Source: a virus. Taken from it: a stretch of DNA of 64,000 bases. The translations under genes were made by a program, and so were the position numbers. The notes under the pieces were generated by a model. That model was not told the origin of the DNA. It worked only from the letters and a program-made list of their open reading frames with translations, and ran no database searches. Position 1 is the first letter of the stretch. Each line of letters opens with the position of its first letter. Shown here piece by piece: positions 1 through 64,000 of this stretch. Location: positions 9,239-73,238 of IMG/VR virus record IMGVR_UViG_3300047666_000603. One strand, written 5' to 3'.

Positions 1-4
1 CCAA

Positions 5-1258
5 TTATTTATCTCCTGTTCCATTTTCTTCTTCTTTTCTCATGGCTTTTTCCGCAACCTCATTAAAAATATACGACACCACTATTAATATAAGAGATGT
101 TCCCGTACATTTAGCATAAAACAATGGGTCACCCCATATCATCGCTATTACAAACCCAATAAAAGCAAATACGGAAACTATCATAACTATTCCTGTTACG
201 AAAAACACTGTTTTATACGTTTTCATTTTCTTCTTCTCTTATTGTTAAAAACCCTTTTCCTTCTAGCTCACCAAAACACATTGATACGTTCATACTTCCG
301 TGTGTTTCGTTTAAAACTCTCGTTAAGTCTTCTAGTTCTATTTCCCCATCAGGAATCATCACGGTTAGTATTACGTACATTCCCAATGATGAAAGGGTGA
401 GGTTGTTTAATGCGTCTAGCGGGATGGAGACGGTTAGCTCTGTATTCTCTGTCTTTATTTCGCTCATTACTCTTCTCTTAGTTGTTTTATTGCTTCTTTT
501 ATGTGTTTTGGGAGGTGGCCGAGTAGGTGCATTTCCGCCACTACATTATCACCATCACCGCACTCATCAACTCTTTCAATCCAATACGGGAGGAAATAGG
601 CTTGCTTAAACTCACCATCCACCTCAAAAGTGACAATACTACCCGCTTGCTCAAACATATCAAACTGATCTTTTTTTAGCTGTAGCTTCATCTATCTAGT
701 ATTTTCCTGAGTTAAGGTGTCCTTTGTAGATGTTTATTGCGCCACTAGTACTGTATGCCGCAAACATATCACCATCCATGTCACACTTACCTAGAAAAAC
801 TATTTTATTAAGTGCATTGGGAGTATCACCAGTTTCACACCATCCCTCAGTGGTGCTTTGATAATGCGTAAACTCTAATGGCTTTTCAGATTCCTGAACT
901 ACTTCTCCGATTCTAATTACTTCTCTCATTTGTTTTTTTATTATCGGCCACAGAGCCTATATTACTTAATATCGGCCCTAGAGCCTATTTATTTTAATTT
1001 AGAGCCACTTTCTCTCACGAGTGAGGTGATTGTATTCCTCATTGTCTTTAACTCGTCTAGGAGCGTCTGAATGTCGTTTCCATAATCCGCCGCCTTATTC
1101 GTATAAGCAATCAAAGCGGTTTCTAGGGATGGGTAATAATATTCCACCTTTGTAATTACAGGCTTTCCCGTGTCAGGATTTATTTCCCCCTCTTCATAGA
1201 ATTTAAGAATGACATTGTAGCTGTCTCTTTCTATTGTGTAGTTGCTGTCGATTTTCAT
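5..1258 (-). CDS. Cluster of five small hypothetical genes (5-226 with TM helices, 213-467, 467-691, 696-929, 989-1258)
   Basis: Co-oriented, abutting or overlapping ORFs; no recognisable motif. Confidence 0.65.
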
Positions 1259-1674
1259 TTATTGTTTATTAGTTCATGTATATTCCCCATCACTTCACAT
1301 TTATTCGCATCGTCCTCGATTGGGTGGCCTCTGTATTTTATCCCTTCTTCTGGCGCGAACCGAAAGCATCCGTCTTTAAAGTATATGTTTCTTTCTTCTC
1401 CCGCCATCCAGCCATATTTCTGCCAATTATCAGGAATACTCACCACATCACCTTCATATATTTCATTCCCATTCTTGTCGTGTAAACCCGTATATTGGCC
1501 GACTGTTTTTTTTGAAACCCTGCATATGTGGTCAAAAGAATACTCATTAGCATTTGTGGGGAATATAAATGCTAAATCTTTATTTGGGGAGTCTATACCA
1601 TCAGTGATTAAGTCTCCATATTCCCATTTCTTTAATACGGGGGATAGTCCACGAAATTTTATTTCTCTACTCAT
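1255..1674 (-). CDS. YopX-family phage protein
   Basis: REIKFRG...W.YG, VGQYTGLHDKNGNEIYEGDVV, EVMGNIHE signature. Confidence 0.9.
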   Translation of the reverse strand: MSREIKFRGLSPVLKKWEYGDLITDGIDSPNKDLAFIFPTNANEYSFDHICRVSKKTVGQYTGLHDKNGNEIYEGDVVSIPDNWQKYGWMAGEERNIYFKDGCFRFAPEEGIKYRGHPIEDDANKCEVMGNIHELINNK

Positions 1675-1690
1675 TACTTATTGTTTTCAG

Positions 1691-1721
1691 CAAATTTAAG
1701 GGATTAGATTCATTCTTGCAA
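1691..1721 (-). promoter_or_regulatory. Bacteroidota sigma-A type promoter for the leftward operon
   Basis: Minus-strand TTG (1721-1719), 20 nt spacer, TAAATTTG (1698-1691), 17 nt upstream of the ATG at 1674. Confidence 0.65.
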
Positions 1722-1959
1722 GAGAAAACAGAGAATTAATTCCTTATTCTTATTTAGACTAAATAAAAATAGCCCCATAATTGAACTTTAATTTTCCCAT
1801 AAACTTAGATGTGGCGGCGGAGGCGATAGCCGACGGTGGCGCAGAGAAGTTTATTATTACGTAGCTTGTAACACTTGCTATTCCCGCACTGTGTATAACA
1901 AGCACTAATTATGTTAAAAAGTTTTTGTATATTTAACATACTATGTCAGGAATGTTGGC

Positions 1960-1967
1960 TAACTTTG
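1960..1967 (+). promoter_or_regulatory. -7 box TAACTTTG upstream of cassette array 1
   Basis: Matches TAnnTTTG, 30 nt before the first AAC core. Confidence 0.45.
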
Positions 1968-2188
1968 CAGAGTGTATCTTTTCTACCGCTAAACCCAACG
2001 TTAATTAGTGTGTATTTCTAACGCAAATCCACTAACGTTTTTTTTGTTGTGTTGGGTGTTACCCAGTGTGTGAGAATAAGTTGGCAATACAGGATGCTTG
2101 CGCCCCACCCCCTCGTTTATTTATTTTCAATGTAGTGTTGGTTCTTCCAAATATATTTACGTATATTTACGGAAACAAAACAGTAGCA

Positions 2189-2800
2189 ATGAAAAAAGTA
2201 ACAAAGAAATTACAGCAGTTTATTGATTCAATTTCAACCATTGGAGACAGTACTATACCTGATGATGATGGTAAGATTTACTATTCTAAAGTGGACGGCT
2301 CCTATTTAACAAGAGTTGGTATGGAAAACGATTTAAACTACCTATTGAAATTAGGAGTAAGTGAGCAAATACAGAGCGGGTATGGGGAGCCATCCACCGC
2401 TTGTATTGGATTTAACCCAACAGAGCAAAAATGGTACGGGTGGAGTCATAGAGCAATATATGGGTTTGGCGTTGGTAGTGAATGTAAAAAAGGATCGTGC
2501 GGATATTCCGCAAGCAATAAAAAAGATTTTGCAGAAGAAAATTTAAGGTGGTATTGCGACACAGACATGGATGAAACGTATAAAGTAGACATTTCTGCAA
2601 AAGAGGCAATACAAGAAGGTAAGTTAGGTGTTAAAGTTGAATATACATATAACAATAAAGTGCCAAACGAATCTATGAGAAGCACCACTCATTTTGTTTT
2701 TGAGCCGTATCCAAAGAAATGGGGGAAAGGAGAATGGACTGCAAACTCACTTAATGAAGCAAGAGAAATGGCTGTAGATTTCGCTAAAGGAGTTTCCTAA
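2189..2800 (+). CDS. Hypothetical phage protein in array 1 (IGFNPTEQKWYGWSHRA motif)
   Basis: ORF 2066-2800; ATG 2189 follows a TATATTTA box and A-rich leader. Confidence 0.75.
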   Translation: MKKVTKKLQQFIDSISTIGDSTIPDDDGKIYYSKVDGSYLTRVGMENDLNYLLKLGVSEQIQSGYGEPSTACIGFNPTEQKWYGWSHRAIYGFGVGSECKKGSCGYSASNKKDFAEENLRWYCDTDMDETYKVDISAKEAIQEGKLGVKVEYTYNNKVPNESMRSTTHFVFEPYPKKWGKGEWTANSLNEAREMAVDFAKGVS

Positions 2801-3034
2801 CCCCCGCCAAAAATAAACAACAATAGTAATGATATAAAGACACCATTAAGCGCAAAAGAAGCTGAACATCTATTGACTCAATTTCACGTGCAAAAGCCAT
2901 TAGGTGATTAATTTCCCCCAACACCAATAAAAGTCTTCCTATTAGGATTGTACAAAGGGAGTACTTATATTGTGGGGGTTAGTTTGTCCAGTTTTTTAAC
3001 TAATAAACTGGACTTTAACATAACATAAATAACT

Positions 3035-3256
3035 ATGAAAGAACAAGATACAAAGAACAACGTACTGGACAAATTACCCATAGGTGAGGCTGTAGAACGG
3101 TCTTCTTTTTGGTTTAATCAGTTAGGTGATTTTGAAAAATGGCTTAAATACTGCAAAATGATTGGTGTAAACACAAGGGAATCTTACAGAACAAATTTTA
3201 ATCAATATGAAATACTAGATTTATATGAATACCATAAAGCAATAAATAATCTATAA
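3035..3256 (+). CDS. Cassette ORF starting in a hairpin loop; stop TAA lies in the TAAC core
   Basis: ORF track; crosses degenerate core GCT at 3089. Confidence 0.65.
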   Translation: MKEQDTKNNVLDKLPIGEAVERSSFWFNQLGDFEKWLKYCKMIGVNTRESYRTNFNQYEILDLYEYHKAINNL

Positions 3257-3369
3257 CACCAACAGAAGTCCTTTCCCTTAACGTGGCATTATTAATAAAT
3301 GTAAATAATTAAGTGCGCAAGTGAATAAAAATATGCGTACATTAACCGATGATAATAAAAACGTGAGCA

Positions 3370-3600
3370 ATGAATAAGCCTGAAAATAGTTTAGATGTAG
3401 AGGATAAAATAGTTGATATAGTAACAGACCTTTTAAGGGATGATATAACCAAAACAGAAGCAATAGATAAGCTATTGATTTTACACAATGTTGTGGGGCG
3501 AAGCGAACAGTTAAAGGCTTTTGCTGAACACCTTGATGAAATGCATGGGGGTGAAGAATTTGCGGTAAATGAAGTTGAACCTTATTTAAAAAGCCTTTAA
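3370..3600 (+). CDS. Junction-spanning cassette ORF (LILHN-V-VGRSEQL)
   Basis: GTT 3490 read as Val; C-terminal half resembles that of ORF 49491-49715. Confidence 0.7.
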   Translation: MNKPENSLDVEDKIVDIVTDLLRDDITKTEAIDKLLILHNVVGRSEQLKAFAEHLDEMHGGEEFAVNEVEPYLKSL

Positions 3601-3669
3601 TTGCCTACAACGCTGAGTGTATGGCACGTTGCCAGCACTAACTTAATTAATAACACAAAGATTAAAGAT

Positions 3670-3888
3670 ATGGTAAAAGATAATTTAGAAAACGAACAGC
3701 AATGTGATATACACATTGTTAGGCATAGTTGCGAGATGATAACCGAAGAGTATGTTTATAAAAACGACTTTAGATTTCAACGAACACAGAAACACGGTAT
3801 TTGGTTTGTGACCTACGAAAACCACTTAATAACATTTGGACAATATAGACATGATTTAGAAGAATGGATTGATAGCAATTATGCCTAA
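3670..3888 (+). CDS. Junction-spanning cassette ORF (CDIHI-V-RHSC)
   Basis: ATG in hairpin loop, GTT 3718 in frame, stop in TAAC core. Confidence 0.7.
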   Translation: MVKDNLENEQQCDIHIVRHSCEMITEEYVYKNDFRFQRTQKHGIWFVTYENHLITFGQYRHDLEEWIDSNYA

Positions 3889-3990
3889 CGGTTTGGCTAA
3901 GATTACTAGCCTAAGTAATGAACTAATCAATTAAAAACTAAGCATCATAAGGCTATTAATTTTAGCCGTTGTTATGGTGCGTTAATTAAC

Positions 3991-4194
3991 TTGAAAATGA
4001 CAAAAGAAGAAAGGAATTTAGACCCACACAGACCTGCAAGATGCGCTATGTGGCTGTATGCTGACCAATATACTCAGCAGAAAGGTGGTAGTATGGATTT
4101 TTGGGATAAGCTATCTGATAGTGATAAAAACACTTGTAGAAGAATGGTAGAACAAATTTCTTGCACAAGACCTGAATCTGATGATGAGCGGTAA
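3991..4194 (+). CDS. Cassette-internal hypothetical protein
   Basis: Fills cassette 3971-4205. Confidence 0.7.
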   Translation: MKMTKEERNLDPHRPARCAMWLYADQYTQQKGGSMDFWDKLSDSDKNTCRRMVEQISCTRPESDDER

Positions 4195-4295
4195 TGCACC
4201 ATAACACCAAGAGAAGTGCCGTTACTTAATGGCATTTCTCGGCTGTTGGGCCGAGTTTTAATTCGGAATTTCTTTTATTTTCCATTTCCTCTACG

Positions 4296-4303
4296 TATAT
4301 TTG
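4296..4303 (+). promoter_or_regulatory. -7 box TATATTTG for the ligase/PNK/primase operon
   Basis: TAnnTTTG consensus 18 nt before ATG 4321. Confidence 0.6.
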
Positions 4304-4320
4304 GCAAAAATCTAAAACTT

Positions 4321-5214
4321 ATGGAGTTCAAAAAGTATATGCATCTTGAGCGTTTTGACGCAACAGAGGTGGAAAACATTGAAATAGGAACGTGCTATGT
4401 GTTCCCTAAAATAGACGGCACAAACGCTTCTGTTTGGCTTAATGACGCTGCTATTATCGCGGCGGGAAGTAGAACAAGAACACTTTCATTAGAAAAAGAC
4501 AATGCGGGGTTTTATGAGTTTGCTAGTCAATGTTCTGAGATAGCTGATTTTTTAGACTCCCACCCAACGCTTAGGCTTTACGGTGAATGGCTAGTTCCGC
4601 ACAGCCTCAAAACATACAGAGAAAACGCTTGGAGAGATTTCTACGTATTTGATGTAATGGATGATAGCGGAAGGTATTTACCTTATAATGAATACAAGTT
4701 GCTGTTAGATGAGTTTGATTTAAACTACATCCCGCCAATTAAAATCATCAAAAACGGAACATACGATGATTTTGTATTTCAAATGAACAGCAACAATAAC
4801 TACCTTATTGAAGACGGCAAGGGAATGGGAGAAGGTGTTGTGCTAAAGAACTACTCATTTGTAAATAAGTACGGAAGAACGACGTGGGCTAAAATAGTAA
4901 GTTCTGAATTTAAAGCAAAGCATCACAAAGAAATGGGTGCGCCCGAAGTGGAATATAAGATGGTGGAGAGTGATATTGTAGATAAATTCGTCACTCAAGC
5001 ATTATGCGAAAAAGTAAAGGCTAAAATAGAAATGGAGACAGGTGATTGGAAGTCGCAATACATCCCCCGACTATTAAACACTGTTTACTACGATTTAGTT
5101 AGGGAGGAAATGTGGGAGATAGTAAAGGAATTCAAGAAGCCTAAGATTGATTTTAAAACCCTTCAACACTTTACAAATAACAAGACAAAAGAACACTTAC
5201 CTAAAGTATTTTAA
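4321..5214 (+). CDS. RNA ligase, Rnl2-like nucleotidyltransferase
   Basis: Motif I PKIDGTNA, LYGEW, FYVFDV, GEGVVLK, WAKIV. Confidence 0.85.
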   Translation: MEFKKYMHLERFDATEVENIEIGTCYVFPKIDGTNASVWLNDAAIIAAGSRTRTLSLEKDNAGFYEFASQCSEIADFLDSHPTLRLYGEWLVPHSLKTYRENAWRDFYVFDVMDDSGRYLPYNEYKLLLDEFDLNYIPPIKIIKNGTYDDFVFQMNSNNNYLIEDGKGMGEGVVLKNYSFVNKYGRTTWAKIVSSEFKAKHHKEMGAPEVEYKMVESDIVDKFVTQALCEKVKAKIEMETGDWKSQYIPRLLNTVYYDLVREEMWEIVKEFKKPKIDFKTLQHFTNNKTKEHLPKVF

Positions 5215-5216
5215 AA

Positions 5217-6110
5217 ATGATAAGAGCATACATAGGAATTTCAGCGAGTGGGAAAACAACCCTTTGCAAGGGCGATATGAAATTAAATACTAATTCTGTT
5301 AGAGTTAATAGAGATGATTTACGTTTTGCTGTTTACGGTCTTGATTACGATTCTTACGGTGATTATTTTAAGCGTGATGATTTTTACAGGTGTGAGCAGT
5401 TTATATCTGATTTAGCGGATAGAATTGTTTCTCGCGCCATATCTAAGGGAAAAGATGTTTACATAGACAACACTCATCTAAAGCAAAAATATCTAAAGAA
5501 ATATTACACTTACGGAGTGGATGTTGAGCTTGTTTGGTGTGATGTAGATATTGATCTTGCGCTTCATAGAAACGTAAATAGAAAAGACCATTTTGTTGAC
5601 TCTGAAATAATCAAAAAGCAAAATGACTCTTATGAAATTATAAAGAAGAATTGGAAATCACCCGATGAAGTTGCGGAAAGAAAGATACATAATAACTCAT
5701 TAAAAAAGAAGTGTTACGTATTTGACATTGATGGAACGCTTGCAGATAAAGGAGATAGAAACCCCTATGATTATTCGCGTGTTTCAGAAGATGGTCTTAG
5801 AAATTCAGTTCTTGACGCTTATTTAGCCCATTCTTTTGACGGAAAAGAGATGATTATTTGTAGCGGAAGAGATAGTTCATGCAGAACAGAAACAGAGGAT
5901 TGGTTAACGAAGAACCAAGTTTATTACACCACTCTTTACATGAGGCAAGAGGGAGACTCAAGGGCTGATTGGAAAGTGAAAGAGGAGATGTGGGATGAGA
6001 TATGTAAAGATTATTATATAGTGGCTATGTATGATGATAGAAATCAAGTTGTAGACCACGCTAGGAGTCTTGGTTTTGATGTATTTCAAGTACAGGAGGG
6101 AAACTTTTAA
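5217..6110 (+). CDS. pseT: Polynucleotide 5'-kinase/3'-phosphatase (T4 PseT-like)
   Basis: P-loop GISASGKTT, RDDLR, HAD motifs DIDGT, SGR, DDR. Confidence 0.9.
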   Translation: MIRAYIGISASGKTTLCKGDMKLNTNSVRVNRDDLRFAVYGLDYDSYGDYFKRDDFYRCEQFISDLADRIVSRAISKGKDVYIDNTHLKQKYLKKYYTYGVDVELVWCDVDIDLALHRNVNRKDHFVDSEIIKKQNDSYEIIKKNWKSPDEVAERKIHNNSLKKKCYVFDIDGTLADKGDRNPYDYSRVSEDGLRNSVLDAYLAHSFDGKEMIICSGRDSSCRTETEDWLTKNQVYYTTLYMRQEGDSRADWKVKEEMWDEICKDYYIVAMYDDRNQVVDHARSLGFDVFQVQEGNF

Positions 6111-7873
6111 TGATGGTAACAATATTTGATAGTTTGTACGACGACAAGCCTGTGTATTCTGAGGCTAATGATGTTTTAAGTGCTTTTGCTGTTCGCGGCA
6201 AGCATTACAGCACAATAGAGAGAATAAGAAACAGCAAAGAGAAGGGGGAGAGGGATGAGTTGAAGAAAACATTGCCCATTGTTTGCTTCGGTGGGAGATT
6301 TACAGCTAGGAAGAAAGCGGCCTTAGAGAAAGCATCCCAACTCATAATCTTAGACTTCGATGAGGGGGAAAACCTAAAAACTGTAAGAGAGAGAATGGAG
6401 AAATGGAATTGCACATATTCCTGCTTTTCCTCTCCAAGCGGCGGGGATAGATTCAAGGCTCTCGTGAAGATAGATGAGGTGAAGGATGATGAGGAATTTA
6501 AGGAGTATTTTGATTTCTTTGAGCGCAATTACAGCGTAGACATAAGTGGGAAGGACATTTCTCGTGCTTGTTTTTCTACATACGACCCCGATATATACAT
6601 AAACGCAAACGCTAAAGTATTTACAAAAGAAATGCTAAAGAAATATGCCCCAAAGCCGCCAAGGAAACAAACAGACCAAAAGCTAATAGAGCTTGTGAGT
6701 AATTGGATACGGCTTGCTCCCCAAGGAACGAGACAACATAATTGCTGTAAAGCTGGATTTTATGCGGGAGGTTTAACAAAGATGGGGCAATTAGAACAAA
6801 CCTCAGCACTCGCGGCATTACATCAAGCAGCCCAAGATAGGGGCGGGGAAATAGATCAGAGCATAAGAGCAATAAACGAGAGCTTCGAGCAAGGAAAGTT
6901 GCGGCCAATTCTAAACATAAACGAACTGGACAATGTAGTGAGGGGAATGAAGAAGAAGGTGGTGGATGTAAAGAGCCTGATTGTTTCCCCTGATAAGATG
7001 AACCAACAATCAGAAGACCTATACGAAGGAAGGCTTGAAATGGGAAGGGGAATAGGAATAGCCAACTTCGATAAGTTTGTGAGGTTTAGACAGAACTCAT
7101 TTACGTTTATAGTAGGGAAGCGTGGAGTGGGGAAAACAGCCACCACCCTCTACCTATTATGTCTTGACGCGGCAAAGAACAACACCAAGTATTTAGTGTG
7201 CGGAATAGAGAACAGCAGCTTCTCGCTAAGAAACCAACTCATTAGTTTCTATTTAAGGGAAAGAGCCGCCGAAGCATACAAAACAAACAAAATAGGACTG
7301 AGAGCAGCGGAGGAATTTATAGACAGCCATTTCGTTTTCATACAATACGATGAGGCATGGGAGATAGCAGACATATTGAGCATAGCAAAACAGTTAGACG
7401 AGGAGCATAACTTCGGAGGGCTGTTCATAGACCCCTACAACGCTGTTACAGTTCCTAACGTACCAAATACATTTAAGTACCACGTAGACTCTGCAAATGC
7501 TTGTAGAATGTTTAGCGACAGGCATTTTAGTGTATTGCTTACAGCCCACCCCAACAGCGCAGGGCAAAGAGAGGCGGGAACCCCCTCTGACGTGATGGCT
7601 GAACATGGCGGCACATTTCCCAATAAAGCGCACATGACAATGGTAGTGGATAGGAACGCGAAAGCAGAGGGTGAGGAGAAATACACGACAAGAGTGAGTG
7701 TAGATAAAGTGAGAGACAAGGATATATTTGGGGGAGACGAAACCGCAACGGAATTTCCAATAGTGATGAGGCTAAACCCGATAAACGCAACATTCATAGC
7801 CCACCTCCCGATTCACGGAGAATCAAACTATGAGTTTAAAACATACGACTTAATGTCGGAAGTAAAGAAATAA
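6110..7873 (+). CDS. Primase-helicase: VirE-N/BT4734-like (AEP) domain plus SF4 DnaB-like helicase
   Basis: KKTLP..FGGRF, LDFD, SPSG, KDISRACF.TYDP; Walker A GKRGVGKT, FIDPYN, AHP. Confidence 0.8.
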   Translation: MMVTIFDSLYDDKPVYSEANDVLSAFAVRGKHYSTIERIRNSKEKGERDELKKTLPIVCFGGRFTARKKAALEKASQLIILDFDEGENLKTVRERMEKWNCTYSCFSSPSGGDRFKALVKIDEVKDDEEFKEYFDFFERNYSVDISGKDISRACFSTYDPDIYINANAKVFTKEMLKKYAPKPPRKQTDQKLIELVSNWIRLAPQGTRQHNCCKAGFYAGGLTKMGQLEQTSALAALHQAAQDRGGEIDQSIRAINESFEQGKLRPILNINELDNVVRGMKKKVVDVKSLIVSPDKMNQQSEDLYEGRLEMGRGIGIANFDKFVRFRQNSFTFIVGKRGVGKTATTLYLLCLDAAKNNTKYLVCGIENSSFSLRNQLISFYLRERAAEAYKTNKIGLRAAEEFIDSHFVFIQYDEAWEIADILSIAKQLDEEHNFGGLFIDPYNAVTVPNVPNTFKYHVDSANACRMFSDRHFSVLLTAHPNSAGQREAGTPSDVMAEHGGTFPNKAHMTMVVDRNAKAEGEEKYTTRVSVDKVRDKDIFGGDETATEFPIVMRLNPINATFIAHLPIHGESNYEFKTYDLMSEVKK

Positions 7874-8062
7874 ATGTTATATTGGCATATGGAAAACAAA
7901 GAAATTTCGGTTCTTTTGAAAGAAAGACTACAAGACATTGAAAAAAAATTAAAAGGTAGAGATTTTTATTTAATTAAATATGTAAAAGAAGAGGTTATGA
8001 TGTCCTATTCTGATGGATATAAAGACGCTTCTGATGTTGCTAGAAAGATTTTTTACAAATGA
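7874..8062 (+). CDS. Small hypothetical protein
   Basis: ORF abutting the helicase gene. Confidence 0.5.
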   Translation: MLYWHMENKEISVLLKERLQDIEKKLKGRDFYLIKYVKEEVMMSYSDGYKDASDVARKIFYK

Positions 8063-8159
8063 AAGAATTATTATCAATAGTTATTCCAATATTGCTTGCT
8101 GTTTTGTTATTTTGGTTTTGTTTTATTAGAACCCAAGATTGGGACGGGGGAGATGTATT

Positions 8160-9032
8160 ATGAAAGAAAAATTACTTGTAAGTTTCAGCGGCGGCGAAAC
8201 ATCTGCGTATATGGTGTGGTGGGTAAAGAAACACTGGGCTAATAAATACGATATAAAGTTTGTATTCGCCAACACTGGTGAGGAAAACGAAGAAACACTT
8301 TTGTTTACTAAAAAGTGCCAAGAATATTTTAATATTGATTTAGTTTGGGTGGAGGCTGTATTTCATAAAGAAAAAGGAAAAGGAACTACTCATAAGGTGG
8401 TTCCTTTTGAAGCGGCGGAAAGAAGTAATAAACTATTTATGGATATGGCTGCGGTATATGGGATACCAAACCAAATGTTTCCCCACTGCAACAGGGAGCT
8501 AAAACTAGCCCCAATTAAGTCTTACTTGAGAAGTGTTGGGTGGAAAAAATATCAAACAGCTATAGGGATAAGAAATGATGAAATAGATAGGGTTAACGTA
8601 AATAGAGAAAAATATAGGCTTTTATATCCGTTAGTTACAGATCAACCAATGACAAAGCCTAAAATAAACTTTTGGTGGTCACAACAACCATTCAGGTTAA
8701 ATTTAAAGGGTTATCAAGGAAACTGCAAAACGTGTTGGAAAAAGGGTGATAATAAATTGTATCAAATAGCAAAAGAAAATAGACGGTTTTTTGACTCATT
8801 TAAAGAAGTTGAAAAAACTTACACTAATTTTGTTCCAGAAGGAAGAAGTGCTACGGATGAAAAGATTACATTTTTTAGAAGGGGGAGGTCTACGGAGCAG
8901 ATATTAAAAGAAGCGGAAAATTTTAACGGTGTAGTAAGAGATGATTCCGCCGAAATAAATTATCAAACATCAATACTAGATTACGATGAAAGTGAAAGTT
9001 GTGATATTTATGCAATGTGTGGGGATAATTAA
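8160..9032 (+). CDS. PAPS-reductase-family protein (possible DNA modification)
   Basis: PP-loop SFSGGETS, FANTG.E, C.RELK, GNCKTCWKK. Confidence 0.85.
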   Translation: MKEKLLVSFSGGETSAYMVWWVKKHWANKYDIKFVFANTGEENEETLLFTKKCQEYFNIDLVWVEAVFHKEKGKGTTHKVVPFEAAERSNKLFMDMAAVYGIPNQMFPHCNRELKLAPIKSYLRSVGWKKYQTAIGIRNDEIDRVNVNREKYRLLYPLVTDQPMTKPKINFWWSQQPFRLNLKGYQGNCKTCWKKGDNKLYQIAKENRRFFDSFKEVEKTYTNFVPEGRSATDEKITFFRRGRSTEQILKEAENFNGVVRDDSAEINYQTSILDYDESESCDIYAMCGDN

Positions 9033-9041
9033 AACAGCACT

Positions 9042-9155
9042 ATGAGCGAACAAAGAAGAAGACGACGTAAGATGCAAAGGGAATACGAGAAGTATATGCG
9101 AGAAATACGTAGGGATGCTTTTAAGAGAGCCGAGGAGCAGAAGGAAGAGAAATGA
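9042..9155 (+). CDS. 37-aa Arg-rich peptide (MSEQRRRRRKMQREYEK...)
   Basis: ATG 9042 to TGA 9155, read by eye; below the ORF-track cutoff. Confidence 0.45.
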   Translation: MSEQRRRRRKMQREYEKYMREIRRDAFKRAEEQKEEK

Positions 9156-9160
9156 TTTTT

Positions 9161-9206
9161 AACACTAAGCTAAGTTCCGTTATTTCAATGGAATTTAGCG
9201 GCTGTT
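9161..9206 (+). repeat. Solo (empty) attC-like site
   Basis: AAC-actaa-gctaagttccgtt-atttc-aatggaatttagc-ggct-GTT; same layout as array-terminal sites at 4203, 16588, 26441. Confidence 0.75.
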
Positions 9207-9224
9207 AGAAGTTGTTTCTTTTTT

Positions 9225-9260
9225 CAATAACAAGGAGCAAAACAGAGAGTGTTACTTTTG
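9225..9260 (+). promoter_or_regulatory. Putative late promoter CAATAAC-N21-TACTTTTG
   Basis: One of 7 copies with identical spacing. Confidence 0.7.
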
Positions 9261-9280
9261 GCTAAACAAAACCGAAAGAA

Positions 9281-11428
9281 ATGTCTGTCACAAGTACTTC
9301 TGCGAAAATAAAGTTTACCATAGGTAGTTTTGACTACGATACAACGTTAGTTCTTCCCGCCACAACCGAAGAAAATAAACTCACATTAGAGTTTGAGGAA
9401 TTAGTAACAAGTCAGCTTACGGGTTGGGGTGATATTCCTAGAGATGTATACGTTCTATTAGATGTAAAGTTTGAGGGAGAGGATTGGTACAAGAACCCTC
9501 AATACGACAGCCCAAGCACAACCCTAGTCCCAACAGACCCCGATATTACAATTGTTCCAGACGCAAATCCAGCAACGGTAGAGACTGTAACGATAAACAA
9601 CCTTGTGCCTATGGTGACAGATATAAGTGGAGACATTTCTATTGGAACATACATAGTGAACGCTAAGTTTGTTTATTGGGCTAATGACACGGCATTTGGC
9701 TCTAGTGTTACAGCATTTACGGCAGACTTATCATGGGAGAGTAAGGAGCCAACACTTTCAGAGTGGTACGACACCCAAACCCCAAAACTACAAATAACAG
9801 ACGGTCAAAGCTACGTAATAGACGGGGTGACGGCAGATAGAGACACGGAGTTTGTTCTTTCCCCACCACAAAACAGAGCGGAAGTGGTAAACACCTTTGA
9901 CAACATTCAAAAGGTGTCTTACACAAGTTTTTGGACGGGAGGTAATGAGATGACCTATACGATTCTTCTCACCTACACATTCACCACCTACATCATTGAA
10001 AACGTACAGCAAGACTACAGTGCATTTACGGTGTACAATATAGACAACTGCAAAATATTTAATTGCCTCAAAGACCAATACGACATTTGGCAAGCGGCAA
10101 CTTGCGGAACAAAGAATGAAGTGGTGGCTAAGGACATGTTGTACAAAGCAACCTCAATAGCCTTACAAATAACACAAGGGTTAGGATGCAATAGCGATGA
10201 ATTGAGTGCGCTTATAGAAGACTTCAACACATTAGTAGACTGCGACTGCGGCTGCTTAGATGAAACACCAACACAACTTGGAAGCACAAGCACTGTAACG
10301 GCCACAAACCGACAAACTGTAACAGCAGACACAGCCACCACAACCATAGACCTAAGCGCGGGAAGTAACGTAACAATAAACGTAAGCGCAACTACAGAAT
10401 TAGACATCACTAATATTGAGCAGTTTACAAACTACAGATTAATATTTGTAGCCTCAGCAGGAGGGGAAGTGATTTCATTCCCATCAGCCGACTTTGAGGA
10501 TGACAACGGTGTAGTGGGTGATATAACGTTAGATGTGCGCGGCGTTCTTATACTTGATTTTTACGCATACCTATCCACTAAGCTAACATTAGTGAGTAGA
10601 AGTGATGCTGATGATTACGATAGAGATTTACAGCAAGTTTCCGCTACAACAGCAGCAACATCTGTAGATTTGAACGAGGGAAACATAGTTAATGTAGCTC
10701 TTGCTGTAGGGGGAGGCACAACAGAAATGAGTGTCACAAATATAAAGGAAAACGACGAATATATGTTTATATTTAGTCGGGGTTTTTCTACGCAAGAAGC
10801 AACATTCTCTTCCGATTTCAATGGCCCAAATGCCACTGTACCTTCTGTAACACCACTACTTGATGATAAAGTGGTTCTTTCATTTATAGCCACATCATCT
10901 AGTGAATTGACACTAACATCGAGAAGTGATGAAGTTACAAGCGCGGTGGAGACAGTGGTGGGAACGGCAACAGAAATAGACATTGACTCCGCAGATGCTC
11001 AAAATCCTATTGTTTCTTTAGCGGTGGAAGTAACAGCATCATTAGCTCTAGCCGACTCCGCATTGCAGAGTGGTGATAACGTGAGTGTGTTAACGAATGA
11101 TGCGGGGTATATTGTTGGTTCTTTTCAAGATGTTGGAGCGCAAACAAGCCCTTACACCATTAATTTTGCAAGCGGTAGTATAGCGTATTTAAGTTTTGCT
11201 AATGCCGCCATAACTATAGATGCTTCTAGCATAATTGAGGGAAGTGAGTATAAGATAATAATTAGAAATTCAGGCGCAGGCTCACAAGACGTAACCCTAA
11301 CAACAGACCCTTTTTGGTCTTTTGCAGCCATTTCCGTTGGTTCAACGCAAGTATTGGGGATTACTTTTGTTTGTGTTGATATTGGGGGTACAAATTACCT
11401 AGTTCCAACAGGTCAGCAAATAAACTAA
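9281..11428 (+). CDS. Virion tail-associated protein (hub/fibre-like) with three repeated beta domains
   Basis: Thr/Ser/Val-rich; central CDCGC Cys cluster; repeats TTIDLSAGSN / TSVDLNEGNI / TINFASGSI; heads a late operon. Confidence 0.55.
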   Translation: MSVTSTSAKIKFTIGSFDYDTTLVLPATTEENKLTLEFEELVTSQLTGWGDIPRDVYVLLDVKFEGEDWYKNPQYDSPSTTLVPTDPDITIVPDANPATVETVTINNLVPMVTDISGDISIGTYIVNAKFVYWANDTAFGSSVTAFTADLSWESKEPTLSEWYDTQTPKLQITDGQSYVIDGVTADRDTEFVLSPPQNRAEVVNTFDNIQKVSYTSFWTGGNEMTYTILLTYTFTTYIIENVQQDYSAFTVYNIDNCKIFNCLKDQYDIWQAATCGTKNEVVAKDMLYKATSIALQITQGLGCNSDELSALIEDFNTLVDCDCGCLDETPTQLGSTSTVTATNRQTVTADTATTTIDLSAGSNVTINVSATTELDITNIEQFTNYRLIFVASAGGEVISFPSADFEDDNGVVGDITLDVRGVLILDFYAYLSTKLTLVSRSDADDYDRDLQQVSATTAATSVDLNEGNIVNVALAVGGGTTEMSVTNIKENDEYMFIFSRGFSTQEATFSSDFNGPNATVPSVTPLLDDKVVLSFIATSSSELTLTSRSDEVTSAVETVVGTATEIDIDSADAQNPIVSLAVEVTASLALADSALQSGDNVSVLTNDAGYIVGSFQDVGAQTSPYTINFASGSIAYLSFANAAITIDASSIIEGSEYKIIIRNSGAGSQDVTLTTDPFWSFAAISVGSTQVLGITFVCVDIGGTNYLVPTGQQIN

Positions 11429-11431
11429 TAA

Positions 11432-12094
11432 ATGCTTATAAACGAAATATACGAGGTGTTTAGGCAGATGGTAAACTCCCAACAGTCGGGAGGGTATTTC
11501 AACGCCACAAATTTCAACAACTATTGCGACTACGCACAGAACGCTGTAATAAACGAACTAAGCGAAATAGCCGACTACAACCAAAGGGTGATAAGCCTTT
11601 CCTCGGACGTTTTAAAAACAGCCACAATAAACGTTGTAGACGGTATAGCAGCTCTACCAAGCGACTATTTCATATACTTGGATGCAAACGCTATGTTCTA
11701 CGACAATGATGCTAAGAAGTTCGAGGAATACCCCGCAGACTATGTGGGCAAAAGCGAGAGAGGTGAAAGACTTAGAAGCAAGATAGTAGACCCACAATCA
11801 GACTACCCTATAATTACAGAGGGGTTTGGAGGGCTTTTAGTAGAGCCGAGTGAAGTGAGTAGGATAAAATTAACATATTACTTTCAGCCTGACGCGCCAG
11901 TGTGGGCGGGAACAGACACCGTACCTCCCGTATTTGACCCCAACACAAGCACAGACTTCGTATTGGGTGATAAGTTCAAGAACATATTAGTGAATAAAAT
12001 CCTTTCCTACGCGGGAATAGAAATACGAGAGCCTTATTTGCTCCAAGCGACAACACAAAGCCTTATAAAACCAACAGGAAACCCCACTAACTAA
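11432..12094 (+). CDS. Tail ring/tubular protein (crAss ring-like)
   Basis: F..Y...AQN, LPSDY, LTY..QP, ILVNKILSYAGI pattern and size. Confidence 0.7.
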   Translation: MLINEIYEVFRQMVNSQQSGGYFNATNFNNYCDYAQNAVINELSEIADYNQRVISLSSDVLKTATINVVDGIAALPSDYFIYLDANAMFYDNDAKKFEEYPADYVGKSERGERLRSKIVDPQSDYPIITEGFGGLLVEPSEVSRIKLTYYFQPDAPVWAGTDTVPPVFDPNTSTDFVLGDKFKNILVNKILSYAGIEIREPYLLQATTQSLIKPTGNPTN

Positions 12095-12720
12095 TGGCAA
12101 CACCACACCCTATATCTCTAAGCAAAATAGGTGAGAGAGTTAAGAGGCTGTTAAGCGCAGGAAAAGACCTTGTAGAAAACAGGGTGACACAAAGGGATGC
12201 TGAATTAGCTGTAGCCGAAGCAAGGGATGAATCAATAGTGGAGTACTTAGGGCAGCTGAAAGCTGCGGGAGAACCCGCTATGCCATTTGATTTTATAAGC
12301 GAGAAAACCGTAACAGCAGAGAAGTCGGGGAACCTACACAAAGCAACCCTACCCACACGTCCTTTATCAATAGGAGGAAAAGCAAGCGGAATATTTACAG
12401 TGGTGTTTGAACAAGACCCCTCACACGAAATATTCCCAACAACAATAAGCCACAACACAATGTTTAAAGGCCAACCCGCAGAGAACATGGAGAGTGATGC
12501 TTATTACACACCATTCGAGGACACTTTAAGAATATGGGGGTTAGAAACCGATAGCTGCAATATAATAGTTCAATACGTACAAGTGGGAGAACAGTTTGAT
12601 GCAGATGAATATTTCGCTGTGCCACCCGAACTTATTGATACGATAGTGGCTAAAGCCGTTAAAATGCTCTCAATGCAACTTTCCCAAGAAGACCCATTTA
12701 CCGACGCGAAGAACCTTTAA
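12094..12720 (+). CDS. Tail ring protein
   Basis: Coupled to previous gene; C-terminal VPPELIDTIV motif typical of ring/adaptor proteins. Confidence 0.6.
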   Translation: MATPHPISLSKIGERVKRLLSAGKDLVENRVTQRDAELAVAEARDESIVEYLGQLKAAGEPAMPFDFISEKTVTAEKSGNLHKATLPTRPLSIGGKASGIFTVVFEQDPSHEIFPTTISHNTMFKGQPAENMESDAYYTPFEDTLRIWGLETDSCNIIVQYVQVGEQFDADEYFAVPPELIDTIVAKAVKMLSMQLSQEDPFTDAKNL

Positions 12721-13583
12721 CTAATCACTTGCCCTTTAAATAGGTTGAAGTTCATTACAATATCCCCACTTTCTACAAGTATTATAATATGTTCTGCGTA
12801 ACGCGCACGACTCTTTGTTTGATAAACAAGGGCCACCTTTCCATTAAACGGTAGTTTAGGATTATGAAGCCTAGCTAATCTTTGGTGTTTCGCGGGAACA
12901 CAGTCATACTTTATTTGAGCCGCCTTATTACCCGTAATAATAATACCATTACGCTCATACTCCAAACCCTCAAACTCATCCATCTTATAGAACTTACCGT
13001 AGGCTTCTCCATCAACAGACGCCACTCTGCTTTTCATTACAGCCCAATACTGCACTTCTTTCTGCCAAAACTCAACACGTCTTCCGTGTATGTATTCTAT
13101 TTCAGAGCCAACAGGAATATCATCCTCATTGCTATTCACCACCTCAAGAATGTTTGGATTCTCCGCATTATACAAAGCAATCCCATTCTTCTCCTCTATC
13201 TTATGCTCTTTCGTTTTACCCAACACCCAATTATCACTATAAGCCGTTGTAATATCCGCACCAACAAAAGCAACCCCACCATCCTTAAAATGATAAATAG
13301 GCTTGTCTTCATACTCACCAAAATGCTCATCACCAATAAAACTACTATCAACAACAGTGTTAGCCACCCATAGATGAGAGCCTATTGGATACTTAGCCCC
13401 TTCCGTTCTACCTATAACCTCCACATGATTTGAGAAGTTAGTGTATTTACCCACACCTGTACGCGGCCTCATTTCAATTTCAATACCTGTGTCTCCAAGT
13501 TCAAACTTATCAAAGCCATCCTTCACCTCTACGGAGAAGTATTTCTCGTTAACATCTTCTAAGTTTTCAACAATCCTTGTCAT
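12717..13583 (-). CDS. Tandem GroES/Cpn10-like co-chaperonin
   Basis: Repeated GroES-like units (NWVL..EEKNGIAL..EVV..IPVGSEIEY). Confidence 0.5.
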   Translation of the reverse strand: MTRIVENLEDVNEKYFSVEVKDGFDKFELGDTGIEIEMRPRTGVGKYTNFSNHVEVIGRTEGAKYPIGSHLWVANTVVDSSFIGDEHFGEYEDKPIYHFKDGGVAFVGADITTAYSDNWVLGKTKEHKIEEKNGIALYNAENPNILEVVNSNEDDIPVGSEIEYIHGRRVEFWQKEVQYWAVMKSRVASVDGEAYGKFYKMDEFEGLEYERNGIIITGNKAAQIKYDCVPAKHQRLARLHNPKLPFNGKVALVYQTKSRARYAEHIIILVESGDIVMNFNLFKGQVIS

Positions 13584-13625
13584 ATAGCTATAAGTGTTTT
13601 ATATTTACGTGCAAATATAAACAAA

Positions 13626-14798
13626 ATGAACGAAGAAACAAAGGACTTAAAAATGTGGTGTGTAGAACAGGCACTAACCGCTGCGGGCAAACAATACACA
13701 GGCCCGAACGAGGGATTCCCCGAATACCATAACAACACAACTCTCATCGAATTAGCAATCAAAATATACGACTTTCTCAAAGAAGATGGACACACAGACA
13801 CTAATTAACGCGATAGGGGATATTCATTTCCCTAATGAAAAAGCAATACTTAAAGTGAGGGCTTCGGTCTGGTATAAAAGCCTATCAATTAAGGAGAAAT
13901 CACAAACCGAAGAGGACGTAAGGAGGCTACTCGATCAAACACAAAAAGCTCTTTTAGGGGTGCATGAGGTTTACTCCACCCCATTTGACCGCATCACCAT
14001 ACTTTCAATGTTCCATGAGCCAGTGAATCTAATATGGAAAGAGGACAAAACGGTATTAAACGGTAAGCGGGTGAAGCGGCATTACTTCTCATTAGACAAC
14101 GTAGACTACAAGCCAAAAACAATAGCAGACTTTGTTAGTTTGATAGATAGCTTGGAAAGGCATAAGCTCACTCCTAAGTTTTCGGGGGATAAAAGCTCGG
14201 CAGCATTACTATGGAACAAGAGCCGCAATAACACTCAATAGCCATGAAGGGAGTAATTTCGGGAAAACAGAACAGCATGGAGGAAATCTACGTACACTAC
14301 ACAGACGAAGATGGGGAAGAACACACATCCATACATTTCGTAGACCCCGAACTAGCGAACTACATACAGGCGTTAGAGAATGACATAGAGGCGTTATCTA
14401 CGGAAGTGGAGGGCGCAGAGGATACAGCGGAGTATTGGAAACGAATGTTAACCGTCCACATCACAAGCGGAATAAAAGCTAACTAAATGGATTGTAAAGA
14501 GTTAAAAGTATTTTACGAAAAGGTGACGGAAAGCCCTCACTTTATGGTGTACCTCACATTGCAGAATAAGTTAAGGCAAGTGTGTGAGAGTTTCGATGGA
14601 GTGTTCATTGACATCACCTCCGACGACAAAACCTTTGACAACCTAATGAAGTTTAACAAGCAAGCATTAGACGTGTTAGAGGACATGGAGAAGATATGGA
14701 GCAAGATAGATTCATCAAAACAAGCGGAACTTCGAGCAAGCCAAAGGGAGGCGGGAGAAGCATCATTAGAAAGTATGCTAAAGAAATTCAGAGAATGA
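13626..14798 (+). CDS. Four small hypothetical genes (13626-13808, 13786-14241, 14244-14486, 14487-14798)
   Basis: Abutting co-oriented ORFs. Confidence 0.6.
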
Positions 14799-14903
14799 GC
14801 ATTTTTACAGGAGTGAACACAACGTCAGATGATGAGTTTGACGAGATAGTGTATTTCCTATACGGAGAATTTGAACATTGCGAAACAACCTATATTACAA
14901 CAC

Positions 14904-15953
14904 ATGAGTAGTAAGAGAGTTCGTCTGAAACAAGATGAAGTAGAAGTTGTCGATAATTACAGGAGAATAAAAGAGGAAGCGAAAGCGGAGGGTATTCCTG
15001 TTTCAGCCATAAGTTCTGGTTGGATAAAGAATAAGAGCGCAAGCCTACATTTCAAGAACCCTTTATTTGAAGGGAGCGGCGTAAAACCCGAAGAAGTGAA
15101 AAAAAAGTTTCGCGAGGAGATGATGCAATACTCCCCGAAATACGAAGCAATAGTTAGGCCCAAGTTAAAAGAGCCGCACCTATTTGTTTTAAGCATAGCA
15201 GACCTCCATATAGGTAAGCTATCCACTCCAACAAGCACTAGGGAGAAATACGGAACGAAAGTGGCTGTAAAGAGAGCTAAGGAGGCTACAAACGCATTAC
15301 TCAATCGCGCACTAGGATACGACATAGATCAAATACTACTTCCATGCGGAAATGACCTACTTCATGTGGACAACTCAAACAAAACCACCACAAGAGGAAC
15401 CCCGCAAGATGTAGATGGGAATTGGCACGATAACTTCACCGCAGCAAGAAAACTGTATGTAGAGATAATAGAACAACTCATGCAAGTGGCAGACGTACAC
15501 ATTTGCCACATACCGTCAAACCACGATTACGTAACAGGGTATTGCCTAACAGATGCACTTTACTGTTGGTTTAATAAGTCGGACAACGTAACATTCGACC
15601 TAGACATGAACCACAGAAAGTATTATCAATACAGCAATAATCTAATTGGTGTTAGTCATGGTGATGGAGCGAAGATGCCCGAACTCCCGCTTCTTATGGC
15701 AAACGAATCAGCAAAACAATGGGCAGACACAGACTACAGATACTTTTATTTAGGCCACATACATCATAAGGATGTATTTAAGTTTAGAAGCGGAAAAGAC
15801 TACCAAGGAGTGACGGTGGAGTATTTAAGAAGCCCAAGCGCGGCGGATAGGTGGCACAGCGACAATGGCTATCAACACGCTAAAACAGCAATAGAAGCAT
15901 TTATACATAGCCCAAATGAAGGTCAGGTGGCGAGAATAACCTACAACTTCTAG
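14904..15953 (+). CDS. Calcineurin-like metallophosphoesterase
   Basis: DLHIG, GNDLLH, NHD, HGD, GHIHH motifs. Confidence 0.88.
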   Translation: MSSKRVRLKQDEVEVVDNYRRIKEEAKAEGIPVSAISSGWIKNKSASLHFKNPLFEGSGVKPEEVKKKFREEMMQYSPKYEAIVRPKLKEPHLFVLSIADLHIGKLSTPTSTREKYGTKVAVKRAKEATNALLNRALGYDIDQILLPCGNDLLHVDNSNKTTTRGTPQDVDGNWHDNFTAARKLYVEIIEQLMQVADVHICHIPSNHDYVTGYCLTDALYCWFNKSDNVTFDLDMNHRKYYQYSNNLIGVSHGDGAKMPELPLLMANESAKQWADTDYRYFYLGHIHHKDVFKFRSGKDYQGVTVEYLRSPSAADRWHSDNGYQHAKTAIEAFIHSPNEGQVARITYNF

Positions 15954-15963
15954 TTTTTATTCG

Positions 15964-15971
15964 TATATTTG
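15964..15971 (+). promoter_or_regulatory. -7 box TATATTTG directly upstream of array 2
   Basis: TAnnTTTG, 13 nt before AAC 15985. Confidence 0.6.
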
Positions 15972-16056
15972 GAGGGTTAATTACAACGGTTTAAATATAG
16001 TGTCGTGGCGCACCCAATAAATGCCACTAAACTTAAAAATTGGTAAATATTTGATT

Positions 16057-16272
16057 ATGAAAAACAGACTTAAATTTAACCTGCGCTATGCACTATATTT
16101 TGTGTTGTGTGTAGTGCTTTTATCTAGCTGCGTTGAACGTAGGTGCTATGATGAAGAGCATATACTGTTAATAACCGAAAATGCCTTTTTAGAAGGATAT
16201 AAAGCAGCATTAATGAAGCAGCACCAAGATAGTGCGTGGAATAATGTGAAACAGCAATACAAGTTTGACTAG
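16057..16272 (+). CDS. Putative lipoprotein spanning a cassette junction
   Basis: MKNRLK..YALYFVLCVVLLSS-C lipobox. Confidence 0.6.
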   Translation: MKNRLKFNLRYALYFVLCVVLLSSCVERRCYDEEHILLITENAFLEGYKAALMKQHQDSAWNNVKQQYKFD

Positions 16273-16322
16273 TATTACACACAATGGACAAGGCTAAACG
16301 AAGTAATTTAAAAAGATTTGAA

Positions 16323-16589
16323 ATGATAAAACTAAAAGCAGAAGTAAACAAAAGTGCAGTAATGAGAGAATTACAAGCAAAAGCAATTGAAAGATTTAAA
16401 GACTCTTGGCAACCTGAATTACAAGTACAAGCCTACATGAATGGAGCGCATGACCTTTTTAAATTATTGCGTTTAGGTGATGTTAGCGTTTCGTTTACGG
16501 ATAGATTATTTGAAATAGCTTATGATTACGAATCTTCCGTAAGCGAACGAATGGAACAAATAAAGACCTTATTAGTAAATGAACGCTAA
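16323..16589 (+). CDS. Junction-spanning cassette ORF (LRLGD-V-SVSF)
   Basis: GTT 16482 in frame, stop in TAAC core; ORF track starts at 16284. Confidence 0.65.
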   Translation: MIKLKAEVNKSAVMRELQAKAIERFKDSWQPELQVQAYMNGAHDLFKLLRLGDVSVSFTDRLFEIAYDYESSVSERMEQIKTLLVNER

Positions 16590-16642
16590 CACCAAGCTAT
16601 AAAGCGTTTCAATGCTTTTATAGCGTCTGTTGTGATTTAATA

Positions 16643-16678
16643 CAATAACAAGCCCTCACTAGCAATCGCTTAAATTTG
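16643..16678 (+). promoter_or_regulatory. Putative late promoter CAATAAC-N21-TAAATTTG (portal)
   Basis: Motif copy. Confidence 0.7.
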
Positions 16679-16696
16679 CCCCTAAAGCAAATTTTT

Positions 16697-19039
16697 GTGG
16701 CTAAAACATCAGGTTATATAGGGGCGTTTCCGAGCGAAATTGATAGTCCCGAACAGAAAGCAAAAGAAGAATGGGGGTTAAAGTACGCTCAAGCCATTGT
16801 ATCTTCGTCTGAAAGATCAGATGAAACCTACACTGATAGAAAGGATAGATGGGAAGAGAACAGGCGATACGGTCGCGGCCTCCAAGATATAGATAAGCTA
16901 AAACCAAAAGCAATACCCACAGAGAACGAGTGGGCAACCCTTCCATACGACATAGGAACACCCGTTCCAAAGCAAATCCGTGTCATACAAGAAACCATTT
17001 ACTCCCACCCATACAAACCAAAGGTGGAAGTATTTGACAGCCACAGCCACAGCAGACTAGAGCGAAGAAAGAACGAACTTCTAGCCAAGATGCAGCTTAG
17101 TAAAGAAGTGGCTAACATGAAAGCAGAGGGCATCCTACCTGAGCAATTGAGTTTTCAAAAGCTAGATGGTGCGCCAAAAGACGCGCATGAAGTGGAGATG
17201 TACCTAAAAACCAACGCTAAAACCATTGAGGAAATAGCAATAGAGAAGTTGGTGAGGCGGTCTTTTGCTAGATGTAATATGCCTGCTATTGAGAAGAGGT
17301 TTGTTAGAGATGCTGCCGAAATTCAATGGATGGCTTCGTATACAGGTATAGATGACAATGGTAACTTCTACGCTGAATATATAGACCCAATGCTATCTGG
17401 TTCAAGCTACGTGGAGAACGAAGACTTCTCTGACATGACTTGGGCATATCACGTAAGCTACATAACGGTTGGTGAGTTCCGAGACAAGATGCCCCACCTA
17501 AATGACGACCAAGTTCTAAGTGTCATTCGGCAGAACGTAGGAAACAGACTAAAAGACGACTACAACCTAGAGTTAGGAACACGAAACTACTTCAACCTTT
17601 CATCCGACGAGAGAAACGCACTTGACAGCGTACTCATTGAAGTACTTAATTTTGAAACCCTACAATCAGACAGAGTAACTTACGTAGAGAAAAAACTAAG
17701 CACAGGCGGTTTTGACATAAAGAAAAGAAGTGCTGATTACGAAGGGCCAAAAGACCCCGACTCAAAAAAGAAAACACATAAAGGAATTATAGAGAGAATA
17801 TACAAAGGATGCTTCATAATGAAGACACAGTATATGCTCAAGTGGGGATTAAAGGAAGGCGTAGCATACAAGGTGAGAAAAGGCAAGATGATACACAAGC
17901 CTTTGTTTGGATATGTATTCTACGCACCGGGTATCCTAAACATGGTGAACAAGTCATTAGTGGAAGAAGTGAGACCTCACATTGACACAATGGGTATTCT
18001 TCAACTAAAGATGCTTCACTTTATTGCTTTAGCAGACCCACCCGGTCACGCAATAGACATAACATCAGTTGTAGAGGCAATCAAAGGAATGGGAATGGAA
18101 GGCTTAAAGCCTAAGGACATTGCCGAGATGAAGTCATGGACGGGAAACTACTACTACGCCTCCCGCGATGAAATGGGTAACGCCATAGTACAACCGGGTA
18201 TGAAGCCAATAGAGTTTCAGCCAAGCACACTAGACCAAGCCGTAGAACGATTTGCAATGCTCTACAACAATGAATTGCAGAAAGTGAAGGAAATCTTAGG
18301 CGTGAATGACGCGGTGGATGGAAGCACTCCCGACAAGAAAGCATTAGTGGGTGTTCAAAACCAAGCAATAGCCGCACACAAGACAAGCGTAAGATACTTG
18401 CAGCAAGCTTACCTACATATGGTGCAGGAAATAGCCCAACGCTGCGCCTACTACCAACAACTCGCCATAAAGGAAGGAACTATAAGCGATGAGATGAAAG
18501 ACCTCCTCAGCGAACCTGAATTTGCTGTATTAGATGCAAAGAAGATTGGGGAGCTTATGTATAACATCAAAATGGAACTACTCCCCGACGCGCAGCAGCA
18601 AGCAGAACTTCGGGAACAACTAAACATAGCATTACAGCAAGGAATGATAAGCGTCGATGACGTTATAATGATACAGCGAGTAGCTAAGGAGAGCTTGGAG
18701 AAAGCCGAGGAGATATTTCAAATGCGCGTAGAAAGGAAGCGTGTACAGCAGCAAGAAGCCTCACAACAGCAAATGCAAGCAGAGCAGCAAGCCGCAATGC
18801 AAATACTACAAGCCGAAGCCCAAAGAGATATGCAAATCAACGCTGCTAAAATGGAGATGGAAAACGCGAAAGGCGAAATAGAAATTGCAGCCATACGGGA
18901 AAAAGGAATAGAGGCGCGGATGTCTATGACGGAAGAATACGACCGCAAAGAAAAACTAGCAGAAAAACAAGCTGAACTAGAAGCTCAATACGGAGACACA
19001 AAATCAGAATCGAAGAACACCCCTGCAACACCTAGATAA
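16697..19039 (+). CDS. Portal protein (crAss-like)
   Basis: About 780 aa; N-terminal FP...K..EEWGLKYAQAI; LGVNDAVDGSTPDKKALVGVQ; Gln-rich coiled-coil C-terminus; probable GTG start. Confidence 0.88.
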   Translation: MAKTSGYIGAFPSEIDSPEQKAKEEWGLKYAQAIVSSSERSDETYTDRKDRWEENRRYGRGLQDIDKLKPKAIPTENEWATLPYDIGTPVPKQIRVIQETIYSHPYKPKVEVFDSHSHSRLERRKNELLAKMQLSKEVANMKAEGILPEQLSFQKLDGAPKDAHEVEMYLKTNAKTIEEIAIEKLVRRSFARCNMPAIEKRFVRDAAEIQWMASYTGIDDNGNFYAEYIDPMLSGSSYVENEDFSDMTWAYHVSYITVGEFRDKMPHLNDDQVLSVIRQNVGNRLKDDYNLELGTRNYFNLSSDERNALDSVLIEVLNFETLQSDRVTYVEKKLSTGGFDIKKRSADYEGPKDPDSKKKTHKGIIERIYKGCFIMKTQYMLKWGLKEGVAYKVRKGKMIHKPLFGYVFYAPGILNMVNKSLVEEVRPHIDTMGILQLKMLHFIALADPPGHAIDITSVVEAIKGMGMEGLKPKDIAEMKSWTGNYYYASRDEMGNAIVQPGMKPIEFQPSTLDQAVERFAMLYNNELQKVKEILGVNDAVDGSTPDKKALVGVQNQAIAAHKTSVRYLQQAYLHMVQEIAQRCAYYQQLAIKEGTISDEMKDLLSEPEFAVLDAKKIGELMYNIKMELLPDAQQQAELREQLNIALQQGMISVDDVIMIQRVAKESLEKAEEIFQMRVERKRVQQQEASQQQMQAEQQAAMQILQAEAQRDMQINAAKMEMENAKGEIEIAAIREKGIEARMSMTEEYDRKEKLAEKQAELEAQYGDTKSESKNTPATPR

Positions 19040-21195
19040 TGCCATATACAAAAGCACAAATAGAATGCAGAGAAGCGCATAAGAAATTTGAGCGTAGATA
19101 TGAAGTGAAGAAACACGTTCCTGATGCTATATGGGATTTCCCATACATACGTCCTGAGCCACCTTCCGCTCCCGCCAAAATACACAACTACGGAAAGGCA
19201 AAAGGTGAGCGGAAGTTTCCTTATTACACAGATGAGTTTGTAGATAAAATGGAAGCCCTTGCGAGAGAGGACGTTCTTTCAGAAGAGTATATAAGCTTTG
19301 TGGAAGGGGAATGGAGTAGACGTGTAAAGGGATTCTTTTTTTACAACGGGAACTCTCTTGAATACGTAACAGGACACCACTACTGCACACTGCAATACTG
19401 GAAAATACCTGTAACCAAGAAAGTGAGAGGTGTGAGCCGTAAAGGAAGGTACAAGCCTGACTTTATAGATATGCAGCGGGATATTTGGTACGCTATAGAC
19501 TATGCCCGAAAGTGCGATGTGTCTACAGGTGTGTGCTTAGTCGGCTTCCGTCGATCAGGAAAAACAGCTACAGCATTAGCGGAAGGCTATTGGGACTCCA
19601 CAGAGAACCCTGAAAGCGTATTCGCCATACAAAGTAAACCGGGTAACGATTCCAAGAAGCAATTTAAGAAGCTAGTGGATAGTTGGAAGCTAGTTCCCAT
19701 TTGGTTCAAGCCGAAAGATACAGAGGAAACAACCCAAACCACACGCCTAGTATTTGGAGAAAAGAAACAGAAAGGACGTAGCATTGAAGACCGTGTATAC
19801 CAAGAAGTACTTAACTCCGTAATATACGCAGAGAACTCAAAGGAAGAAGCACTCGATGGTGAGTATGTCAGCTTTGTGTTTCAGGATGAGCTTGGGAAAA
19901 GCCCACGAACACTGAACGTAGAAGAAAGGTGGAATATTACAAAGGAAGCCTTATTTGATGGTAGTGATGTAATTGGGAAAGCCTTCTTAACATCAACCGT
20001 AGAAGATCAGAATAAATATGGTAGCGCACACTTCAAGAGAATATTTGACGACTCCGACCCAAACAAGCTACTACCAAACGGCCTAACAAACTCAACACTA
20101 TTCAGACTATTCCTTCCTGCTTATTACGGGTTTCGCGGGGAAGAGAAAAACAAGAAAATAAGCTTCGTAGACGAATGGGGATACACAAACGTAAAAGAAT
20201 CTAAGGAATACCACCAAAAGATGTACGACTCTAAGAAAGGAGACTCACTGCTTTCTTACAGACGTAAATACCCCATGTCTATAAATGACTGTTGGATTAC
20301 GAGCGATGCTAAGAACAACTTTAGCAGCCAACGCTTAATGGAGCAGAAGATATGGAATGACGGAGTGAACTCTACAGAATGGGTGAGAGGTAATTTCATG
20401 TGGAAGCAAGGAAGGAAATGGACGGAAGTTGATTTTTATCCCGATGAACAACAAGGAAGGTGGTTAGTAGCTTGGCAACCCGACGAACACGACCGCAACC
20501 AATGGGATTTATACAACGGAACACAGAAACGACCTAAGCGTTCTTTCTGCTTTACGGGAATTGACCCATTTAGTCACGGGAAAGTGGTGGATGATGAGCA
20601 AGGCTCTAACGGCGCAGCAGTGACAATACTAAAAAGCTACGGAGGAACAGACCTTAAAGAATCTGTCGTATGCGTTTACAATTACAGACAAGCAGACCCT
20701 AACGCGCAGATAGAGGACATGATAATGCAATGCGTGTATTATTCTTCTCCCGCGCTAATTGAAAGCAACGTAGGATTTGCAATAAACGGATTCCAAGACA
20801 AAGGCTACTATGGATTCTGTGAGATGAACCCATTAGAGACCCGTCAGGAGATTATCAGGAAAGGAAAGAAGGGATATGCCACAACGTCAAAAGAAAGCGT
20901 AGAAAACCTTATAAGCAACGTAGCAAGCTATATATTGGATAGGGTGGGGAAGCGAGAAGATGGTGAGTGCGGATATTTCCCACCGCAGCTCGTAGACCAA
21001 TGCCTAAACTTCAACCCTGAAAAACGCGGCCCCTATGACCTTGTAATGGCATTAGGGATAGCTGTAATACTTCTCCGCAACGAAAAACAAAGCACCAACA
21101 TAGGTTGGGATTTTAGCGATTGGGTTCCTAGAGCAAGTGTTTCCACCTACGAAAGAGTGAAAACAGGGCTAAAAAAGAGTCAAATCATCGGCTAG
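19039..21195 (+). CDS. terL: Terminase large subunit
   Basis: Walker A RRSGKT, Walker B FQDELGK, STV, nuclease GIDPF...DLVMA. Confidence 0.92.
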   Translation: MPYTKAQIECREAHKKFERRYEVKKHVPDAIWDFPYIRPEPPSAPAKIHNYGKAKGERKFPYYTDEFVDKMEALAREDVLSEEYISFVEGEWSRRVKGFFFYNGNSLEYVTGHHYCTLQYWKIPVTKKVRGVSRKGRYKPDFIDMQRDIWYAIDYARKCDVSTGVCLVGFRRSGKTATALAEGYWDSTENPESVFAIQSKPGNDSKKQFKKLVDSWKLVPIWFKPKDTEETTQTTRLVFGEKKQKGRSIEDRVYQEVLNSVIYAENSKEEALDGEYVSFVFQDELGKSPRTLNVEERWNITKEALFDGSDVIGKAFLTSTVEDQNKYGSAHFKRIFDDSDPNKLLPNGLTNSTLFRLFLPAYYGFRGEEKNKKISFVDEWGYTNVKESKEYHQKMYDSKKGDSLLSYRRKYPMSINDCWITSDAKNNFSSQRLMEQKIWNDGVNSTEWVRGNFMWKQGRKWTEVDFYPDEQQGRWLVAWQPDEHDRNQWDLYNGTQKRPKRSFCFTGIDPFSHGKVVDDEQGSNGAAVTILKSYGGTDLKESVVCVYNYRQADPNAQIEDMIMQCVYYSSPALIESNVGFAINGFQDKGYYGFCEMNPLETRQEIIRKGKKGYATTSKESVENLISNVASYILDRVGKREDGECGYFPPQLVDQCLNFNPEKRGPYDLVMALGIAVILLRNEKQSTNIGWDFSDWVPRASVSTYERVKTGLKKSQIIG

Positions 21196-21439
21196 GCATT
21201 AGCGAATAAGCATCCGCAATTGAATAGCCAAGCCCATTAAACAGCTTGGACATCGTAATGAACGTGGTGGTTATCTTCTTGTTCTCAATATTACAGATGT
21301 GATAGGCTGTCACACCCGACAACACCTCTAACTCTCTCATACTAATCCCCTCAGCGTTTCTAAGCGTTCTCAAAAGAGTGGCTAAATCAGCCGCATCCAC
21401 CTTAAACTCTACTGTTTCTTTGTAGTCTTTCTTACTCAT
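21185..21439 (-). CDS. XRE-family HTH regulator
   Basis: LRTLRNAEGISMRELEVLSGVTAYHICNIEN. Confidence 0.82.
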   Translation of the reverse strand: MSKKDYKETVEFKVDAADLATLLRTLRNAEGISMRELEVLSGVTAYHICNIENKKITTTFITMSKLFNGLGYSIADAYSLMPSR

Positions 21440-21459
21440 AGATATAATTTATCAAATTT

Positions 21460-21495
21460 CAATAACAAATAGAGAACAAATATACACTTATTTTG
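21460..21495 (+). promoter_or_regulatory. Putative late promoter CAATAAC-N21-TTATTTTG (scaffold/MCP)
   Basis: Motif copy. Confidence 0.65.
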
Positions 21496-21516
21496 CATTA
21501 AACCAAATTATTGTAT

Positions 21517-22656
21517 ATGAGCGAAGTGCAAGAACAAGTAAGTAATCCATTTGCAGGGATGGTTCACGGCACAAGAACAGCCCCATCAGCACCATTAGCG
21601 GAAGCACCGTCAACAGTAGTGGATGATGAAGAAGTGGTAGAGGACACACCCGACGTGGTGGTGGACATATCCGAAGAGGCTACAGAAGAAGTGAAGGCGG
21701 AAGAGCCTAAAGAAGAAGTGGTGGCGGATGACGTAGTGACGTTAGACTTCGGGCAAAAAGTAGAACCACAAGAAGTAACAACAGAAACAATAGACGCATA
21801 CAAAGAGCGACTAAGCACACTAGAGGCGGAATTAGCTAAGGCAAAAGAAACACCCAAGCTAGACCCCCGCATAGAGAAATTAAACGACATCATCCGCAAC
21901 GGAGGCGACATAAACCAATCCGTATGGGAGATGCAATCAAAAGACTACTCTGACATTTCATTGCAAGAAGTGGAGAACACTTTAAGCATAGTGAAAGACA
22001 AGTTGAAGTATTTAGATGGGGATGACGCTGACATGGTGAACATCTACCTAGACGACAAATACCCAACACTAAGAGGTAAGAAAGACGCTGACGACTTTGA
22101 CACAGATGAAGAGTTTGGCGCACAAAAGAAACGAGAAGAAACATTACTGCGGAAAGAGGCAAAAGAATTTGTTCCAAAGCTGAAAGACTTTCAGGAAGGG
22201 ATGAGATTGCCAAACGCACCGCAACATAAACAACAAGAGGAATACGAACAAGCAGTGAGGGCTTATCGGACAGAAGCTATAACGAAAGTTAGTGAAATTA
22301 ACTCGTTTGACATACAGCTTACAGATGACCTTACAGTGAGGATTCCAATTACAGGGGATGCCGCTAAATATGCTGACTCCATTGCCACTGAGCCTGAGAA
22401 TCAAGCACAGTATTTTAATAGGTATAGGAATGAGGATGGAAGCGTGAATTTCCAAAAGCTTAAAGTAGAGACCTACCGCAGCCAAAACCAAGAGCAGATT
22501 GATAAAGCCTTGTTCGATCAGGGCCGAAGTTACGGGAAGAAGGAAGCAATACAGGAACTACAAGGTGACAACGGAGGCATGACAAGGAAAGCAGCCCCCA
22601 CCACCAAAAAAACTAACAACCCGTTTTCGGGTATGAAACATTCAAAAAGAAACTAA
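21517..22656 (+). CDS. Putative capsid scaffolding protein
   Basis: Acidic N-terminus, helical body, immediately upstream of MCP; NPF.GM motif at both ends. Confidence 0.65.
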   Translation: MSEVQEQVSNPFAGMVHGTRTAPSAPLAEAPSTVVDDEEVVEDTPDVVVDISEEATEEVKAEEPKEEVVADDVVTLDFGQKVEPQEVTTETIDAYKERLSTLEAELAKAKETPKLDPRIEKLNDIIRNGGDINQSVWEMQSKDYSDISLQEVENTLSIVKDKLKYLDGDDADMVNIYLDDKYPTLRGKKDADDFDTDEEFGAQKKREETLLRKEAKEFVPKLKDFQEGMRLPNAPQHKQQEEYEQAVRAYRTEAITKVSEINSFDIQLTDDLTVRIPITGDAAKYADSIATEPENQAQYFNRYRNEDGSVNFQKLKVETYRSQNQEQIDKALFDQGRSYGKKEAIQELQGDNGGMTRKAAPTTKKTNNPFSGMKHSKRN

Positions 22657-22659
22657 CAG

Positions 22660-24111
22660 ATGGGATATACACCAGTAGGTATAGGGGGAAACTCCCCACA
22701 AGGGGTTGGTCTAGCAAGGACTGACTTTAACTTTTTAGGAGCGCAGACTCTAAACGGATTTTCCGTACTGCATCCTGACGTAGACCCAACGTTGACAAAA
22801 CGTTATGGGCATCAAGACGACATGATCTCAATGTTTGACAAATTGGGTCTTGCACGTCGAGTAACGAATAGTACAATCTTCCGTCACTACGAAGAAGAGC
22901 GACTACGACCACCTGTGGTTATGGACGCTAGTAGCGTTGGAGGCGCTGGAGCAACAGTGCAGATTCCAATTTTAGCGGCTGACCAGTTTAGTATTCCGCA
23001 ATCAGCTCCGTACATCGGATCAGGAACAACTAATGCTGTAGCACCTCGACTTGGTGATGTAGGGTTTTTCTCTAACAACGTAGAGGCTGTAGTAACTGCT
23101 GTAGCTGCTGATGGCACTACGTTTGATGCAACACCAACACAAACAGGCGAAGTAATTCCAGAAATCACATCTGGCGATGAGTTTGTCATCACTTCCGCTG
23201 TATCTAATGAAGCGGGTACATTCGCAGATAGAGGTTCATTCTCAAGTCGTGTAATCTACTACCAAAACAACACACAAATCTTCACTGAGCGTCACGAAAT
23301 TTCTGGCTCTGCATTAGGTGAAGAAACGTGGATTGACTTTGATGGTAAGTACGGACAAGGAAAGTACTGGTACTACTACGATATGGACAGAACGTTGAGA
23401 CGACACAAAAGCTCGTTTGCTAACGGTTGCATCTTCGGAAAGGACATCACTAACGTTACGTTGGCGGGAATCGCTGGATTTGAGCAAGCTAAGAAAACAA
23501 AAGGTTTGATCCCAACAATTCAAGCTTCGGGTATTAATGAAGCCTTTACAACAGGAGCCTTGACGCTAGCTGATGTTGAGAATGTTCTTGATGACTTGTC
23601 AGAGCAAAGTGCTGCTAACGAGTATATGCTTCTTTGTTCTCAAGGGTTCCGTAAGGACATTAACAAACTCGCAAGAGAAGGTGATGGGCTTACTTTCAAT
23701 CAGGATTCTAGGTCTTCTATAATCTTCGCAGACTTCAATGGCGGTGTTCAAGCTGTAGACTTTGATATAGATACTGTGAAACACCTAGGATACACATTGA
23801 ACATTAAAACTCAACGTGCATTCAGTGATCCAACCCAACAAGGAGCAATCACAGCATACAATAGTTTTGCTGTCGGAATGCCAATGGGAGAGGTGAACAT
23901 CTACGAAGAACTAGGTGGAAGCTATGTAAAAACACCTGCAATGCAAGTGGTATACAAAGGATCAGGCCCAGAAGGAGGAGATCGTTCAATGGACGAATAC
24001 GTACAAACTCCAAGAGAGACAGGTAAAGACAACTTAGTACACGTAATGGTGACAGAGGGTGGTGTTGAAACAAACGCCATTAACCACTGCTTCACAATGC
24101 AAGGTTCCTAA
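22660..24111 (+). CDS. Major capsid protein (crAss-like HK97 fold)
   Basis: 483 aa, KRYG, YQNNTQIF...ISGSA, KGLI; followed by a terminator. Confidence 0.85.
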   Translation: MGYTPVGIGGNSPQGVGLARTDFNFLGAQTLNGFSVLHPDVDPTLTKRYGHQDDMISMFDKLGLARRVTNSTIFRHYEEERLRPPVVMDASSVGGAGATVQIPILAADQFSIPQSAPYIGSGTTNAVAPRLGDVGFFSNNVEAVVTAVAADGTTFDATPTQTGEVIPEITSGDEFVITSAVSNEAGTFADRGSFSSRVIYYQNNTQIFTERHEISGSALGEETWIDFDGKYGQGKYWYYYDMDRTLRRHKSSFANGCIFGKDITNVTLAGIAGFEQAKKTKGLIPTIQASGINEAFTTGALTLADVENVLDDLSEQSAANEYMLLCSQGFRKDINKLAREGDGLTFNQDSRSSIIFADFNGGVQAVDFDIDTVKHLGYTLNIKTQRAFSDPTQQGAITAYNSFAVGMPMGEVNIYEELGGSYVKTPAMQVVYKGSGPEGGDRSMDEYVQTPRETGKDNLVHVMVTEGGVETNAINHCFTMQGS

Positions 24112-24128
24112 GTAGTAATAAATGCAAT

Positions 24129-24159
24129 GGCGCGGGGAAAGACCTCGCGCCTTTTTTTT
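24129..24159 (+). terminator. Intrinsic terminator after MCP
   Basis: ggcgcgggg-aaaga-cctcgcgcc followed by T run. Confidence 0.85.
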
Positions 24160-24176
24160 ACATATACAATCAACAA

Positions 24177-25235
24177 ATGGCAAACTTAGTCTATAGATTA
24201 GGACAATCAGGCAGACAGAAGAGAAGCAACCCATCAGATTTAGGTTATTACGCAACAGGTTCAAGAGACGGAGGAAATCAAGACCTCGCACCACCTATGC
24301 CCTATTCGAGAAGGTTTAAAGCAATTCACACTGTAAGAGTAGAGAAAGACGGGAAAATAATTCCCCGCAAAGTGGCCTACAGCCCCGACGAAGAAAGTAT
24401 TTTTATGGATGATTGGGTGGATAAAAACTCAAAAGTTGTAAAGATTAAGTTCAAGAAGGGGATGCTCATGGTGGATGAGGATAATGAACCACAACTTATT
24501 GAACTGTTAAGTTTATTGGACGGGAATGAATCAAAACCAAATAGGGACACTAAAACCCCTGTTTTATTCCATCAGATTAACAAATCAAAGAAAGCAGAGG
24601 AAGTTTTGTTAAACGAAGAGCGTGTAGCAAAAGAACTAGCCGTATATTGGGACTTACCATACACAAGAAAGCAAGCAATTGCAAATTGGGTGGGGATAAG
24701 AACAGCAAACCAAGACCCGAATATGTGGCAGCACAGCCTATTCCTATGGGCGAAACACAACGTCAAGAAGTTTAAAGAAGTTTATCACAACCCCGACCTA
24801 GAGTACATGGATTTCATTTCACGAGCAGAGAACATCGGCTTATTGAAGTTTAACACAAATACATGGAAATACGGAGAAGTGAAGATGCTAGTAGTGAGTA
24901 GGAATGATATGCGCTACGAGAAGCTAGTGGAAAGGCTCTTAAACGAACCCTCGCTGTACAAGTCTATTGCTGACGACGTACTTCGGGCAGAAGGTAAAAG
25001 CAACCTCATAGTAGCAGGGAAGGAGAAATTTGACTTTGATGCAATGACAGCCGAAGACCTTTTGGACAAAGCTAAGAAGCATGACTTAGTGAAATACAAA
25101 GGAGGAACAGGATTCTACATTGTGGACACAGGTAAAGCTGTGGGTAAATCAACCAAGGAGGACGCTATTAAGTCAATAGAGACAGACCCTTATTTGAGAC
25201 AACAAATAGAGGAACAGTTCAAAAAGCTCATCTAA
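24177..25235 (+). CDS. Protein following MCP (crAss capsid-module-type position)
   Basis: 352-aa ORF, IKFKKGML.V; call rests mainly on position. Confidence 0.55.
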   Translation: MANLVYRLGQSGRQKRSNPSDLGYYATGSRDGGNQDLAPPMPYSRRFKAIHTVRVEKDGKIIPRKVAYSPDEESIFMDDWVDKNSKVVKIKFKKGMLMVDEDNEPQLIELLSLLDGNESKPNRDTKTPVLFHQINKSKKAEEVLLNEERVAKELAVYWDLPYTRKQAIANWVGIRTANQDPNMWQHSLFLWAKHNVKKFKEVYHNPDLEYMDFISRAENIGLLKFNTNTWKYGEVKMLVVSRNDMRYEKLVERLLNEPSLYKSIADDVLRAEGKSNLIVAGKEKFDFDAMTAEDLLDKAKKHDLVKYKGGTGFYIVDTGKAVGKSTKEDAIKSIETDPYLRQQIEEQFKKLI

Positions 25236-25260
25236 TAAAAAGGAGGTGATGTTCTAAAAT

Positions 25261-25294
25261 AAAAAGCCCTGCATTTGTTTGCGGGGCTTTTTTT
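25261..25294 (+). terminator. Intrinsic terminator (AGCCCTGC...GCGGGGCTTTT family)
   Basis: GC stem flanked by A and T runs. Confidence 0.85.
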
Positions 25295-25297
25295 GTT

Positions 25298-25305
25298 TAT
25301 ATTTG
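25298..25305 (+). promoter_or_regulatory. -7 box TATATTTG directly upstream of array 3
   Basis: TAnnTTTG, 5 nt before AAC 25311. Confidence 0.6.
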
Positions 25306-25364
25306 CTCATAACGTTAAATGTAAAAAGCATTTTAATGATTTTTAAATAATGTTGTAAGTAGTT

Positions 25365-25476
25365 GCTGCGGTATGCAAGAGTAAATGACTTCTAATTGTC
25401 GCCCTGCAAAGGTTGGTCAAAGCAGCGTCCGCAAAACGTGCCGCAAGGTTCGAGGGTTCGAATCCCTCTCGTAGCA
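25365..25476 (+). tRNA. Atypical tRNA-like RNA (Cys-like GCA anticodon) with about 33 nt extra in the D-loop
   Basis: Acceptor GCTGCGG/TCGTAGC, T-arm GAGGG-TTCGAAT-CCCTC, D-stem TGC/GCA, variable arm CC-GCAA-GG. Confidence 0.6.
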
Positions 25477-25735
25477 GCTATTACTTACAACGTTTAGTAT
25501 AAAAATAGTAAGGGGTGGAGGTTGAAATCTCCCGACTCATAGGTAGCTATAATCTTGTCCATATCCTATGCCAAGCCCGTAGGTTATAGACCCCTTATTT
25601 TATTTACACATTGTTGTATGTCTTTTTTAATTGCATACAACTACAAAGCTATGTGGCGTGGCTACAACAACGCTGAAATAAACAAACAAGTCGCCCAGCC
25701 ATGCCATATAGGTAATGTTGTGGTGCGTTTTTATT

Positions 25736-25957
25736 ATGAACTTGAAATATGCAATACAAGTAAAAAAAACAGGGAAGTGGTTAAACTTAGATTTTCATGA
25801 CGGGTCTGAAATAATAACTGTAAATGACTTTACGAAGGCTTATCATTTCGATGACTCAGAAGCGGCTGAAAAATTCCTTTCTTATCATAGGCTTGATAAA
25901 GGGAATCACGAGATGTTTAAGCTCGAAGTATTTGCTAGGCCGATTGAATGGTCTTAA
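25736..25957 (+). CDS. Cassette hypothetical protein
   Basis: Fills cassette 25717-~25965. Confidence 0.7.
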   Translation: MNLKYAIQVKKTGKWLNLDFHDGSEIITVNDFTKAYHFDDSEAAEKFLSYHRLDKGNHEMFKLEVFARPIEWS

Positions 25958-26065
25958 TGCCCTACGGCTATGATAAGAACTGGCCGAACAAAAACACTAG
26001 ATTCAAGCCGTAACGCTGCCGCGGCTTGTTTTTATCAATTGTTGGCAGCAGTTAAATTTTTTAAG

Positions 26066-26431
26066 ATGATTCGAATTATTAAAGACAAAACAGAACTGAG
26101 AAAAGGAAACTTAATTTTTGTTGATAGCATAGTATTCCCACCAAATTTTATTACCGCTAAACCGCAAATTCTAGGTGATGGATGGGAAGAGGATATAAAT
26201 AAAGAGTGGGAAAATTGCGCCTTTCTAAATGCTAAAGAGCAATACATGAAAGATTTATTCGGCAATGAAATGGAGAAAAACGAGGTGAAAGTTGAGCAAT
26301 TGGAAAAAGAAGATTTCGACACATTTCCAAAGTGGAAGATGAGTTACAAAAAGGAAACTAAAGAGGCTTCTTTTATACACCAAGTTCAAAACAATTATGA
26401 GGATTGGACTGGTGAAAAGCTCATCCCTTAA
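26066..26431 (+). CDS. Cassette protein, paralogue-like to 51962-52429
   Basis: ELRKGNL...IHQVQNNYEDWTGEKL. Confidence 0.7.
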   Translation: MIRIIKDKTELRKGNLIFVDSIVFPPNFITAKPQILGDGWEEDINKEWENCAFLNAKEQYMKDLFGNEMEKNEVKVEQLEKEDFDTFPKWKMSYKKETKEASFIHQVQNNYEDWTGEKLIP

Positions 26432-26503
26432 TTGCATCCCAACACCAAGAGAAGTGCCGTTTTTTCAATGGCATTTCTCGACTGTTGTGAGCATATTCTT
26501 TAC

Positions 26504-26539
26504 CAATAACAAACACCCTTTGTCTTCTTTGTAATTTAG
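26504..26539 (+). promoter_or_regulatory. Putative late promoter CAATAAC-N21-TAATTTAG
   Basis: Motif copy. Confidence 0.65.
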
Positions 26540-26557
26540 CGGGAAAATTAGCCCGTT

Positions 26558-27310
26558 ATGCCCACCACTGTAGGAGACGTAGTAAGTCAATATTTAATAG
26601 AGCAGGATAATAACTCCCAACATGGGCGACCTCGGCTTATAAACATAGCAATAAGCGGCCTAAAAGAGCTTCATTTTGACGTTACAGGCGCACCCGTATT
26701 CACGCAACTAACATTAGACAGCAATAAGACTGCGGCTGTTCCTACGGGCTTAATAAACGTCATAGGGATGTTTATGAACTCAGTTAACTACGGGCTATTG
26801 GAAATTGTAGAATCAAAACAACTCCCGCCAAACCTTATAAACAGCCAAGGAAGCACCGTTATAGCAGACAAATCCACATTCGGAAACGACCCTTCTTTTG
26901 GTTTTGGAGGAGGAATGGGAGGAAGCAACGTAGGCTCGGATTTTCAGGGCGGAGAATTTCGCGGGGGAGTGTATAGTGGCGTAGGCTCCAACCCATACAA
27001 ATACAATTGGAACAGAAGCACAAACAGATTTGAGTTCTCAAGCAACGTCACCAACCCTATATTAGAATACCTCGGCCAATTAGGAACAACAGACGGGAAG
27101 CACTGTGTACCTGAGTTCGCTGTGGACGCACTAATACAATGGATTCGATACGTAGACACCCGCAACAAAGGAATAAGCCCTAGTGAGAAGCGATATAACC
27201 AACAATCATGGGTGAACGCAAAGAACTTAGTGCTACGGAGGATGGCAAATATTACACCAGCGGGTTTACGTGAAGGCTTTAGAAAAAATTATTCACTAAC
27301 AGTTAAGTAA
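26558..27310 (+). CDS. Tail ring protein
   Basis: GLKELHFDV, ILEYL, VPEFAVDALIQWI; upstream of muzzle gene. Confidence 0.7.
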   Translation: MPTTVGDVVSQYLIEQDNNSQHGRPRLINIAISGLKELHFDVTGAPVFTQLTLDSNKTAAVPTGLINVIGMFMNSVNYGLLEIVESKQLPPNLINSQGSTVIADKSTFGNDPSFGFGGGMGGSNVGSDFQGGEFRGGVYSGVGSNPYKYNWNRSTNRFEFSSNVTNPILEYLGQLGTTDGKHCVPEFAVDALIQWIRYVDTRNKGISPSEKRYNQQSWVNAKNLVLRRMANITPAGLREGFRKNYSLTVK

Positions 27311-27311
27311 A

Positions 27312-27521
27312 ATGGCAGATGTTAACGCAAACGCAATTCCGCTCACAGCAAGCACAACCAAAATAATGTTTATTGATTATGATGCCCCAACAGGTAATGG
27401 GGTGACAACCGTAACAATAGATGCTGTAGCGTACACCGTTCTAGACGATGGTAATGAAAACAACAGTTGGGTGGTGATAGATGGATTTGTAGCGGGAGGA
27501 AGAATAGTGGCAACCATATAA
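27312..27521 (+). CDS. Small putative virion protein
   Basis: ORF coupled within the tail operon. Confidence 0.55.
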   Translation: MADVNANAIPLTASTTKIMFIDYDAPTGNGVTTVTIDAVAYTVLDDGNENNSWVVIDGFVAGGRIVATI

Positions 27522-27525
27522 GAAT

Positions 27526-30500
27526 ATGCAAGAGAGTAAGTCAAACATAATAGACAATAAATTATTCTTCGCTGGAAAAATGAATTTGGACTTAACGCCC
27601 GAACTCCAAAAGAACGGGGAGTACGGCGCAGCGTTAAATATAAACCCTGTAAATTATGCAGGGGGCTTTGTCGGCACTCTAACAAACGTAACAGGTAATG
27701 AAGAGGTGGATTACACCTTTACAGGACTAACAGCAGACCCATTCATAAAAGTGGTGGGAAGTAAGCTAGATGAGAAGCGTAGACGTGTCTATTATTTAAT
27801 ATATGCTCAGAATGCTGGAAGCGACCAATACGCATACATTGTCTATTACTCTTACGACACGCAAGATATTACAACAGTGTTTAGCTCATCCAACCTTCTT
27901 GAGTTCGACCCCAACTTCACTATTTCAGACGTAAACATAATTTACGACGATGAATTGGGTGACACCCTTATGTGGGTGGATAGAAACACAGAGCCAAAGA
28001 GATACAATGTAACAGCGGGAGATAATAGATTCAACAACTACACAGCGGCCACAACAGGATTTACAGTGGGCGACATTGTATTTGCAAACGGAGATGAAAG
28101 CATTTCCGCGATAAGACAGTTTATTCCCTGCCGCGCATTAACAACAACCAACGACTACCCCGCAATAGACTATACAACGGGAGAATTAGACACGGTAGAC
28201 TGGGAAACCCTACCTGTAGGACAATGCTACCCACCATTCTTAGTTGACACCCTATTCTATCAGAAAGTACCTAGCCCTTATTGGAGTCCAAATGGAACAT
28301 TTAGGTATGATGATGGAACGGAAGAAGTGGAGGGTGTAGCTACATTTCTAAGAAGAAAGAGTTATCAGTTTGCTTACGCCTATATTTATTTTGATGGATC
28401 ATTAAGCGAGGTGAGTCCTTTTAGTGAATCTGTTCTTTCTCAAGAATTGACAAGTGCTATATTTACTATTGGAGAGGTAACAGCCAACCCTGACTACCCA
28501 ACACCATCAGGGATAGACGTTAAAGTTCCAATACATTCATTTAGGTACACGGATGTTGATGATGTGGCTTCTGTGACGGAATTTCCCCATGTAATGATAG
28601 CGCGGGTTAAGCTGCTTATTCGGGAAGTTCCTACAGATAGAACACCTACGGATTGGCTTGAGTGGTTAGATATTCCATACGATGAGTTGTATAAATACAA
28701 CCTGTCAAGCTCAAACATATCAGAGGGGTTTCCTGTGGCGGGAGATGCGGGAACGTATTATTACGATTGGTTTTCGGGAAGCTATTCTTCCGCGCCATCA
28801 GGAGAAACAAGCCAAATCACCACTATAACAGCTAGATATGACGGAACTCAAACCCTCATTCCTGTAGATGTAAAATGGGCGTCAACAAACTCTTACGCTT
28901 CGCCAAAAAAAGCAAACAGCCAAGACATCTCTGAGAATAGGACAGTGATGGGCGGAACTACAGACGGAATGAACGTGAGTAGGGATGTGGTGAGTAGTAT
29001 AAGTGATAACATTAGTTTGGATTTATTTACCCAAACCCCTAATATATCAGTAAACCCAACACAAACAGAAATAAACAAATACAACACATCGACAACAAGT
29101 CAGTCTTATAACTCTGGTACAGGCTTGTACACTGGTGTTTTTGATTTGCAAGTCCCGCTAGTTATTGTTAATTTTGATATTCTTTTTCAAGTTGATTTTA
29201 CTCTTGAGTGGAAAACAATCCAATCAGGCACTGTAACAAGCATAACCTTATACAATATTCAAACTAGCGTGTCTGGTATACCTGATGAGTTTGCGACATA
29301 TAAAGAATTTTTAGAATCAACAATTAACGACCAAACCCCGTTCACCGCAATTGTAGATGATGCAACAGGAGAATTAACTATTACAAGGGTGTTTAGCTCA
29401 ACTTTTTCTAACGCATACGATGTAGATATAGTTAGCAACGTGGGCTTTTTCTCTGTAGATACTTATCTCCCATTTAGAACATACAAAAACCACTCAACAC
29501 AACAATTTGGATTTGTATTCAGAGATGAGTTGGGTAGGCCAACACCTGTAATAACGGGGGATTGGGCAACCCTATATATCCCTCACTTTATTAACCAAAC
29601 CAACCAACCACAAATATATGGTGGCTGGATAAAAGGAATAAGTAATTTCACCACGCCTCCCGAAGCTAGGGTGATGGATATTGTAAGGAAGCGTAGCGAA
29701 AGCTTTCAAAACTTCATTCAATTTGCATTAAGCAGTAGCAACACAGTGCAAGAGAATTGGAATTGGGATAGACCATACGTAATAGGCTTTGAAAACCTAG
29801 AGATAGATGACTCTGTCCCTAGCGTTATACCAAGCAACAAAAACCTTTACATAAGTCTAAACTCAGTGAATGGTGGGGATGGAAACGCCTACAACAGCCT
29901 TTTTGATAGCGATATACTTTCATTCCTACCACAAGAAGGTGATGTGCTTAGATTTTTGTACAGGACTGATCAGGATGGAATTATAATTGAAGAGTATAAC
30001 GCCTCATTTAATATTAGTAAATACGACGATAGAACTAATACAATAGTTATTAACTTCGAGGATTTAGAGGAAAACGAGCCTGATTTAGCTGCCTACCTAG
30101 AGGGCTTTATTACAGTGTCTTTTGAATGGACTGTTAGAGTGCTGTGTGAGGTGATACAAAAGCCGACACAATCAGACAATGAGTTTTATTGGGAAACATC
30201 CGCACAACTAAGCTGTACGGATGGAGCTGTAGATATAGATGGAACAGCCTTTCAAGGAAACATCACTATATTTGGAGATACATACCTAAAGCTAAGGGGG
30301 TATTGCGTGACTTACAACTCAGAAAACCCTGCGATAAGTTTTTTCATAAACTTCGTGTTACAAGACTTAAACTTCAATGACTTTGCTCCAACATGGAACA
30401 CAGGACAAGGCCGACCTAACAAACAAGTGAGAAGCTTGCGTAGAGGGCAAAATGAGTACGTTGAGGTGACTAGAGACAACCTACTGAGGTATTCAGAGCA

Positions 30501-31764
30501 AAGCATACAGAACACCGATATAAGACGCTACAACCTCTTCTATGATGAAAACATACAAGAAGTAGATAACGTATACGGAAGAATAGAGAAGATAGACGCA
30601 GACGGTGATGTGCTAAACATCTACCAAGAAGATAAGATGAGTAGGGTGTTGGTGGGGCGTTCCGTGACAACAGAACTTTCGGGCGACCAAAGAATCATAG
30701 CAAGCCAAAACAACGTATTCTCAGACGTAATATACAACAGCTTCAATGGAGGAATAAGCATAGATGGAGACAGCTTCACAAAAAGCGGCTACCAAAAATA
30801 CTTCACAGACTCCAAGAGAGGAAAAGTGTACCGTCAAAGTATGGATGGGGTGACACCTATTAGCGAAGTGGGAATGAGTGGTTACTTCAAAGACATCTTC
30901 CGCAAAGTAAGAAACAGCTTCACAACACCCGTAGTGAGAGGGATAGTGGATGAGAGAACAGACGAATACATTCTAAGCATAACATACAGTGAGGCAGTGG
31001 ATGTAGAAGTGGTGAGCGCAAACTCAGGTATATTCACATTCCAAAAGCCTGATAGCGCGGTGGGCTTCATCACATTTGGTGAGGGGCAGCTTATTCTCAT
31101 AGACCCATCAGCACTCACCACGAAATACTCCCCATCAGAACTAGCGATAGCAGCAAATGAAACAGCCGCAGGAGTAATAACAGTGAGTCAAAATCCATTA
31201 GACCTACTCGTACCGGGTGACATTGTAAGAGCAAGCATACCAAAGAACGAAACCCTTGTATATAGTGAGAGAACAAAAGGATGGACAACATTCTTAGGAT
31301 ACACAGCAGAGTGGCTAGAGGGCGGAATACAGAGTTATCACACCTTCTTTAACGGAGAGATGTGGTTTCACGACCTCGGCAACACAGACTACAACACATT
31401 CTTTGGAACATTACAAGACAGTAGTGTAGTGGTGTATGGAAACAAAGCCCCTGAATTGACAAAATATTGGAGGAACATTTCCGCAAAAACCAAAGCACAA
31501 AACATAGAAATAGGAGAGGGTGGAATTACAACATCAGAAGAGCAAGTGAGCCACCTCCCTGCTACAATGTTTGAAAATCGCGAAGGTTCACAACACGCTC
31601 CATTCTTAGGGGAGGGAACAGGAACAGGCGTAAACATAGGGGATAAATTAAGAGGCCGTTGGGTAAAGACACTCATCACCCTACCTAGTGACGCAGAGGA
31701 CAACCAAGAGTTCAAGCTATTTGGTGTAGCCTTCATAAGCGGAGAGAGTGGATTAACTTATTAG
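27526..31764 (+). CDS. Tail muzzle/stabilisation protein (P22 gp10-like, crAss muzzle)
   Basis: GKMNLDL, GEY..ALN, YQFAYAYIY.DG..S..SPFS, YFTDSKRGKV, GWTTF, REG, LRGRW. Confidence 0.85.
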   Translation: MQESKSNIIDNKLFFAGKMNLDLTPELQKNGEYGAALNINPVNYAGGFVGTLTNVTGNEEVDYTFTGLTADPFIKVVGSKLDEKRRRVYYLIYAQNAGSDQYAYIVYYSYDTQDITTVFSSSNLLEFDPNFTISDVNIIYDDELGDTLMWVDRNTEPKRYNVTAGDNRFNNYTAATTGFTVGDIVFANGDESISAIRQFIPCRALTTTNDYPAIDYTTGELDTVDWETLPVGQCYPPFLVDTLFYQKVPSPYWSPNGTFRYDDGTEEVEGVATFLRRKSYQFAYAYIYFDGSLSEVSPFSESVLSQELTSAIFTIGEVTANPDYPTPSGIDVKVPIHSFRYTDVDDVASVTEFPHVMIARVKLLIREVPTDRTPTDWLEWLDIPYDELYKYNLSSSNISEGFPVAGDAGTYYYDWFSGSYSSAPSGETSQITTITARYDGTQTLIPVDVKWASTNSYASPKKANSQDISENRTVMGGTTDGMNVSRDVVSSISDNISLDLFTQTPNISVNPTQTEINKYNTSTTSQSYNSGTGLYTGVFDLQVPLVIVNFDILFQVDFTLEWKTIQSGTVTSITLYNIQTSVSGIPDEFATYKEFLESTINDQTPFTAIVDDATGELTITRVFSSTFSNAYDVDIVSNVGFFSVDTYLPFRTYKNHSTQQFGFVFRDELGRPTPVITGDWATLYIPHFINQTNQPQIYGGWIKGISNFTTPPEARVMDIVRKRSESFQNFIQFALSSSNTVQENWNWDRPYVIGFENLEIDDSVPSVIPSNKNLYISLNSVNGGDGNAYNSLFDSDILSFLPQEGDVLRFLYRTDQDGIIIEEYNASFNISKYDDRTNTIVINFEDLEENEPDLAAYLEGFITVSFEWTVRVLCEVIQKPTQSDNEFYWETSAQLSCTDGAVDIDGTAFQGNITIFGDTYLKLRGYCVTYNSENPAISFFINFVLQDLNFNDFAPTWNTGQGRPNKQVRSLRRGQNEYVEVTRDNLLRYSEQSIQNTDIRRYNLFYDENIQEVDNVYGRIEKIDADGDVLNIYQEDKMSRVLVGRSVTTELSGDQRIIASQNNVFSDVIYNSFNGGISIDGDSFTKSGYQKYFTDSKRGKVYRQSMDGVTPISEVGMSGYFKDIFRKVRNSFTTPVVRGIVDERTDEYILSITYSEAVDVEVVSANSGIFTFQKPDSAVGFITFGEGQLILIDPSALTTKYSPSELAIAANETAAGVITVSQNPLDLLVPGDIVRASIPKNETLVYSERTKGWTTFLGYTAEWLEGGIQSYHTFFNGEMWFHDLGNTDYNTFFGTLQDSSVVVYGNKAPELTKYWRNISAKTKAQNIEIGEGGITTSEEQVSHLPATMFENREGSQHAPFLGEGTGTGVNIGDKLRGRWVKTLITLPSDAEDNQEFKLFGVAFISGESGLTY

Positions 31765-31778
31765 AGCGTCATTCCTTT

Positions 31779-31814
31779 CAATAACAAACAACAGTGTGAT
31801 AGTGGTTAATTTCG
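31779..31814 (+). promoter_or_regulatory. Putative late promoter CAATAAC-N21-TAATTTCG
   Basis: Motif copy. Confidence 0.65.
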
Positions 31815-31832
31815 CATAAAAGCAAATATACT

Positions 31833-32564
31833 ATGTCTCCTACCGTAATTCCTCTTGCAATTCAGGGCGCAACGTCATTAGCTCAAACAGTGGGTGGGCT
31901 AATAGGCGGAAATAAAGCACGTAAAGAATACGAGAACGCAGAAGTTCCCAACTATTTCGATACAGCAGCCTATCAAACAGCAGAGAGTTCTGCAAATCAA
32001 GCATATAGATACGCCCAAGAAGGACTACCCGAAGCATCAAGACGGATGCAGGAGGATATGATAGGGCGAAGCGGCGCAGCCTCATTAGCCTCTCAAGGCA
32101 GTTTACGCTCAGGAATAGCGGGTGTAGGCCAAACAGCACAATCAATGTCTGATAGTTATCGACAGCTATCAAGTATGGACGCACAGCAGAGAATAGCCAA
32201 TCGCGGCCAATATTTTAGTCAACTCGGCAATCTTCAAGACGCTCAAAACGTACAAGCAGACAGAGAGTATGGGCAGTTCCTAAACCAACAAGCGGGGAGG
32301 CTATCAAGAATGACAGCTAACAGGAACACAATGAACCAAGGGATACAAGGAATAAGCCAAGCGGGAACATTAGCATTTCAAGCAGGGTTAACACCAAAAG
32401 AGTTTGGAGGTTTTCTAGGAAGCGGAAATGGCGGACAGCAATCAATGGGTGGTGGAGTAAACCAAAACGCACAAGGGGGAATGGGCGGATTCTTTAACCC
32501 AATGAACACGCTACTCGGACAAGGATTACAACAGCAAGGGGTATTCCAACTAGGTAAGTATTAA
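31833..32564 (+). CDS. Putative ejection/cargo (pilot-like) protein
   Basis: Gly/Ala/Gln-rich with hydrophobic Gly-rich N-terminus; follows muzzle. Confidence 0.6.
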   Translation: MSPTVIPLAIQGATSLAQTVGGLIGGNKARKEYENAEVPNYFDTAAYQTAESSANQAYRYAQEGLPEASRRMQEDMIGRSGAASLASQGSLRSGIAGVGQTAQSMSDSYRQLSSMDAQQRIANRGQYFSQLGNLQDAQNVQADREYGQFLNQQAGRLSRMTANRNTMNQGIQGISQAGTLAFQAGLTPKEFGGFLGSGNGGQQSMGGGVNQNAQGGMGGFFNPMNTLLGQGLQQQGVFQLGKY

Positions 32565-32567
32565 GAA

Positions 32568-34130
32568 ATGGCAGACGAAGCAAGATTACAACCGTTAATC
32601 CAACAAGCCTACGGAACAGGTGTTCAAGGATTAGACACAAGCGGAATACAAGACGTATTTACTAAAGATGTAGCTAAGAAGGAGAAAGAATACAAGTCTG
32701 CCTTAGATATAGGTAGTGATCTTGGCGCACAATATTACACAAAGATAGGTGACGGGTTAGATTCTATAATAGATGAAGCAACAAGCGGAAACCTAACAGT
32801 GGGTAGCCCTGCTTGGCTCAATAAAGTGGGGAAGCTAAGGAACGCCGCCATTCAAACAAAACAAATACAGGACACCTCAGAAGAAATGGGGAACATATTA
32901 AGAGATAAGCCTGACACAAACATATTTTACTACACCAATGAGAACGGTGAGCAAGTGGCGGGAGGATATGACGACTACCTCACCCAAGTGGATAGCCTTC
33001 TCAGCCAAGACTACGAAAACGTAGGTGAGTTGCAAAACAAACACTCTACATTACTTCAAGGCTTTAAACCTATGAGGCAGGGGTTCACTGAAGGGTATGA
33101 TAGCCTAAGAAATGGCGCACAGGAATTAAGCGTCCTACTGCATAAAGGTGGTGGTACTGAAAGAAGTGTTCCTGTAACATCAAGGGCGGGTAACTCATAC
33201 ACAGCGAGAACAACGTCAACACTTTCTACCGAACAGGTGGAGGGAGCTGTAGCAACATTTGTAGATCAACACGAAGAATTTCTAACAGATGATTATTACG
33301 TAAAGAAGCGTAATGGACAAACAGACGCAACTAGTCCTAAGGAGTACGTTCAAGGGGCTATAGATAGAATGCTTATAAAGACAGCCGCGAGTGAGCAGAA
33401 AGGAACAATACCCACACCGAAGGATGATAAAAGTAAAAGCCTATCAATAAGAAGGTCTGGGAGCGGATGGGAAAACGATGATTTCATGTTTGAAAGGATA
33501 AGTGAAACAGAAGTGGCTGTAAACTCAAAAGGAAATACGGAGCCTAATAAGGTTTGGAGGGGTATTGATGAGTTGGGGGGTGAGGATGGAGCGCAAGGGG
33601 AAAAGAAGAGTTTAACCTCTGTTGTTTTTAAAGATGGAAAGTTTTACGCTAAATTGGTTGGTGAAAACCTATTAGAACCCGTTTTAGTTGATTTTGATAA
33701 GAATGGAAAACTACTAGCTGATTTTTATGGTGTAACAAAAGAGTCTGCTAAAGAAATTTTAGGAATGAGTGATTCGGGAGATGCCACACCGAATAATGAA
33801 ACTATTATGGGTTTAGGTGATCCATTTCCCACTAATCAAGAAATAGACCCTAACGTTGTTGATAATAAGGCGTGGGGGCAAGAGGTGGATGATAAGATAA
33901 GAAGTACTTCTCGTAAATCTAACACTAAAGATGCATCAAAATGGTTGCTAAATATAGACGGTGTTACAAATATTGAAACAAGTTTAGGATACATCACTAC
34001 TGTTACAGTAGATGGGAAAACGTATAATTTAGGAACTGTTCGTGGGGCAGATGAATTAAATACAGTTCTTAGAAGGAAAGCACCAACAGGAACAGGTGAT
34101 ACAAAATTAGTGGGAGGAAATGTAAGGTAA
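32568..34130 (+). CDS. Putative ejection/cargo protein
   Basis: 520-aa ORF in the cargo operon. Confidence 0.5.
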   Translation: MADEARLQPLIQQAYGTGVQGLDTSGIQDVFTKDVAKKEKEYKSALDIGSDLGAQYYTKIGDGLDSIIDEATSGNLTVGSPAWLNKVGKLRNAAIQTKQIQDTSEEMGNILRDKPDTNIFYYTNENGEQVAGGYDDYLTQVDSLLSQDYENVGELQNKHSTLLQGFKPMRQGFTEGYDSLRNGAQELSVLLHKGGGTERSVPVTSRAGNSYTARTTSTLSTEQVEGAVATFVDQHEEFLTDDYYVKKRNGQTDATSPKEYVQGAIDRMLIKTAASEQKGTIPTPKDDKSKSLSIRRSGSGWENDDFMFERISETEVAVNSKGNTEPNKVWRGIDELGGEDGAQGEKKSLTSVVFKDGKFYAKLVGENLLEPVLVDFDKNGKLLADFYGVTKESAKEILGMSDSGDATPNNETIMGLGDPFPTNQEIDPNVVDNKAWGQEVDDKIRSTSRKSNTKDASKWLLNIDGVTNIETSLGYITTVTVDGKTYNLGTVRGADELNTVLRRKAPTGTGDTKLVGGNVR

Positions 34131-34131
34131 T

Positions 34132-37100
34132 ATGGAAGATGAATTAGATGTTGTTTTAAAAGATTATGTTACTACGGCTAATAGTGGTAAGTATGACTCT
34201 TGGGAGGCTATCAATGAAAAGTTTCCCGAACTAAAAGACTACGACCAACAAGCCTTAAAGGATTATGTAAGCACAGCCAATAGTGGGGAGTATAATTCTT
34301 GGGAGGAAATAAACACTAAGTTCCCTGAAATTTTTGAAAGCCAAGGAGGGGCTGATGTGGGAAAGCCGCAGGGCGAAATGGATTCTACGCAGTTGTCGGA
34401 AGAGTCCGTTTCGGATGGTGGTGGATTGACGGAGACAGTTGGTGCTTCGGAGTCACAAGAACCTCCAAAGCAAAAAAAGGATAAATACCTTACAGGGGTT
34501 TTGGGTGATATGGTGGATTCTATGGATAGCCCAATGTCTTCCGTGGGGTGGTTGGGGATGGGTGACTTTATTGATGATATGGCTAGAGCTGTAGGCTCTG
34601 GTTTAGCGCAAGGAGATAAATCATCCGCAGCTAAAAAACTAGCAGAAAATACAGATGAAGAAACAATAGATAGGTTTATAGCAGCCTCGGAAACTGTAAA
34701 TAGTATAGAGCCTTCAGATGAAATGAAGAACTACCAAAGAATATACGAGGAAGAGGGTAGTGGGTTTTATGGTGTAATAAAGGGGTTAGCTAAAAACCCT
34801 AGCGTGGTTTCTGAAATAATGGTAAGTTCTCTTGTCGCTATGGGGTCAAATCCCGAATCAGTAGAAGCTTTTGTTGAGGGTGTCGGCACAGGTACAGCGG
34901 GAGGTGCGGTGGTAGGTTCTGTTGTGCCGGGTCTTGGAACAGCCGCAGGTGCAGCCGTTGGATTTACAGGCTCTATTCCTATTGCTATTGGTGCTGCCAC
35001 TGCCACTTTAGAATACGGAGCTACTTTTGCCGAACTTCTTGAAGAAGAAATAGGCGCGGATATAACGAAGGAAAGCGTAAAGTCCGTACTTCAAGATAAA
35101 GACGCTCTTAATAGAATGAAAAGAAAGGCCGTAATTCGCGGCGTTACTATTGGTGTTATAGACGCTTTGACAGGAAAACTAGCGGGTAGCGTCGGTGTTA
35201 AGATAGCAACAAAAGGAACTAGGGCGGCAAGAGTTGGAGGGGCGGCTACCGCTACAGTTATAGAAGGTGTTGGTGGTTCTACAGGGGAGGCAACAGCAAG
35301 AGCGGCTATTGGTCAGGAAATGGATGTTTCAGATATAGCGTTAGAAGGTATAGCGGAATTTCCAATGGCTATTCCTAACCTAGCGGCAGAAACAGCCCGT
35401 CAAAAAATAACAGTGAAGGACGCGGCAAAAGCCATTTCACCAAAGGCAAAATACACTGTGGCCGACGAAGAAGTGAGTAGAGCTGAATTTATGGAGCTAA
35501 TAAAGGGAGCTACACCCGAAGAGATTGCTCAAATGCCGCTACAGGTGGACAACGACCTTGAGCTAGAGCAGCAGCTAAATGAGACTTTTAATAAAGCAAG
35601 AATAACCACAGATACAAAACAAGCTTACCCTAACCTCTCAGAAAGCGATGTAGATAAGGTGGTGGGATTGCAACGGGAAATAGATGCGTTAGAAGATAAT
35701 AAAACAGAAGCGGGGAAGACGAAGAAGTCAGAACTAAGGGGTCAAGTAAAGGAAATAATAGCACCCAAAGAAACACAAGAGGGTGAATCACGATCAGACC
35801 CTAAAGTAGATAGGTTGAATGAACTGGATGAAAAGGCAAAGTCAAAAGTTTCACAGAAAGGGCTTATTGGAAAACTTGAGGACTTCGTTTTAGGAAAGGA
35901 AGAGAGGGGCTTAACTGAACAAGAGCGAACTGAGAAAGGTCAGCTTAAAGGAGAGGTTCGTCAATCTGCTTACGAATCAAATCCAGATGAATACAACTCT
36001 AGGATGGATGATTTAAACAGAATAGATGATGATTTGAACTCAAATGAGGAGTTTATCAATACAAGGAAGAGGGCTGATGAACTTCAATACAAGGGTAATG
36101 AAGGAAAATTATCAAGACGGGAAGATAAAGAGTATGATGCCATAATTGATAAGCTTGGTAAGTTTTATGCGCCCCACGACAAGGCTTCCGCTGAGTTTGA
36201 TGCATGGGTCAATGAAACAGCAAACAAGAACGCAAAAACAACAAAGGAAGAATTTAAAGCGGGTGACACGGTAGAGCTAGAGGTAACACCGCAAAAAGAA
36301 CAAACAAATGAAAAGCAACAAGAAGAAGGTGGCGTACAGCCCCAAGAAGAAGCCAAGCAAGCCAACGAAGAAGATGGGCGGCAAGAAGAAATAACAACGC
36401 AAGCAGATGGCAAAGAAAAAACAGAACCCCTGTTGGAAGGGATGGGAGATGATAGGAACCAAGAAAAAGGGGGGCAAGACGGTTCCCAACTGCGTCCCCA
36501 AGAAACCGAAGTAGCACCCGCCAAGCAAGTAGAAACACTCCGCGCAAAAGAACAAGCAGAACTACTAAAGGCTATACCCAATATAGAGGAAGCAAGAGTG
36601 GATGGTGAGGTAGATAGAGCCAAACTATCAGAGGCAGACAGAAAGACTTTTGATAAAATCTATGATAAGTACGACAAGCTAATTAGTCCTTTATTGGAGG
36701 AATCCGCACCTAAAAAGCAAAAAACAGAGCAAGAAGAAATAGATAACCTACCCGTTGTAGAGGACGTTCCTGACGGAGCCGTGGTGGAAGGTGAGATAGA
36801 AATGAAGGAAGCCGTGGTTGAGGAAGCCGCCACCAAAGAGACAGAAATAGCAGAGCCTACAACGAAATCAATTCCAACACTTAAAGAAGGAAATGAGGCC
36901 ACCGTTCCCTTAACGGAAAATGTAGAGGCAAAGATAAAGGTTAAGGAACTTCCTGACGGAGAACTTGCGTATTCTATAACAATAGAAAGAGACGGGCAAG
37001 TGATAGAGGATAAGGACGGGAACACAGAGATGGAATTTCTCACCAAAGAAGAAGCCGCCACGCATATAACTAAGAAGCAGAAGGGGTTTAAGTTAGCTAA

Positions 37101-40100
37101 ACAACCAAAAACAACCAAGCCTGTTACGGTGGAGCAAGTGAAAGACACCTATATAGAGGGTGATGAGGTGGAGTTTAGTGTATTTGGGGGAACAGAAAAG
37201 GGAACCATCCTACCAAACGGAAGAGTAAAGTCTAAGAGTGGAACAAACTACAGGATAGGAAGCGGAATAGGTCAAGCCACGATAAATGAAAACCTAGACA
37301 GTGCTTTTCAAAAAGGCGCAAGACAGGCTATTAAGTTCCTTGATGATGTAGATAAAAAACTAGCAAAACAGAGTAGGGAAACATTAGGAATGAACCTACC
37401 CATTGCTATTGCTCAATCCGCTGTAAAGGTAGCTAAAGCGGCTATTAAGGCGGGGGCAACAGTGGCTAATGCAATTGAAAAGGCAATTCAGACAGTGAGG
37501 GATTCGGATTGGTACAAAAACCTATCAACCAAGGAGCAAACACAGGCCGAAGAGGATGTGAAGAAACTATTCAACGCCCCACCGAAATCAGTGCCAACAA
37601 AAGCCGAGGCTAAGAAAATAGTTGATGGGGCTGTGCAGCAATCAGAAGAAGCATTGAGAAGCCCAACCGTAAACCCATTAAACAAGAAGGGAAGGCAGAA
37701 CATCGTTAATAAGCTACGTTCATGGTTCACGGACAGGCAGGGAACCGTTAAGCAGTTTATAAGAAGAATGAACCTCCCAAACGCAGAGGCTTTCCTTATA
37801 AATGCAAAAGGCGCAAGCGGATATGCAAGCAAACTTTATGAGGGGTTTCATAAGTCAATTTACGGGGGGCTAAAATCAGACCTAGCAGAGACGCTAGATA
37901 GAATAATATTCCTACGCAGGGTGGTGCAGATTGACGACTCACGAGATGCAGCGGGAGAACTCCGCGTAAAACACCCAAACAACATCAATAGAGAAATAGC
38001 AATTGTTGAACTTGAAAACTTAAAGGAAGAGCTAGGAGACGAGAAGTACAACAGCCTATTAGAAAGAAGTGACGCTTATTTCGATTCCTTTAGAGAGGTG
38101 TTGAAGATGTCATACAAAGAAGGCTTGATAGATGAGGAGACATACAATAAGTTTAAGGACAACAACTACCAACCGCGTAAGTTTATTAAATACATATTTG
38201 ACCCCAATGTAGGTGAATCACAGAAAAACGCAGCCCTACAGAGATTGGCTAGGGAGAATGGGGTGAGGCAAGAAGTAATAAAGTCGTTAGCAGACGGTAG
38301 TACAGAGGAGATATTCTTAGACTCTCGTTTTCTTTTACAGGCAAGTATAAACTCCCTTACAAAAAGAATAGCACAAAATAAAGCCAATAGAAAGCTAATA
38401 GACGACTACAATAAACTTTCCGAAGAAGAGAAGGCCGAAGCCCCTGAAATGAGACAGAGGAAGCCTATAGCCAAAACAAAGCAAGGTAACTTAGTTTACC
38501 CACAAAATCCTGATGGATATTCAGTGGTGTATTATTACGAAGGCGGTCAGCAGAAGTCATTCTTCTTGCAAGATGATTTGTACGAGCAATGGTATGACTT
38601 TAGTAGTAGTATGAACTCCGATTGGGAGAAAGTTATCAGTACGATTTCAGGCAGTAGGCTATTGAAAGCTATGGCTACGGGGTTAAATCCTTTATTTATC
38701 GCAGCAAACATCCCCCGTGACTTTGGACACATACTTCTTTTTACAGACGCGTATGATAGCGCAAAAGTATTGGGGGTTCCCATTCTTCCTATTAACGCTT
38801 TAAAATTAGCGCGAGACGGAGCTAAGGATTTCTTTGGTTTAATAGCGGGAAATAAAGCCACAACAGACCTTCTTAGTCAAGCGGCGGAAGATGGTATGTT
38901 AATGGATTTCCTTTCTATACAAGGGAAACCTAAAGGCGGTAAGGTTGCTCGATCTGTTGGTGGGGCAAGAAAAATATTACGTGGAGCAGCAGATATGGCG
39001 GCATATCTAGGAGAGAAGTCTGAGATTGCATTTAGGCTTTCGGTTTATCGAAGACAAATAAAAGAACTCTCTAAGGAATTTAAAAAAGAAAATGGATCAG
39101 ACCCGCAGGGGGTGGACTTAGAAAACATTAGGGGTAGGGCAGCGGCTAAAGCGCGAAGTATAATTGACTTTAATCAGGGTGGAACTGTTACTAAATCAGC
39201 AGAGGCGGCTCTTCCATACATAAGCGCAGCCACACAGGGGGCGAGAGTGGCAGCAGACTACATGACAAACCCGAAATCAATTAAAGATTTCATGACTAAA
39301 TCAGCGCAAGCGGCGGGGTTTGTGGCGGGTATCACTTTATATAATCTATCTTATGGAGAAGAAGATTGGGAAAACGTACCAGATTGGGAAAAGTTAAGGT
39401 ATTTTATTTTCCTCCTCCCTTGGAAGGATAAGGATGGAAATAGAGAATACCTACGTCTAGCTAAAACTCAGCAAGCCATTCCCTTATTTAACATAGTAGA
39501 GCATACCACAGAATCACTCATAAGAGAATCAAGGGGTACGGACACGGAGGCAAGCTACCAAATGAGAGAGGATAGAATGGTGGAGTCACTGAAAGAGTTT
39601 ATGCCTGTAAACCCATCGGATGTAGCGTCAAGAAACCCGCTAATCAGTTCAGCAGCATCGTACATAACAAACTACGATCTTTATAAAGATAGACCTGTGA
39701 CAAGAGACTTCAATAAGGTTCTCCCTTACTATGAGGGTGCTAATGACCCGCGAATAGAGGAGTTTTATAAAGCGATAGGGAGAGAAACAGGAATGTCTCC
39801 CGCAAGAGGGAAAGCAGCAATAGAGAAGATAATTACAAGTCCGACAACAAATCCATTAGTGGGTCTTGCATACGCGGCGGGTGAGTCAATAGTGGCAGAT
39901 AAGGATGCTGAAAAACAACTACAGAAGTTTGCTAAAAAAACTTTTGAAGGTGTGTCTAGGAAGTTTTACAGGTCAACATATCCTGAGTGGAAGTCATTTA
40001 AGGAAAAGGAAATTGTTGAATTTTACAAGCTAGAAAACGCCACAGAAAAGAGGAGGATAAACAAAGAGCTAAAAGACATTGCAACGGGTTATTTCTTAGA

Positions 40101-40461
40101 CGATAAAAAGACGCAAGACGAGAAGCGTGGGAAGGTGAGGGAAGTGATAGATAAAGTAGACCCCGAAGACAAGAAAAGCTACGTAAACAGGTTTAAAGCA
40201 TACGTGAAAGGTGACGGGCTACCTTACGATTATTTTAATATTTCATTTGAGGAAGACGCGGAAATACAAGCGAGGCTATTTAGAATTAAATTCGGGCCGT
40301 ATTCACGACTAAACGCAGAAGACAAGAAAGAAATATTTGGGAACCTAAGCAAGGCAGGAATGAGTAGCCCTAAGAAAATGGTAATAAAACTCAAGAGACT
40401 AGAGCTAGAGGAGCCTGTAAAAGAGAATAGAACGTTAATTCAGAAAATGACAGGCCAATAA
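34132..40461 (+). CDS. Large internal virion/polyvalent protein with C-terminal LPD38-like domain
   Basis: 2109 aa; N-terminal 33-aa tandem repeat; Gly/Ala hydrophobic segment; TGLNPLF...NIPRD, IDFNQGG, WENVPDWEKLRYF. Confidence 0.7.
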   Translation: MEDELDVVLKDYVTTANSGKYDSWEAINEKFPELKDYDQQALKDYVSTANSGEYNSWEEINTKFPEIFESQGGADVGKPQGEMDSTQLSEESVSDGGGLTETVGASESQEPPKQKKDKYLTGVLGDMVDSMDSPMSSVGWLGMGDFIDDMARAVGSGLAQGDKSSAAKKLAENTDEETIDRFIAASETVNSIEPSDEMKNYQRIYEEEGSGFYGVIKGLAKNPSVVSEIMVSSLVAMGSNPESVEAFVEGVGTGTAGGAVVGSVVPGLGTAAGAAVGFTGSIPIAIGAATATLEYGATFAELLEEEIGADITKESVKSVLQDKDALNRMKRKAVIRGVTIGVIDALTGKLAGSVGVKIATKGTRAARVGGAATATVIEGVGGSTGEATARAAIGQEMDVSDIALEGIAEFPMAIPNLAAETARQKITVKDAAKAISPKAKYTVADEEVSRAEFMELIKGATPEEIAQMPLQVDNDLELEQQLNETFNKARITTDTKQAYPNLSESDVDKVVGLQREIDALEDNKTEAGKTKKSELRGQVKEIIAPKETQEGESRSDPKVDRLNELDEKAKSKVSQKGLIGKLEDFVLGKEERGLTEQERTEKGQLKGEVRQSAYESNPDEYNSRMDDLNRIDDDLNSNEEFINTRKRADELQYKGNEGKLSRREDKEYDAIIDKLGKFYAPHDKASAEFDAWVNETANKNAKTTKEEFKAGDTVELEVTPQKEQTNEKQQEEGGVQPQEEAKQANEEDGRQEEITTQADGKEKTEPLLEGMGDDRNQEKGGQDGSQLRPQETEVAPAKQVETLRAKEQAELLKAIPNIEEARVDGEVDRAKLSEADRKTFDKIYDKYDKLISPLLEESAPKKQKTEQEEIDNLPVVEDVPDGAVVEGEIEMKEAVVEEAATKETEIAEPTTKSIPTLKEGNEATVPLTENVEAKIKVKELPDGELAYSITIERDGQVIEDKDGNTEMEFLTKEEAATHITKKQKGFKLAKQPKTTKPVTVEQVKDTYIEGDEVEFSVFGGTEKGTILPNGRVKSKSGTNYRIGSGIGQATINENLDSAFQKGARQAIKFLDDVDKKLAKQSRETLGMNLPIAIAQSAVKVAKAAIKAGATVANAIEKAIQTVRDSDWYKNLSTKEQTQAEEDVKKLFNAPPKSVPTKAEAKKIVDGAVQQSEEALRSPTVNPLNKKGRQNIVNKLRSWFTDRQGTVKQFIRRMNLPNAEAFLINAKGASGYASKLYEGFHKSIYGGLKSDLAETLDRIIFLRRVVQIDDSRDAAGELRVKHPNNINREIAIVELENLKEELGDEKYNSLLERSDAYFDSFREVLKMSYKEGLIDEETYNKFKDNNYQPRKFIKYIFDPNVGESQKNAALQRLARENGVRQEVIKSLADGSTEEIFLDSRFLLQASINSLTKRIAQNKANRKLIDDYNKLSEEEKAEAPEMRQRKPIAKTKQGNLVYPQNPDGYSVVYYYEGGQQKSFFLQDDLYEQWYDFSSSMNSDWEKVISTISGSRLLKAMATGLNPLFIAANIPRDFGHILLFTDAYDSAKVLGVPILPINALKLARDGAKDFFGLIAGNKATTDLLSQAAEDGMLMDFLSIQGKPKGGKVARSVGGARKILRGAADMAAYLGEKSEIAFRLSVYRRQIKELSKEFKKENGSDPQGVDLENIRGRAAAKARSIIDFNQGGTVTKSAEAALPYISAATQGARVAADYMTNPKSIKDFMTKSAQAAGFVAGITLYNLSYGEEDWENVPDWEKLRYFIFLLPWKDKDGNREYLRLAKTQQAIPLFNIVEHTTESLIRESRGTDTEASYQMREDRMVESLKEFMPVNPSDVASRNPLISSAASYITNYDLYKDRPVTRDFNKVLPYYEGANDPRIEEFYKAIGRETGMSPARGKAAIEKIITSPTTNPLVGLAYAAGESIVADKDAEKQLQKFAKKTFEGVSRKFYRSTYPEWKSFKEKEIVEFYKLENATEKRRINKELKDIATGYFLDDKKTQDEKRGKVREVIDKVDPEDKKSYVNRFKAYVKGDGLPYDYFNISFEEDAEIQARLFRIKFGPYSRLNAEDKKEIFGNLSKAGMSSPKKMVIKLKRLELEEPVKENRTLIQKMTGQ
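36308..36514 (+). CDS. Two nested +1-frame basic peptides (36308-36394, 28 aa; 36407-36514, 35 aa)
   Basis: MKSNKKKVAYSPKKKPSKPTKKMGGKKK and MAKKKQNPCWKGWEMIGTKKKGGKTVPNCVPKKPK. Confidence 0.55.
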
Positions 40462-40832
40462 TGACTAAAAAATGGCTCCGAATCACCCGTAAAGTAGCAA
40501 TAAGAGATCAAGAACTCAAAGAGAACCCTTGGGGTAGTAAGATATTCTTTGAGGAGCTACGTAGAGGAGCTGTAACAGATAGGAGTGAAGTGTATATATA
40601 CCAAAGAGAGCAGAGAGCAGACGGAGCCTTATACACCCCAAGACGTGTAACAGTGAATGAATTGCTTAGTGCTGACCTAGCCGTATTAGATGAGGGCGAT
40701 AGTTTCAGCAGCTACCTCTCCACACAAGTGTTTAATGAGGGTGATAGTGCTGAGACATATACAGCAGAAGAAACATACGAAGAAGGGAATAGTGCTACAG
40801 TTTATTCTTTACAGAGCAGCTTTTCTATTTAA
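40461..40832 (+). CDS. Hypothetical protein with short EG(D/N)S repeats
   Basis: DEGDSFSSY / NEGDSAETY / EEGNSATVY. Confidence 0.6.
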   Translation: MTKKWLRITRKVAIRDQELKENPWGSKIFFEELRRGAVTDRSEVYIYQREQRADGALYTPRRVTVNELLSADLAVLDEGDSFSSYLSTQVFNEGDSAETYTAEETYEEGNSATVYSLQSSFSI

Positions 40833-40850
40833 GAAATGTTCACCCTTAGA

Positions 40851-40886
40851 CAATAACATAACAACCTACTAAGCTATTTATCTTTA
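40851..40886 (+). promoter_or_regulatory. Putative late promoter CAATAAC-N21-TATCTTTA
   Basis: Motif copy. Confidence 0.65.
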
Positions 40887-40905
40887 CACCTAAATTAAGG
40901 GGTAA

Positions 40906-42927
40906 ATGGCACAAATATTCGCTTTAAAGCGTCGCGGTGACACGGCTGCAAATTGGACATCTAACGCGACAGTTTTACTCGAACGTCAACTTGGATTTCA
41001 AACAGACGGGGGTGAAGGCTCTCGACCCTTAATGAAATTTGGTGATGGTGCAACAGCGTGGGGAAGTCTCCCGTTCATAGCGCGAAAGAACAACCTCACC
41101 GCCACGACAAGCCCCACAGTAAGCAACGACAACACCCAATATTATGAGGTGGGTTCGCTTTGGTCAAATGTAAACGCCCCTGCAAGCCCATTAGTATACA
41201 TTCTCACAAGCGCAACTACGGGAGCGGCTAATTGGCAGCAAATAAACGCGGGTGGAGGAGGAGGAAGCGCAGCATGGGGGTCAATAACAGGAACACTCTC
41301 CGCGCAAACAGACCTACAAGCAGCCCTAGACGCTAAAGTGGCTACAACAGGGAATGAAACAATAGCGGGGGTGAAAACCTTCTCGTCATTTCCTGTAACG
41401 CCAAGTTCGGCCCCCACAACAGACTACCAAGCGGCAAATAAGAAATATGTAGATGACAGTCCTAGTACCGCTGCAAACACTAGTTTAGTAGATACTGACT
41501 TAGTTGTAGCTCCCTTCACAAATGTTCAAGACTTTGCAGATGGTATTGATTCGGCTGTACTAAAGGCAAGAGGTACAGGTGTATCTAGTAGCTATGTATC
41601 TACCGTCGCAGTGGGGGGAACTACCTTTGCACAGCCAGCAGTCTCAGGAGAGATAAACAGCGATGAAGGCTATTTTTCTATTAGCTACGCGGGGGCAACA
41701 GGTATAACGGTTACGACGTTATCAGTAGATTCTACTTATATATACATAGATAACACGGGAGCTTTACAGCAACAAGTTACAGAACCAACTAGACAAGATT
41801 GGTCGCGCAAAATGTTCACAATGCGTATTGCGGTCGATGCAGTTGCTGAAACGATTATTGGCTTTGAGTATCTGAATAATCCGATTGGTCATTACTCGAA
41901 TAGTATTAGAGATTTATATACAGCTCTTCTTGCTCAGGGTGTACCGTTTAAAGTTGGTCAAACTATTACAGGTCGCGCAACTGATTTAGGCTTTAACGCT
42001 TCGGCGGGAACTATCATGGAGTTTGGAGGGACGGGCGATATTAACAACGCTAACCTTTTGGACATTGACGAGGTGACTAACGCCACTTACGACTTACTCA
42101 CAAGGACAACAATTGCGTTTGAAAACCTAACAGACCTTGTAAAGTTCTGGGATAACGCGGGAACTATTACAGCACTAGGTTCAACAACAGTAGTAGGTCA
42201 TAGGTTGTACCGTTTCAGTAACGGTCAGTTTGCCATGCAATACGGACAAGGGAACTACGCTAACATTTCTTTGGCTCGTGCGGGTGTACTGCTAGAGGAT
42301 TACGTTCTTAACCCTCGATTAGTTAACGCTACTTTTTTTGGTTGGTGGTTGATCCAAGAAACGGCAACGAATACAGGCGGGACAACTTTAACAGATTTTA
42401 GGGAGTACAATATTGGTGTGCAAGGTGGTAGTTCTAGCGTATTAGCTGGATGTTTGCTACAAGGTAACAACCTTTCCGACTTGCTTGACGCTGATGCAGC
42501 GATAGTCAACCTCGGAATAACAGCAACAGCAGCAGAAATTGACCTTGTAATTGGTGGTACAAGCGCGTTTCAAGCTCAGATTGATGCTTTATCAATACCC
42601 GACGAAGAAGATATTAGAGGGACGGCTCTGTACAGTGCCAGCGTTTCAGGAACAGTAACGCTCAACCTAACCACCTTCACGGCCTTTTACGCTATTCTAA
42701 CAGGTAACACAACTTTAGCAGTAAACAACACGCCCGCAAGTGGTAAAACATTCACTAGATCGCTTAAAATAGTATCCACGGCAACAGAATCATTGACACT
42801 ACCCGCCGCATGGAATGTCATAGGAACTTATGCAGCAGACACAACCGTAAACGATTTGCAAATTGAGTTCACCAACTTCCCGACAGTGGGTCTAGTCGTA
42901 ACTGTTTACATCAATCAATTACCATGA
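40906..42927 (+). CDS. Tail fibre/receptor-binding protein (Mtd-N/hyaluronidase-N-like start)
   Basis: RRGDTAANW...KFGDGATAWGSLP; WGSITGTLSAQTDL; ETIAGVKTFSS; NNLSDL fibre motifs. Confidence 0.82.
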   Translation: MAQIFALKRRGDTAANWTSNATVLLERQLGFQTDGGEGSRPLMKFGDGATAWGSLPFIARKNNLTATTSPTVSNDNTQYYEVGSLWSNVNAPASPLVYILTSATTGAANWQQINAGGGGGSAAWGSITGTLSAQTDLQAALDAKVATTGNETIAGVKTFSSFPVTPSSAPTTDYQAANKKYVDDSPSTAANTSLVDTDLVVAPFTNVQDFADGIDSAVLKARGTGVSSSYVSTVAVGGTTFAQPAVSGEINSDEGYFSISYAGATGITVTTLSVDSTYIYIDNTGALQQQVTEPTRQDWSRKMFTMRIAVDAVAETIIGFEYLNNPIGHYSNSIRDLYTALLAQGVPFKVGQTITGRATDLGFNASAGTIMEFGGTGDINNANLLDIDEVTNATYDLLTRTTIAFENLTDLVKFWDNAGTITALGSTTVVGHRLYRFSNGQFAMQYGQGNYANISLARAGVLLEDYVLNPRLVNATFFGWWLIQETATNTGGTTLTDFREYNIGVQGGSSSVLAGCLLQGNNLSDLLDADAAIVNLGITATAAEIDLVIGGTSAFQAQIDALSIPDEEDIRGTALYSASVSGTVTLNLTTFTAFYAILTGNTTLAVNNTPASGKTFTRSLKIVSTATESLTLPAAWNVIGTYAADTTVNDLQIEFTNFPTVGLVVTVYINQLP

Positions 42928-43499
42928 TAGCTATAACGATAACGCAACGAGATAAGTCTTTAAACGACTTGAGCAACAAGATAGGCTCTGTACTAACCAA
43001 AGGAGAACACCCTAACGTATGGTGGGGCGAAGAGCGTGTAGTAGGTGGCTATAAAAATAGAGAAGACTTACATGAGCTGGATGGGTGGTATAACGTTGTT
43101 CAGCCTGTAATAGGTGAGAATCAAAAGCGCGGTGCAATCTACTTCGATGCTGACAATGATGTTTTCACATACACAAAAATTGAACTCACAGAGCAGGAGA
43201 TAGACCAACGTTTAGAAATATCAATGCCGCGCCGAGACTTCAAAGTAGCTTTACTTAAAAATCACGAAATCACAAATACAGATGTAGATAATCTTTTTTC
43301 TATATTAATTGAAAGTGATTCTGAAATGCTTTTAGCCGTTGAGGAGATGAAAATAATGTGGTATGAAAGCGAAGTGTTTACCAATACAACACCTGAGTTA
43401 TTTCAATTCGCGGGAATGATGACCAGCGTTGCGGGTATTGAACTTTCAGAGCAAGACTTGAAACAGATATTTATTGACCATCAAAATGCAGATGTGTAA
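42924..43499 (+). CDS. Putative fibre-associated/chaperone protein
   Basis: Coupled to the fibre gene. Confidence 0.45.
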   Translation: MIAITITQRDKSLNDLSNKIGSVLTKGEHPNVWWGEERVVGGYKNREDLHELDGWYNVVQPVIGENQKRGAIYFDADNDVFTYTKIELTEQEIDQRLEISMPRRDFKVALLKNHEITNTDVDNLFSILIESDSEMLLAVEEMKIMWYESEVFTNTTPELFQFAGMMTSVAGIELSEQDLKQIFIDHQNADV

Positions 43500-44275
43500 T
43501 GAATAGAAGGATGTTAGGAAAAGGCGGTAAATGTATTACTCCATCATACTCATTTTGGACACCGGTAAACATGGTGTCAGGCTTAGAGTATTGGTTTGAT
43601 TCGGCAAACACTTGTGAAATGTCAATTGAATCTGATAATCAAAGTGTTAATACTTGGAACGACCAAAGCGGAAACGCTAGAAATGTTACCGCTTTCTCAT
43701 CGTCAGCATACCCCAAGGCAAATACCGACTCTTTAAATGGTTATAATGTTATAGATTTCACACCAAGCGGAACTGTTGCGGCAGCATTTGTAGCAAATAA
43801 CAGTGTTACAATAACTCAGTCAGATACTATTGTTGTATTTGCCGCATCGACTGGAACACAAGGCGCGTATGTAGACTCATATAGTACGCCGCAACACGTG
43901 TTTTATAATAGAGGGGAAAGATTAGCCGCTGGCGCTCTTTTAAACGCAGGAACATTAAGCGGGTTATATAGGATTCAGGGAGTAGAATTAAATGGGGTAT
44001 CTTCAAAAATATATTCAGACGCTGTTCAAGTTGCTTCTGGAAACACTGGCACAAATTCTTTGAATGGAATAACAATAGGCAGGTATAGAACAAGTGTTGG
44101 AGCATCGGTAGCGGCTGTTTTGACTGGGCAAATAGGAGATGTTATTGTTTTTTCAGGGGTAGACACATCAAAACGACAATTTTGTGAAGGATACTTATCT
44201 TGGAAGTGGGCGGGTGATGGGAGTTACCTACCAATAGGGCATCCGTATAAATCAACAGCACCATCAATACCATAA
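43499..44275 (+). CDS. LamG/ConA-like virion protein
   Basis: WFDSA, WNDQSGN, GQIGDVIVF, EGYLSWKW, LPIGHPYK. Confidence 0.75.
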   Translation: MNRRMLGKGGKCITPSYSFWTPVNMVSGLEYWFDSANTCEMSIESDNQSVNTWNDQSGNARNVTAFSSSAYPKANTDSLNGYNVIDFTPSGTVAAAFVANNSVTITQSDTIVVFAASTGTQGAYVDSYSTPQHVFYNRGERLAAGALLNAGTLSGLYRIQGVELNGVSSKIYSDAVQVASGNTGTNSLNGITIGRYRTSVGASVAAVLTGQIGDVIVFSGVDTSKRQFCEGYLSWKWAGDGSYLPIGHPYKSTAPSIP

Positions 44276-44290
44276 AACAAACCTAAAAAA

Positions 44291-45388
44291 ATGATACTAA
44301 ATACAAGAATATTTGAATTTGACAGCAGGGTCTTGGTCAACCTCCCTGAGCAAGTGACACACTTTCGAGGCTTTTCCGTTGACTTTTCAGCAACTAAAGT
44401 AGATGGCTTGTACCAATACACCGCAGACACAAAGCCTGAGGTATTCAACGATTGGCTAACCTATTGCATAACCAACGACCTCTCCGTTGTGTGGACGCTC
44501 AATATGTCAAGCTTTACCATCGAAAAAGAAATAGATTTTGTCACTCAATTAATTAGCCAAGGACTAAAGATTACTCACTTTCAAATGGGTGGTGAGTTCT
44601 GGCTTGGTAAGTATTACTTAGGTGATACAAATCAGAAGGGTGTAGTGGAGCAAGTGAGAATAGCAGACTACCTATTAATGATGGATGACTGGATTCCTTC
44701 TTTACGCTTGCATTTCCCTGATGTACAACTAATGATTCTTGGTTGTTCACACCAAAATGGAGACAACCAAACAGAGAAGTACAGAAAGCAATGGAACGAT
44801 GCCGTAATTGAATACAAGGAAGCGAACGACGCGAATGATACAATGGGCTTCACCGTTCATTATTACGCAGGGGCCAAACCTGACTTGCAGCCATCAAACG
44901 GAGAAGAGGCAATATTTCAGAACATTGACTGGTCTCCTTTTATTTCTCAATTAAGAGAGCCATTTCCCGACGTAGATATAATTATTACTGAAAGCGGATG
45001 GTATGCATCAGACAAGAGCCAAGAACAGCTTGATAAAATGGTGGAATTTTACGAGTCAGGAGTAGAGGCAATCGGAGAGAACGGAATCATGGGCCTTCAC
45101 GTTCTGAACCAACAAAAAGAAAGCTATCACAACTGGTTTGACAGAGATGGAATTACAGATGTCGGTGATAATTTCCTTGATTATTTCGATTTACAGATTG
45201 AAGAAGAGGAAGAAGTTGTTTTAGTAGGTGTTATTCCCAATAAAAAGGGGCAATGGGTCATGTGGGGAAGGCAGACGTTGATATTTTCAAATGAGCAACG
45301 ATTTAAAGTGCGTGTTCGATTTGAAACTTGGCCTTTTAGCTCCGACGATTATGGCAAAACAATTAACGAATTAAAGGAAATCAGATAA
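44291..45388 (+). CDS. Clan GH-A-like glycoside hydrolase (TIM barrel)
   Basis: VVWTLN, QMGGEFW (acid/base position), TVHYY, IIITESG (nucleophile position). Confidence 0.55.
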   Translation: MILNTRIFEFDSRVLVNLPEQVTHFRGFSVDFSATKVDGLYQYTADTKPEVFNDWLTYCITNDLSVVWTLNMSSFTIEKEIDFVTQLISQGLKITHFQMGGEFWLGKYYLGDTNQKGVVEQVRIADYLLMMDDWIPSLRLHFPDVQLMILGCSHQNGDNQTEKYRKQWNDAVIEYKEANDANDTMGFTVHYYAGAKPDLQPSNGEEAIFQNIDWSPFISQLREPFPDVDIIITESGWYASDKSQEQLDKMVEFYESGVEAIGENGIMGLHVLNQQKESYHNWFDRDGITDVGDNFLDYFDLQIEEEEEVVLVGVIPNKKGQWVMWGRQTLIFSNEQRFKVRVRFETWPFSSDDYGKTINELKEIR

Positions 45389-45391
45389 CAA

Positions 45392-45685
45392 ATGTTATAC
45401 GGTATTGGTATACATTGGCTTGAAAATTTAAACATGGACGTAACAGGTGGAGACGTGCTTCAATTAGCTATAATACTCGTGTCAATCGGGGTTGTATACG
45501 GGGTAACTAAAACAAGACAGGACGCTCAAGAAAAGCGCATGGACACGCTAGAGGCTATGATAAACACACAAATACAGGTGGATAATTCCATTAAAGATGT
45601 GCTAACGAAGTTAGAAGTAGGGCAAGCTGCAATGACGGTGGAGATAAAAAACCTAATTCATAGACTTAACGCACATGGGAAGTAA
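45392..45685 (+). CDS. Single-TM coiled-coil protein (holin/antiholin-like)
   Basis: TM LAIILVSIGVVYGV plus coiled coil, near the endolysin. Confidence 0.5.
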   Translation: MLYGIGIHWLENLNMDVTGGDVLQLAIILVSIGVVYGVTKTRQDAQEKRMDTLEAMINTQIQVDNSIKDVLTKLEVGQAAMTVEIKNLIHRLNAHGK

Positions 45686-46100
45686 ATGTCTTTTTTTCTT
45701 CTTCCTCGCGACAAATGTAGCGACAGCACAAAACACCTTCAAGGCAAACACATACACCTATGAGAAATACGAAGGTAGCTTAAATGTAAAGCTCATATTC
45801 AACGAGACGGTGAGTGTATGGAGTGTGATAGACAGCATCCACTACCTACCCCTAGTGACTGACAGTGTTTTAATATTGGAGTTTGTAGGAAGCGGAAACT
45901 ATCACAGAGATGGATATTGCGAAATACAAGCAACATTACAAGGAGAGAGGTTTTACGTATGTAAAGATAGGGTGTGTTTTTTGCTCACCATCTCCCCGCC
46001 ACTCTTTAAAAACAAGAAAACAACTCTGAAATACCTCTACAAAAACTGTGTAGTGACGTGGGATGAGGGCAATGACGAAGCAAGAATAGAATGGGAATGA
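45675..46100 (+). CDS. Secreted hypothetical protein
   Basis: Signal-peptide-like start ending ATA-Q. Confidence 0.5.
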   Translation: MGSKCLFFFFLATNVATAQNTFKANTYTYEKYEGSLNVKLIFNETVSVWSVIDSIHYLPLVTDSVLILEFVGSGNYHRDGYCEIQATLQGERFYVCKDRVCFLLTISPPLFKNKKTTLKYLYKNCVVTWDEGNDEARIEWE

Positions 46101-46423
46101 AAACACCTAAAATAGATTTTACAGGCATGGCGCGTAGCCGCTTAAAGGTTACGTTTATATTTGGAGGGTTTGGAATGGTCGGTGTTTTCTTTACAATGTT
46201 TATGATATGGAAAGCGTCAGAGGTAGGGCAGTACGATGTTGTGGCCGCATGGAGTTCGTTAGGCTCAATATATGTAGCAACTTTAGCGGTGAGTGGCTAC
46301 TACCTTTCAAGAGAGACGCAACGCCCCTCACTGCTCTCTAATACATTTGTAGGAATGGGTGATGTAGAGAAAAGAATATTAGATGGTGAAGACGAGTCAG
46401 ACCCCGAATCAATTCCTTTGTAA
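46091..46423 (+). CDS. Putative holin (2 TM)
   Basis: Two hydrophobic helices; abuts endolysin. Confidence 0.55.
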   Translation: MGMKTPKIDFTGMARSRLKVTFIFGGFGMVGVFFTMFMIWKASEVGQYDVVAAWSSLGSIYVATLAVSGYYLSRETQRPSLLSNTFVGMGDVEKRILDGEDESDPESIPL

Positions 46424-46944
46424 TGGCTAGAAATTTCGGCAGACCTATACAGCAAATAATATTACACACCACAGCTACAAGCCAAAGCGCGACAGTGGAG
46501 TCAATAAAAACATTTTGGGCTACACCTAAACGGAATAAGGTGACGGGTGAAAAGGAGCCATACATACCTAATTTGCAGGGTGGATGCGGATGGTCTACAC
46601 CAATCGGATACCATTATATTATAGGGGTGAATGGTGAGCGACATATATTAGCTCATTTATCACAAGTGGTAAATGGTGTTCGCGGCTACAATTGGAACTC
46701 ATGCCACATCAGCTACATTGGCGGCAGAAATGGTGACGATAGAACTCCCGCGCAAAAAGCAGAAACAAAAAAACTCATACAAGAACTACGTAGTGATAAA
46801 ATACTTGGGCCTATACCCGTTATTGGTCACAGAGACACGTATGGGGATGCAAACAGGGATGGTGTGATAGATAGCAGGGATTGGAAAAAAACTTGCCCTA
46901 GCTTCTCTGTGTCTGATTGGCTTGTAGAGGATGGTGTTATTTAA
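46423..46944 (+). CDS. Endolysin, N-acetylmuramoyl-L-alanine amidase (T7 lysozyme-like)
   Basis: IILHTTAT, IGYHYII, GHRD, KTCPSF Zn ligands. Confidence 0.92.
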   Translation: MARNFGRPIQQIILHTTATSQSATVESIKTFWATPKRNKVTGEKEPYIPNLQGGCGWSTPIGYHYIIGVNGERHILAHLSQVVNGVRGYNWNSCHISYIGGRNGDDRTPAQKAETKKLIQELRSDKILGPIPVIGHRDTYGDANRDGVIDSRDWKKTCPSFSVSDWLVEDGVI

Positions 46945-47183
46945 GATGTTAAGCTTTTAGCAAACCTTTTGGTTGACATTCTTTTTACATTTCCCACATC
47001 ATCTTCACAAACAAAAACCTCTCCCTTATAGTATTCTCTATACCAATTCGACTCAGGCTCCCGCTGTAAAAACATACCCCAATAAGCACATCCAAAAGTA
47101 AACGAGTTTGTTGGGTCTAGGCAGTAAAGCATAACTTTCTTCTTGAATGGGGTTCTCAATATTCCTGTAGTAATATATTTCAT
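46941..47183 (-). CDS. Hypothetical protein
   Basis: ORF; TATATTTG box at 47194-47187 just upstream. Confidence 0.5.
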   Translation of the reverse strand: MKYITTGILRTPFKKKVMLYCLDPTNSFTFGCAYWGMFLQREPESNWYREYYKGEVFVCEDDVGNVKRMSTKRFAKSLTS

Positions 47184-47211
47184 ACACAAATATAACCATT
47201 CCTTTTGTAAT

Positions 47212-47245
47212 AAAAAAGCCCCACGTTAATTAAAACGCAGGGCTT
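47212..47245 (-). terminator. Intrinsic terminator
   Basis: Minus strand agccctgcgtt..aacgtggggctttttt. Confidence 0.8.
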
Positions 47246-47266
47246 ATACAAACATAAACTAAAACA

Positions 47267-48565
47267 TTATTCCTTCACTCTAAGGCTTTCCACGTTTACC
47301 CCGAACTTATCTGCTATTTCTTGAAGCGTAAGCTCAACCACCTTCTCTTCTTTAGCGGGGAGAATGGATGCCCATTTACCCATATAGAATACAGTGCCTT
47401 GACTTTCATTTAAGAAAAACCCACTATCACGATTTAATAAAGGTGTTCCTTCCTTGTGCGTAAAGGAACAGCCTCCCGCCACAGATATATATTTCACCCC
47501 TTCCTCAAACCCTCTTCGTTTTGCTTCTGCTATTAATGCGGAGGTGATTTCTTCTTTGGTGCATTTTCTGTAATTACCATCTACTTCCCACCCTAAGTCA
47601 TTGTTATGCCATTCTCCACATCCATCAAATCCATATCCTTTAATATATCCATCCCCATCTCTTTCACCATTAAAATTAACCATTCCAGCACCACAGCCAT
47701 CCGTATACCACTCACCATTCACCAACTCAGGCTTTTTCTCTTCCACTATTTCAGCCCATTTGCCGTCTTCATATATTCTAACTCCTGAAAATCTACAGTC
47801 CTCCTCAGTTGCGCAAAGATAACTCACATCACCGTTATTAAAGAAGTCACCCGTAATTTCAGATATTTCACCATCTAAACCTGTAGCTACAACACCCTTA
47901 ACAAACCCTCTCTTCTTAGCTTCTTTTATCAAAACTTCTGTCACTTCTTGTTCGCTTGCGGGAACTAACTTAGGAACCCAATAATCATTAGCCATGCAGT
48001 AAATTGAATTATCACTTGAGTAATCCACCCAATCGCCATCTCTACCAATACCGTACCCAAGGGCTGAACCGTTCTTAGTTATTTCTGTAAGGCAAAATAT
48101 CTGACACCCACTAGTGGTTGTATATTTATACCACTTTCCCACCTCTAATTCAGGCTTCTCAAACAACTCAGGAGCTTCTTTCTCTATTCTTTCTTTCCAA
48201 GATTGACAGGCAGCCTTATGCCCATCTAACAGGAATTGCTTTTTCACTTTTACTGTATCTTTCATTTTCTTTTTTGGTTTGTATTCTTTGATTAGGTCGG
48301 CACCAGATTGACGTTCATAAGCAAAATAATTTCCATCTGAAGTGTAAACCTCATTATTCATGGAATCTATAAATTTGTACTCTGATAGGGTGCAAGAATC
48401 AACGCGTCTACCCTTCATTTCACCCGTAATATTCCCATCACGTCTTACATACCTTTTACCTTCTTCTATTTTCATTTGTTTTGATTTATTTTGTTTGTCT
48501 TGATAACGGTGCATCCAATACCATTCTGTTACACTCATTACAATATGTGTTTTTATTTTGTCCAA
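47267..48565 (-). CDS. Hypothetical protein with internal duplication
   Basis: KPELEVGKWY..EAKKRGFVKGV and KPELVNGEWY..EAKRRGFEEGV; C-terminal ELTLQEIADKFG. Confidence 0.75.
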   Translation of the reverse strand: MDKIKTHIVMSVTEWYWMHRYQDKQNKSKQMKIEEGKRYVRRDGNITGEMKGRRVDSCTLSEYKFIDSMNNEVYTSDGNYFAYERQSGADLIKEYKPKKKMKDTVKVKKQFLLDGHKAACQSWKERIEKEAPELFEKPELEVGKWYKYTTTSGCQIFCLTEITKNGSALGYGIGRDGDWVDYSSDNSIYCMANDYWVPKLVPASEQEVTEVLIKEAKKRGFVKGVVATGLDGEISEITGDFFNNGDVSYLCATEEDCRFSGVRIYEDGKWAEIVEEKKPELVNGEWYTDGCGAGMVNFNGERDGDGYIKGYGFDGCGEWHNNDLGWEVDGNYRKCTKEEITSALIAEAKRRGFEEGVKYISVAGGCSFTHKEGTPLLNRDSGFFLNESQGTVFYMGKWASILPAKEEKVVELTLQEIADKFGVNVESLRVKE

Positions 48566-48828
48566 CTAGATTTGTTTTCAAGCATTCTTAGAACGGCGGG
48601 GAATAGGTGTTGTAATTGATTTACACTCACGCCGTTCTTTTCAGCTAAATCAGCCATGCAATTAGCTAAAGTAGCCTCAGATTCCTCGCCATCTTCAAAT
48701 AACCAGTTCTTCACGTATTTATGAGCGGGGTATATTTCCCTCACTCCTTTGTTATACTTAAATTTCAATACATCTTCCATTACAATAACGTTTAATTTGT
48801 TTGTGAGCCGTAAATTTACGAAATACAT
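48553..48828 (-). CDS. Hypothetical protein
   Basis: ORF track. Confidence 0.5.
   Translation of the reverse strand: MYFVNLRLTNKLNVIVMEDVLKFKYNKGVREIYPAHKYVKNWLFEDGEESEATLANCMADLAEKNGVSVNQLQHLFPAVLRMLENKSSWTK
48783..48818 (+). promoter_or_regulatory. Putative late promoter CAATAAC-N21-TAAATTTA
   Basis: Motif copy ahead of the isolated + strand gene pair. Confidence 0.65.
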
Positions 48829-48833
48829 TTGTA

Positions 48834-49199
48834 ATGGACAAGAATAAGCTCAATTTATACGGAATTATTATTTGTGTTGCCCTGCTATTAGTGGCTGTCG
48901 GCACAATAATAAACCAAGACGCTAAAATACACAATCTAAACGTGAGCCTCAAGGTGTATGAGAAGCAGCAAGAGCAATTAGAGACAGAGAAAGATGTTCT
49001 CCGCAAAGAAATTAAACAAAACGAGAAGCAAATAGCCAAGCTAGAGAAAGAACTAAATAAAATTCCTACAGATGCAGAGATTATTACTAACAGTCCTATT
49101 GTTTACGTCACTTACGATGATGTGTGGCGCACAATCACTCAACCTATCGAAGAGGCAATTAATTTCGTTCAACGGGGAGACAGTGTTATTCCTAACTAA
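48834..49199 (+). CDS. i-spanin-like protein (N-terminal TM plus coiled coil)
   Basis: TM IIICVALLLVAVGTII, long coiled coil, late promoter. Confidence 0.55.
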   Translation: MDKNKLNLYGIIICVALLLVAVGTIINQDAKIHNLNVSLKVYEKQQEQLETEKDVLRKEIKQNEKQIAKLEKELNKIPTDAEIITNSPIVYVTYDDVWRTITQPIEEAINFVQRGDSVIPN

Positions 49200-49494
49200 A
49201 GATCAAGCTGTAGCCCAAGCTAATTTCAATTTAGGGGCTTTTCAACTCCGCGAGAGATTTAAAACAGCCCTATTAAGAGAGGAGAAGCTGCATGAATTAT
49301 GGGCAAGCACCTCCCGCCAATTACAAACACAACAGACCCTCACAAAGAAAACAGAGGAGCAGCTTGCATTAAGAGAGCAGGAGATGAAGGACATTCAAAA
49401 AACCCATAAGAAAGAGAAACGTAAGAAATTCATCCAGAACACAGGGGTGGGGCTTGTAATTGGAATCGTGGGGACGCTGCTGTTAACCAATTAA
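49072..49494 (+). CDS. Spanin partner-like protein (signal peptide, coiled coil, C-terminal TM)
   Basis: Overlaps previous gene by 128 nt in another frame. Confidence 0.5.
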   Translation: MQRLLLTVLLFTSLTMMCGAQSLNLSKRQLISFNGETVLFLTKDQAVAQANFNLGAFQLRERFKTALLREEKLHELWASTSRQLQTQQTLTKKTEEQLALREQEMKDIQKTHKKEKRKKFIQNTGVGLVIGIVGTLLLTN

Positions 49495-49715
49495 GGTGTT
49501 TTTGTTTGTTCAAGGCTTTCTAAATACGCATCTATAATGTCATCGTTAATATCAGGGCAATTCCACTCATTACTAAGGTGGCTTGCAAAATCTTTTAACT
49601 GTTCTCTTTGCTCTACAACACTAAATAAAGCCAATACCTGATCCTCTAATTCAATAACAGGCATCGTTTCATCGTTGTAATATTCCTTAAACAGTTTTTT
49701 TATTTTTTCTTTCAT
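49491..49715 (-). CDS. Junction-spanning ORF (LALFS-V-VEQREQL)
   Basis: Starts in hairpin loop; GTT read as Val. Confidence 0.7.
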   Translation of the reverse strand: MKEKIKKLFKEYYNDETMPVIELEDQVLALFSVVEQREQLKDFASHLSNEWNCPDINDDIIDAYLESLEQTKTP

Positions 49716-49922
49716 TGGTACAGTCTTTATTATTTTCGTTGGTAGTAATTATATTTGCTTCCATTTCCAATTAGAAGAATCCTCTTCTTTACTTTGGCAC
49801 ATAAATACGCTATAAGATTCTCTCCAACTTGTTAAGTAGGTAACACCCTTAGGGTCTTGTACTATTAATTCAGTACTTTTAGGAGGCTCTTGGTCTTTAA
49901 CGCAAATAAAACTATTGCCATC
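49491..49922 (-). mobile_element. Relic cassette array 5
   Basis: Hairpin 49740-49617 (arms aataaagactgtacc / ggtattggctttatt); cassette 49922-49738 with mutated GAT core. Confidence 0.6.
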
Positions 49923-50087
49923 AACGGGTGCGGTTAATGCTTTCTTTAGTTTTTTAAGATAATTATCTAAATTGCAATCTTCATTTTGCACACCCTTATT
50001 GTATACCTCAAACAGTATCTCTTGTTCTTTTGTTAGTTTTACTTCTCTCATTTTCATGTTGTTTTTGTTTGTTAAGCAAATATACAT
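49749..50087 (-). CDS. Hypothetical protein crossing a degenerate core (APV-D-GNSF); DUF551-like C-terminus
   Basis: ORF; FICVKDQEPP...WKWK. Confidence 0.6.
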   Translation of the reverse strand: MYICLTNKNNMKMREVKLTKEQEILFEVYNKGVQNEDCNLDNYLKKLKKALTAPVDGNSFICVKDQEPPKSTELIVQDPKGVTYLTSWRESYSVFMCQSKEEDSSNWKWKQI

Positions 50088-50101
50088 AGAAAAACATTCA
50101 T

Positions 50102-50142
50102 AAAAAAGAAAAGCCTCACAAATTAATGCAAGGCTTCTCTTT
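50102..50142 (-). terminator. Intrinsic terminator followed by TATATTTG box (50084-50077)
   Basis: Minus strand agccttgca..tgtgaggcttttc. Confidence 0.7.
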
Positions 50143-50168
50143 TAAACTCTACGTTAAGAGCCTATCTA

Positions 50169-50733
50169 TCAAGAACCGCAGGAAAGGCAAAACCCGTCCT
50201 CAATGTCACAAACATTTTTTTTTCCCTGCAAGTCATTCAGCTTATGTTTAAGCCTTTTAATAATGTTAGAGGTGACGTGTCTATCCTCTTCATCCATACT
50301 TGAGAGTGAAATTGTTAGTAATTCAATCTTCTTTGCAATAGCTAATTGTTCTTCCATAAATGCTGTCATTAAATTTTAGTGTTAGAGGGGAAAGGTACGT
50401 AATTGTTTTGGTTGTTTGTTATTAGCCCCAGAATTTCTTTCTACGCTCATTCTTTCCCCGTGATGTTAAATGCCAACGCCCTTCTGGACATTGATAGACG
50501 CGATGTGGCTTGTTGCTTCTCATGTGCTTGTCTCTCTGTATTTCATGCAGACGTAATGTAGCTTGCTCTTCCGTGGGGAACGTCTCCTTCCCGCAACATT
50601 TAACAGCAACATCAAACACCTCCTCACATTCCACCACCTCTGTCTCTCTCCTCATCTTCCTTACGAGTTCTTGTAGCCTTCTATTGGGCGTTTTCTTTAT
50701 TCGCGGGAGAGCTAAGAACTCTTTAAGAGTCAT
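50169..50733 (-). CDS. Two small Cys-containing genes (50169-50369 ending CLSCGS; 50422-50733)
   Basis: ORF track; YQCPEGRWHLTS motif in the second. Confidence 0.6.
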
Positions 50734-50888
50734 TGTACGCCCTCCAACACTCTACTTTGTAACACCTTCCTAATAATAGCCTCCACATGAGAGGGATAGG
50801 AATAGAACACTTTAGGGATTGTGTCAGACATTACAAGAGCGTGTATAGCGTCCTTAATTTCATTCTCTGTTAGTTCTTTCATTGTTTT

Positions 50889-51281
50889 CTAGTTTAAATA
50901 TCCGTTCTCTCTTGCCCATTTAGGAGAAACGTGATGTATTTCATGGTGACACGGGCGACATAATGCCATAACATTAGTGAAGTCGTTTAGCTTATCCTCC
51001 ATACGCCCTCCTTTGTGATGGATGTCTGTTGGATTTGGTGTGCCGCATATTTCACAGACACCATGCTCTTTCAAATAAGCCTCTCTAAGCACCTTATAAG
51101 CTGTTTGCTGCTTCTTTCTCTTGTCGCTGATAGGCTTTATAGGTTTACGCTTTAAGGGGGCTACGTTCTGTTGTAATGGCTTCGACTTACTCTTAGCCAC
51201 ACAATCCATACACCCCACCTTACGATTCCATAGGAATTTCTCCTCTCCACAGGTGGGGCATATTTTCTTTTTAGCTTTCAA
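50889..51281 (-). CDS. HNH endonuclease-like protein
   Basis: CEICG..DIHH..N..ALCRPCHHEIH. Confidence 0.85.
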   Translation of the reverse strand: MKAKKKICPTCGEEKFLWNRKVGCMDCVAKSKSKPLQQNVAPLKRKPIKPISDKRKKQQTAYKVLREAYLKEHGVCEICGTPNPTDIHHKGGRMEDKLNDFTNVMALCRPCHHEIHHVSPKWARENGYLN

Positions 51282-52575
51282 CTCTTGTATAATTCAAACT
51301 CATAAACCACGTGTAGTTTTCCGTTGTCGCGCTTTATTAGATAATCATGCCTCCCTGTTTCGATTATAGTGGCGTTGGTTCTATAATGTCGCTTCAACCT
51401 ACTATGTATAGATATTTTTACTCTGTCACCCACTTTAAACCTTTCTTGTAGAGGTGTACTATACCCCCAATTATTATCGAATAGATTTAACAACACCCAT
51501 AATATTCTTATCATGTCTTTTGTTTTAAGTTAAAATAAGTATTCCGCGCAAATTAAAAGCCCCATAATAGCTCCAAACAAGCCCATCATAAGCCCTTCCT
51601 CTGCTTTCATTTCATTGTAGCGTGGAGAATTGAGCCACCACTTAACCCAACGTCTAAACGCTTGTCTCCTTTGTACTCTCAAGAGCTTCTTCATTGTCGT
51701 TGGTCTTAATTTCAAAAGCATTCTCAACGAGGTCACAATAAGACTTATAGCTTTCCACTAAACTATCAGCGTATGCCTCATTCTGTTTATTCAATGTAGC
51801 CAACATCCTGTCGTAATGCATTGTAAGGGACTTGGCTGTTATTTTTAGCTGCCCCTTAAACAACCCTCCGTAAATAGGATGCTCTCTAAGCTCATTCATA
51901 TTATCCGTAATATACATTAACGAAATGAGTGTAAGGGCTGCCCTCTTGTCTATTTCTTCCTTCATGTTTGTTTTGTTTTAAGCTCTTCGCCCGTTAGGGA
52001 ATAAAATAGATTTTGAAGCGTGTGAACTTCCTTCACTGTACGTAAGCACCAAGTATTGCCATCCACCTCACTAAATGAAAACACTCTTTTTGTGTTCGGT
52101 TGGTATAAGAGATCAGCGCGAAGGCTTTGTATTAGAAACGACCTAATATCTCTATGGGTAATCTCGTTAAACCCAAACTTCAACAACCACTCTTCTGTTA
52201 AGGGGATTGGAATAAGTTCGTCCTCTCCTTTAGTGATTTCTGTTACTGCGGTTACATACACATAATTAGGTGCAATAGTTGTAACTCTATAGTTCATTTC
52301 GCACAACTCATTGGTAGTAGTGTCTATTGCATTAACCAAATTCCCAATCCTTAATTCTATTGCTTTCATTTCCCTTGATTTATTGCCTCCATAGGAACGG
52401 CGTAAATAATTGTAATTGCAATAGAACACACTATCATCATAGCCTTAGCCTCCAAATTCCAATTCAAAACATCTGCATTACCAAAGACAAACATCCCTGA
52501 TAATACAAACATAATGAATATAACAAACATAAAACAAGCGTACAATGCTATTTTCTTGATTCTTCTCTTAGTCAT
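51278..52575 (-). CDS. Five small genes (51278-51514, 51530-51736, 51654-51965, 51962-52429, 52366-52575)
   Basis: Coupled ORFs; 51962 has ELRIGNLV..PIPLTEEWLLKFGF..LQNLFYSLTGEEL; 52366 has 2 TM. Confidence 0.65.
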
Positions 52576-53141
52576 TACGATGTGATGTATTTATACTTGT
52601 TTGTAGCGTGTTCTATCAACTCTTCTACAGATTGTATGTTTCTTGCTGTTGTTTCATCTGCGGCGGCGTGTAGGGCTGTCTGTCGGCTTATCATAAGGCT
52701 TGTTTTCGGGTCATCCCATTTCAATAGCGGCCCGTCAATATCACCTAGAACATAAGCTGCAATAGTGTTGCATCCCTTCCCGTCTATAAGAACGTGTTGG
52801 TGTATTCCGTTTACGGTTCCTGCGGCCTTTACAGCAGAGCCTTTAGCCATGCGTTTGAGTTCTTCTAACGATGTCACCTTCTCTTTAAAACCACCACCTT
52901 TATTTCCACCTCCTGTAAAGGCTTCTCTCACTACTTTGCACTTCCACCCATATTCACCCTCATTAGCCTCCACTTCTATCTGTTGGCCAACGGCAATATG
53001 TTTAGCGTCTTTTTCTTTAGCCCCGATGTTAAGTAAATGCTCACACCCCTCTATTTTAATGTCATGGAAATACGTTATCCCTTTCGGCCCTGGCCATTCC
53101 TTCTTAAATGCTGACTGTGTAATCTTTCCTTTTACTACCAT
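52575..53141 (-). CDS. Putative ssDNA-binding/recombination protein (OB-like N-terminus)
   Basis: KGKIT..WPGPKG.TYFHDI; lies near exonuclease and SSB. Confidence 0.4.
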   Translation of the reverse strand: MVVKGKITQSAFKKEWPGPKGITYFHDIKIEGCEHLLNIGAKEKDAKHIAVGQQIEVEANEGEYGWKCKVVREAFTGGGNKGGGFKEKVTSLEELKRMAKGSAVKAAGTVNGIHQHVLIDGKGCNTIAAYVLGDIDGPLLKWDDPKTSLMISRQTALHAAADETTARNIQSVEELIEHATNKYKYITS

Positions 53142-53168
53142 TTGTTTATTGTATTTGGGGTTAATTGT

Positions 53169-53939
53169 TTAGTAAATATCAATTTCTGTCATGTCACAAC
53201 TATACTCATCCTCAAGGTACATATCAATAAACTCATTAGCCATATCACCTTTGAGTTCAAATTTAGGCTTATTTTGCTCTTTTTCCGCCTTTCTAATAAT
53301 CATTTTAAGGATGTTTCTGAGGTGTGATAACTCTAATTCATCAACGTTTATTTTTACCCCTTGTTTTGTTGTCCAAAAATATTCCATATCCTTATTGTAT
53401 TTGGTTCATCACTTGTTCATACACATAATCAGAGTCATCATTGATCTCGTCAAGTTGTGCTTCTGTCATTTTCTTGCCGTCATAATCCGCGCTGTAAATG
53501 AAAGCGTTAGAAAAATCAGGGTAGTCTGACGTATTAATACCGTCCACCTCTACGTTGTCTATTTTACTTTTGTCCATTTTGTTTAGTTAAGTGCTTTTTC
53601 GATTGCTGCTTCTGCGTTGCCTACTCTAATGTGCTGAGCATTATCAATGTCGTCTCTATTAAAAACTAAAACCATTTCCTGCAAAGCCTCAAGCAAGTCA
53701 GGCGCGGCGGCTATTAGTTTGGCGTTGGCTTCCCACTTCTGAGTCGTTTCATTGTTACCCCATCCTTGATTTTCTGAATCTGTGGCATAATCTACATTGC
53801 AAATAATTCTACCCGTATTGTCGTGTACGCTTATTTGATTGTGATAAAACTCTTTACTTCCGTCTTCGAATCGAGAAAATAATGCGCTTTCAAAAGCTCG
53901 CCTTTGTTTCCACTCGCCTTTTGTTCCTTTAAATTCCAT
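53169..53939 (-). CDS. Three small genes (53169-53387, 53392-53577, 53583-53939)
   Basis: ORF track; last has the common phage motif ANAKLIAAAPDLLEAL. Confidence 0.7.
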
Positions 53940-53951
53940 GTTTATTGTTTT

Positions 53952-54701
53952 TTATTGTTTATAATTTCCATTCTCAGGGCAAGCCGTTTGCCCACAAATA
54001 TTTTTGCACCAAAACCAAGAAGGCTTCTTCTCCCATTTGGTTTCTGCTTCTATCTTCCCCGCGACATCATCCACCCAAGCAGCCACCTTATTGTATTCCT
54101 TTAAATCAAACACCTCTGTTAGCTTCTCATTATATCTAGCCATGTAAAAGCTCATGCTCTTTGGGTATTTGCCGTATTTCTCTTTGACATATCTCGCATA
54201 GATGTAGAGTTGGCGTTTCTTAGTTTCAAACTTCTTGCCGCGAAACCCATCAATACCAGAGGTTTTCCAATCCCAAATATAGTAATCTTTCCCGTCAAAA
54301 AGAACTAAATCAGCAAATAATTTCACCTTTCTCCCACTAATTGTAACAACACCCTCACCTTCTATACCCACCACTTCACCCTCAAACTTAGCAAATACAT
54401 CAGGGAGATGGTCAAGGAAAGCAATACATTCATTCACCCATTTCTCAGCATATTCCTTCCTCATATTGTCAAAGGATAGAATAGGCGTTCCAAAATAAAA
54501 CCAATCCGATGCTTCTGAGTGTAATATAAGCTCTTTGAGGACATTTTCTACAGCTTCATGTAGAAAGCTTCCGCCCGTAGACCAATCGTTCCCAATTTCA
54601 GGTAGTTTTAGGTTATAGGTGCAATGATAGCTGAATGGGCAAGTTTCAAACTTATCAAGACGGGAATAGCTATATACCTTCTCTTTAATCATAAGCAACA
54701 A
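53952..54701 (-). CDS. PD-(D/E)XK exonuclease (Cas4/RecB-like, Fe-S Cys)
   Basis: SYSRL...CP, ADLV, DWKTS, QLYIY, CKNIC...CP. Confidence 0.85.
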   Translation of the reverse strand: MLLMIKEKVYSYSRLDKFETCPFSYHCTYNLKLPEIGNDWSTGGSFLHEAVENVLKELILHSEASDWFYFGTPILSFDNMRKEYAEKWVNECIAFLDHLPDVFAKFEGEVVGIEGEGVVTISGRKVKLFADLVLFDGKDYYIWDWKTSGIDGFRGKKFETKKRQLYIYARYVKEKYGKYPKSMSFYMARYNEKLTEVFDLKEYNKVAAWVDDVAGKIEAETKWEKKPSWFWCKNICGQTACPENGNYKQ

Positions 54702-54990
54702 CTATTTCATTGTAAATAACACCCATATCTCTTAATGTAGGATAAAGAGCATCCCGAACTAAGTCCTCAACATCATTCTCATTGTATTCATCGTTAAATT
54801 CAGCGTATGCTTTAAAGCAATTCCCGCCAACATCCCTAAACGAAATAAAAGGTGTAGGGAATGAGCTATTAAAAAACTCCTTTATCTTCTCCCTATCTGA
54901 TTCGTGTATAATAAAGGAGACAGTGATGGAGAAGTGTTGTAGAGACATTTCACTCTCTGGTGTAGATTGTTTGTAGTCGTCCAAATTCAT
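54685..54990 (-). CDS. Hypothetical protein
   Basis: ORF track. Confidence 0.55.
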   Translation of the reverse strand: MNLDDYKQSTPESEMSLQHFSITVSFIIHESDREKIKEFFNSSFPTPFISFRDVGGNCFKAYAEFNDEYNENDVEDLVRDALYPTLRDMGVIYNEIVVAYD

Positions 54991-55051
54991 GTTGTTTGTT
55001 TTTAAATAGCCCCGACCATATTGCCGAGGCTATAATGTTGTTAATCAGTTG

Positions 55052-55417
55052 TTAGAATGGTAAATCATCTTCACCATCCAATATAGGGCTTGTTGTTCCT
55101 CCCGATTGATCTGCAAAAGCTTGCTCCTGACTAGCAAAAGCATCTTTCTTTACGCTAGAAGATTTAGTCACCTTCCAGCCCTCGATGTTGCTGTAGAATT
55201 TGCCAGAATGTTCCCTCCCGCGCAAATTAATAGCAACCTCCACCTCATCACCCTCATTCACACTGTCTAGTAGTGCTATTCTATCCTGTGTAAATTCGAC
55301 GGGAACGAACTGTGGGTATTTTTCATTGGGGTCTGTAATCACCACCACCCTTTTCTTAAACTTGTCGCTAATTTGCTCTATTGGCAATAGCTTGTGTACT
55401 TTTCCTGTAATCTCCAT
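55052..55417 (-). CDS. DUF3127-type single-stranded DNA-binding protein
   Basis: MEITGKV, FKKR, YPQFV..EFTQD, NLRGRE, acidic DDLPF tail. Confidence 0.88.
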   Translation of the reverse strand: MEITGKVHKLLPIEQISDKFKKRVVVITDPNEKYPQFVPVEFTQDRIALLDSVNEGDEVEVAINLRGREHSGKFYSNIEGWKVTKSSSVKKDAFASQEQAFADQSGGTTSPILDGEDDLPF

Positions 55418-55421
55418 TTAT

Positions 55422-55769
55422 TTATTTGTTTTTCACGATTTTAAATTCTTCTCCAAGTTTCTCTTGAAGCTGCTCTATTGTGTATTCCTTCACCTTATGG
55501 TTACGCTTCCAAATTAAATGCCCATCCCTTGCCTCAAGCATATCGGAAGCATCCTCTCCCCACCAAACTTTGTCTATAGAGTACTCGCAAAGTTCATACT
55601 CCAAGTCTGAATTGAAGCCACCATCGAAAGTCATCCATCCATCTCCTGTTGTATTTTCGTTTTTAACAGATTTACCTGATAATTCACCCACTTTATTTTT
55701 AAACAATAGGTATCTGTTCCCATTCCTTGTTTCAACTAACATTCCTGATTCTAATTCACTTCTTTTCAT
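55422..55769 (-). CDS. Hypothetical protein
   Basis: SELESGMLVETRNG; C-terminal YTIEQLQEKLG; TATATTTG box at 55801-55794. Confidence 0.7.
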   Translation of the reverse strand: MKRSELESGMLVETRNGNRYLLFKNKVGELSGKSVKNENTTGDGWMTFDGGFNSDLEYELCEYSIDKVWWGEDASDMLEARDGHLIWKRNHKVKEYTIEQLQEKLGEEFKIVKNK

Positions 55770-55822
55770 TTGTTTAGATTATTGATTTGTTTACAAATAT
55801 ACGCATTAAATTCCTTAATACA

Positions 55823-56062
55823 CTAAAAAGGCAGCCCTAAATCTCTTATTCCCTTCACGGCCATCATTTGCTTTCCGATCTTAATCTTTCGGTAACACTT
55901 ACTTGCTTTAACTCCGTTTGGGCTTATCTTGTTTCTCCTTGCTATCTCTGAAATGGTGTCCACTCCTGAAAGTTTTGCGCTTAGTTCCAAAACTGTAACC
56001 AAAAACGAAACGTCTTCAGATTCGCTTATTTGTTTAAGTGTCTGTAATTGAGAATCGTTCAT
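55823..56062 (-). CDS. Small HTH-like protein after the last core of array 4
   Basis: TISEIARRNKISPNGVK. Confidence 0.5.
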   Translation of the reverse strand: MNDSQLQTLKQISESEDVSFLVTVLELSAKLSGVDTISEIARRNKISPNGVKASKCYRKIKIGKQMMAVKGIRDLGLPF

Positions 56063-56133
56063 GGTTACAAATTTATAATTACGCTTATGATATGTTGGGT
56101 CGCATTAGATTAGAAACGTAAAACATAGATAGA

Positions 56134-56913
56134 ATGAACCACACGGAAAAACTTAAAGGGTATATAAACGAACTAAAAGAGGAGTTAAAGAAATCCCTGA
56201 TTAACAAATACGGAGAGGAAAACGAGAAGAGTATTGGATGTGATATTGACATTCAGACGATACCGATAAGAAATACTTCGGCGTTTCATTACGATAGGTC
56301 AGCGCACCAATTTGACGCGGAAATAGAAATCATTTTGACTGAGATTAATAAGAAGTATTTTAGTGAAGAGGGGTAGTTAGATTTACCTTAAACGATTTAT
56401 CAACGGAAACAGTTTTACCACTTCCGTTTTCAATACTGAAAAAAATGTTTGATTCACTTAATTCCTCCACAGCTTTTTTTATTTGACTTTCTAGTGCGTA
56501 AATATTAAACAACTCCTTAACGTCTATTGAATTTGGTGCTTTATCCATTCTCCAAATTTACTACCTTGACTAACCAACCTTGTTATTGAAATATGAAACG
56601 AAAAGTGATTTATCCAAAATCAGATGTAGAAAGTTCGGAAAAAATATACGCCAAGGTATTTTCAGACAAAAATAAGTTTGTCGTTAAAGAAAAGGAAGCG
56701 CAGCTATTTGGCAGGGCTTATAATGGTGAAAAGATATACGAGCCTTATGTGCTAGAGGTTTTTTTATTTTGGTTGCTATCACCCCGTAAGTTTTTCTTAG
56801 AAATTTGGTCAGACCTAACGATTGAGCGTAAAATAGATATTGTGTTTAATGTATTAGCTACTACAACAAGCATCATTGCTATTATTATAAGTGTCATTGC
56901 TTTGAATAAGTGA
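56134..56913. CDS. Three ORFs inside one cassette (56134-56376 +, 56360-56548 -, 56593-56913 + with C-terminal TM)
   Basis: ORF track; within cassette 56094-56940. Confidence 0.55.
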
Positions 56914-57097
56914 ATAAAAAAAATAAATACGCGCCCCAACAAAACCTATACTGCATAGCCTTCGGCATACGCAGCATAGCTTAAGCGTTGGCATTCATTT
57001 AGACAATTCTCTCCAGTAATTTATTTTATCACGGTCGGACATGAATGCAGATGCAGTTCCGCACAATTCGTAAAAATCCATTTTTAATATTTCTGTA

Positions 57098-57340
57098 TCA
57101 GTCATTTTTCAATCCCTCTTTTTTGCAAAAACTAACCATCTTGTCTTTTAACCATTTTCTATGTTCTTCGTCTCCATGTTCAATTTCTGTAAATAGCTGC
57201 ATTATCTTTGTACAGGCAAATTGATTCATCGCATCAATCGCATCAGGATATTTAACATACCCCGTTTCATCATTGTCAAGTTCATCGGTTTCGTTAAACC
57301 ACTCTCTTCCAAATTTTGTTATGTATTCTCTTGCTTCCAT
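57098..57340 (-). CDS. Cassette hypothetical protein (HGDEEHRKWLK motif)
   Basis: Within cassette 56987-57363. Confidence 0.7.
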   Translation of the reverse strand: MEAREYITKFGREWFNETDELDNDETGYVKYPDAIDAMNQFACTKIMQLFTEIEHGDEEHRKWLKDKMVSFCKKEGLKND

Positions 57341-57438
57341 AAAATCAAAAACGAAATGCCAACATTGGCTAAAAAGCATAGCCGCAATGTCAGCGGGTTA
57401 TTGAGGCGTATTACAGGCTACGCTTCTTAGCCTTACCG

Positions 57439-57729
57439 TTATAAGCAATAACGAGTGTTCCACTTATCAAGGATGCTTTGCCAATGCCACTCAAACATAG
57501 GTGAATATGTTATGGTATCTCCTTTATTTTCTACGCATTCCACACTTTCATAAACACTTGGTCTTGTGTGGCAATCGTTGTTATTGCAAGTTATTTCAAC
57601 GGTTGATGGCACATAGTTTTTATCTACATTTGGTTTTTCTCCACAGAAGGGGCAAGGTAAAGCACTGCTTATAACATTAGCTATACTCAATGCCTTAATT
57701 TCTGCTTTTTTTGAAGTTTCTTGTTCCAT
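57439..57729 (-). CDS. Lar-like (restriction alleviation) zinc-ribbon protein spanning a junction
   Basis: LPCPFCG...C....C...WNTR; starts in hairpin loop, SIAN-V-ISS, stop in TAAC core. Confidence 0.7.
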   Translation of the reverse strand: MEQETSKKAEIKALSIANVISSALPCPFCGEKPNVDKNYVPSTVEITCNNNDCHTRPSVYESVECVENKGDTITYSPMFEWHWQSILDKWNTRYCL

Positions 57730-57803
57730 TTTAATTTTTGTTTTATAAGTTATCTTAGTTTTTCAAATGTCGGCACTAAGCATAGCCAAACCGTTGTAGC
57801 CAA

Positions 57804-58267
57804 TTAAGACCAAAACCCTTTTTCAATCATCCAATCACTTATTTTCTTTATTTCAGTCCATAGCAATATCAAAGAGTCTGTATCTTTTAAATGGTCTGTC
57901 ATATCATTTGCTTTTATATCATCATCATTTTCAAGTGATTTAGGATATATCAAATCATATAATTCAATCTTTTGTTCTTTCGTTAATTCTTTCATTTTTC
58001 GTTTATTAAAATAACTGGCTACAACAACGTGTATAGCACATTAAAACGATGCCATACACACAGCGTTGTGGTGCATTAGATATACGGCATATAACTACTT
58101 TGACCTTTAGCCTTTTCTAATTCTAAATCAGCATGAAGGGAAAGTATTTCTTTTTCTCTTTCAATTACTCTTTTTGCGTAGGCATCTAAGCTAAATTCTT
58201 TCCATTCACCATTTGGTGTGTGCTTATAATATAATCTACCTTCAATCCATTTTTCTGCGTAATACAT
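57804..58267 (-). CDS. Two single-ORF cassettes (57804-57995; 58076-58267)
   Basis: Each ORF fills its cassette. Confidence 0.7.
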
Positions 58268-58500
58268 AGTTCTTTAATTTAACGCACCTAACATTAAATA
58301 AAAATGCATTGAAACGACATTTTATTAAGGTCGTTGGGATGCAATTAAAAAAGACATACAACAATAAATATAAGTAATGGGTGTGGTATGCTGTCGGGAT
58401 TATTCTTACAATATAAAACAGCCCTTACAAAGTCACCGTGCTTATAGCAGTTCATCCACCCACTACTCATATTTTTTGCCGTTAGCAACCATTAAAACGG

Positions 58501-58671
58501 TCACTTCGTTTTGCTAACAACGGGTATAGCAAATGTATTTAACTTATTTTTTAGCTCTATTAATGCTTTTTCTGTTAAGAAGCTTTTTAGTTCGCCAAGT
58601 TGTACTACATATTTAATAGCTTTGTTACTGCTATATTTGTCTTTGTCTGTTTTCAATCTTACTTCAATCAT
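58501..58671 (-). CDS. 56-aa leader ORF of array 4 ending FAIPV-V-SKTK
   Basis: Read by eye, ATG 58671 to TGA 58501; crosses core at 58518. Confidence 0.55.
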   Translation of the reverse strand: MIEVRLKTDKDKYSSNKAIKYVVQLGELKSFLTEKALIELKNKLNTFAIPVVSKTK

Positions 58672-58767
58672 AATTTGTTTTTATTTAGTTTATCAGTTAC
58701 CCTGTCCTATCTTTCCAAGCCCCAAACACTGCTAAAGATACAACACATATTCCCGCTATCAAAATGC

Positions 58768-59481
58768 TCATAATGTTTTTCTTAAAATTTCGTTTCCTGT
58801 TTCCGTTACACTCTTTTGATTCCACCAATTAGCGGCAATCACGTCTTCTGAGCCATTTAGAGCATCCTGAGCCTCATATCTATTTAATTTGAGGGCTGAG
58901 GATACAAATAGCCTTACATCCTCTTCAAATTGATCTAAGGCTAAATGTGTGCTGTATTTCTGCCTGTAATTACTTTGTAGTTGTTCCATGCTTTTCCTTT
59001 TGGTGTATATTCTCAATTTCTTCTCCTGTTAGGCTGTTAAATTCTTTGCCCGAATAGTGAATGTTAGTTAGCACTTTCTTCTCACTCCTTAGTAAGTCGT
59101 ATTTCCACCATATAAGAGCCTCAACACGTTTTTCTTCCAGTTCTTTCATACTGTTTGTTTTATGTGTTCAAAGTTGCTCAATGTTTCTTCCAGAAGGTCT
59201 AAGATGTAAATAGGATCACTAGAATAATGATTCCATTTCTTAGATATGCGGCTTGGTAAATGATGTTCGCTTATTAATTCGCCAAACATTTCATCCGAGT
59301 ATTCAGGCCCATTGAAACGGCTGTGAAGGTTTGCTATTTTAATACGCGGCGAATGCTCCGCGCTAAATAACCAAACACCCAAAACAGTTTGCACTTCATA
59401 CATATACTGCTTTGATTCCTTTACGTTGTCAAATTTGCCTACTATTTCTCTCAGCTCTTTGTTAAATTCCTTTGCGTTCAT
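58768..59481 (-). CDS. Two hypothetical genes (58768-59016, 59146-59481)
   Basis: ORF track. Confidence 0.6.
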
Positions 59482-59494
59482 TGTCTTTTAGTGT

Positions 59495-60022
59495 TTAGTT
59501 AGTAAATTCTATTTCTATTGCCTCGTTTGCTTGTATTTTAGCCGTCTTACCTTTGCAAGTGAGGACAATATACCCTTTCTTAACGTTAATCATCATGCTG
59601 CGCTTATATTGCCCTTTAGAAGGAATGAGTAAGAAGCTATATTTGTCTCCGTAGCCTGTTTCTATCAATATTTCATCTTCACTGTATAGCCTCTGACGAA
59701 ATAAACCCTCTGTATTTGTTTCTCCCACCCAAACCACTTCATTTGGTTTTTCGGGAAAGGATATTTTAGCGTCTCCATTTATTACGGCAATATCTAAATC
59801 AAGCTGCCCAAATGAGAAGAGACTAAATAAAATTGCTAGTGTTGTTAGTGCGTTTTTCATGTTGTTTGGTTTTGTTCTTTTTTTCCTTCTTCTTTTAATT
59901 TCTTCAAGTATTGGTTTTTTCAACTCTACGTCTTTTATTTTCTTCCTGATATTGTTTAACCACTTGTCGGACATTGTGTGTATTTCAATATTTCTGCCTT
60001 TCTGATCTGTCCAGTAGTTCAT
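59495..60022 (-). CDS. Hypothetical protein, apparently two modules (basic domain plus internal signal peptide)
   Basis: ATG 60022 follows the ribozyme; internal MKNALTTLAILFSLFSFG-Q. Confidence 0.6.
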   Translation of the reverse strand: MNYWTDQKGRNIEIHTMSDKWLNNIRKKIKDVELKKPILEEIKRRRKKRTKPNNMKNALTTLAILFSLFSFGQLDLDIAVINGDAKISFPEKPNEVVWVGETNTEGLFRQRLYSEDEILIETGYGDKYSFLLIPSKGQYKRSMMINVKKGYIVLTCKGKTAKIQANEAIEIEFTN

Positions 60023-60038
60023 TTCTTTGTGTGTTTGT

Positions 60039-60090
60039 GTTAATACGAGCCGCGAAGCTCGTTTCATCCCTTTAGGAATCATCAGTTAAC
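60039..60090 (-). ncRNA. Type I hammerhead ribozyme
   Basis: gttaa-CTGATGA-ttcctaaagggat-GAA-acgagc-ttcgcg-gctcgt-A-ttaac; stems I-III pair, GUA cleavage triplet. Confidence 0.8.
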
Positions 60091-60269
60091 CTGTAAGTCT
60101 TTCCGCCGCGAATTAACAGCACTACTAACAAACTCCCAGCCTACGCCATTATGAAAGAGCTTATTTGCGTGTAATAGCCGGTCGAATTGCATAAGCCCAA
60201 CATTCATGTTTTTACTCTCTGTTTTAATCGAAATTAGATTGTTCATTGTGTTTTTTATTTAGTGTGTTA

Positions 60270-61693
60270 TTAAAGGTTGTTTTTCAATTTGCATTCATTG
60301 TAAAGAGATTGCAATGCCGCTTTTTGCGTTGTGTAATATCCATTTGGCGTTCGTTCTTCCTCATCCTTTCTATCAATAGCCAGTGTATTTGTCGTGGTGC
60401 ATTTATACTCCTTACCTCTAAAGGAGATAGTTATTTTAAAATGACCGTGACCCGCTGGAAATATTGACACGTTTTGGCGTAGTTGTGTTGTGTTCATGGT
60501 GTTTAGTTTTTATTGATTTGTGTTTGTGCTATTACTCCCGCCGCTATCATTGAGCAAACCCCAAAAAGAAACGTTGGAAGTGAGTTAATAAGGCAGCCTG
60601 TAAGCATTGCAAGGGCTGAACATAGAGCAAAGATAAATAGTAGTTTCATTGTGTTTTGATTTTTGTAAGGTTAAAAGGTGAGCAATCCAGCCCGTAATCA
60701 AATGTATACCCAAGCCTTTCAACTAATGTAAGAAACTCGGCGCAATCCTTAGCCGTTAAGCCGTCGTTTTGCTCTATATCAGCGTATAAATCAACCACCT
60801 TTCTTAATGTCGGGGGCTGTTGGTTATAGTTTTTGAAGTAGTCCATTTTTTAAAGTGTTAGTTTGCACCCCTAAACCCCGCGACGAACTAACGAAGCGGG
60901 GCAAAGGTGTTAATTAAACAGTCAATTATTCAAACTTATTTGTTTGAGCGTTAAAAATACGCTCTGTTTGCCCCATTGAACACCCTGTATAGTCTTTCAT
61001 GGGTGCAACCAACCTATATTTATCTTCGCCCATCTTATACACTTTAAAATCTCTCATAGTTTGGTTAAAGAATTTCATGGATTTCCTGTCGAAGAAATGC
61101 GGGGCGTTTTGTAATCTGTTTTTGATTTCGTAAATAGTCATATTTTCTGATTGTTAAAGGGTTATTTGTTTTGGTGTGTATTCAATTCCTATACATTCTT
61201 TGAACTCTTCGCGCGGATAAGAAGCGACATTGAACCAAGTGCCGATAAAATAATCCTTTGCGCTTTGTTCGGTTGTTTGCTCACTTACTGACGTTGTGTA
61301 GTTGTGTTGAGAATCTTTGAAAATTACTTTTGCGCTGTTCATGGCTTTATATTATTTAGTTGCTGCTAACATTTTGGCGGCTGCTTTACCTATACAGGTG
61401 TGAGTTGATGGAGATGGATGGCTATTTTTACCCACCGCGCCCAATTCTTTAGCTAAAGCAATATTAAAGGGTGCATTATCCCACCACCAAGAACCACCGC
61501 GCCCCATATTGTTAAACGGTATTTTGATTTTATTTAGATGGTTGTCACCATTGTCTAATGCGTTTTGTATTCCTTCAACCGTGAGGCTACCCAATACAAA
61601 AGCTTTTGTTGACTCGGTGACAAATTGAGAGTAAAAAGAGTGGTGCAATTCGCTTGAATTATTCATGTACTCTTCTTTTGTGATCGTTTTCAT
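60270..61693 (-). CDS. Five small early genes (60270-60497, 60646-60846, 60926-61141, 61154-61342, 61352-61693)
   Basis: Co-oriented ORFs with A/C-rich leaders. Confidence 0.7.
60863..60909 (-). repeat. Structured intergenic repeat, copy 1
   Basis: Similar to 62733-62780. Confidence 0.75.
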
Positions 61694-61733
61694 AATGCTT
61701 TATTTTAAGTGTGTGTGTTTGTGTTTGACAATT

Positions 61734-61763
61734 CAAATGTACTTTATCTTTTTAGTTCTACAA
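61734..61763 (-). promoter_or_regulatory. Host-type early promoter TTG-N19-TACATTTG
   Basis: Bacteroidota -33/-7 consensus upstream of ORF 61693. Confidence 0.7.
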
Positions 61764-62187
61764 GGAAAAACAAATAAAAGTTTCATCATATTTATCTATA
61801 ACTCATAGAATATATCTATAAATGTATTCTAATCAATTGATCTTCACCCACTCGCGGCATCATTTAAACAAACAAAAAGAACGTACTAAGTGAAGCAATA
61901 CACCAAGTAAGGAAATGAGCATACTATAAGCAAGCTAAGACACACTTTAGATAGGTGGTGAGTATAGACAACTATAAGCCTTTTTAAATAGCCTGAATAA
62001 GCTCTAATCTATTGCCAGTGATAAGGTTTGTATCTCTAAGTTTAAAGTTAGACGACTCTAACAATATTGTTTTGGTGGTCTGTTTACACTCTCCACCTTC
62101 ATTTATTCCCCACTACACAACCATAACACGTTGACAATTAACCCTAAAGTGCTATTTCACACCCGCTGAAGACAAAATACAAGACGC

Positions 62188-62213
62188 AAAAAAGCCCCAC
62201 TAAATGCAGGGCT
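62188..62213 (-). terminator. Intrinsic terminator
   Basis: Minus strand agccctgcatttagtggggctttttt. Confidence 0.8.
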
Positions 62214-62236
62214 AAAGGTTCGGGAAATTAGTTAGC

Positions 62237-63070
62237 TCACCTAGTTTCTTCCTTGTATCGCTCAACCAGTGAAGAAATAAATGCTTTCATATGTTTAACG
62301 TTTTCCCACTGTTGTCCGTAATACTCTACTATTTCTCTTTTGCTCATCTTCTTTCTTTTTAGTTGTTCTTGGCTTGTTGACCTTCTCTGTAGGCTGCGTA
62401 TAGTAGCACTGAGGGGAAGCAAATTAGTATTGAAAGGAATAGTGTAAGTTCTAGCATAGCTTGTGTTTTTGCTTGTTTGTGTTTAGTTTGCGGCGGGTTA
62501 TTCGTCAATCCTTAAAGTAAATGTGTTCCAATTAACGCCGTAAAACCCTGACTTCATTCGGTCAATGTTTATGCCGCTTTCCTGTAATTGCTTTAAATTT
62601 GTGAGGATTGAGCGGATGAACATAGGGCTTGTATACGTTCTGTTAGCGTATTGACTAACCATTGTGTGTGTTTTATCTAATAGTTGTATTGCGCTCATGG
62701 TGTTTGCTTGTGTGTGTCTTGGCTTAATTGCCTTGCACCCGAAAACCCCACAACGAGCTAACGAGGTGGGGCGAACGGTGAAGGGGTGAAGTTAAGATAC
62801 TACAAGATGTTCGCCCGTTTCTTTTATTGAGTTTGATTGAAATGTATTATAACCTCTCAACACACTATCTAATGAAGTGTTGGACGGCTCAATGCATTTG
62901 CAAGGGGCTGACCAAACGTCTTTATTATCGTTCATTATAGTATTTTCGGCGTTGTGCTTTTGTTGCCCGTGGTTAGTAGCATCTTCTAGCACCTCGAATT
63001 TAGCATTGTAGAAAAGAACTATCATTCCAGCCTTTAAATCTCTCGTTAGTGTTAACTTGCTGTCAATCAT
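62237..63070 (-). CDS. Three small early genes (62237-62422, 62498-62698, 62792-63070)
   Basis: ORF track. Confidence 0.55.
62733..62780 (-). repeat. Structured intergenic repeat, copy 2
   Basis: Similar to 60863-60909. Confidence 0.75.
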
Positions 63071-63468
63071 GCTGTTAGGGTTTTAAGGGCTAGGCTTAAT
63101 TGCTTCGACCGATACAATAGTATAGCATCTATACGACACAACCAAGTAAAAGGATACATTTATTTTTATTAGTTGTCTCTACCCACTGTAACAAGTAGAC
63201 TCAATCGCTCACTATCAGCACATTGCATTTGATAGTTTTCTTCTCAATTGTGGGGTGTTTTCCTTCATTGCGTACACCTCAGCTCACTCACTGCACTCAA
63301 TTAGCTAACTAGGTGCAACCGTTCGCTCTCCATTAGATAGGCGTTCAGTTCCGTTTTGGTTTCGGCGTTTGGCTGACTTGAAAGCCGTCGGGGTGCTTTC
63401 CCTTTTGGGTGCGGCCCCGTCGTTCTATACATACAGTACGCTATATAAAGCTATCTAAAAAAATATTC

Positions 63469-63681
63469 CTAGAAAAAATTTTGAAGGGTGCGGTTTATTG
63501 AGACTATTAGTGCGAGTATGGTTAGTATTGAGGCTATGAATCCAAAGCCTATTATCCAGTTCATGATGCTTATTGGTTTCTCGTCTTCGTTTACGTTTAA
63601 TGGTTTTGATACCACCCATCCTATTAGTGATGTTAGGATGTATGCTAGTGTTAGTATTGCTATTGATATGAGTGTTGTCAT
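63469..63681 (-). CDS. Small 2-TM membrane protein
   Basis: Two hydrophobic segments. Confidence 0.6.
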   Translation of the reverse strand: MTTLISIAILTLAYILTSLIGWVVSKPLNVNEDEKPISIMNWIIGFGFIASILTILALIVSINRTLQNFF

Positions 63682-64000
63682 TTTGTGTTGTTTATAATTA
63701 GCGGCGAGTAAGCATCTATCTCAAAAAAAAAATCACCAAGATATATCTATGTACTCTATATAGAATGGGGGTTCTTCTTTATCCTCTCCTGTTATATGTA
63801 AGAGGTATTGATTTACTTGTGTCACTTGTATTGATGTCTTATACCCTAATAAATTAAGTTCTTGTTGTAGGCTTGAGTATTGTGATGGTTGATGGTGTTT
63901 TTTCATTCTTAGAAGCTCATGTTTTAGGTTGTTTAATCCTTGCCGCGATTTTTCTTCTATTGCTGTTAGAATGTTTAGGAATGGGGCGGAGTAGTTTTTA

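Follow-up and report, generated by a model that had tools for sequence, protein, structure and literature searches.

The locus raises the question of whether a phage can hold and exchange accessory genes as integron-like cassettes with a recombinase that it does not encode itself. The window, the whole stretch of 64,000 nucleotides that was analysed, belongs to a lytic-type 73-kb phage of marine Flavobacteriia and contains some 20 hairpin sites whose AAC...GTT cores are invariant, arranged as four arrays and one solo site (Table 1). Our best reading, to which we give a probability of about 55% on the basis of sequence comparison, is that the sites belong to an integron-like, non-IntI cassette system whose recombinase would be supplied in trans. 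The original prediction, that the phage collects and shuffles genes by hairpin recombination, is partly supported, and its observation of hairpin-bounded cassettes is confirmed. On this reading, a marine flavobacterial phage that lacks a recombinase holds small accessory genes, one of them an anti-defence gene, in exchangeable units whose conserved bounding hairpins resemble integron recombination sites.

Table 1 Features of the hairpin-bounded arrays (window positions)
Feature	Positions	Strand	Evidence or remark
Array 1: weak AAC...GTT hairpin upstream of the Tad6 gene, membership doubtful	1994-2040	+	By eye; R1 did not match
Cargo gene, Tad6-like Thoeris inhibitor, stop inside TAAC	2189-2800	+	Pfam PF25188, E 1.6e-37
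Long-loop site AAC-CCCCGCC ... GGGGG-TT, nested anchor-like hairpin 2915-2985	2799-2985	+	Contig breakpoints 2804, 2916
Cassette ORF, 73 aa	3035-3256	+	Missing from one natural contig, joint 2934 to 3271
Truncated anchor site, left arm only	3251-3275	+	
Long-loop site S4, loop with ATG and 16-codon leader reading through the right arm	3598-3732	+	
Cassette in 15-nt inverted repeat (14/15), ORF end 3888	3718-3889	+	
Long-loop site S5	3875-3986	+	Breakpoint at 3967
Cassette in 14-nt inverted repeat (13/14), ORF 3997-4194	3971-4205	+	
Anchor hairpin A, final site of array 1, adjoins RNA ligase gene	4192-4257	+	R1 67.1 bits
Solo unoccupied anchor hairpin D	9150-9217	+	R1 65.4 bits
Array before portal gene: first AAC core, two ORFs with internal relic repeats, anchor hairpin C 16577-16644	15979-16644	+	
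T1, first site of array behind capsid-region gene	25303-25362	+	R1 37.6 bits
Cassette with tRNA-like RNA as cargo, 18-nt closing bracket	25352-25491	+	
Long-loop site T2, then empty 29-nt cassette 25613-25641	25480-25641	+	
Site T3, extended apex	25631-25727	+	R1 20.3 bits
Two cargo ORFs, decayed site between (about 25950-26053)	25715-26431	+	
Anchor hairpin B, final site of capsid-region array	26429-26496	+	R1 69.4 bits; right flank complements T1 left flank
Minus-strand array start: mini-hairpin 58481-58520, long-loop site 58355-58490, empty cassette 58335-58363, site E 58276-58347	58276-58520	-	
Cassette ORF 58076-58267 and site F 58009-58078	58009-58267	-	R1 56.1 bits
Cassette ORF 57804-57995 (10/10 bracket), then long-loop site G 57670-57806 holding the next ORF's ATG	57670-57995	-	
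Cassette ORF 57439-57729, 10/10 bracket inside coding ends, then site H 57353-57448	57353-57729	-	
Cassette ORF 57098-57379 (9/9 bracket), then site I 56930-56997	56930-57379	-	R1 27.3 bits

From 5′ to 3′, each site consists of a left flank, AAC, a spacer of 4-5 nt, a variable stem, an apex, a return stem, a spacer of 3-4 nt, GTT and a right flank, and the attC-like grammar claimed for the sites is thus borne out. The apex is closed by CGT..ATG and mostly reads CGTTTYAATG. A covariance model, R1, trained on eight compact sites (five from the window and three from relatives), produced ten window matches at E <= 0.1, with E-values as low as 7e-16; five of these were expected by construction and five are new (T1 and T3 on the plus strand; sites H and I and 58282-58343 on the minus strand). 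The long-loop sites S4, S5, T2 (25480-25625), G and 58355-58490 were recognised by eye, and the total comes to the roughly 20 sites that had been proposed. In the eight-site alignment, 92% of the paired cells are complementary compared to 33-48% when the partners are slid, and two-sided changes occur in 7 of 13 inner-stem pairs. The invariant cores lie exactly at the helix junctions and their positions are paired in 25, 25 and 24 of 25 aligned sites, while the inner stems differ between neighbouring sites. Stop codons were predicted to fall often within a TAAC core, and this was seen at 2798, 3254, 3886, 16587 and 57439; several other sites have the stop in TAAT, 9-11 nt upstream of AAC. The loose "AAC + hairpin + GTT" pattern, with 47 matches in the phage genome, mostly within genes, is equally common in control DNA. 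The loose grammar alone is not specific; what goes beyond chance is the conserved family together with the logic of its flanks.

The unit between two hairpins opens with GTT and a flank and closes with a flank and AAC. When each right flank was scored against 17 left flanks, the one at the following site came first in 10 of 12 cases. It outscored the own-site left flank in 11 of 12, own-site flanks pairing poorly (scores 3.5-9.5). This complementarity runs 10-18 nt past the triplet. All four sequence pairs originally quoted as showing that the start of each cassette complements its own end were located, at 3718-3732/3875-3889 (14/15 complementary), 3971-3984/4192-4205 (13/14), 25352-25361/25482-25491 (10/10) and 16482-16490/16582-16590 (9/9). 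The same pairing was found by eye in L080 (two cases), in a host contig, L150 (3/3), and in Polaribacter phage P12002L (2/4); an automated test on the IMG/VR matches ranked only two of five consecutive pairs first, one miss being traced to an undetected intervening site. The outer ends of whole arrays are also complementary over 0.7-2.6 kb, in the capsid-region array (score 10, rank 1 of 22), the portal array (score 9, rank 1 of 22, tied) and the corresponding capsid array of the closest relative, L015 (score 9, rank 1 of 22), with the L015 portal array at rank 3 of 22. At unoccupied site D the site's own flanks pair at 14 positions, four of them G.T (score 14, rank 1 of 22). Pairing flanks together with pairing outer ends are what insertions made one after another into a hairpin docking site would leave behind.

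These structures could instead act in RNA, the hairpins being intercistronic processing, stabilising or terminating elements, the brackets 5′-3′ stems that close each cistron like rRNA processing stems, and the turnover a product of ordinary phage recombination. We consider this unlikely, although several observations agree with it. Among 85 sites, 42 lie on the same strand as the upstream ORF and 6 on the opposite strand, stop and start codons are built into flanks and loops, and the sense strand carries conserved G.T pairs at two stem positions and folds more strongly than the antisense (-20.0 compared to -17.0 kcal/mol; 17/25 sites). The RNA fold predicted for 57340-58100 (z -6.0) includes the hairpins as well as the bracket stems, and the ORF at 57439-57729, whose homolog in Cellulophaga phage phi10:1 is without sites, keeps its bracket complementarity within the coding ends even though this entails amino-acid differences from phi10:1 gp107. 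However, outer-end pairing over such distances is hard to select in RNA and is expected from insertion, and the opposite-strand cargo of L150 and of the 6 sites out of 85 has its sites and brackets intact. The G.T excess is confined to three fixed positions, G.T being about as frequent as A.C elsewhere in the 25 aligned sites; true terminators with T-runs stand separately at 24130 and 25262; and the sites matched no Rfam family.

Comparison with related genomes is consistent with cassette exchange. The cassettes occupy four variable loci, and in the three closest relatives the cargo between conserved genes is wholly different while the terminal anchor hairpin is the same, with compensatory stem changes. 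Similarity to contigs from other samples breaks at 2804, 2916, 3612, 3967, 9206 and, at anchor hairpin A, 4202/4203, 4247 and 4250, all within 4 nt of a core. Related DNA therefore does differ at site borders, as predicted, but not solely at G|TT, as breaks occur on both sides of the hairpins, the AAC side included. Two-sided breakpoints are expected from any exchange between genomes that share just the hairpin, and unitig ends also favour repeats. Relatives carry a whole hairpin where the window has the truncated anchor (joints 4247 to 3269 and 9206 to 3271). S4 is 74% identical to L016 281-396 and the genes on either side differ, indicating that the link between a hairpin and a given cassette is not strict; the right flank of T3 is identical to L016 665-689 over 25 nt, and site I is 82% identical to L015 16802-16874. 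No site borders the accessory block at 7874-9040, which also differs from L015, and gene flux may in part bypass the sites.

R1-family sites were detected in related phages of a podovirus-like clade, in Mu-like prophages, in 60 IMG/VR stretches, in 22 of the 151 Flavobacteriales genomes sampled and in the siphovirus P12002L, where five matches each lie 3′ of a gene in methyltransferase/Mom regions (gp36, gp37, gp40, gp54 and gp55). This supports the proposal of a distinct Bacteroidota site class. Family, covariation, flank logic, distribution and border differences can all be read directly from the sequences, and the sites form one conserved family of foldable hairpins that mark the joints of small accessory-gene cassettes.

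Portable homology might explain the same turnover with no site-specific enzyme, if the phage's own recombination genes exchanged cassettes between hairpins as in the PeSLs of T4-type phages, which are direct repeats of a sigma-70 promoter and a G/C-rich terminator exchanged by homology (PMC2839356, PMC4122927). The phage does encode a RecB-like exonuclease (53952-54692) and an SSB (55052-55417), the joint 2934 to 3271 falls within a pair of homologous left arms, shared hairpins show breakpoints at either edge, a perfect tandem triplication in G080 ends in an anchor site, and PeSL mini-circles are reported to arise without an integrase (PMC2839356). We nevertheless find this improbable, since neither the inverted repeats specific to each cassette nor the complementary outer ends are expected if direct repeats exchange by homology, the differing inner stems of neighbours leave little homology available, and the invariant cores sit exactly at helix junctions.

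The cassette reading calls for a recombinase. The earlier claim that the window lacks an integrase holds for the whole 73,238-bp phage genome, in which no match to a tyrosine recombinase (PF00589), serine recombinase (PF00239) or Y1 transposase (PF01797) was found. Host contig L150, with three sites and antisense cargo, carries an adjacent 356-aa recombinase that is XerA-like (NF040815, 237.9 bits against a cut-off of 220). Its homologs co-occur with R1 sites at the genome level (14/39 vs 8/112 genomes; Fisher p 5e-5, uncorrected for phylogeny and genome size) and lie within 5 kb of a site in two genomes; of 14 host loci around such homologs, just two have significant R1 matches. Tyrosine recombinases are absent from 39 of 44 viral records with an anchor site, and the other five encode ORFs of 379-426 aa, three at a distance of over 30 kb from the site. 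A host recombinase acting in trans on the phage cassettes, as originally proposed, is plausible from this neighbourhood and co-occurrence; the recombination itself we infer.

That the sites are classical attC sites (CALIN) mobilised by a true host IntI is very unlikely. Their conserved triplet, spacers and chimeric sites follow attC grammar (Cury et al. 2016, PMC4889954), and the P12002L region with R1-family sites has been described as an integrase-less attC cluster (CALIN) with methyltransferases in a virulent phage, one attC site of which was recombined by IntI1 (Qi et al. 2023, PMC9892861). Clusters of attC sites carried by phages without an integrase have thus been published before, and that part is not new. 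However, none of the five site-holding genomes searched (5/5) has an IntI above the TIGR02249 cut-off, 301 sampled genomes of the order gave no IntI match in a search with no positive control scoring, and the IntegronFinder 2.0 paper describes complete integrons as very rare in Bacteroidetes. The L150 recombinase was rejected as a classical IntI (score 175, cut-off 265; the match is in two stretches, the first ending at model position 175 of 315), and the apex is conserved in sequence, unlike the variable terminal structure of attC. Hardly credible is that the hairpins are MITE-like and insert on their own by a host transposase, the cassette pattern being secondary, for although site D is absent from L015, the two sequences differing there by a clean indel of about 65 nt, and the family is patchily distributed among relatives, brackets and outer-end pairing would be unexplained, the phage has no Y1 transposase and no target duplication was seen at site D.

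Under the preferred integron-like reading, for which the evidence of recombination is entirely comparative, cassettes would enter successively, each through a site-specific crossover at the AAC/GTT core of the hairpin that serves as docking site, much as in integron attC x attC insertion. Each insertion would leave a cassette with mutually complementary ends, and the original site would be split, one half ending up at either extremity of the array. The anchor hairpin is always at the 3′ end, so that the crossover probably falls on the AAC side and a cassette would have its hairpin 5′ of its gene, in keeping with the start codons in hairpin loops. Enzyme, strand and crossover point are likewise what we infer, and the best candidate enzyme would be a host XerA-like tyrosine recombinase, not a classical IntI, acting in trans.

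Among known systems, phages of the CTX-phi type have no integrase and integrate folded single-stranded DNA through the host's Xer-family recombinase, the substrate being a hairpin that one strand forms. The likeness to the present system, by analogy, is a host Xer-family recombinase on the hairpin of an integrase-less phage; the difference is that CTX-phi integrates its whole genome at dif and does not exchange cassettes. PeSL cassettes share repeated intergenic stem-loops on either side of orphan genes in the hyperplastic regions of lytic phages (PMC2839356, PMC4122927), whole-cassette differences between relatives and the lack of a dedicated recombinase, whereas the sites described here have no promoter part, stems that vary by site, invariant cores, and cassettes with their own inverted repeats. 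Integron attC/CALIN sites share the imperfect hairpin, the conserved AAC/GTT triplet, short spacers and variable apex length (PMC9892861, PMC4889954), a position 3′ of promoterless-looking ORFs in a single orientation, chimeric array sites, so that the cassette start complements its own end, the occurrence of ORF-less cassettes and counter-defence cargo. In contrast to attC/CALIN, the phage has no IntI and none was found in the sampled host order, the sole array-adjacent recombinase seen here is XerA-like, the apex sequence is conserved and complementarity extends well beyond the triplet. Docking into a hairpin site and not attI would account for the pairing outer ends, also unlike attC/CALIN, the 3′ position of the anchor hairpin points to a reversed crossover polarity, ORFs have their starts in loops and run on through cores, and several loci occur in one phage.

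The hairpin sites of the window share one layout: each is intergenic, and its hairpin, whose apex is closed by CGT..ATG (usually CGTTTYAATG), is separated by short spacers from an AAC on the left and a GTT on the right, beyond which lie a left flank that often contains a stop codon and a right flank. About 20 are present: besides the four arrays there are decayed copies and a solo site, in agreement with the original prediction, and the four complementary cassette-end pairs that it quoted sit where it had placed them. The stem sequence varies from site to site, as does the position of bulges within the stem, and the apex ranges from 4 to ~170 nt, with CGTTTYAATG common to the compact sites; the long-loop sites were identified by eye. 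Eight compact sites were aligned, of which the window supplied five, its closest related viral contig, L015, two and L052 one; paired cells made up 92% of the alignment, compared with 33-48% in slid controls, and 7 of the 13 inner-stem pairs had changed on both sides. Of 25 aligned sites, the three core pairs formed by AAC and GTT were standard in 25, 25 and 24, and they were invariant in all eight of the compact set, while the spacers are 4-5 and 3-4 nt long and their two nominal pairs were standard in just 8/25 and 12/25 sites. R1, a covariance model of the compact sites, matched 34 times at E <= 10 across 735 kb and, within the window, ten times at E <= 0.1; five of these ten were not among the sites used to build it. 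A loose scan for AAC, hairpin and GTT was dropped as evidence since it was unspecific (one scan gave 47 matches, mostly in genes; in another, shuffled sequences gave a mean of 6.7) and matched control regions as often as recombinase regions, so the claim rests on the site family instead; a stricter regular expression missed known sites.

The source contig is 73,238 bp long, the window covering its bases 9239-73238, and has a terminal overlap of 127 bp, from which the genome is probably complete. Annotation with PHROGs and Pfam named a portal, a large terminase, structural proteins and a primase-helicase, the recombination-type genes being a RecB-like exonuclease and an SSB, as well as a PAPS reductase, a Tad6-type Thoeris inhibitor, an RNA ligase with a polynucleotide kinase and, outside the window, NAMPT with PRPP synthase; the last three entries amount to a heavy counter-defence load. 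Relatives were recovered through TerL alignment only, as neither a structural gene compared by megablast with cultured phages nor one protein scanned against viral contigs led to any. The nearest cultured phages by TerL (26-28% identity) infect Maribacter, Flavobacterium, Cellulophaga and Tenacibaculum, and the closest environmental relative, L015, is syntenic, with 75% TerL identity and ~70% nucleotide identity. Eight TerL homologs (P0008, P0022, P0053, P0055, P0069, P0070, P0072 and P0082) are 1039-1064 aa long and have Pfam domains of inteins or homing endonucleases. The motif CAATAACAA (in one copy CAATAACAT) occurs ahead of structural genes and recurs at the equivalent positions in L015 and, with one base different, in the second close relative, L016; a late promoter element is a possible role.

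Coordinates of the features discussed (window positions unless another sequence is named)
Feature	Sequence	Position	Strand
Array 1	window	to 4257 (last site 4192-4257)	
Tad6-type Thoeris inhibitor gene	window	2189-2800	
Breaks in similarity, Logan contigs	window	2804, 2916, 3612, 3967, 4202/4203, 4247, 4250, 9206	
Joints left out, Logan contigs	window	1700->2148, 3513->3598, 3974->16183, 2983/3013 and 7941/7974 pieces	
Joint that goes back, Logan contigs	window	3367->2916	
Cassette missing from one Logan contig (2934 joined to 3271)	window	3035-3256	
Long-loop site S4	window	3598-3732	
Loop encoding shared leader	window	3670-3720	
Loop encoding shared leader	L016	336-390	
Loop encoding shared leader	L080		-
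RNA ligase and polynucleotide kinase genes	window	4321-6110	
NAMPT and PRPP synthase genes	whole genome	3982-6625	
PAPS reductase block	window	7874-9040	+
Solo unoccupied site D	window	9150-9217	
Motif CAATAACAA	window	~9226, 16617, 21470, 26500, 31790, 40860	+
Terminators with T-run	window	24130, 25262, 47200	
Unit with tRNA-like RNA	window	25352-25491	+
Empty unit, 29 nt	window	25613-25641	
Site I	window	56930-56997	-
Cassette ORF with phi10:1 homolog	window	57439-57729	
Empty unit	window	58335-58363	-
Tandem triplication	L148	8600-10340	

Among 17 sites, taken from the window, L015 and L016, every right flank was compared with every left flank. In 10 of 12 consecutive pairs, the highest-scoring partner of a right flank (rank 1 of 17) was the left flank of the site that follows, and in 11 of the 12 this next left flank outscored the site's own. 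Every unit, from one hairpin to the next, thus has its own closing inverted repeat of 8-18 nt, here called a bracket. A bracket is also present on the unit with tRNA-like RNA cargo and on the 29-nt empty unit; the minus-strand empty unit gave no bracket signal (next 4.0, own 4.0, rank 12 of 17). Brackets were found by eye in two cases in contig L080, in 3/3 on the bacterial host contig L150 and in 2/4 in the Polaribacter phage P12002L, and an automated run on compact IMG/VR sites placed the expected partner at rank 1 in only 2/5, one miss being caused by an undetected site between the two. The outer ends, that is, the first left flank and the last right flank of an array, paired at rank 1 of 22 in two window arrays, the solo site and one L015 array and at rank 3 of 22 in a second L015 array, window array 1 giving only weak, tied scores. 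Outer-flank variants at the same locus differ between the window and L015, yet are matched within each. The tRNA-like RNA has a 7-bp acceptor-like stem, lengthened by the cassette bracket, and a perfect T-arm; it folds at -47 kcal/mol (z -3.5) and was called by neither ARAGORN nor Rfam.

These two footprints match what would be left if circular cassettes were inserted one after another, by single crossovers, into a self-complementary hairpin, whereas homologous exchange between direct repeats and a purely RNA-level role each fail to predict both. This favours an integron-like, non-IntI cassette system with a recombinase supplied in trans, to which we give a probability of about 0.55 from the sequence comparisons. 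Since arrays always close at their 3' end with the anchor hairpin, an R1 match, and the loops contain start codons, the crossover is suggested to fall on the AAC side, and each cassette would then bear its hairpin upstream. That the hairpins instead act at the RNA level is unlikely given the paired footprints, and neither the counts of G.T versus A.C nor the sense versus antisense energies tell RNA from DNA.

The cargo between conserved genes is unrelated among the window, L015 and L016, and the arrays of all three finish in the same kind of anchor hairpin adjoining a core gene, with compensatory stem changes among the relatives. Site D is cleanly absent from L015, and the closest copy of site I, the last minus-strand site, lies in another array of L015. 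Hairpin S4 and its loop-encoded leader are common to the window and L016, with different genes on either side. The same leader, M-(T/V)-(K/E)-D-N, is encoded by loops of three unrelated contigs, the third being L080, and reads in frame into differing proteins, among them an N6 methyltransferase. The unrelated Cellulophaga phage phi10:1 encodes a homolog (76% identical) of one cassette ORF, without sites around it; relative to that homolog, both coding ends of the window ORF have been altered into mutual complementarity. The block of two small genes and the PAPS reductase is absent from L015 and has no site at its borders, which counts against all gene flux using the sites.

Natural variation was followed by placing Logan contigs of four runs, all of them assembled, on window 1500-17500. 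All of the breaks in similarity listed lie 4 nt or less from an AAC or GTT core, and one contig lacks a whole cassette; joints with short sides or 31-mer repeats were left out, and assembled contigs tend to end at repeats. A joint that goes back was also seen. The original prediction had proposed checking whether relatives differ by indels ending exactly at G|TT: the breaks do fall at the cores, on either side of the hairpin rather than at G|TT alone. The comparison supports modular turnover at the sites, and since exchange between genomes with only a hairpin in common would give the same breaks, the contigs leave the mechanism unproven. The nearest phage precedent needing no recombinase in the literature as accessed, the PeSL cassettes of T4-type phages, combines a sigma-70-type promoter with a G/C-tract terminator stem-loop acting as direct repeats; the phage sites have instead A/T-rich stems that differ from one another and, as judged by eye, no conserved promoter part. 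PeSL-like homologous shuffling is improbable, more so than an RNA role.

The window had been reported to lack an integrase, and this extends to the whole genome, which has no PF00589 match (controls 14/14) and, in six frames, none to a tyrosine recombinase, serine recombinase or Y1 transposase. No IntI above its family cut-off was found in five site-bearing genomes or in 301 sampled genomes, the latter a weak result as no positive control matched in that search. The host contig L150 carries three R1-type sites with matched brackets and antisense cargo, followed by a 356-aa recombinase that passes the NCBIfam XerA/'integron integrase' model (237.9 bits, cut-off 220) and fails the IntI model TIGR02249 (175 bits, cut-off 265), which it matches in two stretches, the first ending at model position 175 of 315. 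Homologs of this recombinase occur in 39/151 sampled genomes, and R1 sites were found in 14/39 genomes with a homolog versus 8/112 without (p 5e-5, ignoring phylogeny and genome size); in 2 genomes homolog and site are no more than 5 kb apart. As significant R1 matches were present at only 2/14 recombinase-homolog loci, the link of the XerA-like recombinase to the sites is no more than suggestive. The tyrosine recombinases in 5/44 site-bearing viral records resemble ordinary prophage integrases, and two of the five lie less than 3 kb from a site. In two viral records, L126/L145 (G344) and L102/L147 (G324), a ~400-aa tyrosine recombinase lies ~170 bp and ~2.9 kb from an anchor site. Recombination of classical attC sites by IntI has very little probability here, even with the report of Qi et al. 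2023 that IntI1 recombines one P12002L attC site (PMC9892861). Least credible are MITE-like hairpins. Hairpin elements derived from IS200/IS605 would come with subterminal hairpins, a fixed target tetranucleotide and a Y1 (HUH) transposase, to which (PF01797) the phage has no match.

The R1 family reaches TerL relatives down to 30% identity, if not every one of them, and R1 matched nothing in 4/5 viral records of TerL relatives. A strict pattern found 60 stretches in IMG/VR and 8 in bacterial genome contigs, the latter nearly all Bacteroidota and two of them (Maribacter, Sunxiuqinia) within Mu-like prophage regions; R1 itself matched 22/151 genomes sampled from the order to which the Maribacter genome belongs. 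Among 85 unique sites, open frames of at least 60 codons end in the left flank in 42 sense versus 6 antisense cases. P12002L has five R1 matches, directly 3' of gp36, gp37, gp40, gp54 and gp55 in methyltransferase/Mom regions, and these fall in the methyltransferase region that Qi et al. term CALIN (PMC9892861), a likeness by region. In contig L148 (G080:C85), an 832-bp unit of three small genes is triplicated in near-perfect tandem, every copy ending with an anchor hairpin and then a mini-hairpin of the same apex.

A wider proposal, which we hold at somewhat below even odds, is that of a separate gene-capture system common to Flavobacteriia, prophages and lytic phages, with its own site class and an XerA-like, non-IntI recombinase, through which phages without a recombinase would, at several loci, swap counter-defence genes; cores can fall in frame within genes, so such a system could also make chimeric proteins. 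Were the sites recombination joints, lytic phages without an integrase would gain and lose counter-defence genes by this route, such as Tad6 here and DNA methyltransferases in relatives, with cassettes plugging into fixed docking hairpins, and phage hyperplastic regions would be tied to an integron-like system in a phylum nearly devoid of classical integrons. The short sites, the empty docking site and a nameable candidate enzyme make the system directly testable.

Phage-borne, integrase-less attC clusters are already in print: Qi et al. (PMC9892861) describe 17, among them that of the virulent phage P12002L with methyltransferase cargo. New relative to published accounts, as far as the consulted portions go, are a defined site family spread across phage types, multi-locus arrays with nested footprints and an empty docking site, reading frames through the cores and an XerA-like candidate enzyme; literature searches judged by title and abstract gave no account of a Flavobacteria-specific system. 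Complete integrons are very rare in Bacteroidetes according to IntegronFinder 2.0.

Across the 64 kb, Rfam 15 gave one chance-level match only and ARAGORN 0 tRNA genes. Unlike intrinsic terminators, the sites have no T-run, and real terminators with one stand separately. The spacers of attC sites may differ in length from the 4-5 and 3-4 nt of the phage sites. As in integron attC, paired AAC/GTT triplets stand at the base of an imperfect hairpin, and as in attC arrays, sites are chimeric and the start of a cassette is complementary to its own end, features set out by Cury et al. 2016 (PMC4889954). The same source gives attC a variable terminal structure of 20-100 nt that is poorly conserved in sequence, whereas the phage apex is conserved in sequence and varies in length alone. 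A cassette with its hairpin upstream would also be the reverse of an integron cassette, and a complete integron has an attI and an adjacent IntI with an extra domain of its own, an integrase that the phage lacks and for which the recombinase of the L150 array scores below the cut-off. The proposed cassette system works like an integron and, for want of an IntI and on account of its apex, is not to be filed as one.

What the first reader, a model, noticed from the sequence alone, without database searches (positions are those of the whole stretch)
3370..58671. ORFs start inside the recombination-site loop and fuse in frame with the next cassette
Seen: start codons and N-termini lie in or upstream of the hairpin loop, and the GTT core is read as in-frame Val in LHN-V-VGR (3490), IHI-V-RHS (3718), LGD-V-SVS (16482), IAN-V-ISS (57675), IPV-V-SKT (58518) and LFS-V-VEQ (49619). 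Two mutated cores keep the same phase (GE-A-VER 3089; PV-D-GNS 49922). Several downstream modules, including the Lar-like domain, have no obvious start of their own. Inference: a conserved phase means swapping cassettes yields new N-module/C-module chimeras and translation depends on the upstream neighbour, i.e. combinatorial protein assembly that canonical short non-coding attC sites do not provide.
Basis: partly seen in the sequence, partly recalled or inferred. Interest (0 to 1): 0.88.

Follow-up and report, generated by a model that had tools for sequence, protein, structure and literature searches.

The report
Phage genes starting inside integron-like sites
In this phage, many small genes begin inside folded, integron-like recombination sites and read through the site's conserved GTT as a valine, and related phages carry swapped front and back halves of such genes, a layout not described for bacterial integrons.

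Summary
The window is most of a 73-kb phage genome of a Flavobacteriia-type host, and it has no recombinase gene. All eight cited codons are present and in frame.

**Sites supported.**
- Two sites (3718, 57675) are 3' ends of folded sites. These sites match a covariance model I built from an 80-kb cassette array in a Bacteroidales chromosome. That array ends 376 nt from a tyrosine recombinase.
- Four more have partial support: 3490, 16482, 58518 and 3089.
- Sites 49619 and 49922 have none.

**Architecture.** Each site reads TAAC, 5 nt, a ~16-nt arm, a loop holding the ATG and the first 14-40 codons, the matching arm, 3-5 nt, then GTT. The gene body that follows is bracketed by its own GTTA...TAAC inverted repeat, which ends at the stop codon.

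**Phase and shuffling.**
- Phase is biased. In 11 of 21 model-defined sites an ATG inside the site reads across GTT in frame 0. In 28 of 38 body starts the same frame is entered from an upstream ATG that I did not check to lie inside a site.
- Shuffling is real. One 32-aa head is joined to about 20 unrelated bodies, and one body to at least 10 heads.

**Not shown.** Site-specific exchange at G|TT, any dependence on the upstream neighbour, and any function for the chimeras. In two of three families the head usually travels with its own body. This scan has noted the same site family before on other DNA.

The parts
3370..3600 (+). ORF of 76 aa. The head (residues 1-41, ending at GTT 3490-3492) is followed by a body that is a paralogue of the body of ORF 49491-49715.
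   Evidence: The head is conserved in 30 other proteins and 14 loci. Homology ends at residue 41-42 in 11 of 14 loci. Differences at codon positions 1/2/3 are 191/134/343.
3490..3611 (+). Weak bracket (8 pairs, 1 G.T) around the body of ORF 3370-3600.
   Evidence: Eight pairs alone are near chance.
3605..3727 (+). Folded site. 5' arm at 3617-3632. The loop holds ATG 3670. 3' arm at 3699-3714, then spacer ATT, then the GTT core at 3718.
   Evidence: 15.6 bits, E 0.018; p=0.008; 16-pair helix in 9 loci, 9 pairs with compensatory changes.
3718..3889 (+). Body of ORF 3670-3888, bracketed by 15-pair arms. The stop codon TAA lies in the closing TAAC.
   Evidence: (score 40). In the contigs of run X2 the interior is exactly absent (joint 3721->3886).
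3883..3980 (+). Compact folded site with no start codon in its loop.
   Evidence: 34.7 bits, E 2.5e-8; fold.
3971..4205 (+). Bracket of 14 pairs enclosing ORF 3991-4194.
2977..3079 (+). Long-range helix (2977-2992 with 3064-3079) enclosing ATG 3035 of ORF 3035-3256. The cited GCT at 3089 follows it.
   Evidence: (p=0.008). No model hit over this helix. A weak hit at 2974-3026 (E 1.9) covers a different local hairpin.
15981..16113 (+). Folded site with the start of ORF 16021-16272 in its loop. Here the GTT is crossed out of phase.
   Evidence: 34.9 bits, E 2.3e-8; frame 1.
16294..16476 (+). Long-range helix (16294-16315 with 16455-16476) inside ORF 16284-16589, just before the cited GTT at 16482.
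   Evidence: p=0.006; score 41.
16482..16590 (+). Bracket of 10 pairs from the cited GTT to the TAAC that holds the stop codon of ORF 16284-16589.
57666..57799 (-). Folded site with the start (57729) of the Lar-like ORF in its loop. The GTT core is at 57675.
   Evidence: 24.3 bits, E 3.9e-5; score 38, p=0.004; frame 0, 18 codons before GTT and 78 after.
57438..57675 (-). Body of the Lar-like ORF 57439-57729, bracketed by 13 pairs (2 G.T). The stop codon lies in the closing TAAC.
57354..57444 (-). Compact folded site directly after the Lar-like body.
   Evidence: 29.7 bits, E 8.9e-7.
57793..58071 (-). Very compact site (58016-58071) followed by a 14-pair bracket (58025..57793) that encloses ORF 57804-57995.
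   Evidence: 27.6 bits, E 3.7e-6.
58353..58518 (-). Cited GTT at 58518 opens an 8-pair, 38-nt 'empty' bracket (58518..58481), inside which ORF 58501-58671 stops. A folded site follows at 58353-58487.
   Evidence: score 49; E 0.014.
49491..50087 (-). ORFs 49491-49715 and 49749-50087, holding cited codons 49619 and 49922. No folded site or bracket was found here.
4203..4247 (+). One of four compact hairpins (the others are at 9161-9206, 16588-16631 and 26441-26486). All share the AAC...GTT ends. They look like minimal forms of the site.
   Evidence: 4 found, 0.10 expected; (9157-9213, E 0.0048; 16584-16638, E 5.1).

Best explanation
The cited codons lie in an integrase-less array of integron-like cassettes. 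The folded sites belong to a family that is also found in Bacteroidota chromosomes.

**Site and body.** On the gene's sense strand each site reads TAAC, about 5 nt, a roughly 16-nt arm, a variable loop, the matching arm, 3-5 nt, then GTT(A). The following gene body is closed by its own GTTA...TAAC inverted repeat, and the stop codon usually sits in the final TAAC.

**Orientation.** In the phage the genes lie on the strand that folds. In the one bacterial array I examined they mostly lie on the other strand. As a result the loop of each phage site carries the translation start and the first 14-40 codons. The ORF then has to read through the 3' arm, the spacer and the GTT core, which is translated as Val.

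**Unit and exchange.** The usual inherited unit seems to be the site plus its downstream body. Heads and bodies have also been re-assorted at or within about 20 nt of the GTT in natural populations.

**Shown:** site family membership, helix covariation, phase bias, the existence of chimeras, and a tyrosine recombinase beside the bacterial array.

**Inferred:** that the sites recombine as folded single strands, that a host enzyme does this on phage DNA, and that the fused proteins are made.
For: **Family membership.**
- A covariance model was built from 6 sites of a Bacteroidales chromosomal array.
- It finds 10 places in the window at E <= 0.018. All are on the local gene-sense strand. They include the sites that end at cited GTTs 3718 and 57675.
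- With the default speed filters on, it also finds 11 places in 30 related sources.

**The bacterial array.**
- Its repeats span about 80 kb, G006:C1:2547097-2627110.
- It ends 376 nt from a 383-aa tyrosine recombinase. That enzyme scores 178.5 bits on TIGR02249, 192.7 bits on the NF040815 model for a tyrosine recombinase / integron integrase, and also hits PF13495 and PF00589.
- Its sites share the phage's TAAC / 5 nt / arm ... arm / 3 nt / GTTA layout.

**Helices.**
- 16 pairs in 9 loci, 9 of them with compensatory double changes.
- 14 long-range pairs in 12 sequences.

**Body brackets.**
- Brackets were found in 28 hand-listed units.
- One compensatory change is seen in the bracket.
- G.T pairs outnumber A.C pairs on the sense strand, 66 to 28.

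**Phase.**

**Chimeras.**

**Population variants at site edges in other samples.** Joints 3721->3886, 3513->3598, 3367->2916 and 4247->3269.

**Print.**
- attC clusters without an integrase in virulent phages, including a Polaribacter phage, have been published (PMC9892861, passages read).
- Integrons are reported in Bacteroidota (PMC8618304, one passage read).
Against: - No tyrosine recombinase or serine recombinase in this complete genome. No tyrosine recombinase in 5 related records, two of them at least 92% complete.
- The bacterial recombinase scores below NCBIfam's integron-integrase cut-off (178.5 against 265). I did not test for the IntI-specific insertion.
- I examined only one bacterial array. 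The model rests on 6 near-identical sites (effective number 1.42), so its E-values are rough.
- Genome-wide counts of brackets are not above chance: 41 observed against 35.5 simulated for 10 or more pairs, and 5 against 2.3 for 13 or more.
- Homology breakpoints are not at one fixed point. They fall at TAAC, at GTTA, and at the 5' edge of the 3' arm.
- The joint 3721->3886 is symmetric within the inverted repeat. It is not the G|TT-to-G|TT excision expected of an integron.
- The G.T pairs lie on the mRNA-sense strand in the phage, so an RNA role cannot be excluded.
- Two cited sites have no structure.
Confidence: 0.62

Rival explanations
1. The helices act in the mRNA, not in DNA. On this view each small cistron is folded so that its start region and its ends are paired, controlling translation, processing or stability. 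Head/body shuffling would then be ordinary recombination between the short conserved arm sequences, as proposed for the promoter/stem-loop cassettes of T4-type phages.
For: - G.U-type pairs sit at fixed positions on the sense strand: 8 of 9 sequences at two positions, and 66 G.T against 28 A.C overall.
- In one family the 5' arm ends 4 nt before the ATG.
- Breakpoints at the 5' edge of the 3' arm fit crossovers within shared arms.
- An exonuclease of a recombination type is encoded at 53952-54701.
- The phage has no recombinase.
- PeSL papers PMC2839356 and PMC4122927: titles and the starts of the abstracts, as shown in the search listing, were seen.
Against: - In the bacterial array the same site polarity lies on the strand opposite the genes in three of its four brackets. 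The asymmetry therefore belongs to the site and not to the transcript.
- That array abuts a tyrosine recombinase.
- Breaks exactly at TAAC and at GTTA, with no shared flank beyond 4-5 nt, are too short for homologous exchange.
- The phage encodes no RNase III.
- The two readings can coexist.
Confidence: 0.17
2. The bodies are small mobile or deletion-prone modules bounded by inverted repeats. They would be gained and lost at a GTTA|TAAC palindrome by cruciform- or hairpin-directed breakage or template switching, without an integron-type enzyme.
For: - The joints 3721->3886 and 3513->3598 remove the interior symmetrically and leave GTTA next to TAA.
- Heads and bodies each behave as discrete units with breaks on both sides.
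- An 'empty' 38-nt bracket is present at 58518..58481.
Against: - The joints rest on single contigs of low depth with only 24-25 nt on the shorter side.
- This reading does not explain the second helix type, the conserved spacers, or the link to recombinase-flanked arrays.
Confidence: 0.1
3. Chance and selection by eye. GTT is a common Val codon in an AT-rich phage, and the reader picked in-frame examples next to weak palindromes.
For: - 7 of 8 sites fold at background locally.
- No site passes a DNA-only complementarity test.
- Strict box searches and bracket counts are near the simulated values.
- Sites 49619 and 49922 have nothing. Site 16104 breaks the phase rule.
Against: Covariation, model hits, the phase counts and the sharp homology breaks in two protein families cannot be chance.
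Confidence: 0.05

Closest known systems
Integron gene cassettes and attC sites, including clusters of attC sites lacking an integrase (CALINs), which have been reported in virulent phages (PMC9892861)
   Same: - Folded sites with two paired boxes separated by unpaired spacers and a variable loop.
- Only AAC...GTT is conserved at the ends.
- Cassette ends are complementary to each other.
- The sites form arrays of small accessory genes.
- A tyrosine recombinase sits at the end of a bacterial array of the same site family.
- The phage copies lack an integrase.
   Different: - The ORF starts inside the site's loop and crosses the GTT core in frame.
- Genes lie on the folding strand, opposite to the bacterial array examined.
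- Body brackets are 10-17 pairs long, with a G.T pair at position 11, rather than the 7-nt core I recall for attC.
- No extrahelical bases were seen.
- The bacterial recombinase scores below the integron-integrase cut-off.
- Breakpoints fall at three positions rather than one.
Fused integron cassettes (PMC4670013; title and start of the abstract seen in the search listing)
   Same: An ORF runs from one cassette into the next.
   Different: According to the part of the abstract that I saw, such fusions are rare and arise from partial or total loss of an attC. Here the intact site is itself coding, and the arrangement is the rule: 11 of 21 sites.
PeSL promoter/stem-loop cassettes of T4-type phages (PMC2839356, PMC4122927; titles and starts of the abstracts seen in the search listing)
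   Same: Short conserved structured elements between small accessory phage genes at which modules are shuffled.
   Different: PeSLs are non-coding promoter-terminator motifs and their exchange is homologous. Here the elements enclose coding sequence and have AAC/GTT cores. Sigma-70-like promoters and terminators are not enriched in the window's small-gene region: 45 against 50.9 and 7 against 11.2.
Capsid-targeting leader of T4 internal proteins
   Same: A conserved short N-terminal peptide joined to many unrelated small proteins.
   Different: There is no evidence here for cleavage or packaging. In this phage the conserved ends of the heads are explained by the nucleotide sequence of the 3' arm.

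Membership tests
Integron attC site / CALIN | Conserved AAC and GTT triplets at the two ends of the site (the consensus RYYYAAC ... GTTRRRY is recalled). | tested here: met
   - Sites found by protein homology, not by motif, carry GTT at the junction in 20 of 20 rows and in 10 of 12.
- The body ends in TAAC in 13 of 14 rows.
- Only 1 of the 6 cited cores fits the full GTTRRRY consensus (my reading).
Integron attC site / CALIN | Two paired boxes separated by unpaired spacers, closed by a variable loop. | tested here: met
Integron attC site / CALIN | Extrahelical bases in the inner box that set the strand choice (recalled). | tested here: not met
   None was seen. Fixed G.T pairs mark the polarity instead.
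Integron attC site / CALIN | The first bases of a cassette are complementary to the inverse core of its own site. | tested here: met
   3718..3889 (15 pairs), 57675..57438 (13 pairs), 16482..16590 (10 pairs).
Integron attC site / CALIN | Match to the attC covariance model of IntegronFinder or to HattCI. | not testable with these tools
   These models are not available here. Rfam at gathering thresholds gave nothing. My own model, built from a bacterial array, does match.
Integron (complete) | An IntI integrase with its specific extra domain next to the array. | tested here: not met
   No PF00589 in the phage or in 5 related records. The bacterial array has a tyrosine recombinase, but it scores below the TIGR02249 cut-off (178.5 against 265), so that case is inconclusive.
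Integron (complete) | Recombination between G and TT of the core. | not testable with these tools
   Breakpoints in relatives lie at TAAC, at GTTA and about 20 nt upstream of GTT. The contig joint 3721->3886 is not of the core-to-core type.
PeSL cassettes of T4-type phages | An early promoter combined with a terminator stem-loop in a non-coding spacer. | tested here: not met
   Promoter-like and terminator-like sites are not enriched in 47000-64000. The elements enclose coding sequence.
Lar restriction-alleviation protein (PF14354), for ORF 57439-57729 | Score at or above Pfam's gathering cut-off. | tested here: inconclusive
   23.2 bits against a cut-off of 28.6. PHROG 599 gives E 2.5e-6. PF14354 is listed among the precomputed domains of this protein and of 17 of 24 relatives.

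The most novel reading that the evidence does not exclude
In Bacteroidota phages the integron-like cassette is a split-gene device. The recombination core is kept in one reading phase so that site-specific exchange at the Val codon joins any head (start plus N-terminal module) to any body. This would generate new chimeric small proteins, plausibly counter-defence proteins such as the Lar-like one, at a rate far above ordinary mutation.
Probability: 0.28. Interest if true: 0.9.

Novelty: new variant of a known kind. Interest (0 to 1): 0.72.

Why it matters
Integron sites are taken to be short non-coding recombination signals that follow a gene. Here a related site family carries the translation start and the N-terminus of the next gene, and its conserved core is translated.

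- **Annotation.** The true starts of many phage ORFans lie inside what tools would mask as repeats. Cassette boundaries cut through genes.
- **Sequence features explained.** It accounts for conserved peptide endings such as x-I-x-x-V and for Ser always being encoded by AGY after the Val.
- **A testable route to new proteins.** The data show a concrete natural route by which small phage proteins acquire new N- or C-terminal parts.
- **Link to bacterial arrays.** If exchange is enzyme-driven, it ties phage accessory-gene turnover to large cassette arrays in Bacteroidota chromosomes that carry defence genes such as AbiTii. That would be a direct gene-flow channel between the two sides of the arms race.

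Tried and rejected
**Leads that failed or were dropped.**
- A direct-repeat search found no repeated site family.
- Megablast of 25 kb against phage records gave no match.
- Local 61-nt folding and DNA-only arm complementarity argued for an artefact. I held that reading until. The tests were underpowered because the helices are long-range and contain G.T pairs.
- An AACA...TGTT constrained-fold scan was too noisy to use.
- An nhmmer profile of the four compact hairpins found only those four.
- A strict R/L-box search gave 11 hits against 8.0 simulated. Bracket counts gave 41 against 35.5. Neither is significant genome-wide.
- ARAGORN and Rfam found nothing.
- The search for related loci with single proteins (primase-helicase, exonuclease) found no relatives.
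- tblastn against phage records found nothing for ORFs 16284-16589 and 49749-50087, so those two junctions could not be tested by homology.
- The body of ORF 3670-3888 gave only 2 loci in viral contigs.
- No RNase III, reverse transcriptase or serine recombinase is encoded in the genome.
- No RNA holder was listed among the sequencing runs, so expression could not be examined. All runs laid were contigs, so parts without cover mean nothing.
- I considered and set aside these readings. For the first five, no tool result pointed to the reading; each reason in brackets is my own judgement, not a test:
  - RiPP leader peptides (some bodies look like globular domains);
  - diversity-generating retroelements (no reverse transcriptase; replacement is wholesale);
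  - invertons;
  - IS200/IS605 ends;
  - REP elements;
  - an RNA-ligase/kinase splicing idea, suggested by genes 4216-6110 but without any evidence.

**Print searches.** Searches found no paper that describes ORFs starting inside attC-like sites of phages. The supplementary tables of PMC9892861, which list its 17 phage CALINs, were not seen and may include relatives.

Full report
**What the window is.** The window is bases 9239-73238 of a 73,238-base virus record whose last 127 bases repeat its first 127. Small genes run on the minus strand in 47-64 kb and in the first 1.7 kb. Larger genes run on the plus strand in between, and GC skew follows this division. The nearest cultured relatives are phages of Maribacter, Cellulophaga and Flavobacterium, at about 25% protein identity. 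There is no close DNA match among phage records.

**Checking the observation.** My first tests pointed to an artefact:
- no repeated site family appeared;
- 7 of 8 sites folded no better than background 61-nt windows;
- no site had an upstream complement above that of 1,996 control GTTs under DNA pairing rules;
- the genome has no tyrosine recombinase.

A note from the same scan pointed to four compact hairpins. These are real: 4 matches against 0.10 expected, with covarying stems. That made me look at relatives.

**Homology breaks at the Val.**
- The 76-aa ORF 3370-3600 has 30 database relatives. They share only its first 41 residues, at roughly 80% identity. After the Asn-Val they continue in about 20 unrelated ways by my count of the alignment.
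- In 14 viral loci the tblastn match ends at residue 41 or 42 in 11 cases.
- The DNA alignment shows a block of about 155 nt with sharp ends, at a TAAC on the left and at GTTAG on the right.
- Differences within the block favour third codon positions (191/134/343), so the head is translated.
- The converse holds for ORF 3670-3888. Its last 55 residues are nearly invariant in 36 relatives, while the part before the Val ranges from 13 to about 60 unrelated residues.
- One relative (P0003) joins a different head to the body of ORF 3370-3600. ORF 49491-49715 shares that same body.
- The Lar-like ORF 57439-57729 has relatives with short, fast-changing heads of one general type.

**The structure.**
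- In 9 loci of the 3670-3888 family, RNAalifold predicts a 16-pair helix. It joins an arm about 50 nt upstream of the ATG to the codons just before the Val. Nine of the 16 pairs show compensatory double changes, and G.U occupies two fixed positions in 8 of 9 sequences.
- The 3370-3600 family has a 14-pair helix whose 5' arm ends 4 nt before the ATG.
- With G.T pairs allowed on the sense strand, four cited sites pass against 500 control GTTs: 3089, 3718, 16482 and 57675 (p 0.004-0.008).
- A genome scan found 54 long-range helices against 27.6 in simulations. It also showed a chain of them across 2977-4247.
- One of these pairs the first 15 nt of the 3718 body with its last 15 nt, including the stop codon.
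- Such GTT...AAC brackets start at cited GTTs 3490, 3718, 16482, 57675 and 58518, and recur in relatives.
- The regular layout is: 3' arm, 3-5 nt, GTTA, 6 variable nt, GT ... AT, 6 nt, TAAC, G plus 4 nt, next 5' arm.
- Counted genome-wide, short brackets are not above chance. The weight rests on position, conservation and covariation.

**What family this is.**
- The scan's earlier notes describe TAAC/GTTA integron-like arrays in Bacteroidota phages and chromosomes. I tested that lead myself.
- A 14-nt motif from the window picked up a Bacteroidales chromosome with four brackets in 8 kb. In three of the four brackets the genes lie on the opposite strand. Nearby genes on that strand include AbiTii, an S41 peptidase and a Bro-N protein.
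- Its repeats fill about 80 kb and stop 376 nt from a 383-aa tyrosine recombinase. That enzyme resembles integron integrases and Xer proteins but scores below both curated cut-offs.
- Its sites have the same TAAC / 5 nt / arm ... arm / 3 nt / GTTA plan.
- A covariance model built from six of them hits the window 10 times at E <= 0.018, always on the gene-sense strand. The hits include 3605-3727 and 57666-57799, whose 3' cores are the cited GTTs 3718 and 57675.
- With the default speed filters on, the model also hits 11 sites in related loci.

**Phase.**
- Of the 21 model-defined sites, 13 contain an ATG that opens a frame of at least 5 codons before and at least 15 codons after the GTT. Eleven of these are in frame 0, one in each other frame. 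Five of the eleven belong to one family.
- Of 38 bracket starts that I listed are entered in frame 0 from an upstream ATG. Only 4 and 1 are entered in the other frames with at least 8 codons. By my hand count about 16 of 26 independent units are frame 0.
- Frame +1 is closed by TAG or TAA when the core is GTTAG or GTTAA, so the null expectation is nearer one half than one third.
- Site 15981-16113 is a clear exception.

**Mechanism.**
- The link to a recombinase-flanked array, the self-complementary cassette ends, and breaks at 4-5-nt cores with no shared flanks all favour structure-directed DNA recombination of the integron kind.
- The site polarity lies on the antisense strand of most genes in the bacterial array but on the sense strand in the phage. 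The G.T asymmetry is therefore a property of the site. It follows that phage genes are inverted relative to bacterial cassettes (one array examined).
- This orientation places the start codon in the loop.
- By analogy with what I recall of integrons (cleavage in the AAC of the folded strand), the phage cassette would be the site plus its downstream body. That fits the 3670-3888 and Lar-like families, where the short head stays with the body while the downstream neighbour varies.
- It does not fit the promiscuous 3370-3600 head, which has no fixed neighbour on either side.
- Contigs from other samples show variants at site edges:
  - exact absence of the 3718 body's interior (3721->3886);
  - a similar 3513->3598 joint;
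  - back-joints 3367->2916 and 3360->2925;
  - a complete hairpin where the window has a truncated one (4247->3269).
  These rest on single low-depth contigs, and their geometry is not that of a classical excision.

**Against the strong reading.**
- The phage has no recombinase. Five related records searched for a tyrosine recombinase also had none.
- Breakpoints are of three kinds.
- The 3718 body has a nearly invariant internal Met, and one relative has a stop just before the Val.
- Most heads are short polar peptides whose last residues are dictated by the 3' arm.
- Sites 49619 and 49922 have no structure.
- No expression data exist.

**Novelty.** CALINs in virulent phages and integrons in Bacteroidota are in print (PMC9892861, passages read; PMC8618304, one passage read). 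This scan has noted the site family in many genomes. My searches found no description of genes that start inside the site and cross the core in frame, nor of natural head/body chimeras at that point.

Noticed in passing
window 25352-25491: A strongly folded non-coding stretch with a tRNA-like T-arm is bracketed by an 18-nt GTTG...CAAC inverted repeat, like a cassette whose cargo is an RNA. ARAGORN and Rfam call nothing there.
   Followed up: partly
window 9225, 16643, 21460, 26504, 31779 (+); 56588 and 57586 (-): The motif CAATAACAA occurs 7 times (1.4 expected). Six of the seven copies lie about 32-56 nt before an ORF start, and the seventh lies inside ORF 57439-57729. In several cases a Bacteroidota-type TAnnTTTG box follows about 20 nt later, so this is probably a phage promoter element. 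Three copies sit just after the compact hairpins.
   Followed up: partly
window 4216-6110: An RNA ligase gene and a polynucleotide kinase gene lie side by side directly after the first cassette row. This is a tRNA-repair-type pair.
   Followed up: no
window 13786-14241 and 34132-40461: The N-terminus of a 151-aa ORF resembles residues 1110-1154 of the 2109-aa protein (48% over 52 aa, E 1e-8).
   Followed up: no
L112 and L158 (Bacteroidales chromosome, G006:C1:2547097-2628600): An array of about 80 kb of about 130-160-nt folded sites. Genes next to and between its brackets include AbiTii, an S41 peptidase and a Bro-N protein. It ends next to a 383-aa tyrosine recombinase transcribed in the same direction as the cassettes.
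   Followed up: partly
window 7941-7974: In all four runs laid, a short stretch has very high summed contig depth (70-227) with loose ends on both sides. It may be a repeat shared with other genomes.
   Followed up: no
window 2986-3013 and 3064-3070: The word GTCCAGT can pair either with ACTGGAC at 3007-3013 (a local hairpin followed by TTT) or with ACTGGAC at 3064-3070 (the long-range helix around ATG 3035). These are two mutually exclusive folds.
   Followed up: no

What the first reader, a model, noticed from the sequence alone, without database searches (positions are those of the whole stretch)
25352..25491. A tRNA-like RNA packaged as a gene cassette, with two GCA-loop hairpins
Seen: the first cassette of array 3 has no ORF but a canonical T-arm (GAGGG TTCGAAT CCCTC), a 7-bp acceptor stem, a TGC/GCA D-stem and a small variable arm. 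About 33 extra nt interrupt the D-loop and include GCC-CTGCAAA-GGT, while the normal anticodon position holds GCGT-CCGCAAA-ACGT (4-bp stem, C instead of U33). No CCA is encoded. Inference: a tRNA-Cys derivative, decoy for anticodon nucleases, or intron-containing tRNA; the genome also encodes an RNA ligase and PNK.
Basis: partly seen in the sequence, partly recalled or inferred. Interest (0 to 1): 0.75.

Follow-up and report, generated by a model that had tools for sequence, protein, structure and literature searches.

The report
Rearranged leucine-type tRNA relic in phage
A cold-water phage carries one odd, gene-sized RNA element that is clearly derived from a long-arm (leucine-type) transfer RNA but has an extra 32-base piece in one loop and a stunted anticodon arm, so it probably no longer reads codons and may be a relic or a tRNA mimic.

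Summary
At 25365-25476 (+) there is a 7-bp acceptor stem joined directly to a perfect T-arm, with U8, a 3-bp D stem, a small GCAA-capped variable hairpin and no CCA. Rfam's tRNA model matches below threshold (22.6 bits; cut-off 29). Default ARAGORN finds nothing. Such an acceptor/T-arm pair arises 0.0175 times per shuffled genome.

A model I built from seven class II tRNAs aligns the whole element (25.4 bits, E 2e-5). It is the model's only hit in the window, and there were none in 90.7 kb of related phage DNA.

The last 37 nt match a T4-like phage tRNA-Leu(UAA) at 33 of 37. So the ancestry is class II, Leu-type, not tRNA-Cys.

The D loop holds about 32 extra nt. The anticodon stem has only 3-4 bp, with C33.

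I found no homologue, no RNA data, no intron signature, no integrase and no splicing endonuclease.

The unit lies in a variable island. A relative with an 82% identical capsid protein carries other cargo there.

Best reading: a rearranged, non-decoding tRNA-derived element. A decoy role is untested. This scan had noted the same stretch before on this same genome, not on other DNA.

The parts
25310..25351 (+). AT-rich boundary sequence upstream of the unit. Homology with relative L007 ends at 25307.
   Evidence: One search gives the break in homology. In one search this stretch (about 25310-25354) stands in other contigs of runs X3, X4 and X5 with different flanks (loose ends before 25310 and behind 25344/25354). 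Summed contig depths in this bin are higher (28.9 and 46.2) than in the bins on either side.
25352..25361 (+). Left arm of the terminal inverted repeat (GTTGTAAGTA).
   Evidence: Perfect 10-nt complement of 25482-25491. It is part of I1, the longest inverted repeat in the window, and one of six perfect GTT...AAC pairs.
25362..25364 (+). 3-nt extension that pairs with 25476-25478 and stacks on the acceptor stem.
   Evidence: The minimum-free-energy fold pairs all of 25352-25371.
25365..25371 (+). Acceptor stem, 5' strand (GCTGCGG).
   Evidence: Rfam tRNA alignment positions 1-7; R1 alignment.
25372..25373 (+). Positions 8-9 (T, A).
25374..25376 (+). D stem, 5' strand (TGC). It is also the start of the first copy of an imperfect 9-nt direct repeat, TGCAAGAGT.
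   Evidence: R1 alignment; sequence.
25377..25382 (+). 5' part of the D loop (AAGAGT). It supplies A14 and G15.
   Evidence: R1 aligns AAGAG to the D-loop consensus.
25383..25414 (+). About 32 nt of extra sequence inside the D loop. The boundaries are ambiguous by several nt because of the repeat TGCAAGAGT / TGCAAAGGT at 25374 and 25405. It holds hairpin TGAC-TTCTAATT-GTCG (25386-25401) and GCC-CTGCAAA-GGT (25401-25413).
   Evidence: R1 places 40 nt where the model has 6. There is no other copy in the window at up to 3 mismatches.
25415..25421 (+). 3' part of the D loop (GGTCAAA). It supplies G18, G19 and A21.
   Evidence: Direct reading of the sequence. MAFFT aligns 25405-25424 with the D arms of real class II tRNAs.
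25422..25424 (+). D stem, 3' strand (GCA).
25425..25439 (+). Hairpin at the anticodon position: G26, then a 3-bp stem (4 bp if G25425.T25439 is counted), with loop CCGCAAA (C at 33, GCA at 34-36).
   Evidence: R1 alignment deletes two of the five stem pairs.
25440..25451 (+). Class II variable arm GCC-GCAA-GGT, followed by TC (C48).
   Evidence: Exact 25-nt match (25441-25465) to a tRNA-Ser(UGA) variable arm plus T arm. 30 of 32 to phage tRNA-Leu.
25452..25468 (+). T arm GAGGG-TTCGAAT-CCCTC.
   Evidence: It is the only T-arm with a GTTCGAATC-type loop among the four TTCRANN stem-loops that the scan found in the genome.
25469..25476 (+). Acceptor stem, 3' strand (TCGTAGC), and discriminator A. 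No CCA follows.
25482..25491 (+). Right arm of the terminal inverted repeat (TACTTACAAC), after a 3-nt bulge at 25479-25481.

Best explanation
The element is a rearranged copy of a class II (long variable arm) tRNA gene of the leucine type. It is carried as the only ORF-less unit of a hypervariable accessory island in a 73-kb tailed phage. It keeps the half of a tRNA that processing and charging enzymes recognise:
- a 7-bp acceptor stem, discriminator A and a perfect T arm;
- U8, A14, G15 with C48, G18-G19 and A21;
- a GCAA-capped variable hairpin.

It has lost the decoding half. About 32 nt, bounded by an imperfect 9-nt direct repeat, sit in the D loop between the A14-G15 part and the G18-G19 part. 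The anticodon stem is cut to 3-4 bp, and its loop has C33.

Inferred mechanism, not shown: it is transcribed on the + strand with the island and folds into the acceptor/T-arm helix and elbow. The host's tRNA end-processing enzymes and CCA-adding enzyme can then handle it, but it does not decode. It is therefore either a decaying captured tRNA-Leu gene or a tRNA mimic. The sequence alone does not separate those two.

The 10-nt terminal inverted repeat is a feature of the island's units in general, not of this RNA.
For: tRNA nature:
- Rfam tRNA 22.6 bits over 25365-25476 on the + strand only.
- Chance rate 0.0175 per shuffled genome.

Class II nature:
- Model R1 was built from 7 Ser/Leu/Tyr tRNAs of an unrelated bacterium. 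It aligns all 87 model positions at 25.4 bits, E 2e-5.
- That is the only R1 hit at E<=10 in the 64-kb window. There are no hits in 90,748 nt of 12 related loci.

Leu type:
- Of the 30 best rows of 561 phage records, 22 are annotated tRNA-Leu, 4 are unannotated and 4 are weak tRNA-Trp matches. The tRNA-Leu and unannotated rows are 93.8% identical over 32 nt, E 9e-5.
- 33 of the last 37 nt match phage TNG87 tRNA-Leu(UAA), with the same T arm, the same CCGCAAGG variable hairpin and the same discriminator A.
- The only exact genome match to the 25-nt variable-arm-plus-T-arm stretch is a tRNA-Ser(UGA).

Non-decoding:
- R1 deletes 2 of 5 anticodon-stem pairs, and the loop is CCGCAAA.
- Default ARAGORN rejects it.
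- The review PMC7609411 (passages read) states that the anticodon stem consistently has 5 bp.

Accessory cargo:
- Relative L007 (capsid protein 82% identical) is homologous up to 25307 and again from 26528. Between those points it has 2.66 kb of other sequence where this phage has 1.22 kb.
- No tRNA-like element is found in L002-L013.
- Other units bracketed by GTT...AAC hold small ORFs.
Against: - No homologue was found anywhere, so there is no covariation and no test of selection.
- The score is below Rfam's cut-off and below all 40 real tRNAs of the comparison genome, which scored 31.3-77.7 bits.
- The tools disagree about the middle. ARAGORN on deletion variants prefers a CAA loop at 25416-25422 (131 of 279 calls). 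Rfam on the 3' part prefers the CTGCAAA loop. R1 also gives a second alignment starting at 25406, at 23.3 bits.
- By nearest-neighbour energy the R1/first-reader fold (-26.8 kcal/mol) is 4.9 kcal/mol worse than the unconstrained fold (-31.7).
- Phage genomes rarely keep dead DNA, and the acceptor and T arms are flawless. Both points argue for some retained function rather than decay.
- R1 rests on 7 tRNAs from one GC-rich genome, and its E-values are rough.
Confidence: 0.55

Rival explanations
1. It is a functional tRNA mimic used in counter-defence. The RNA keeps the acceptor/T-arm/elbow surface and displays anticodon-like loops (CTGCAAA and CCGCAAA). It would soak up or misdirect a host tRNA-targeting nuclease, or stand in for a cleaved class II tRNA, alongside the phage's RNA ligase and PNKP.
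For: - The phage carries an RNA-repair pair and a Tad6-type anti-Thoeris gene, so it invests in anti-defence.
- Phage tRNAs are known to neutralise tRNA-cleaving defences: PMC10264068, PMC11464382 and PMC11555353 (search listing and abstract starts only).
- All universal tertiary nucleotides survive while the insert sits in the D loop between G15 and G18.
- The unit is identical in a second sample's 13,271-nt contig, whose flanks differ at 6 places. This is weak: about one difference would be expected in 140 nt.
Against: - No homologue and no expression data.
- The ligase/PNKP genes are 20 kb away and are common in phages without such an RNA.
- No known nuclease target is implied by the sequence.
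- The known cases use near-canonical tRNAs, not rearranged ones.
Confidence: 0.15
2. It is a working decoder after processing. Either the D-loop insert is tolerated or removed, and the RNA reads UGY (GCA loop) or UUG (CAA loop at 25416-25422) codons, charged by LeuRS through A73.
For: - ARAGORN at default settings calls tRNA-Leu(caa) once 16 nt or more of 25374-25411 are deleted (131 variants), and tRNA-Cys(gca) in 6 variants.
- The 3' part is Leu-like with discriminator A.
- Engineered tRNAs tolerate extra hairpins, though in the variable arm (PMC7590224, abstract read).
Against: - The deletion test does not discriminate. 59 of 60 shuffled middles also gave calls, and 4 of 60 gave more than 279.
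- The CAA loop overlaps the stretch that best matches real D loops.
- The anticodon stem has 3-4 bp, with C33.
- No intron signature and no splicing endonuclease.
- No other tRNA in the genome.
Confidence: 0.07
3. It is an RNA processing or stability signal. The tRNA-like fold, within a 20-bp terminal helix, is cut by RNase P, RNase Z or RNase III. That would separate or stabilise transcripts of the island, as tRNA-like punctuation does elsewhere.
For: - The 5' and 3' flanks form 10 + 3 further pairs stacked on the acceptor stem (z -3.6).
- It lies just after the capsid-operon terminator at 25261-25292 and before small accessory genes.
- Other units also have complementary ends.
Against: - Relatives manage the same junction without it.
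- The complementary ends occur on ORF-bearing units too, so they need not be an RNA feature.
- No transcript data.
Confidence: 0.08
4. It acts at the DNA level. The whole 140-nt unit is a folded recombination site or hairpin of an integron-like cassette system, and the tRNA resemblance is incidental or is a captured target site.
For: - Perfect GTT...AAC terminal repeat.
- The boundary sequences 25310-25354 and 25595-25641 occur in other contexts in metagenome contigs.
- The island is variable.
Against: - The tRNA match is strand-specific and extends over acceptor, D, variable and T parts, with 33 of 37 identity to a real tRNA-Leu.
- No tyrosine recombinase in the record.
- The 24-nt T-arm-plus-acceptor stretch has no exact copy in 185,579 species genomes, so it is not an attP-type copy of a known host tRNA.
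- GTT...AAC pairs at up to 1 mismatch are only modestly enriched: 59 against 43.1 +/- 6.0, largest shuffle 60.
Confidence: 0.05

Closest known systems
Phage-encoded class II tRNA-Leu, e.g. tRNA-Leu(UAA) of T4-like Klebsiella phage TNG87, PV402692.1 30529-30613
   Same: Identical T arm, the same CCGCAAGG variable hairpin and discriminator A. 33 of the last 37 nt are identical, the acceptor 3' strand is similar, and the D stem has 3 bp.
   Different: The real tRNA is 85 nt with an 11-nt D loop, a 5-bp anticodon stem and U33, and it is called by standard tools. The element is 112 nt with a 45-nt D loop, a 3-4 bp anticodon stem and C33. It has no CCA and is missed by default ARAGORN and by Rfam's cut-off.
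Non-canonical natural tRNAs (allo-tRNAs and relatives; Mukai et al. 2017, PMC5389517; review PMC7609411)
   Same: tRNAs with long variable arms and unexpected anticodons, some found in phages. The authors suggest some act as suppressors or regulatory non-coding RNAs (abstract read).
   Different: Allo-tRNAs are defined by 8/4 or 9/3 acceptor/T stems. This element is 7/5. No D-loop hairpin insertion appears in the passages I read (12 of 28 places).
Phage tRNAs that evade or neutralise tRNA-targeting defences (PMC10264068, PMC11464382, PMC11555353)
   Same: A phage-borne tRNA-type gene with an altered anticodon loop, in a genome that also carries RNA-repair and anti-defence genes.
   Different: Those are functional, near-canonical tRNAs. 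I saw only the search listing and abstract starts. Nothing here shows function.
PeSL mobile regulatory cassettes of T4-type phages (PMC2839356, PMC4122927)
   Same: Short conserved motifs flank small variable genes in hyperplastic regions of phage genomes and are proposed to mediate modular shuffling (titles and abstract starts). Here the boundary sequences recur in other contexts and the island differs between relatives.
   Different: PeSLs are promoter-terminator stem-loops of myoviruses. Here each unit's own ends are complementary (GTT...AAC), and no promoter function is shown.
Integron gene cassettes
   Different: No IntI-type integrase in the record. The host is a lytic-looking phage. Recombination is not shown.

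Membership tests
Canonical tRNA (Rfam RF00005) | Reaches the family's gathering score (29 bits) | tested here: not met
   22.6 bits. No match at gathering threshold in the window. The 40 real tRNAs of genome G003 scored 31.3-77.7 bits.
Canonical tRNA | Detected by ARAGORN at default settings | tested here: not met
   0 genes in the window and in the whole 73,238-bp genome.
Canonical tRNA | 7-bp acceptor stem contiguous with a 5-bp T stem, and a T loop of TTCRANY type with G53-C61 | tested here: met
   25365-71 with 25469-75, and 25452-68.
Canonical tRNA | Universal tertiary nucleotides U8, A14, R15-Y48, G18-G19, A21 | tested here: met
   By direct reading under the R1/first-reader fold: T25372, A25378, G25379 with C25451, G25415-G25416, A25421. 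This depends on placing the insert between 25383 and 25414.
Canonical tRNA | 5-bp anticodon stem and a 7-nt loop with U33 | tested here: not met
   3 bp (4 with one G.U); loop CCGCAAA with C33. The rule is as stated in PMC7609411.
Canonical tRNA | D loop of normal size (about 7-14 nt) | tested here: not met
   45 nt between 25377 and 25421. R1 has 40 nt where the model has 6.
Class II tRNA (Leu/Ser/Tyr type) | Hairpin variable arm between the anticodon arm and T arm, and a 3-bp D stem | tested here: met
   GCC-GCAA-GGT at 25440-49. R1 gives 25.4 bits, E 2e-5, over the full model length. Exact 25-nt match to a tRNA-Ser variable arm plus T arm.
tRNA-Leu | Discriminator A73 and class II scaffold (identity rule recalled); similarity to annotated tRNA-Leu | tested here: inconclusive
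   A25476. 22 of the 30 best phage rows are tRNA-Leu, and 33 of 37 match one of them. But there is no Leu anticodon at the anticodon position, and charging is not testable here.
tRNA-Cys | Class I scaffold, U73 and GCA anticodon (identity rules recalled) | tested here: not met
   GCA is present in two loops, but the scaffold is class II and the discriminator is A.
Intron-containing tRNA | Intron at 37/38 or a bulge-helix-bulge motif, or a group I intron; a splicing endonuclease available | tested here: not met
   The insert is in the D loop. ARAGORN's intron mode calls it only at -ps80, and a similar lowered threshold (-ps85) makes 36 calls in the genome. Bulge-helix-bulge-like motifs: 5 hits against a mean of 1.17 in 300 shuffles at the strictest setting, not tested for significance; removing the one examined would not restore a normal D loop. 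No intron family in Rfam at E<=10. No PF01974.
Integron gene cassette | attC-type site recombined by an IntI tyrosine recombinase | tested here: inconclusive
   The terminal inverted repeat and variable locus are present. No PF00589 match at E<=1 in the record. The record is rated 61% complete by CheckV, although it has direct terminal repeats.
tmRNA | tRNA-like domain plus a tag reading frame; detected by ARAGORN | tested here: not met
   No tmRNA at default settings. Only a 60%-threshold 'permuted' call. Pair 3:70 is U-A, not G.U (the identity rule is recalled).
Bacterial Y RNA (YrlA) tRNA-like module | Match to the Rfam family; RNA ends in the Ro-binding stem rather than at the acceptor stem (architecture recalled) | tested here: not met
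   No Y RNA family appears among the 38 matches at E<=10 in 25200-25700. Here the RNA ends flank the acceptor stem.

The most novel reading that the evidence does not exclude
A mobile phage cassette delivers a purpose-built tRNA mimic. It is a leucine-type class II scaffold that keeps every contact needed for folding, end-processing and perhaps charging. Its decoding arm is disabled. It carries an added hairpin domain at the solvent-exposed part of the D loop, displaying a canonical anticodon-like loop (CTGCAAA). It would act as a decoy or antidote against tRNA-cleaving antiphage nucleases, in a genome that also carries RNA ligase/PNKP and Tad6.
Probability: 0.13. Interest if true: 0.8.

Novelty: new variant of a known kind. 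Interest (0 to 1): 0.4.

Why it matters
Phage tRNA genes are now known to be weapons against tRNA-cleaving defences. A tRNA scaffold that keeps its recognition half, loses its decoding half and gains an extra hairpin domain would be a new design in that conflict. It would also be the first RNA cargo in the cassette-like accessory islands of this phage group. If it is only a decaying captured tRNA-Leu gene, it is ordinary. It would still show that these islands pick up RNA genes as well as small ORFs, and that standard tRNA finders miss such relics.

Tried and rejected
**Homologue searches that found nothing useful**
- blastn of 25300-25560 and megablast of 22000-30000 against 50,697 phage records: no match.
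- blastn of the unit against plasmids: no match.
- Exact or gapped patterns in IMG/VR:
  - T arm plus acceptor: 0.
  - The two GCA loops: 2 chance hits in coding DNA.
  - The upstream boundary sequence: 0. I later saw that most other copies differ at 25330, so this pattern was too strict.
  - The D-arm copy: 0.
  - The D-loop halves with a gap: 8 chance hits, none near a tRNA.
- Species genomes: 0 for the 24-nt T arm plus acceptor.
- Earlier notes of this scan, searched by sequence: only this same genome.

**Relatives**
- Relatives were found through the capsid protein. They lack the element.
- Single-protein locus searches found none.

- 279 of 2650 deletion variants are called.
- But 59 of 60 shuffled middles also give calls, so the test cannot name the anticodon.

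**Other negative or inconclusive checks**
- Folding energies do not choose between models.
- TAATGTTG as a promoter-like box is not enriched: 4 matches against 3.9 expected. WWTGTTGTR is not enriched either: 9 against 8.4.
- The 10-mer of the terminal repeat is not a dispersed family.
- No listed run that holds the stretch is on record as RNA, so nothing can be said on expression.
- Run X3 has no contig over 25376-25439. This is a hole at low depth and not evidence of absence.
- The Atlas look-up of the neighbouring 153-aa ORF gave only unnamed clusters.
- Supplementary files of papers were not opened.
Full report
**Setting**

The window is bases 9239-73238 of a 73,238-bp virus record with 127-bp direct terminal repeats. 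Around the finding, all on the + strand, lie:
- a portal gene (16676-19039);
- a large terminase (19039-21195);
- an SU10-type major capsid protein (22660-24111);
- a 352-aa gene (24177-25235);
- virion proteins from 26558 onward.

An intrinsic terminator stands at 25261-25292. Far upstream the phage encodes a Tad6-type protein, an RNA ligase and a PNKP. DNA runs that hold the stretch are labelled ice metagenomes. None is on record as RNA.

**The observation**

The canonical register is the one Rfam uses:
- acceptor stem 25365-71 with 25469-75 (7 pairs, two of them G.U), contiguous with the T stem;
- T25372 as U8;
- discriminator A25476, followed by GCT rather than CCA.

Rfam's tRNA model matches 25365-25476 on the + strand at 22.6 bits. 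That is below the 29-bit cut-off, with E 0.028 for a 501-nt search of all families. Its alignment uses only the acceptor stem, positions 8-9, the start of the D arm and the T arm.

Default ARAGORN finds no tRNA or tmRNA in the window or in the whole genome.

A scripted search asked for a canonical T arm with a contiguous 7-bp acceptor stem 40-139 nt upstream. It finds this one site in the genome and 0.0175 per genome in 400 shuffles.

The 112-nt core is not unusually stable (z -0.77). The 144-nt unit is (z -3.6), because its ends pair: 25352-61 with 25482-91 perfectly, then three more pairs after a 3-nt bulge, stacked on the acceptor stem. This is the longest inverted repeat in the window.

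**What kind of tRNA it derives from**

- An exact scan of 185,579 species genomes for the 24-nt T arm plus acceptor strand found nothing. It is therefore not a copy of a known host tRNA end.
- The 25-nt stretch covering the small hairpin and T arm hit one genome. There it is the variable arm and T arm of a tRNA-Ser(UGA).
- I then took the seven class II tRNAs (4 Ser, 2 Leu, 1 Tyr) of that genome and built covariance model R1.
- R1 aligns the element over all 87 model positions at 25.4 bits, E 2e-5 in 1 kb. It is the only hit at E<=10 in the 64-kb window. R1 finds nothing in 90,748 nt of related phage loci.
  - D stem TGC/GCA (25374-76 with 25422-24);
  - 40 nt where the model's D loop has 6;
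  - G26;
  - an anticodon-position hairpin in which two of five stem pairs are missing, with loop CCGCAAA;
  - variable arm GCC-GCAA-GGT.
- blastn of 25405-25479 against phage records gave significant matches (E 9e-5, 30 of 32). The annotated ones are tRNA-Leu genes of T4-like Klebsiella, Erwinia and Serratia phages: 22 of the 30 best rows, with 4 unannotated and 4 weak tRNA-Trp.
- Against tRNA-Leu(UAA) of phage TNG87, 33 of the last 37 nt are identical, including the T arm, the CCGCAAGG hairpin and discriminator A.

The scaffold is therefore class II and Leu-like. It is not tRNA-Cys, which by recalled identity rules is class I with U73.

**The rearrangements**

- The D loop is 45 nt long.
- Its 5' end (AAGAGT) supplies A14 and G15, which can pair with C25451 at position 48. 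Its 3' end (GGTCAAA) supplies G18, G19 and A21.
- The extra roughly 32 nt lie between them. This is the part of the D loop whose length varies among tRNAs (recalled knowledge).
- An imperfect 9-nt direct repeat (TGCAAGAGT at 25374, TGCAAAGGT at 25405; 7 of 9) is spaced 31 nt apart. That makes the exact insertion point ambiguous and suggests a duplication or slippage origin (direct reading).
- MAFFT accordingly aligns the second copy, 25405-25424, with the D arms of real class II tRNAs.
- GCAA occurs four times in the 78-nt middle. The chance of three or more is 0.005 for that word, but 43% of shuffles have some 4-mer three times.
- CCGCAA occurs twice, 12 nt apart. The 'GCA loops' may therefore be diverged copies of the GCAA-capped variable hairpin rather than anticodon loops. 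That is inference.

**Why the anticodon cannot be named**

- ARAGORN of 2650 deletion variants at default settings: 131 Leu(caa), 86 Arg(tct), 41 with a 4-nt anticodon, 7 Ile(aat), 6 Cys(gca), 4 Pyl(cta), 3 Phe(aaa) and 1 Trp(cca).
- However, 59 of 60 shuffled middles between the same acceptor and T arms also give calls, and 4 of 60 give more than 279.
- Rfam on the 3' part picks the CTGCAAA loop, at 16.1 bits.
- R1 gives a second alignment from 25406 at 23.3 bits.
- Constrained folding gives -31.7 kcal/mol unconstrained, -30.3 for the CAA model and -26.8 for the R1/first-reader model.
- I prefer the R1/first-reader model. It alone keeps all the universal tertiary nucleotides and agrees with the alignment to real class II tRNAs. 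This is a judgement, not a proof.

**Intron and splicing**

- The insert is not at 37/38.
- ARAGORN's intron mode calls a tRNA only at a lowered threshold. A similar lowered setting (-ps85) makes 36 calls across the genome.
- Bulge-helix-bulge-like motifs numbered five in the unit against a mean of 1.17 in 300 shuffles. I did not test that excess for significance. Excising the one I examined would leave a 26-nt D loop.
- No tRNA-intron endonuclease domain, no reverse transcriptase and no CCA-adding enzyme above cut-off is encoded.

**The 'cassette'**

- Relative L007 (capsid protein 82% identical) is collinear up to 25307 and again from 26528. Between those points it has 2.66 kb of unrelated sequence where this phage has 1.22 kb.
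- L007's units are also bracketed by GTTGT...ACAAC repeats.
- In this window there are six perfect 10-nt GTT...AAC pairs. Three that I checked hold small ORFs.
- At up to one mismatch the enrichment is modest: 59 against 43.1 +/- 6.0.
- In metagenome contigs, the boundary stretches 25310-25354 and 25595-25641 stand next to other sequences, with higher summed depth in those bins.
- One 13,271-nt contig of another sample carries the element unchanged, while its flanks differ at six places.
- No tyrosine recombinase is encoded.
- So 'accessory unit in a shuffling hot spot' is supported. 'Integron cassette' is not shown.

**Verdict**

This is a real, tRNA-derived element of class II, Leu type. It has an enlarged D loop and a crippled anticodon arm, it has no homologue in what I could search, and its expression is unknown. 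Most likely it does not decode.

Whether it is a relic or a mimic is open. The intact recognition half, and the placement of the insert where the fold tolerates it, keep the mimic or decoy reading alive at modest odds.

The same stretch had been noted before in this scan, on this same genome only.

Noticed in passing
window 2066-2800: ORF with a strong match to Pfam Tad6, the type I Thoeris inhibitor (1.9e-37). This is an anti-defence gene in the early region.
   Followed up: no
window 4216-6110: Adjacent RNA ligase (PF09414) and bifunctional PNKP (kinase plus HAD phosphatase). This is the classic tRNA healing-and-sealing pair.
   Followed up: partly
window 4195-4248, 9153-9207, 26433-26487 (decayed copy near 3247): A repeated hairpin-forming element of about 55 nt, 81-95% identical between copies (families D5 and D19). 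The copies stand just upstream of the RNA ligase gene, the 715-aa gene and the 250-aa virion gene. The last copy closes the island that holds the tRNA-like unit.
   Followed up: no
window 25310-25354 and 25595-25641: Short boundary sequences that occur in several other sequence contexts in ice-metagenome contigs, with higher summed contig depth in those bins. Most other copies have G instead of A at 25330.
   Followed up: partly
window 25492-25612: The stretch after the unit can fold with a long stem (AAGGGGT...ACCCCTT) enclosing small hairpins. The fold is not significantly stable (z -1.7; 10 of 200 shuffles as good), and no Rfam family matches.
   Followed up: partly
L007 7160-9820: At the same junction, a relative with an 82% identical capsid protein carries 2.66 kb of different small ORFs. 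These include units bracketed by GTTGTGTGCA...TGCACACAAC (7277-7693) and GTTGTGCCAC...GTGGTACAAC (7740-8344).
   Followed up: partly
window 13836-13932 and 37476-37572: A 97-nt direct repeat at 77% identity, shared between a 151-aa ORF and the 2109-aa structural gene (family D3). This may be a shared protein module.
   Followed up: no
window 25243-25258: A strong Shine-Dalgarno-like AAGGAGGT followed by ATG TTC TAA, a two-codon mini-ORF. It lies between the 352-aa gene and its terminator.
   Followed up: no
window 25970-26431: The 153-aa ORF in the same island has no Pfam or PHROG match. Its nearest Atlas structure clusters are unnamed, and two of the four rows are mostly from Bacteroidota. 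That is a weak hint about the host.
   Followed up: partly
window 40906-42927: The 673-aa protein has weak, sub-threshold matches to BppL_N and Mtd_N domains. No reverse transcriptase is present in the genome.
   Followed up: partly
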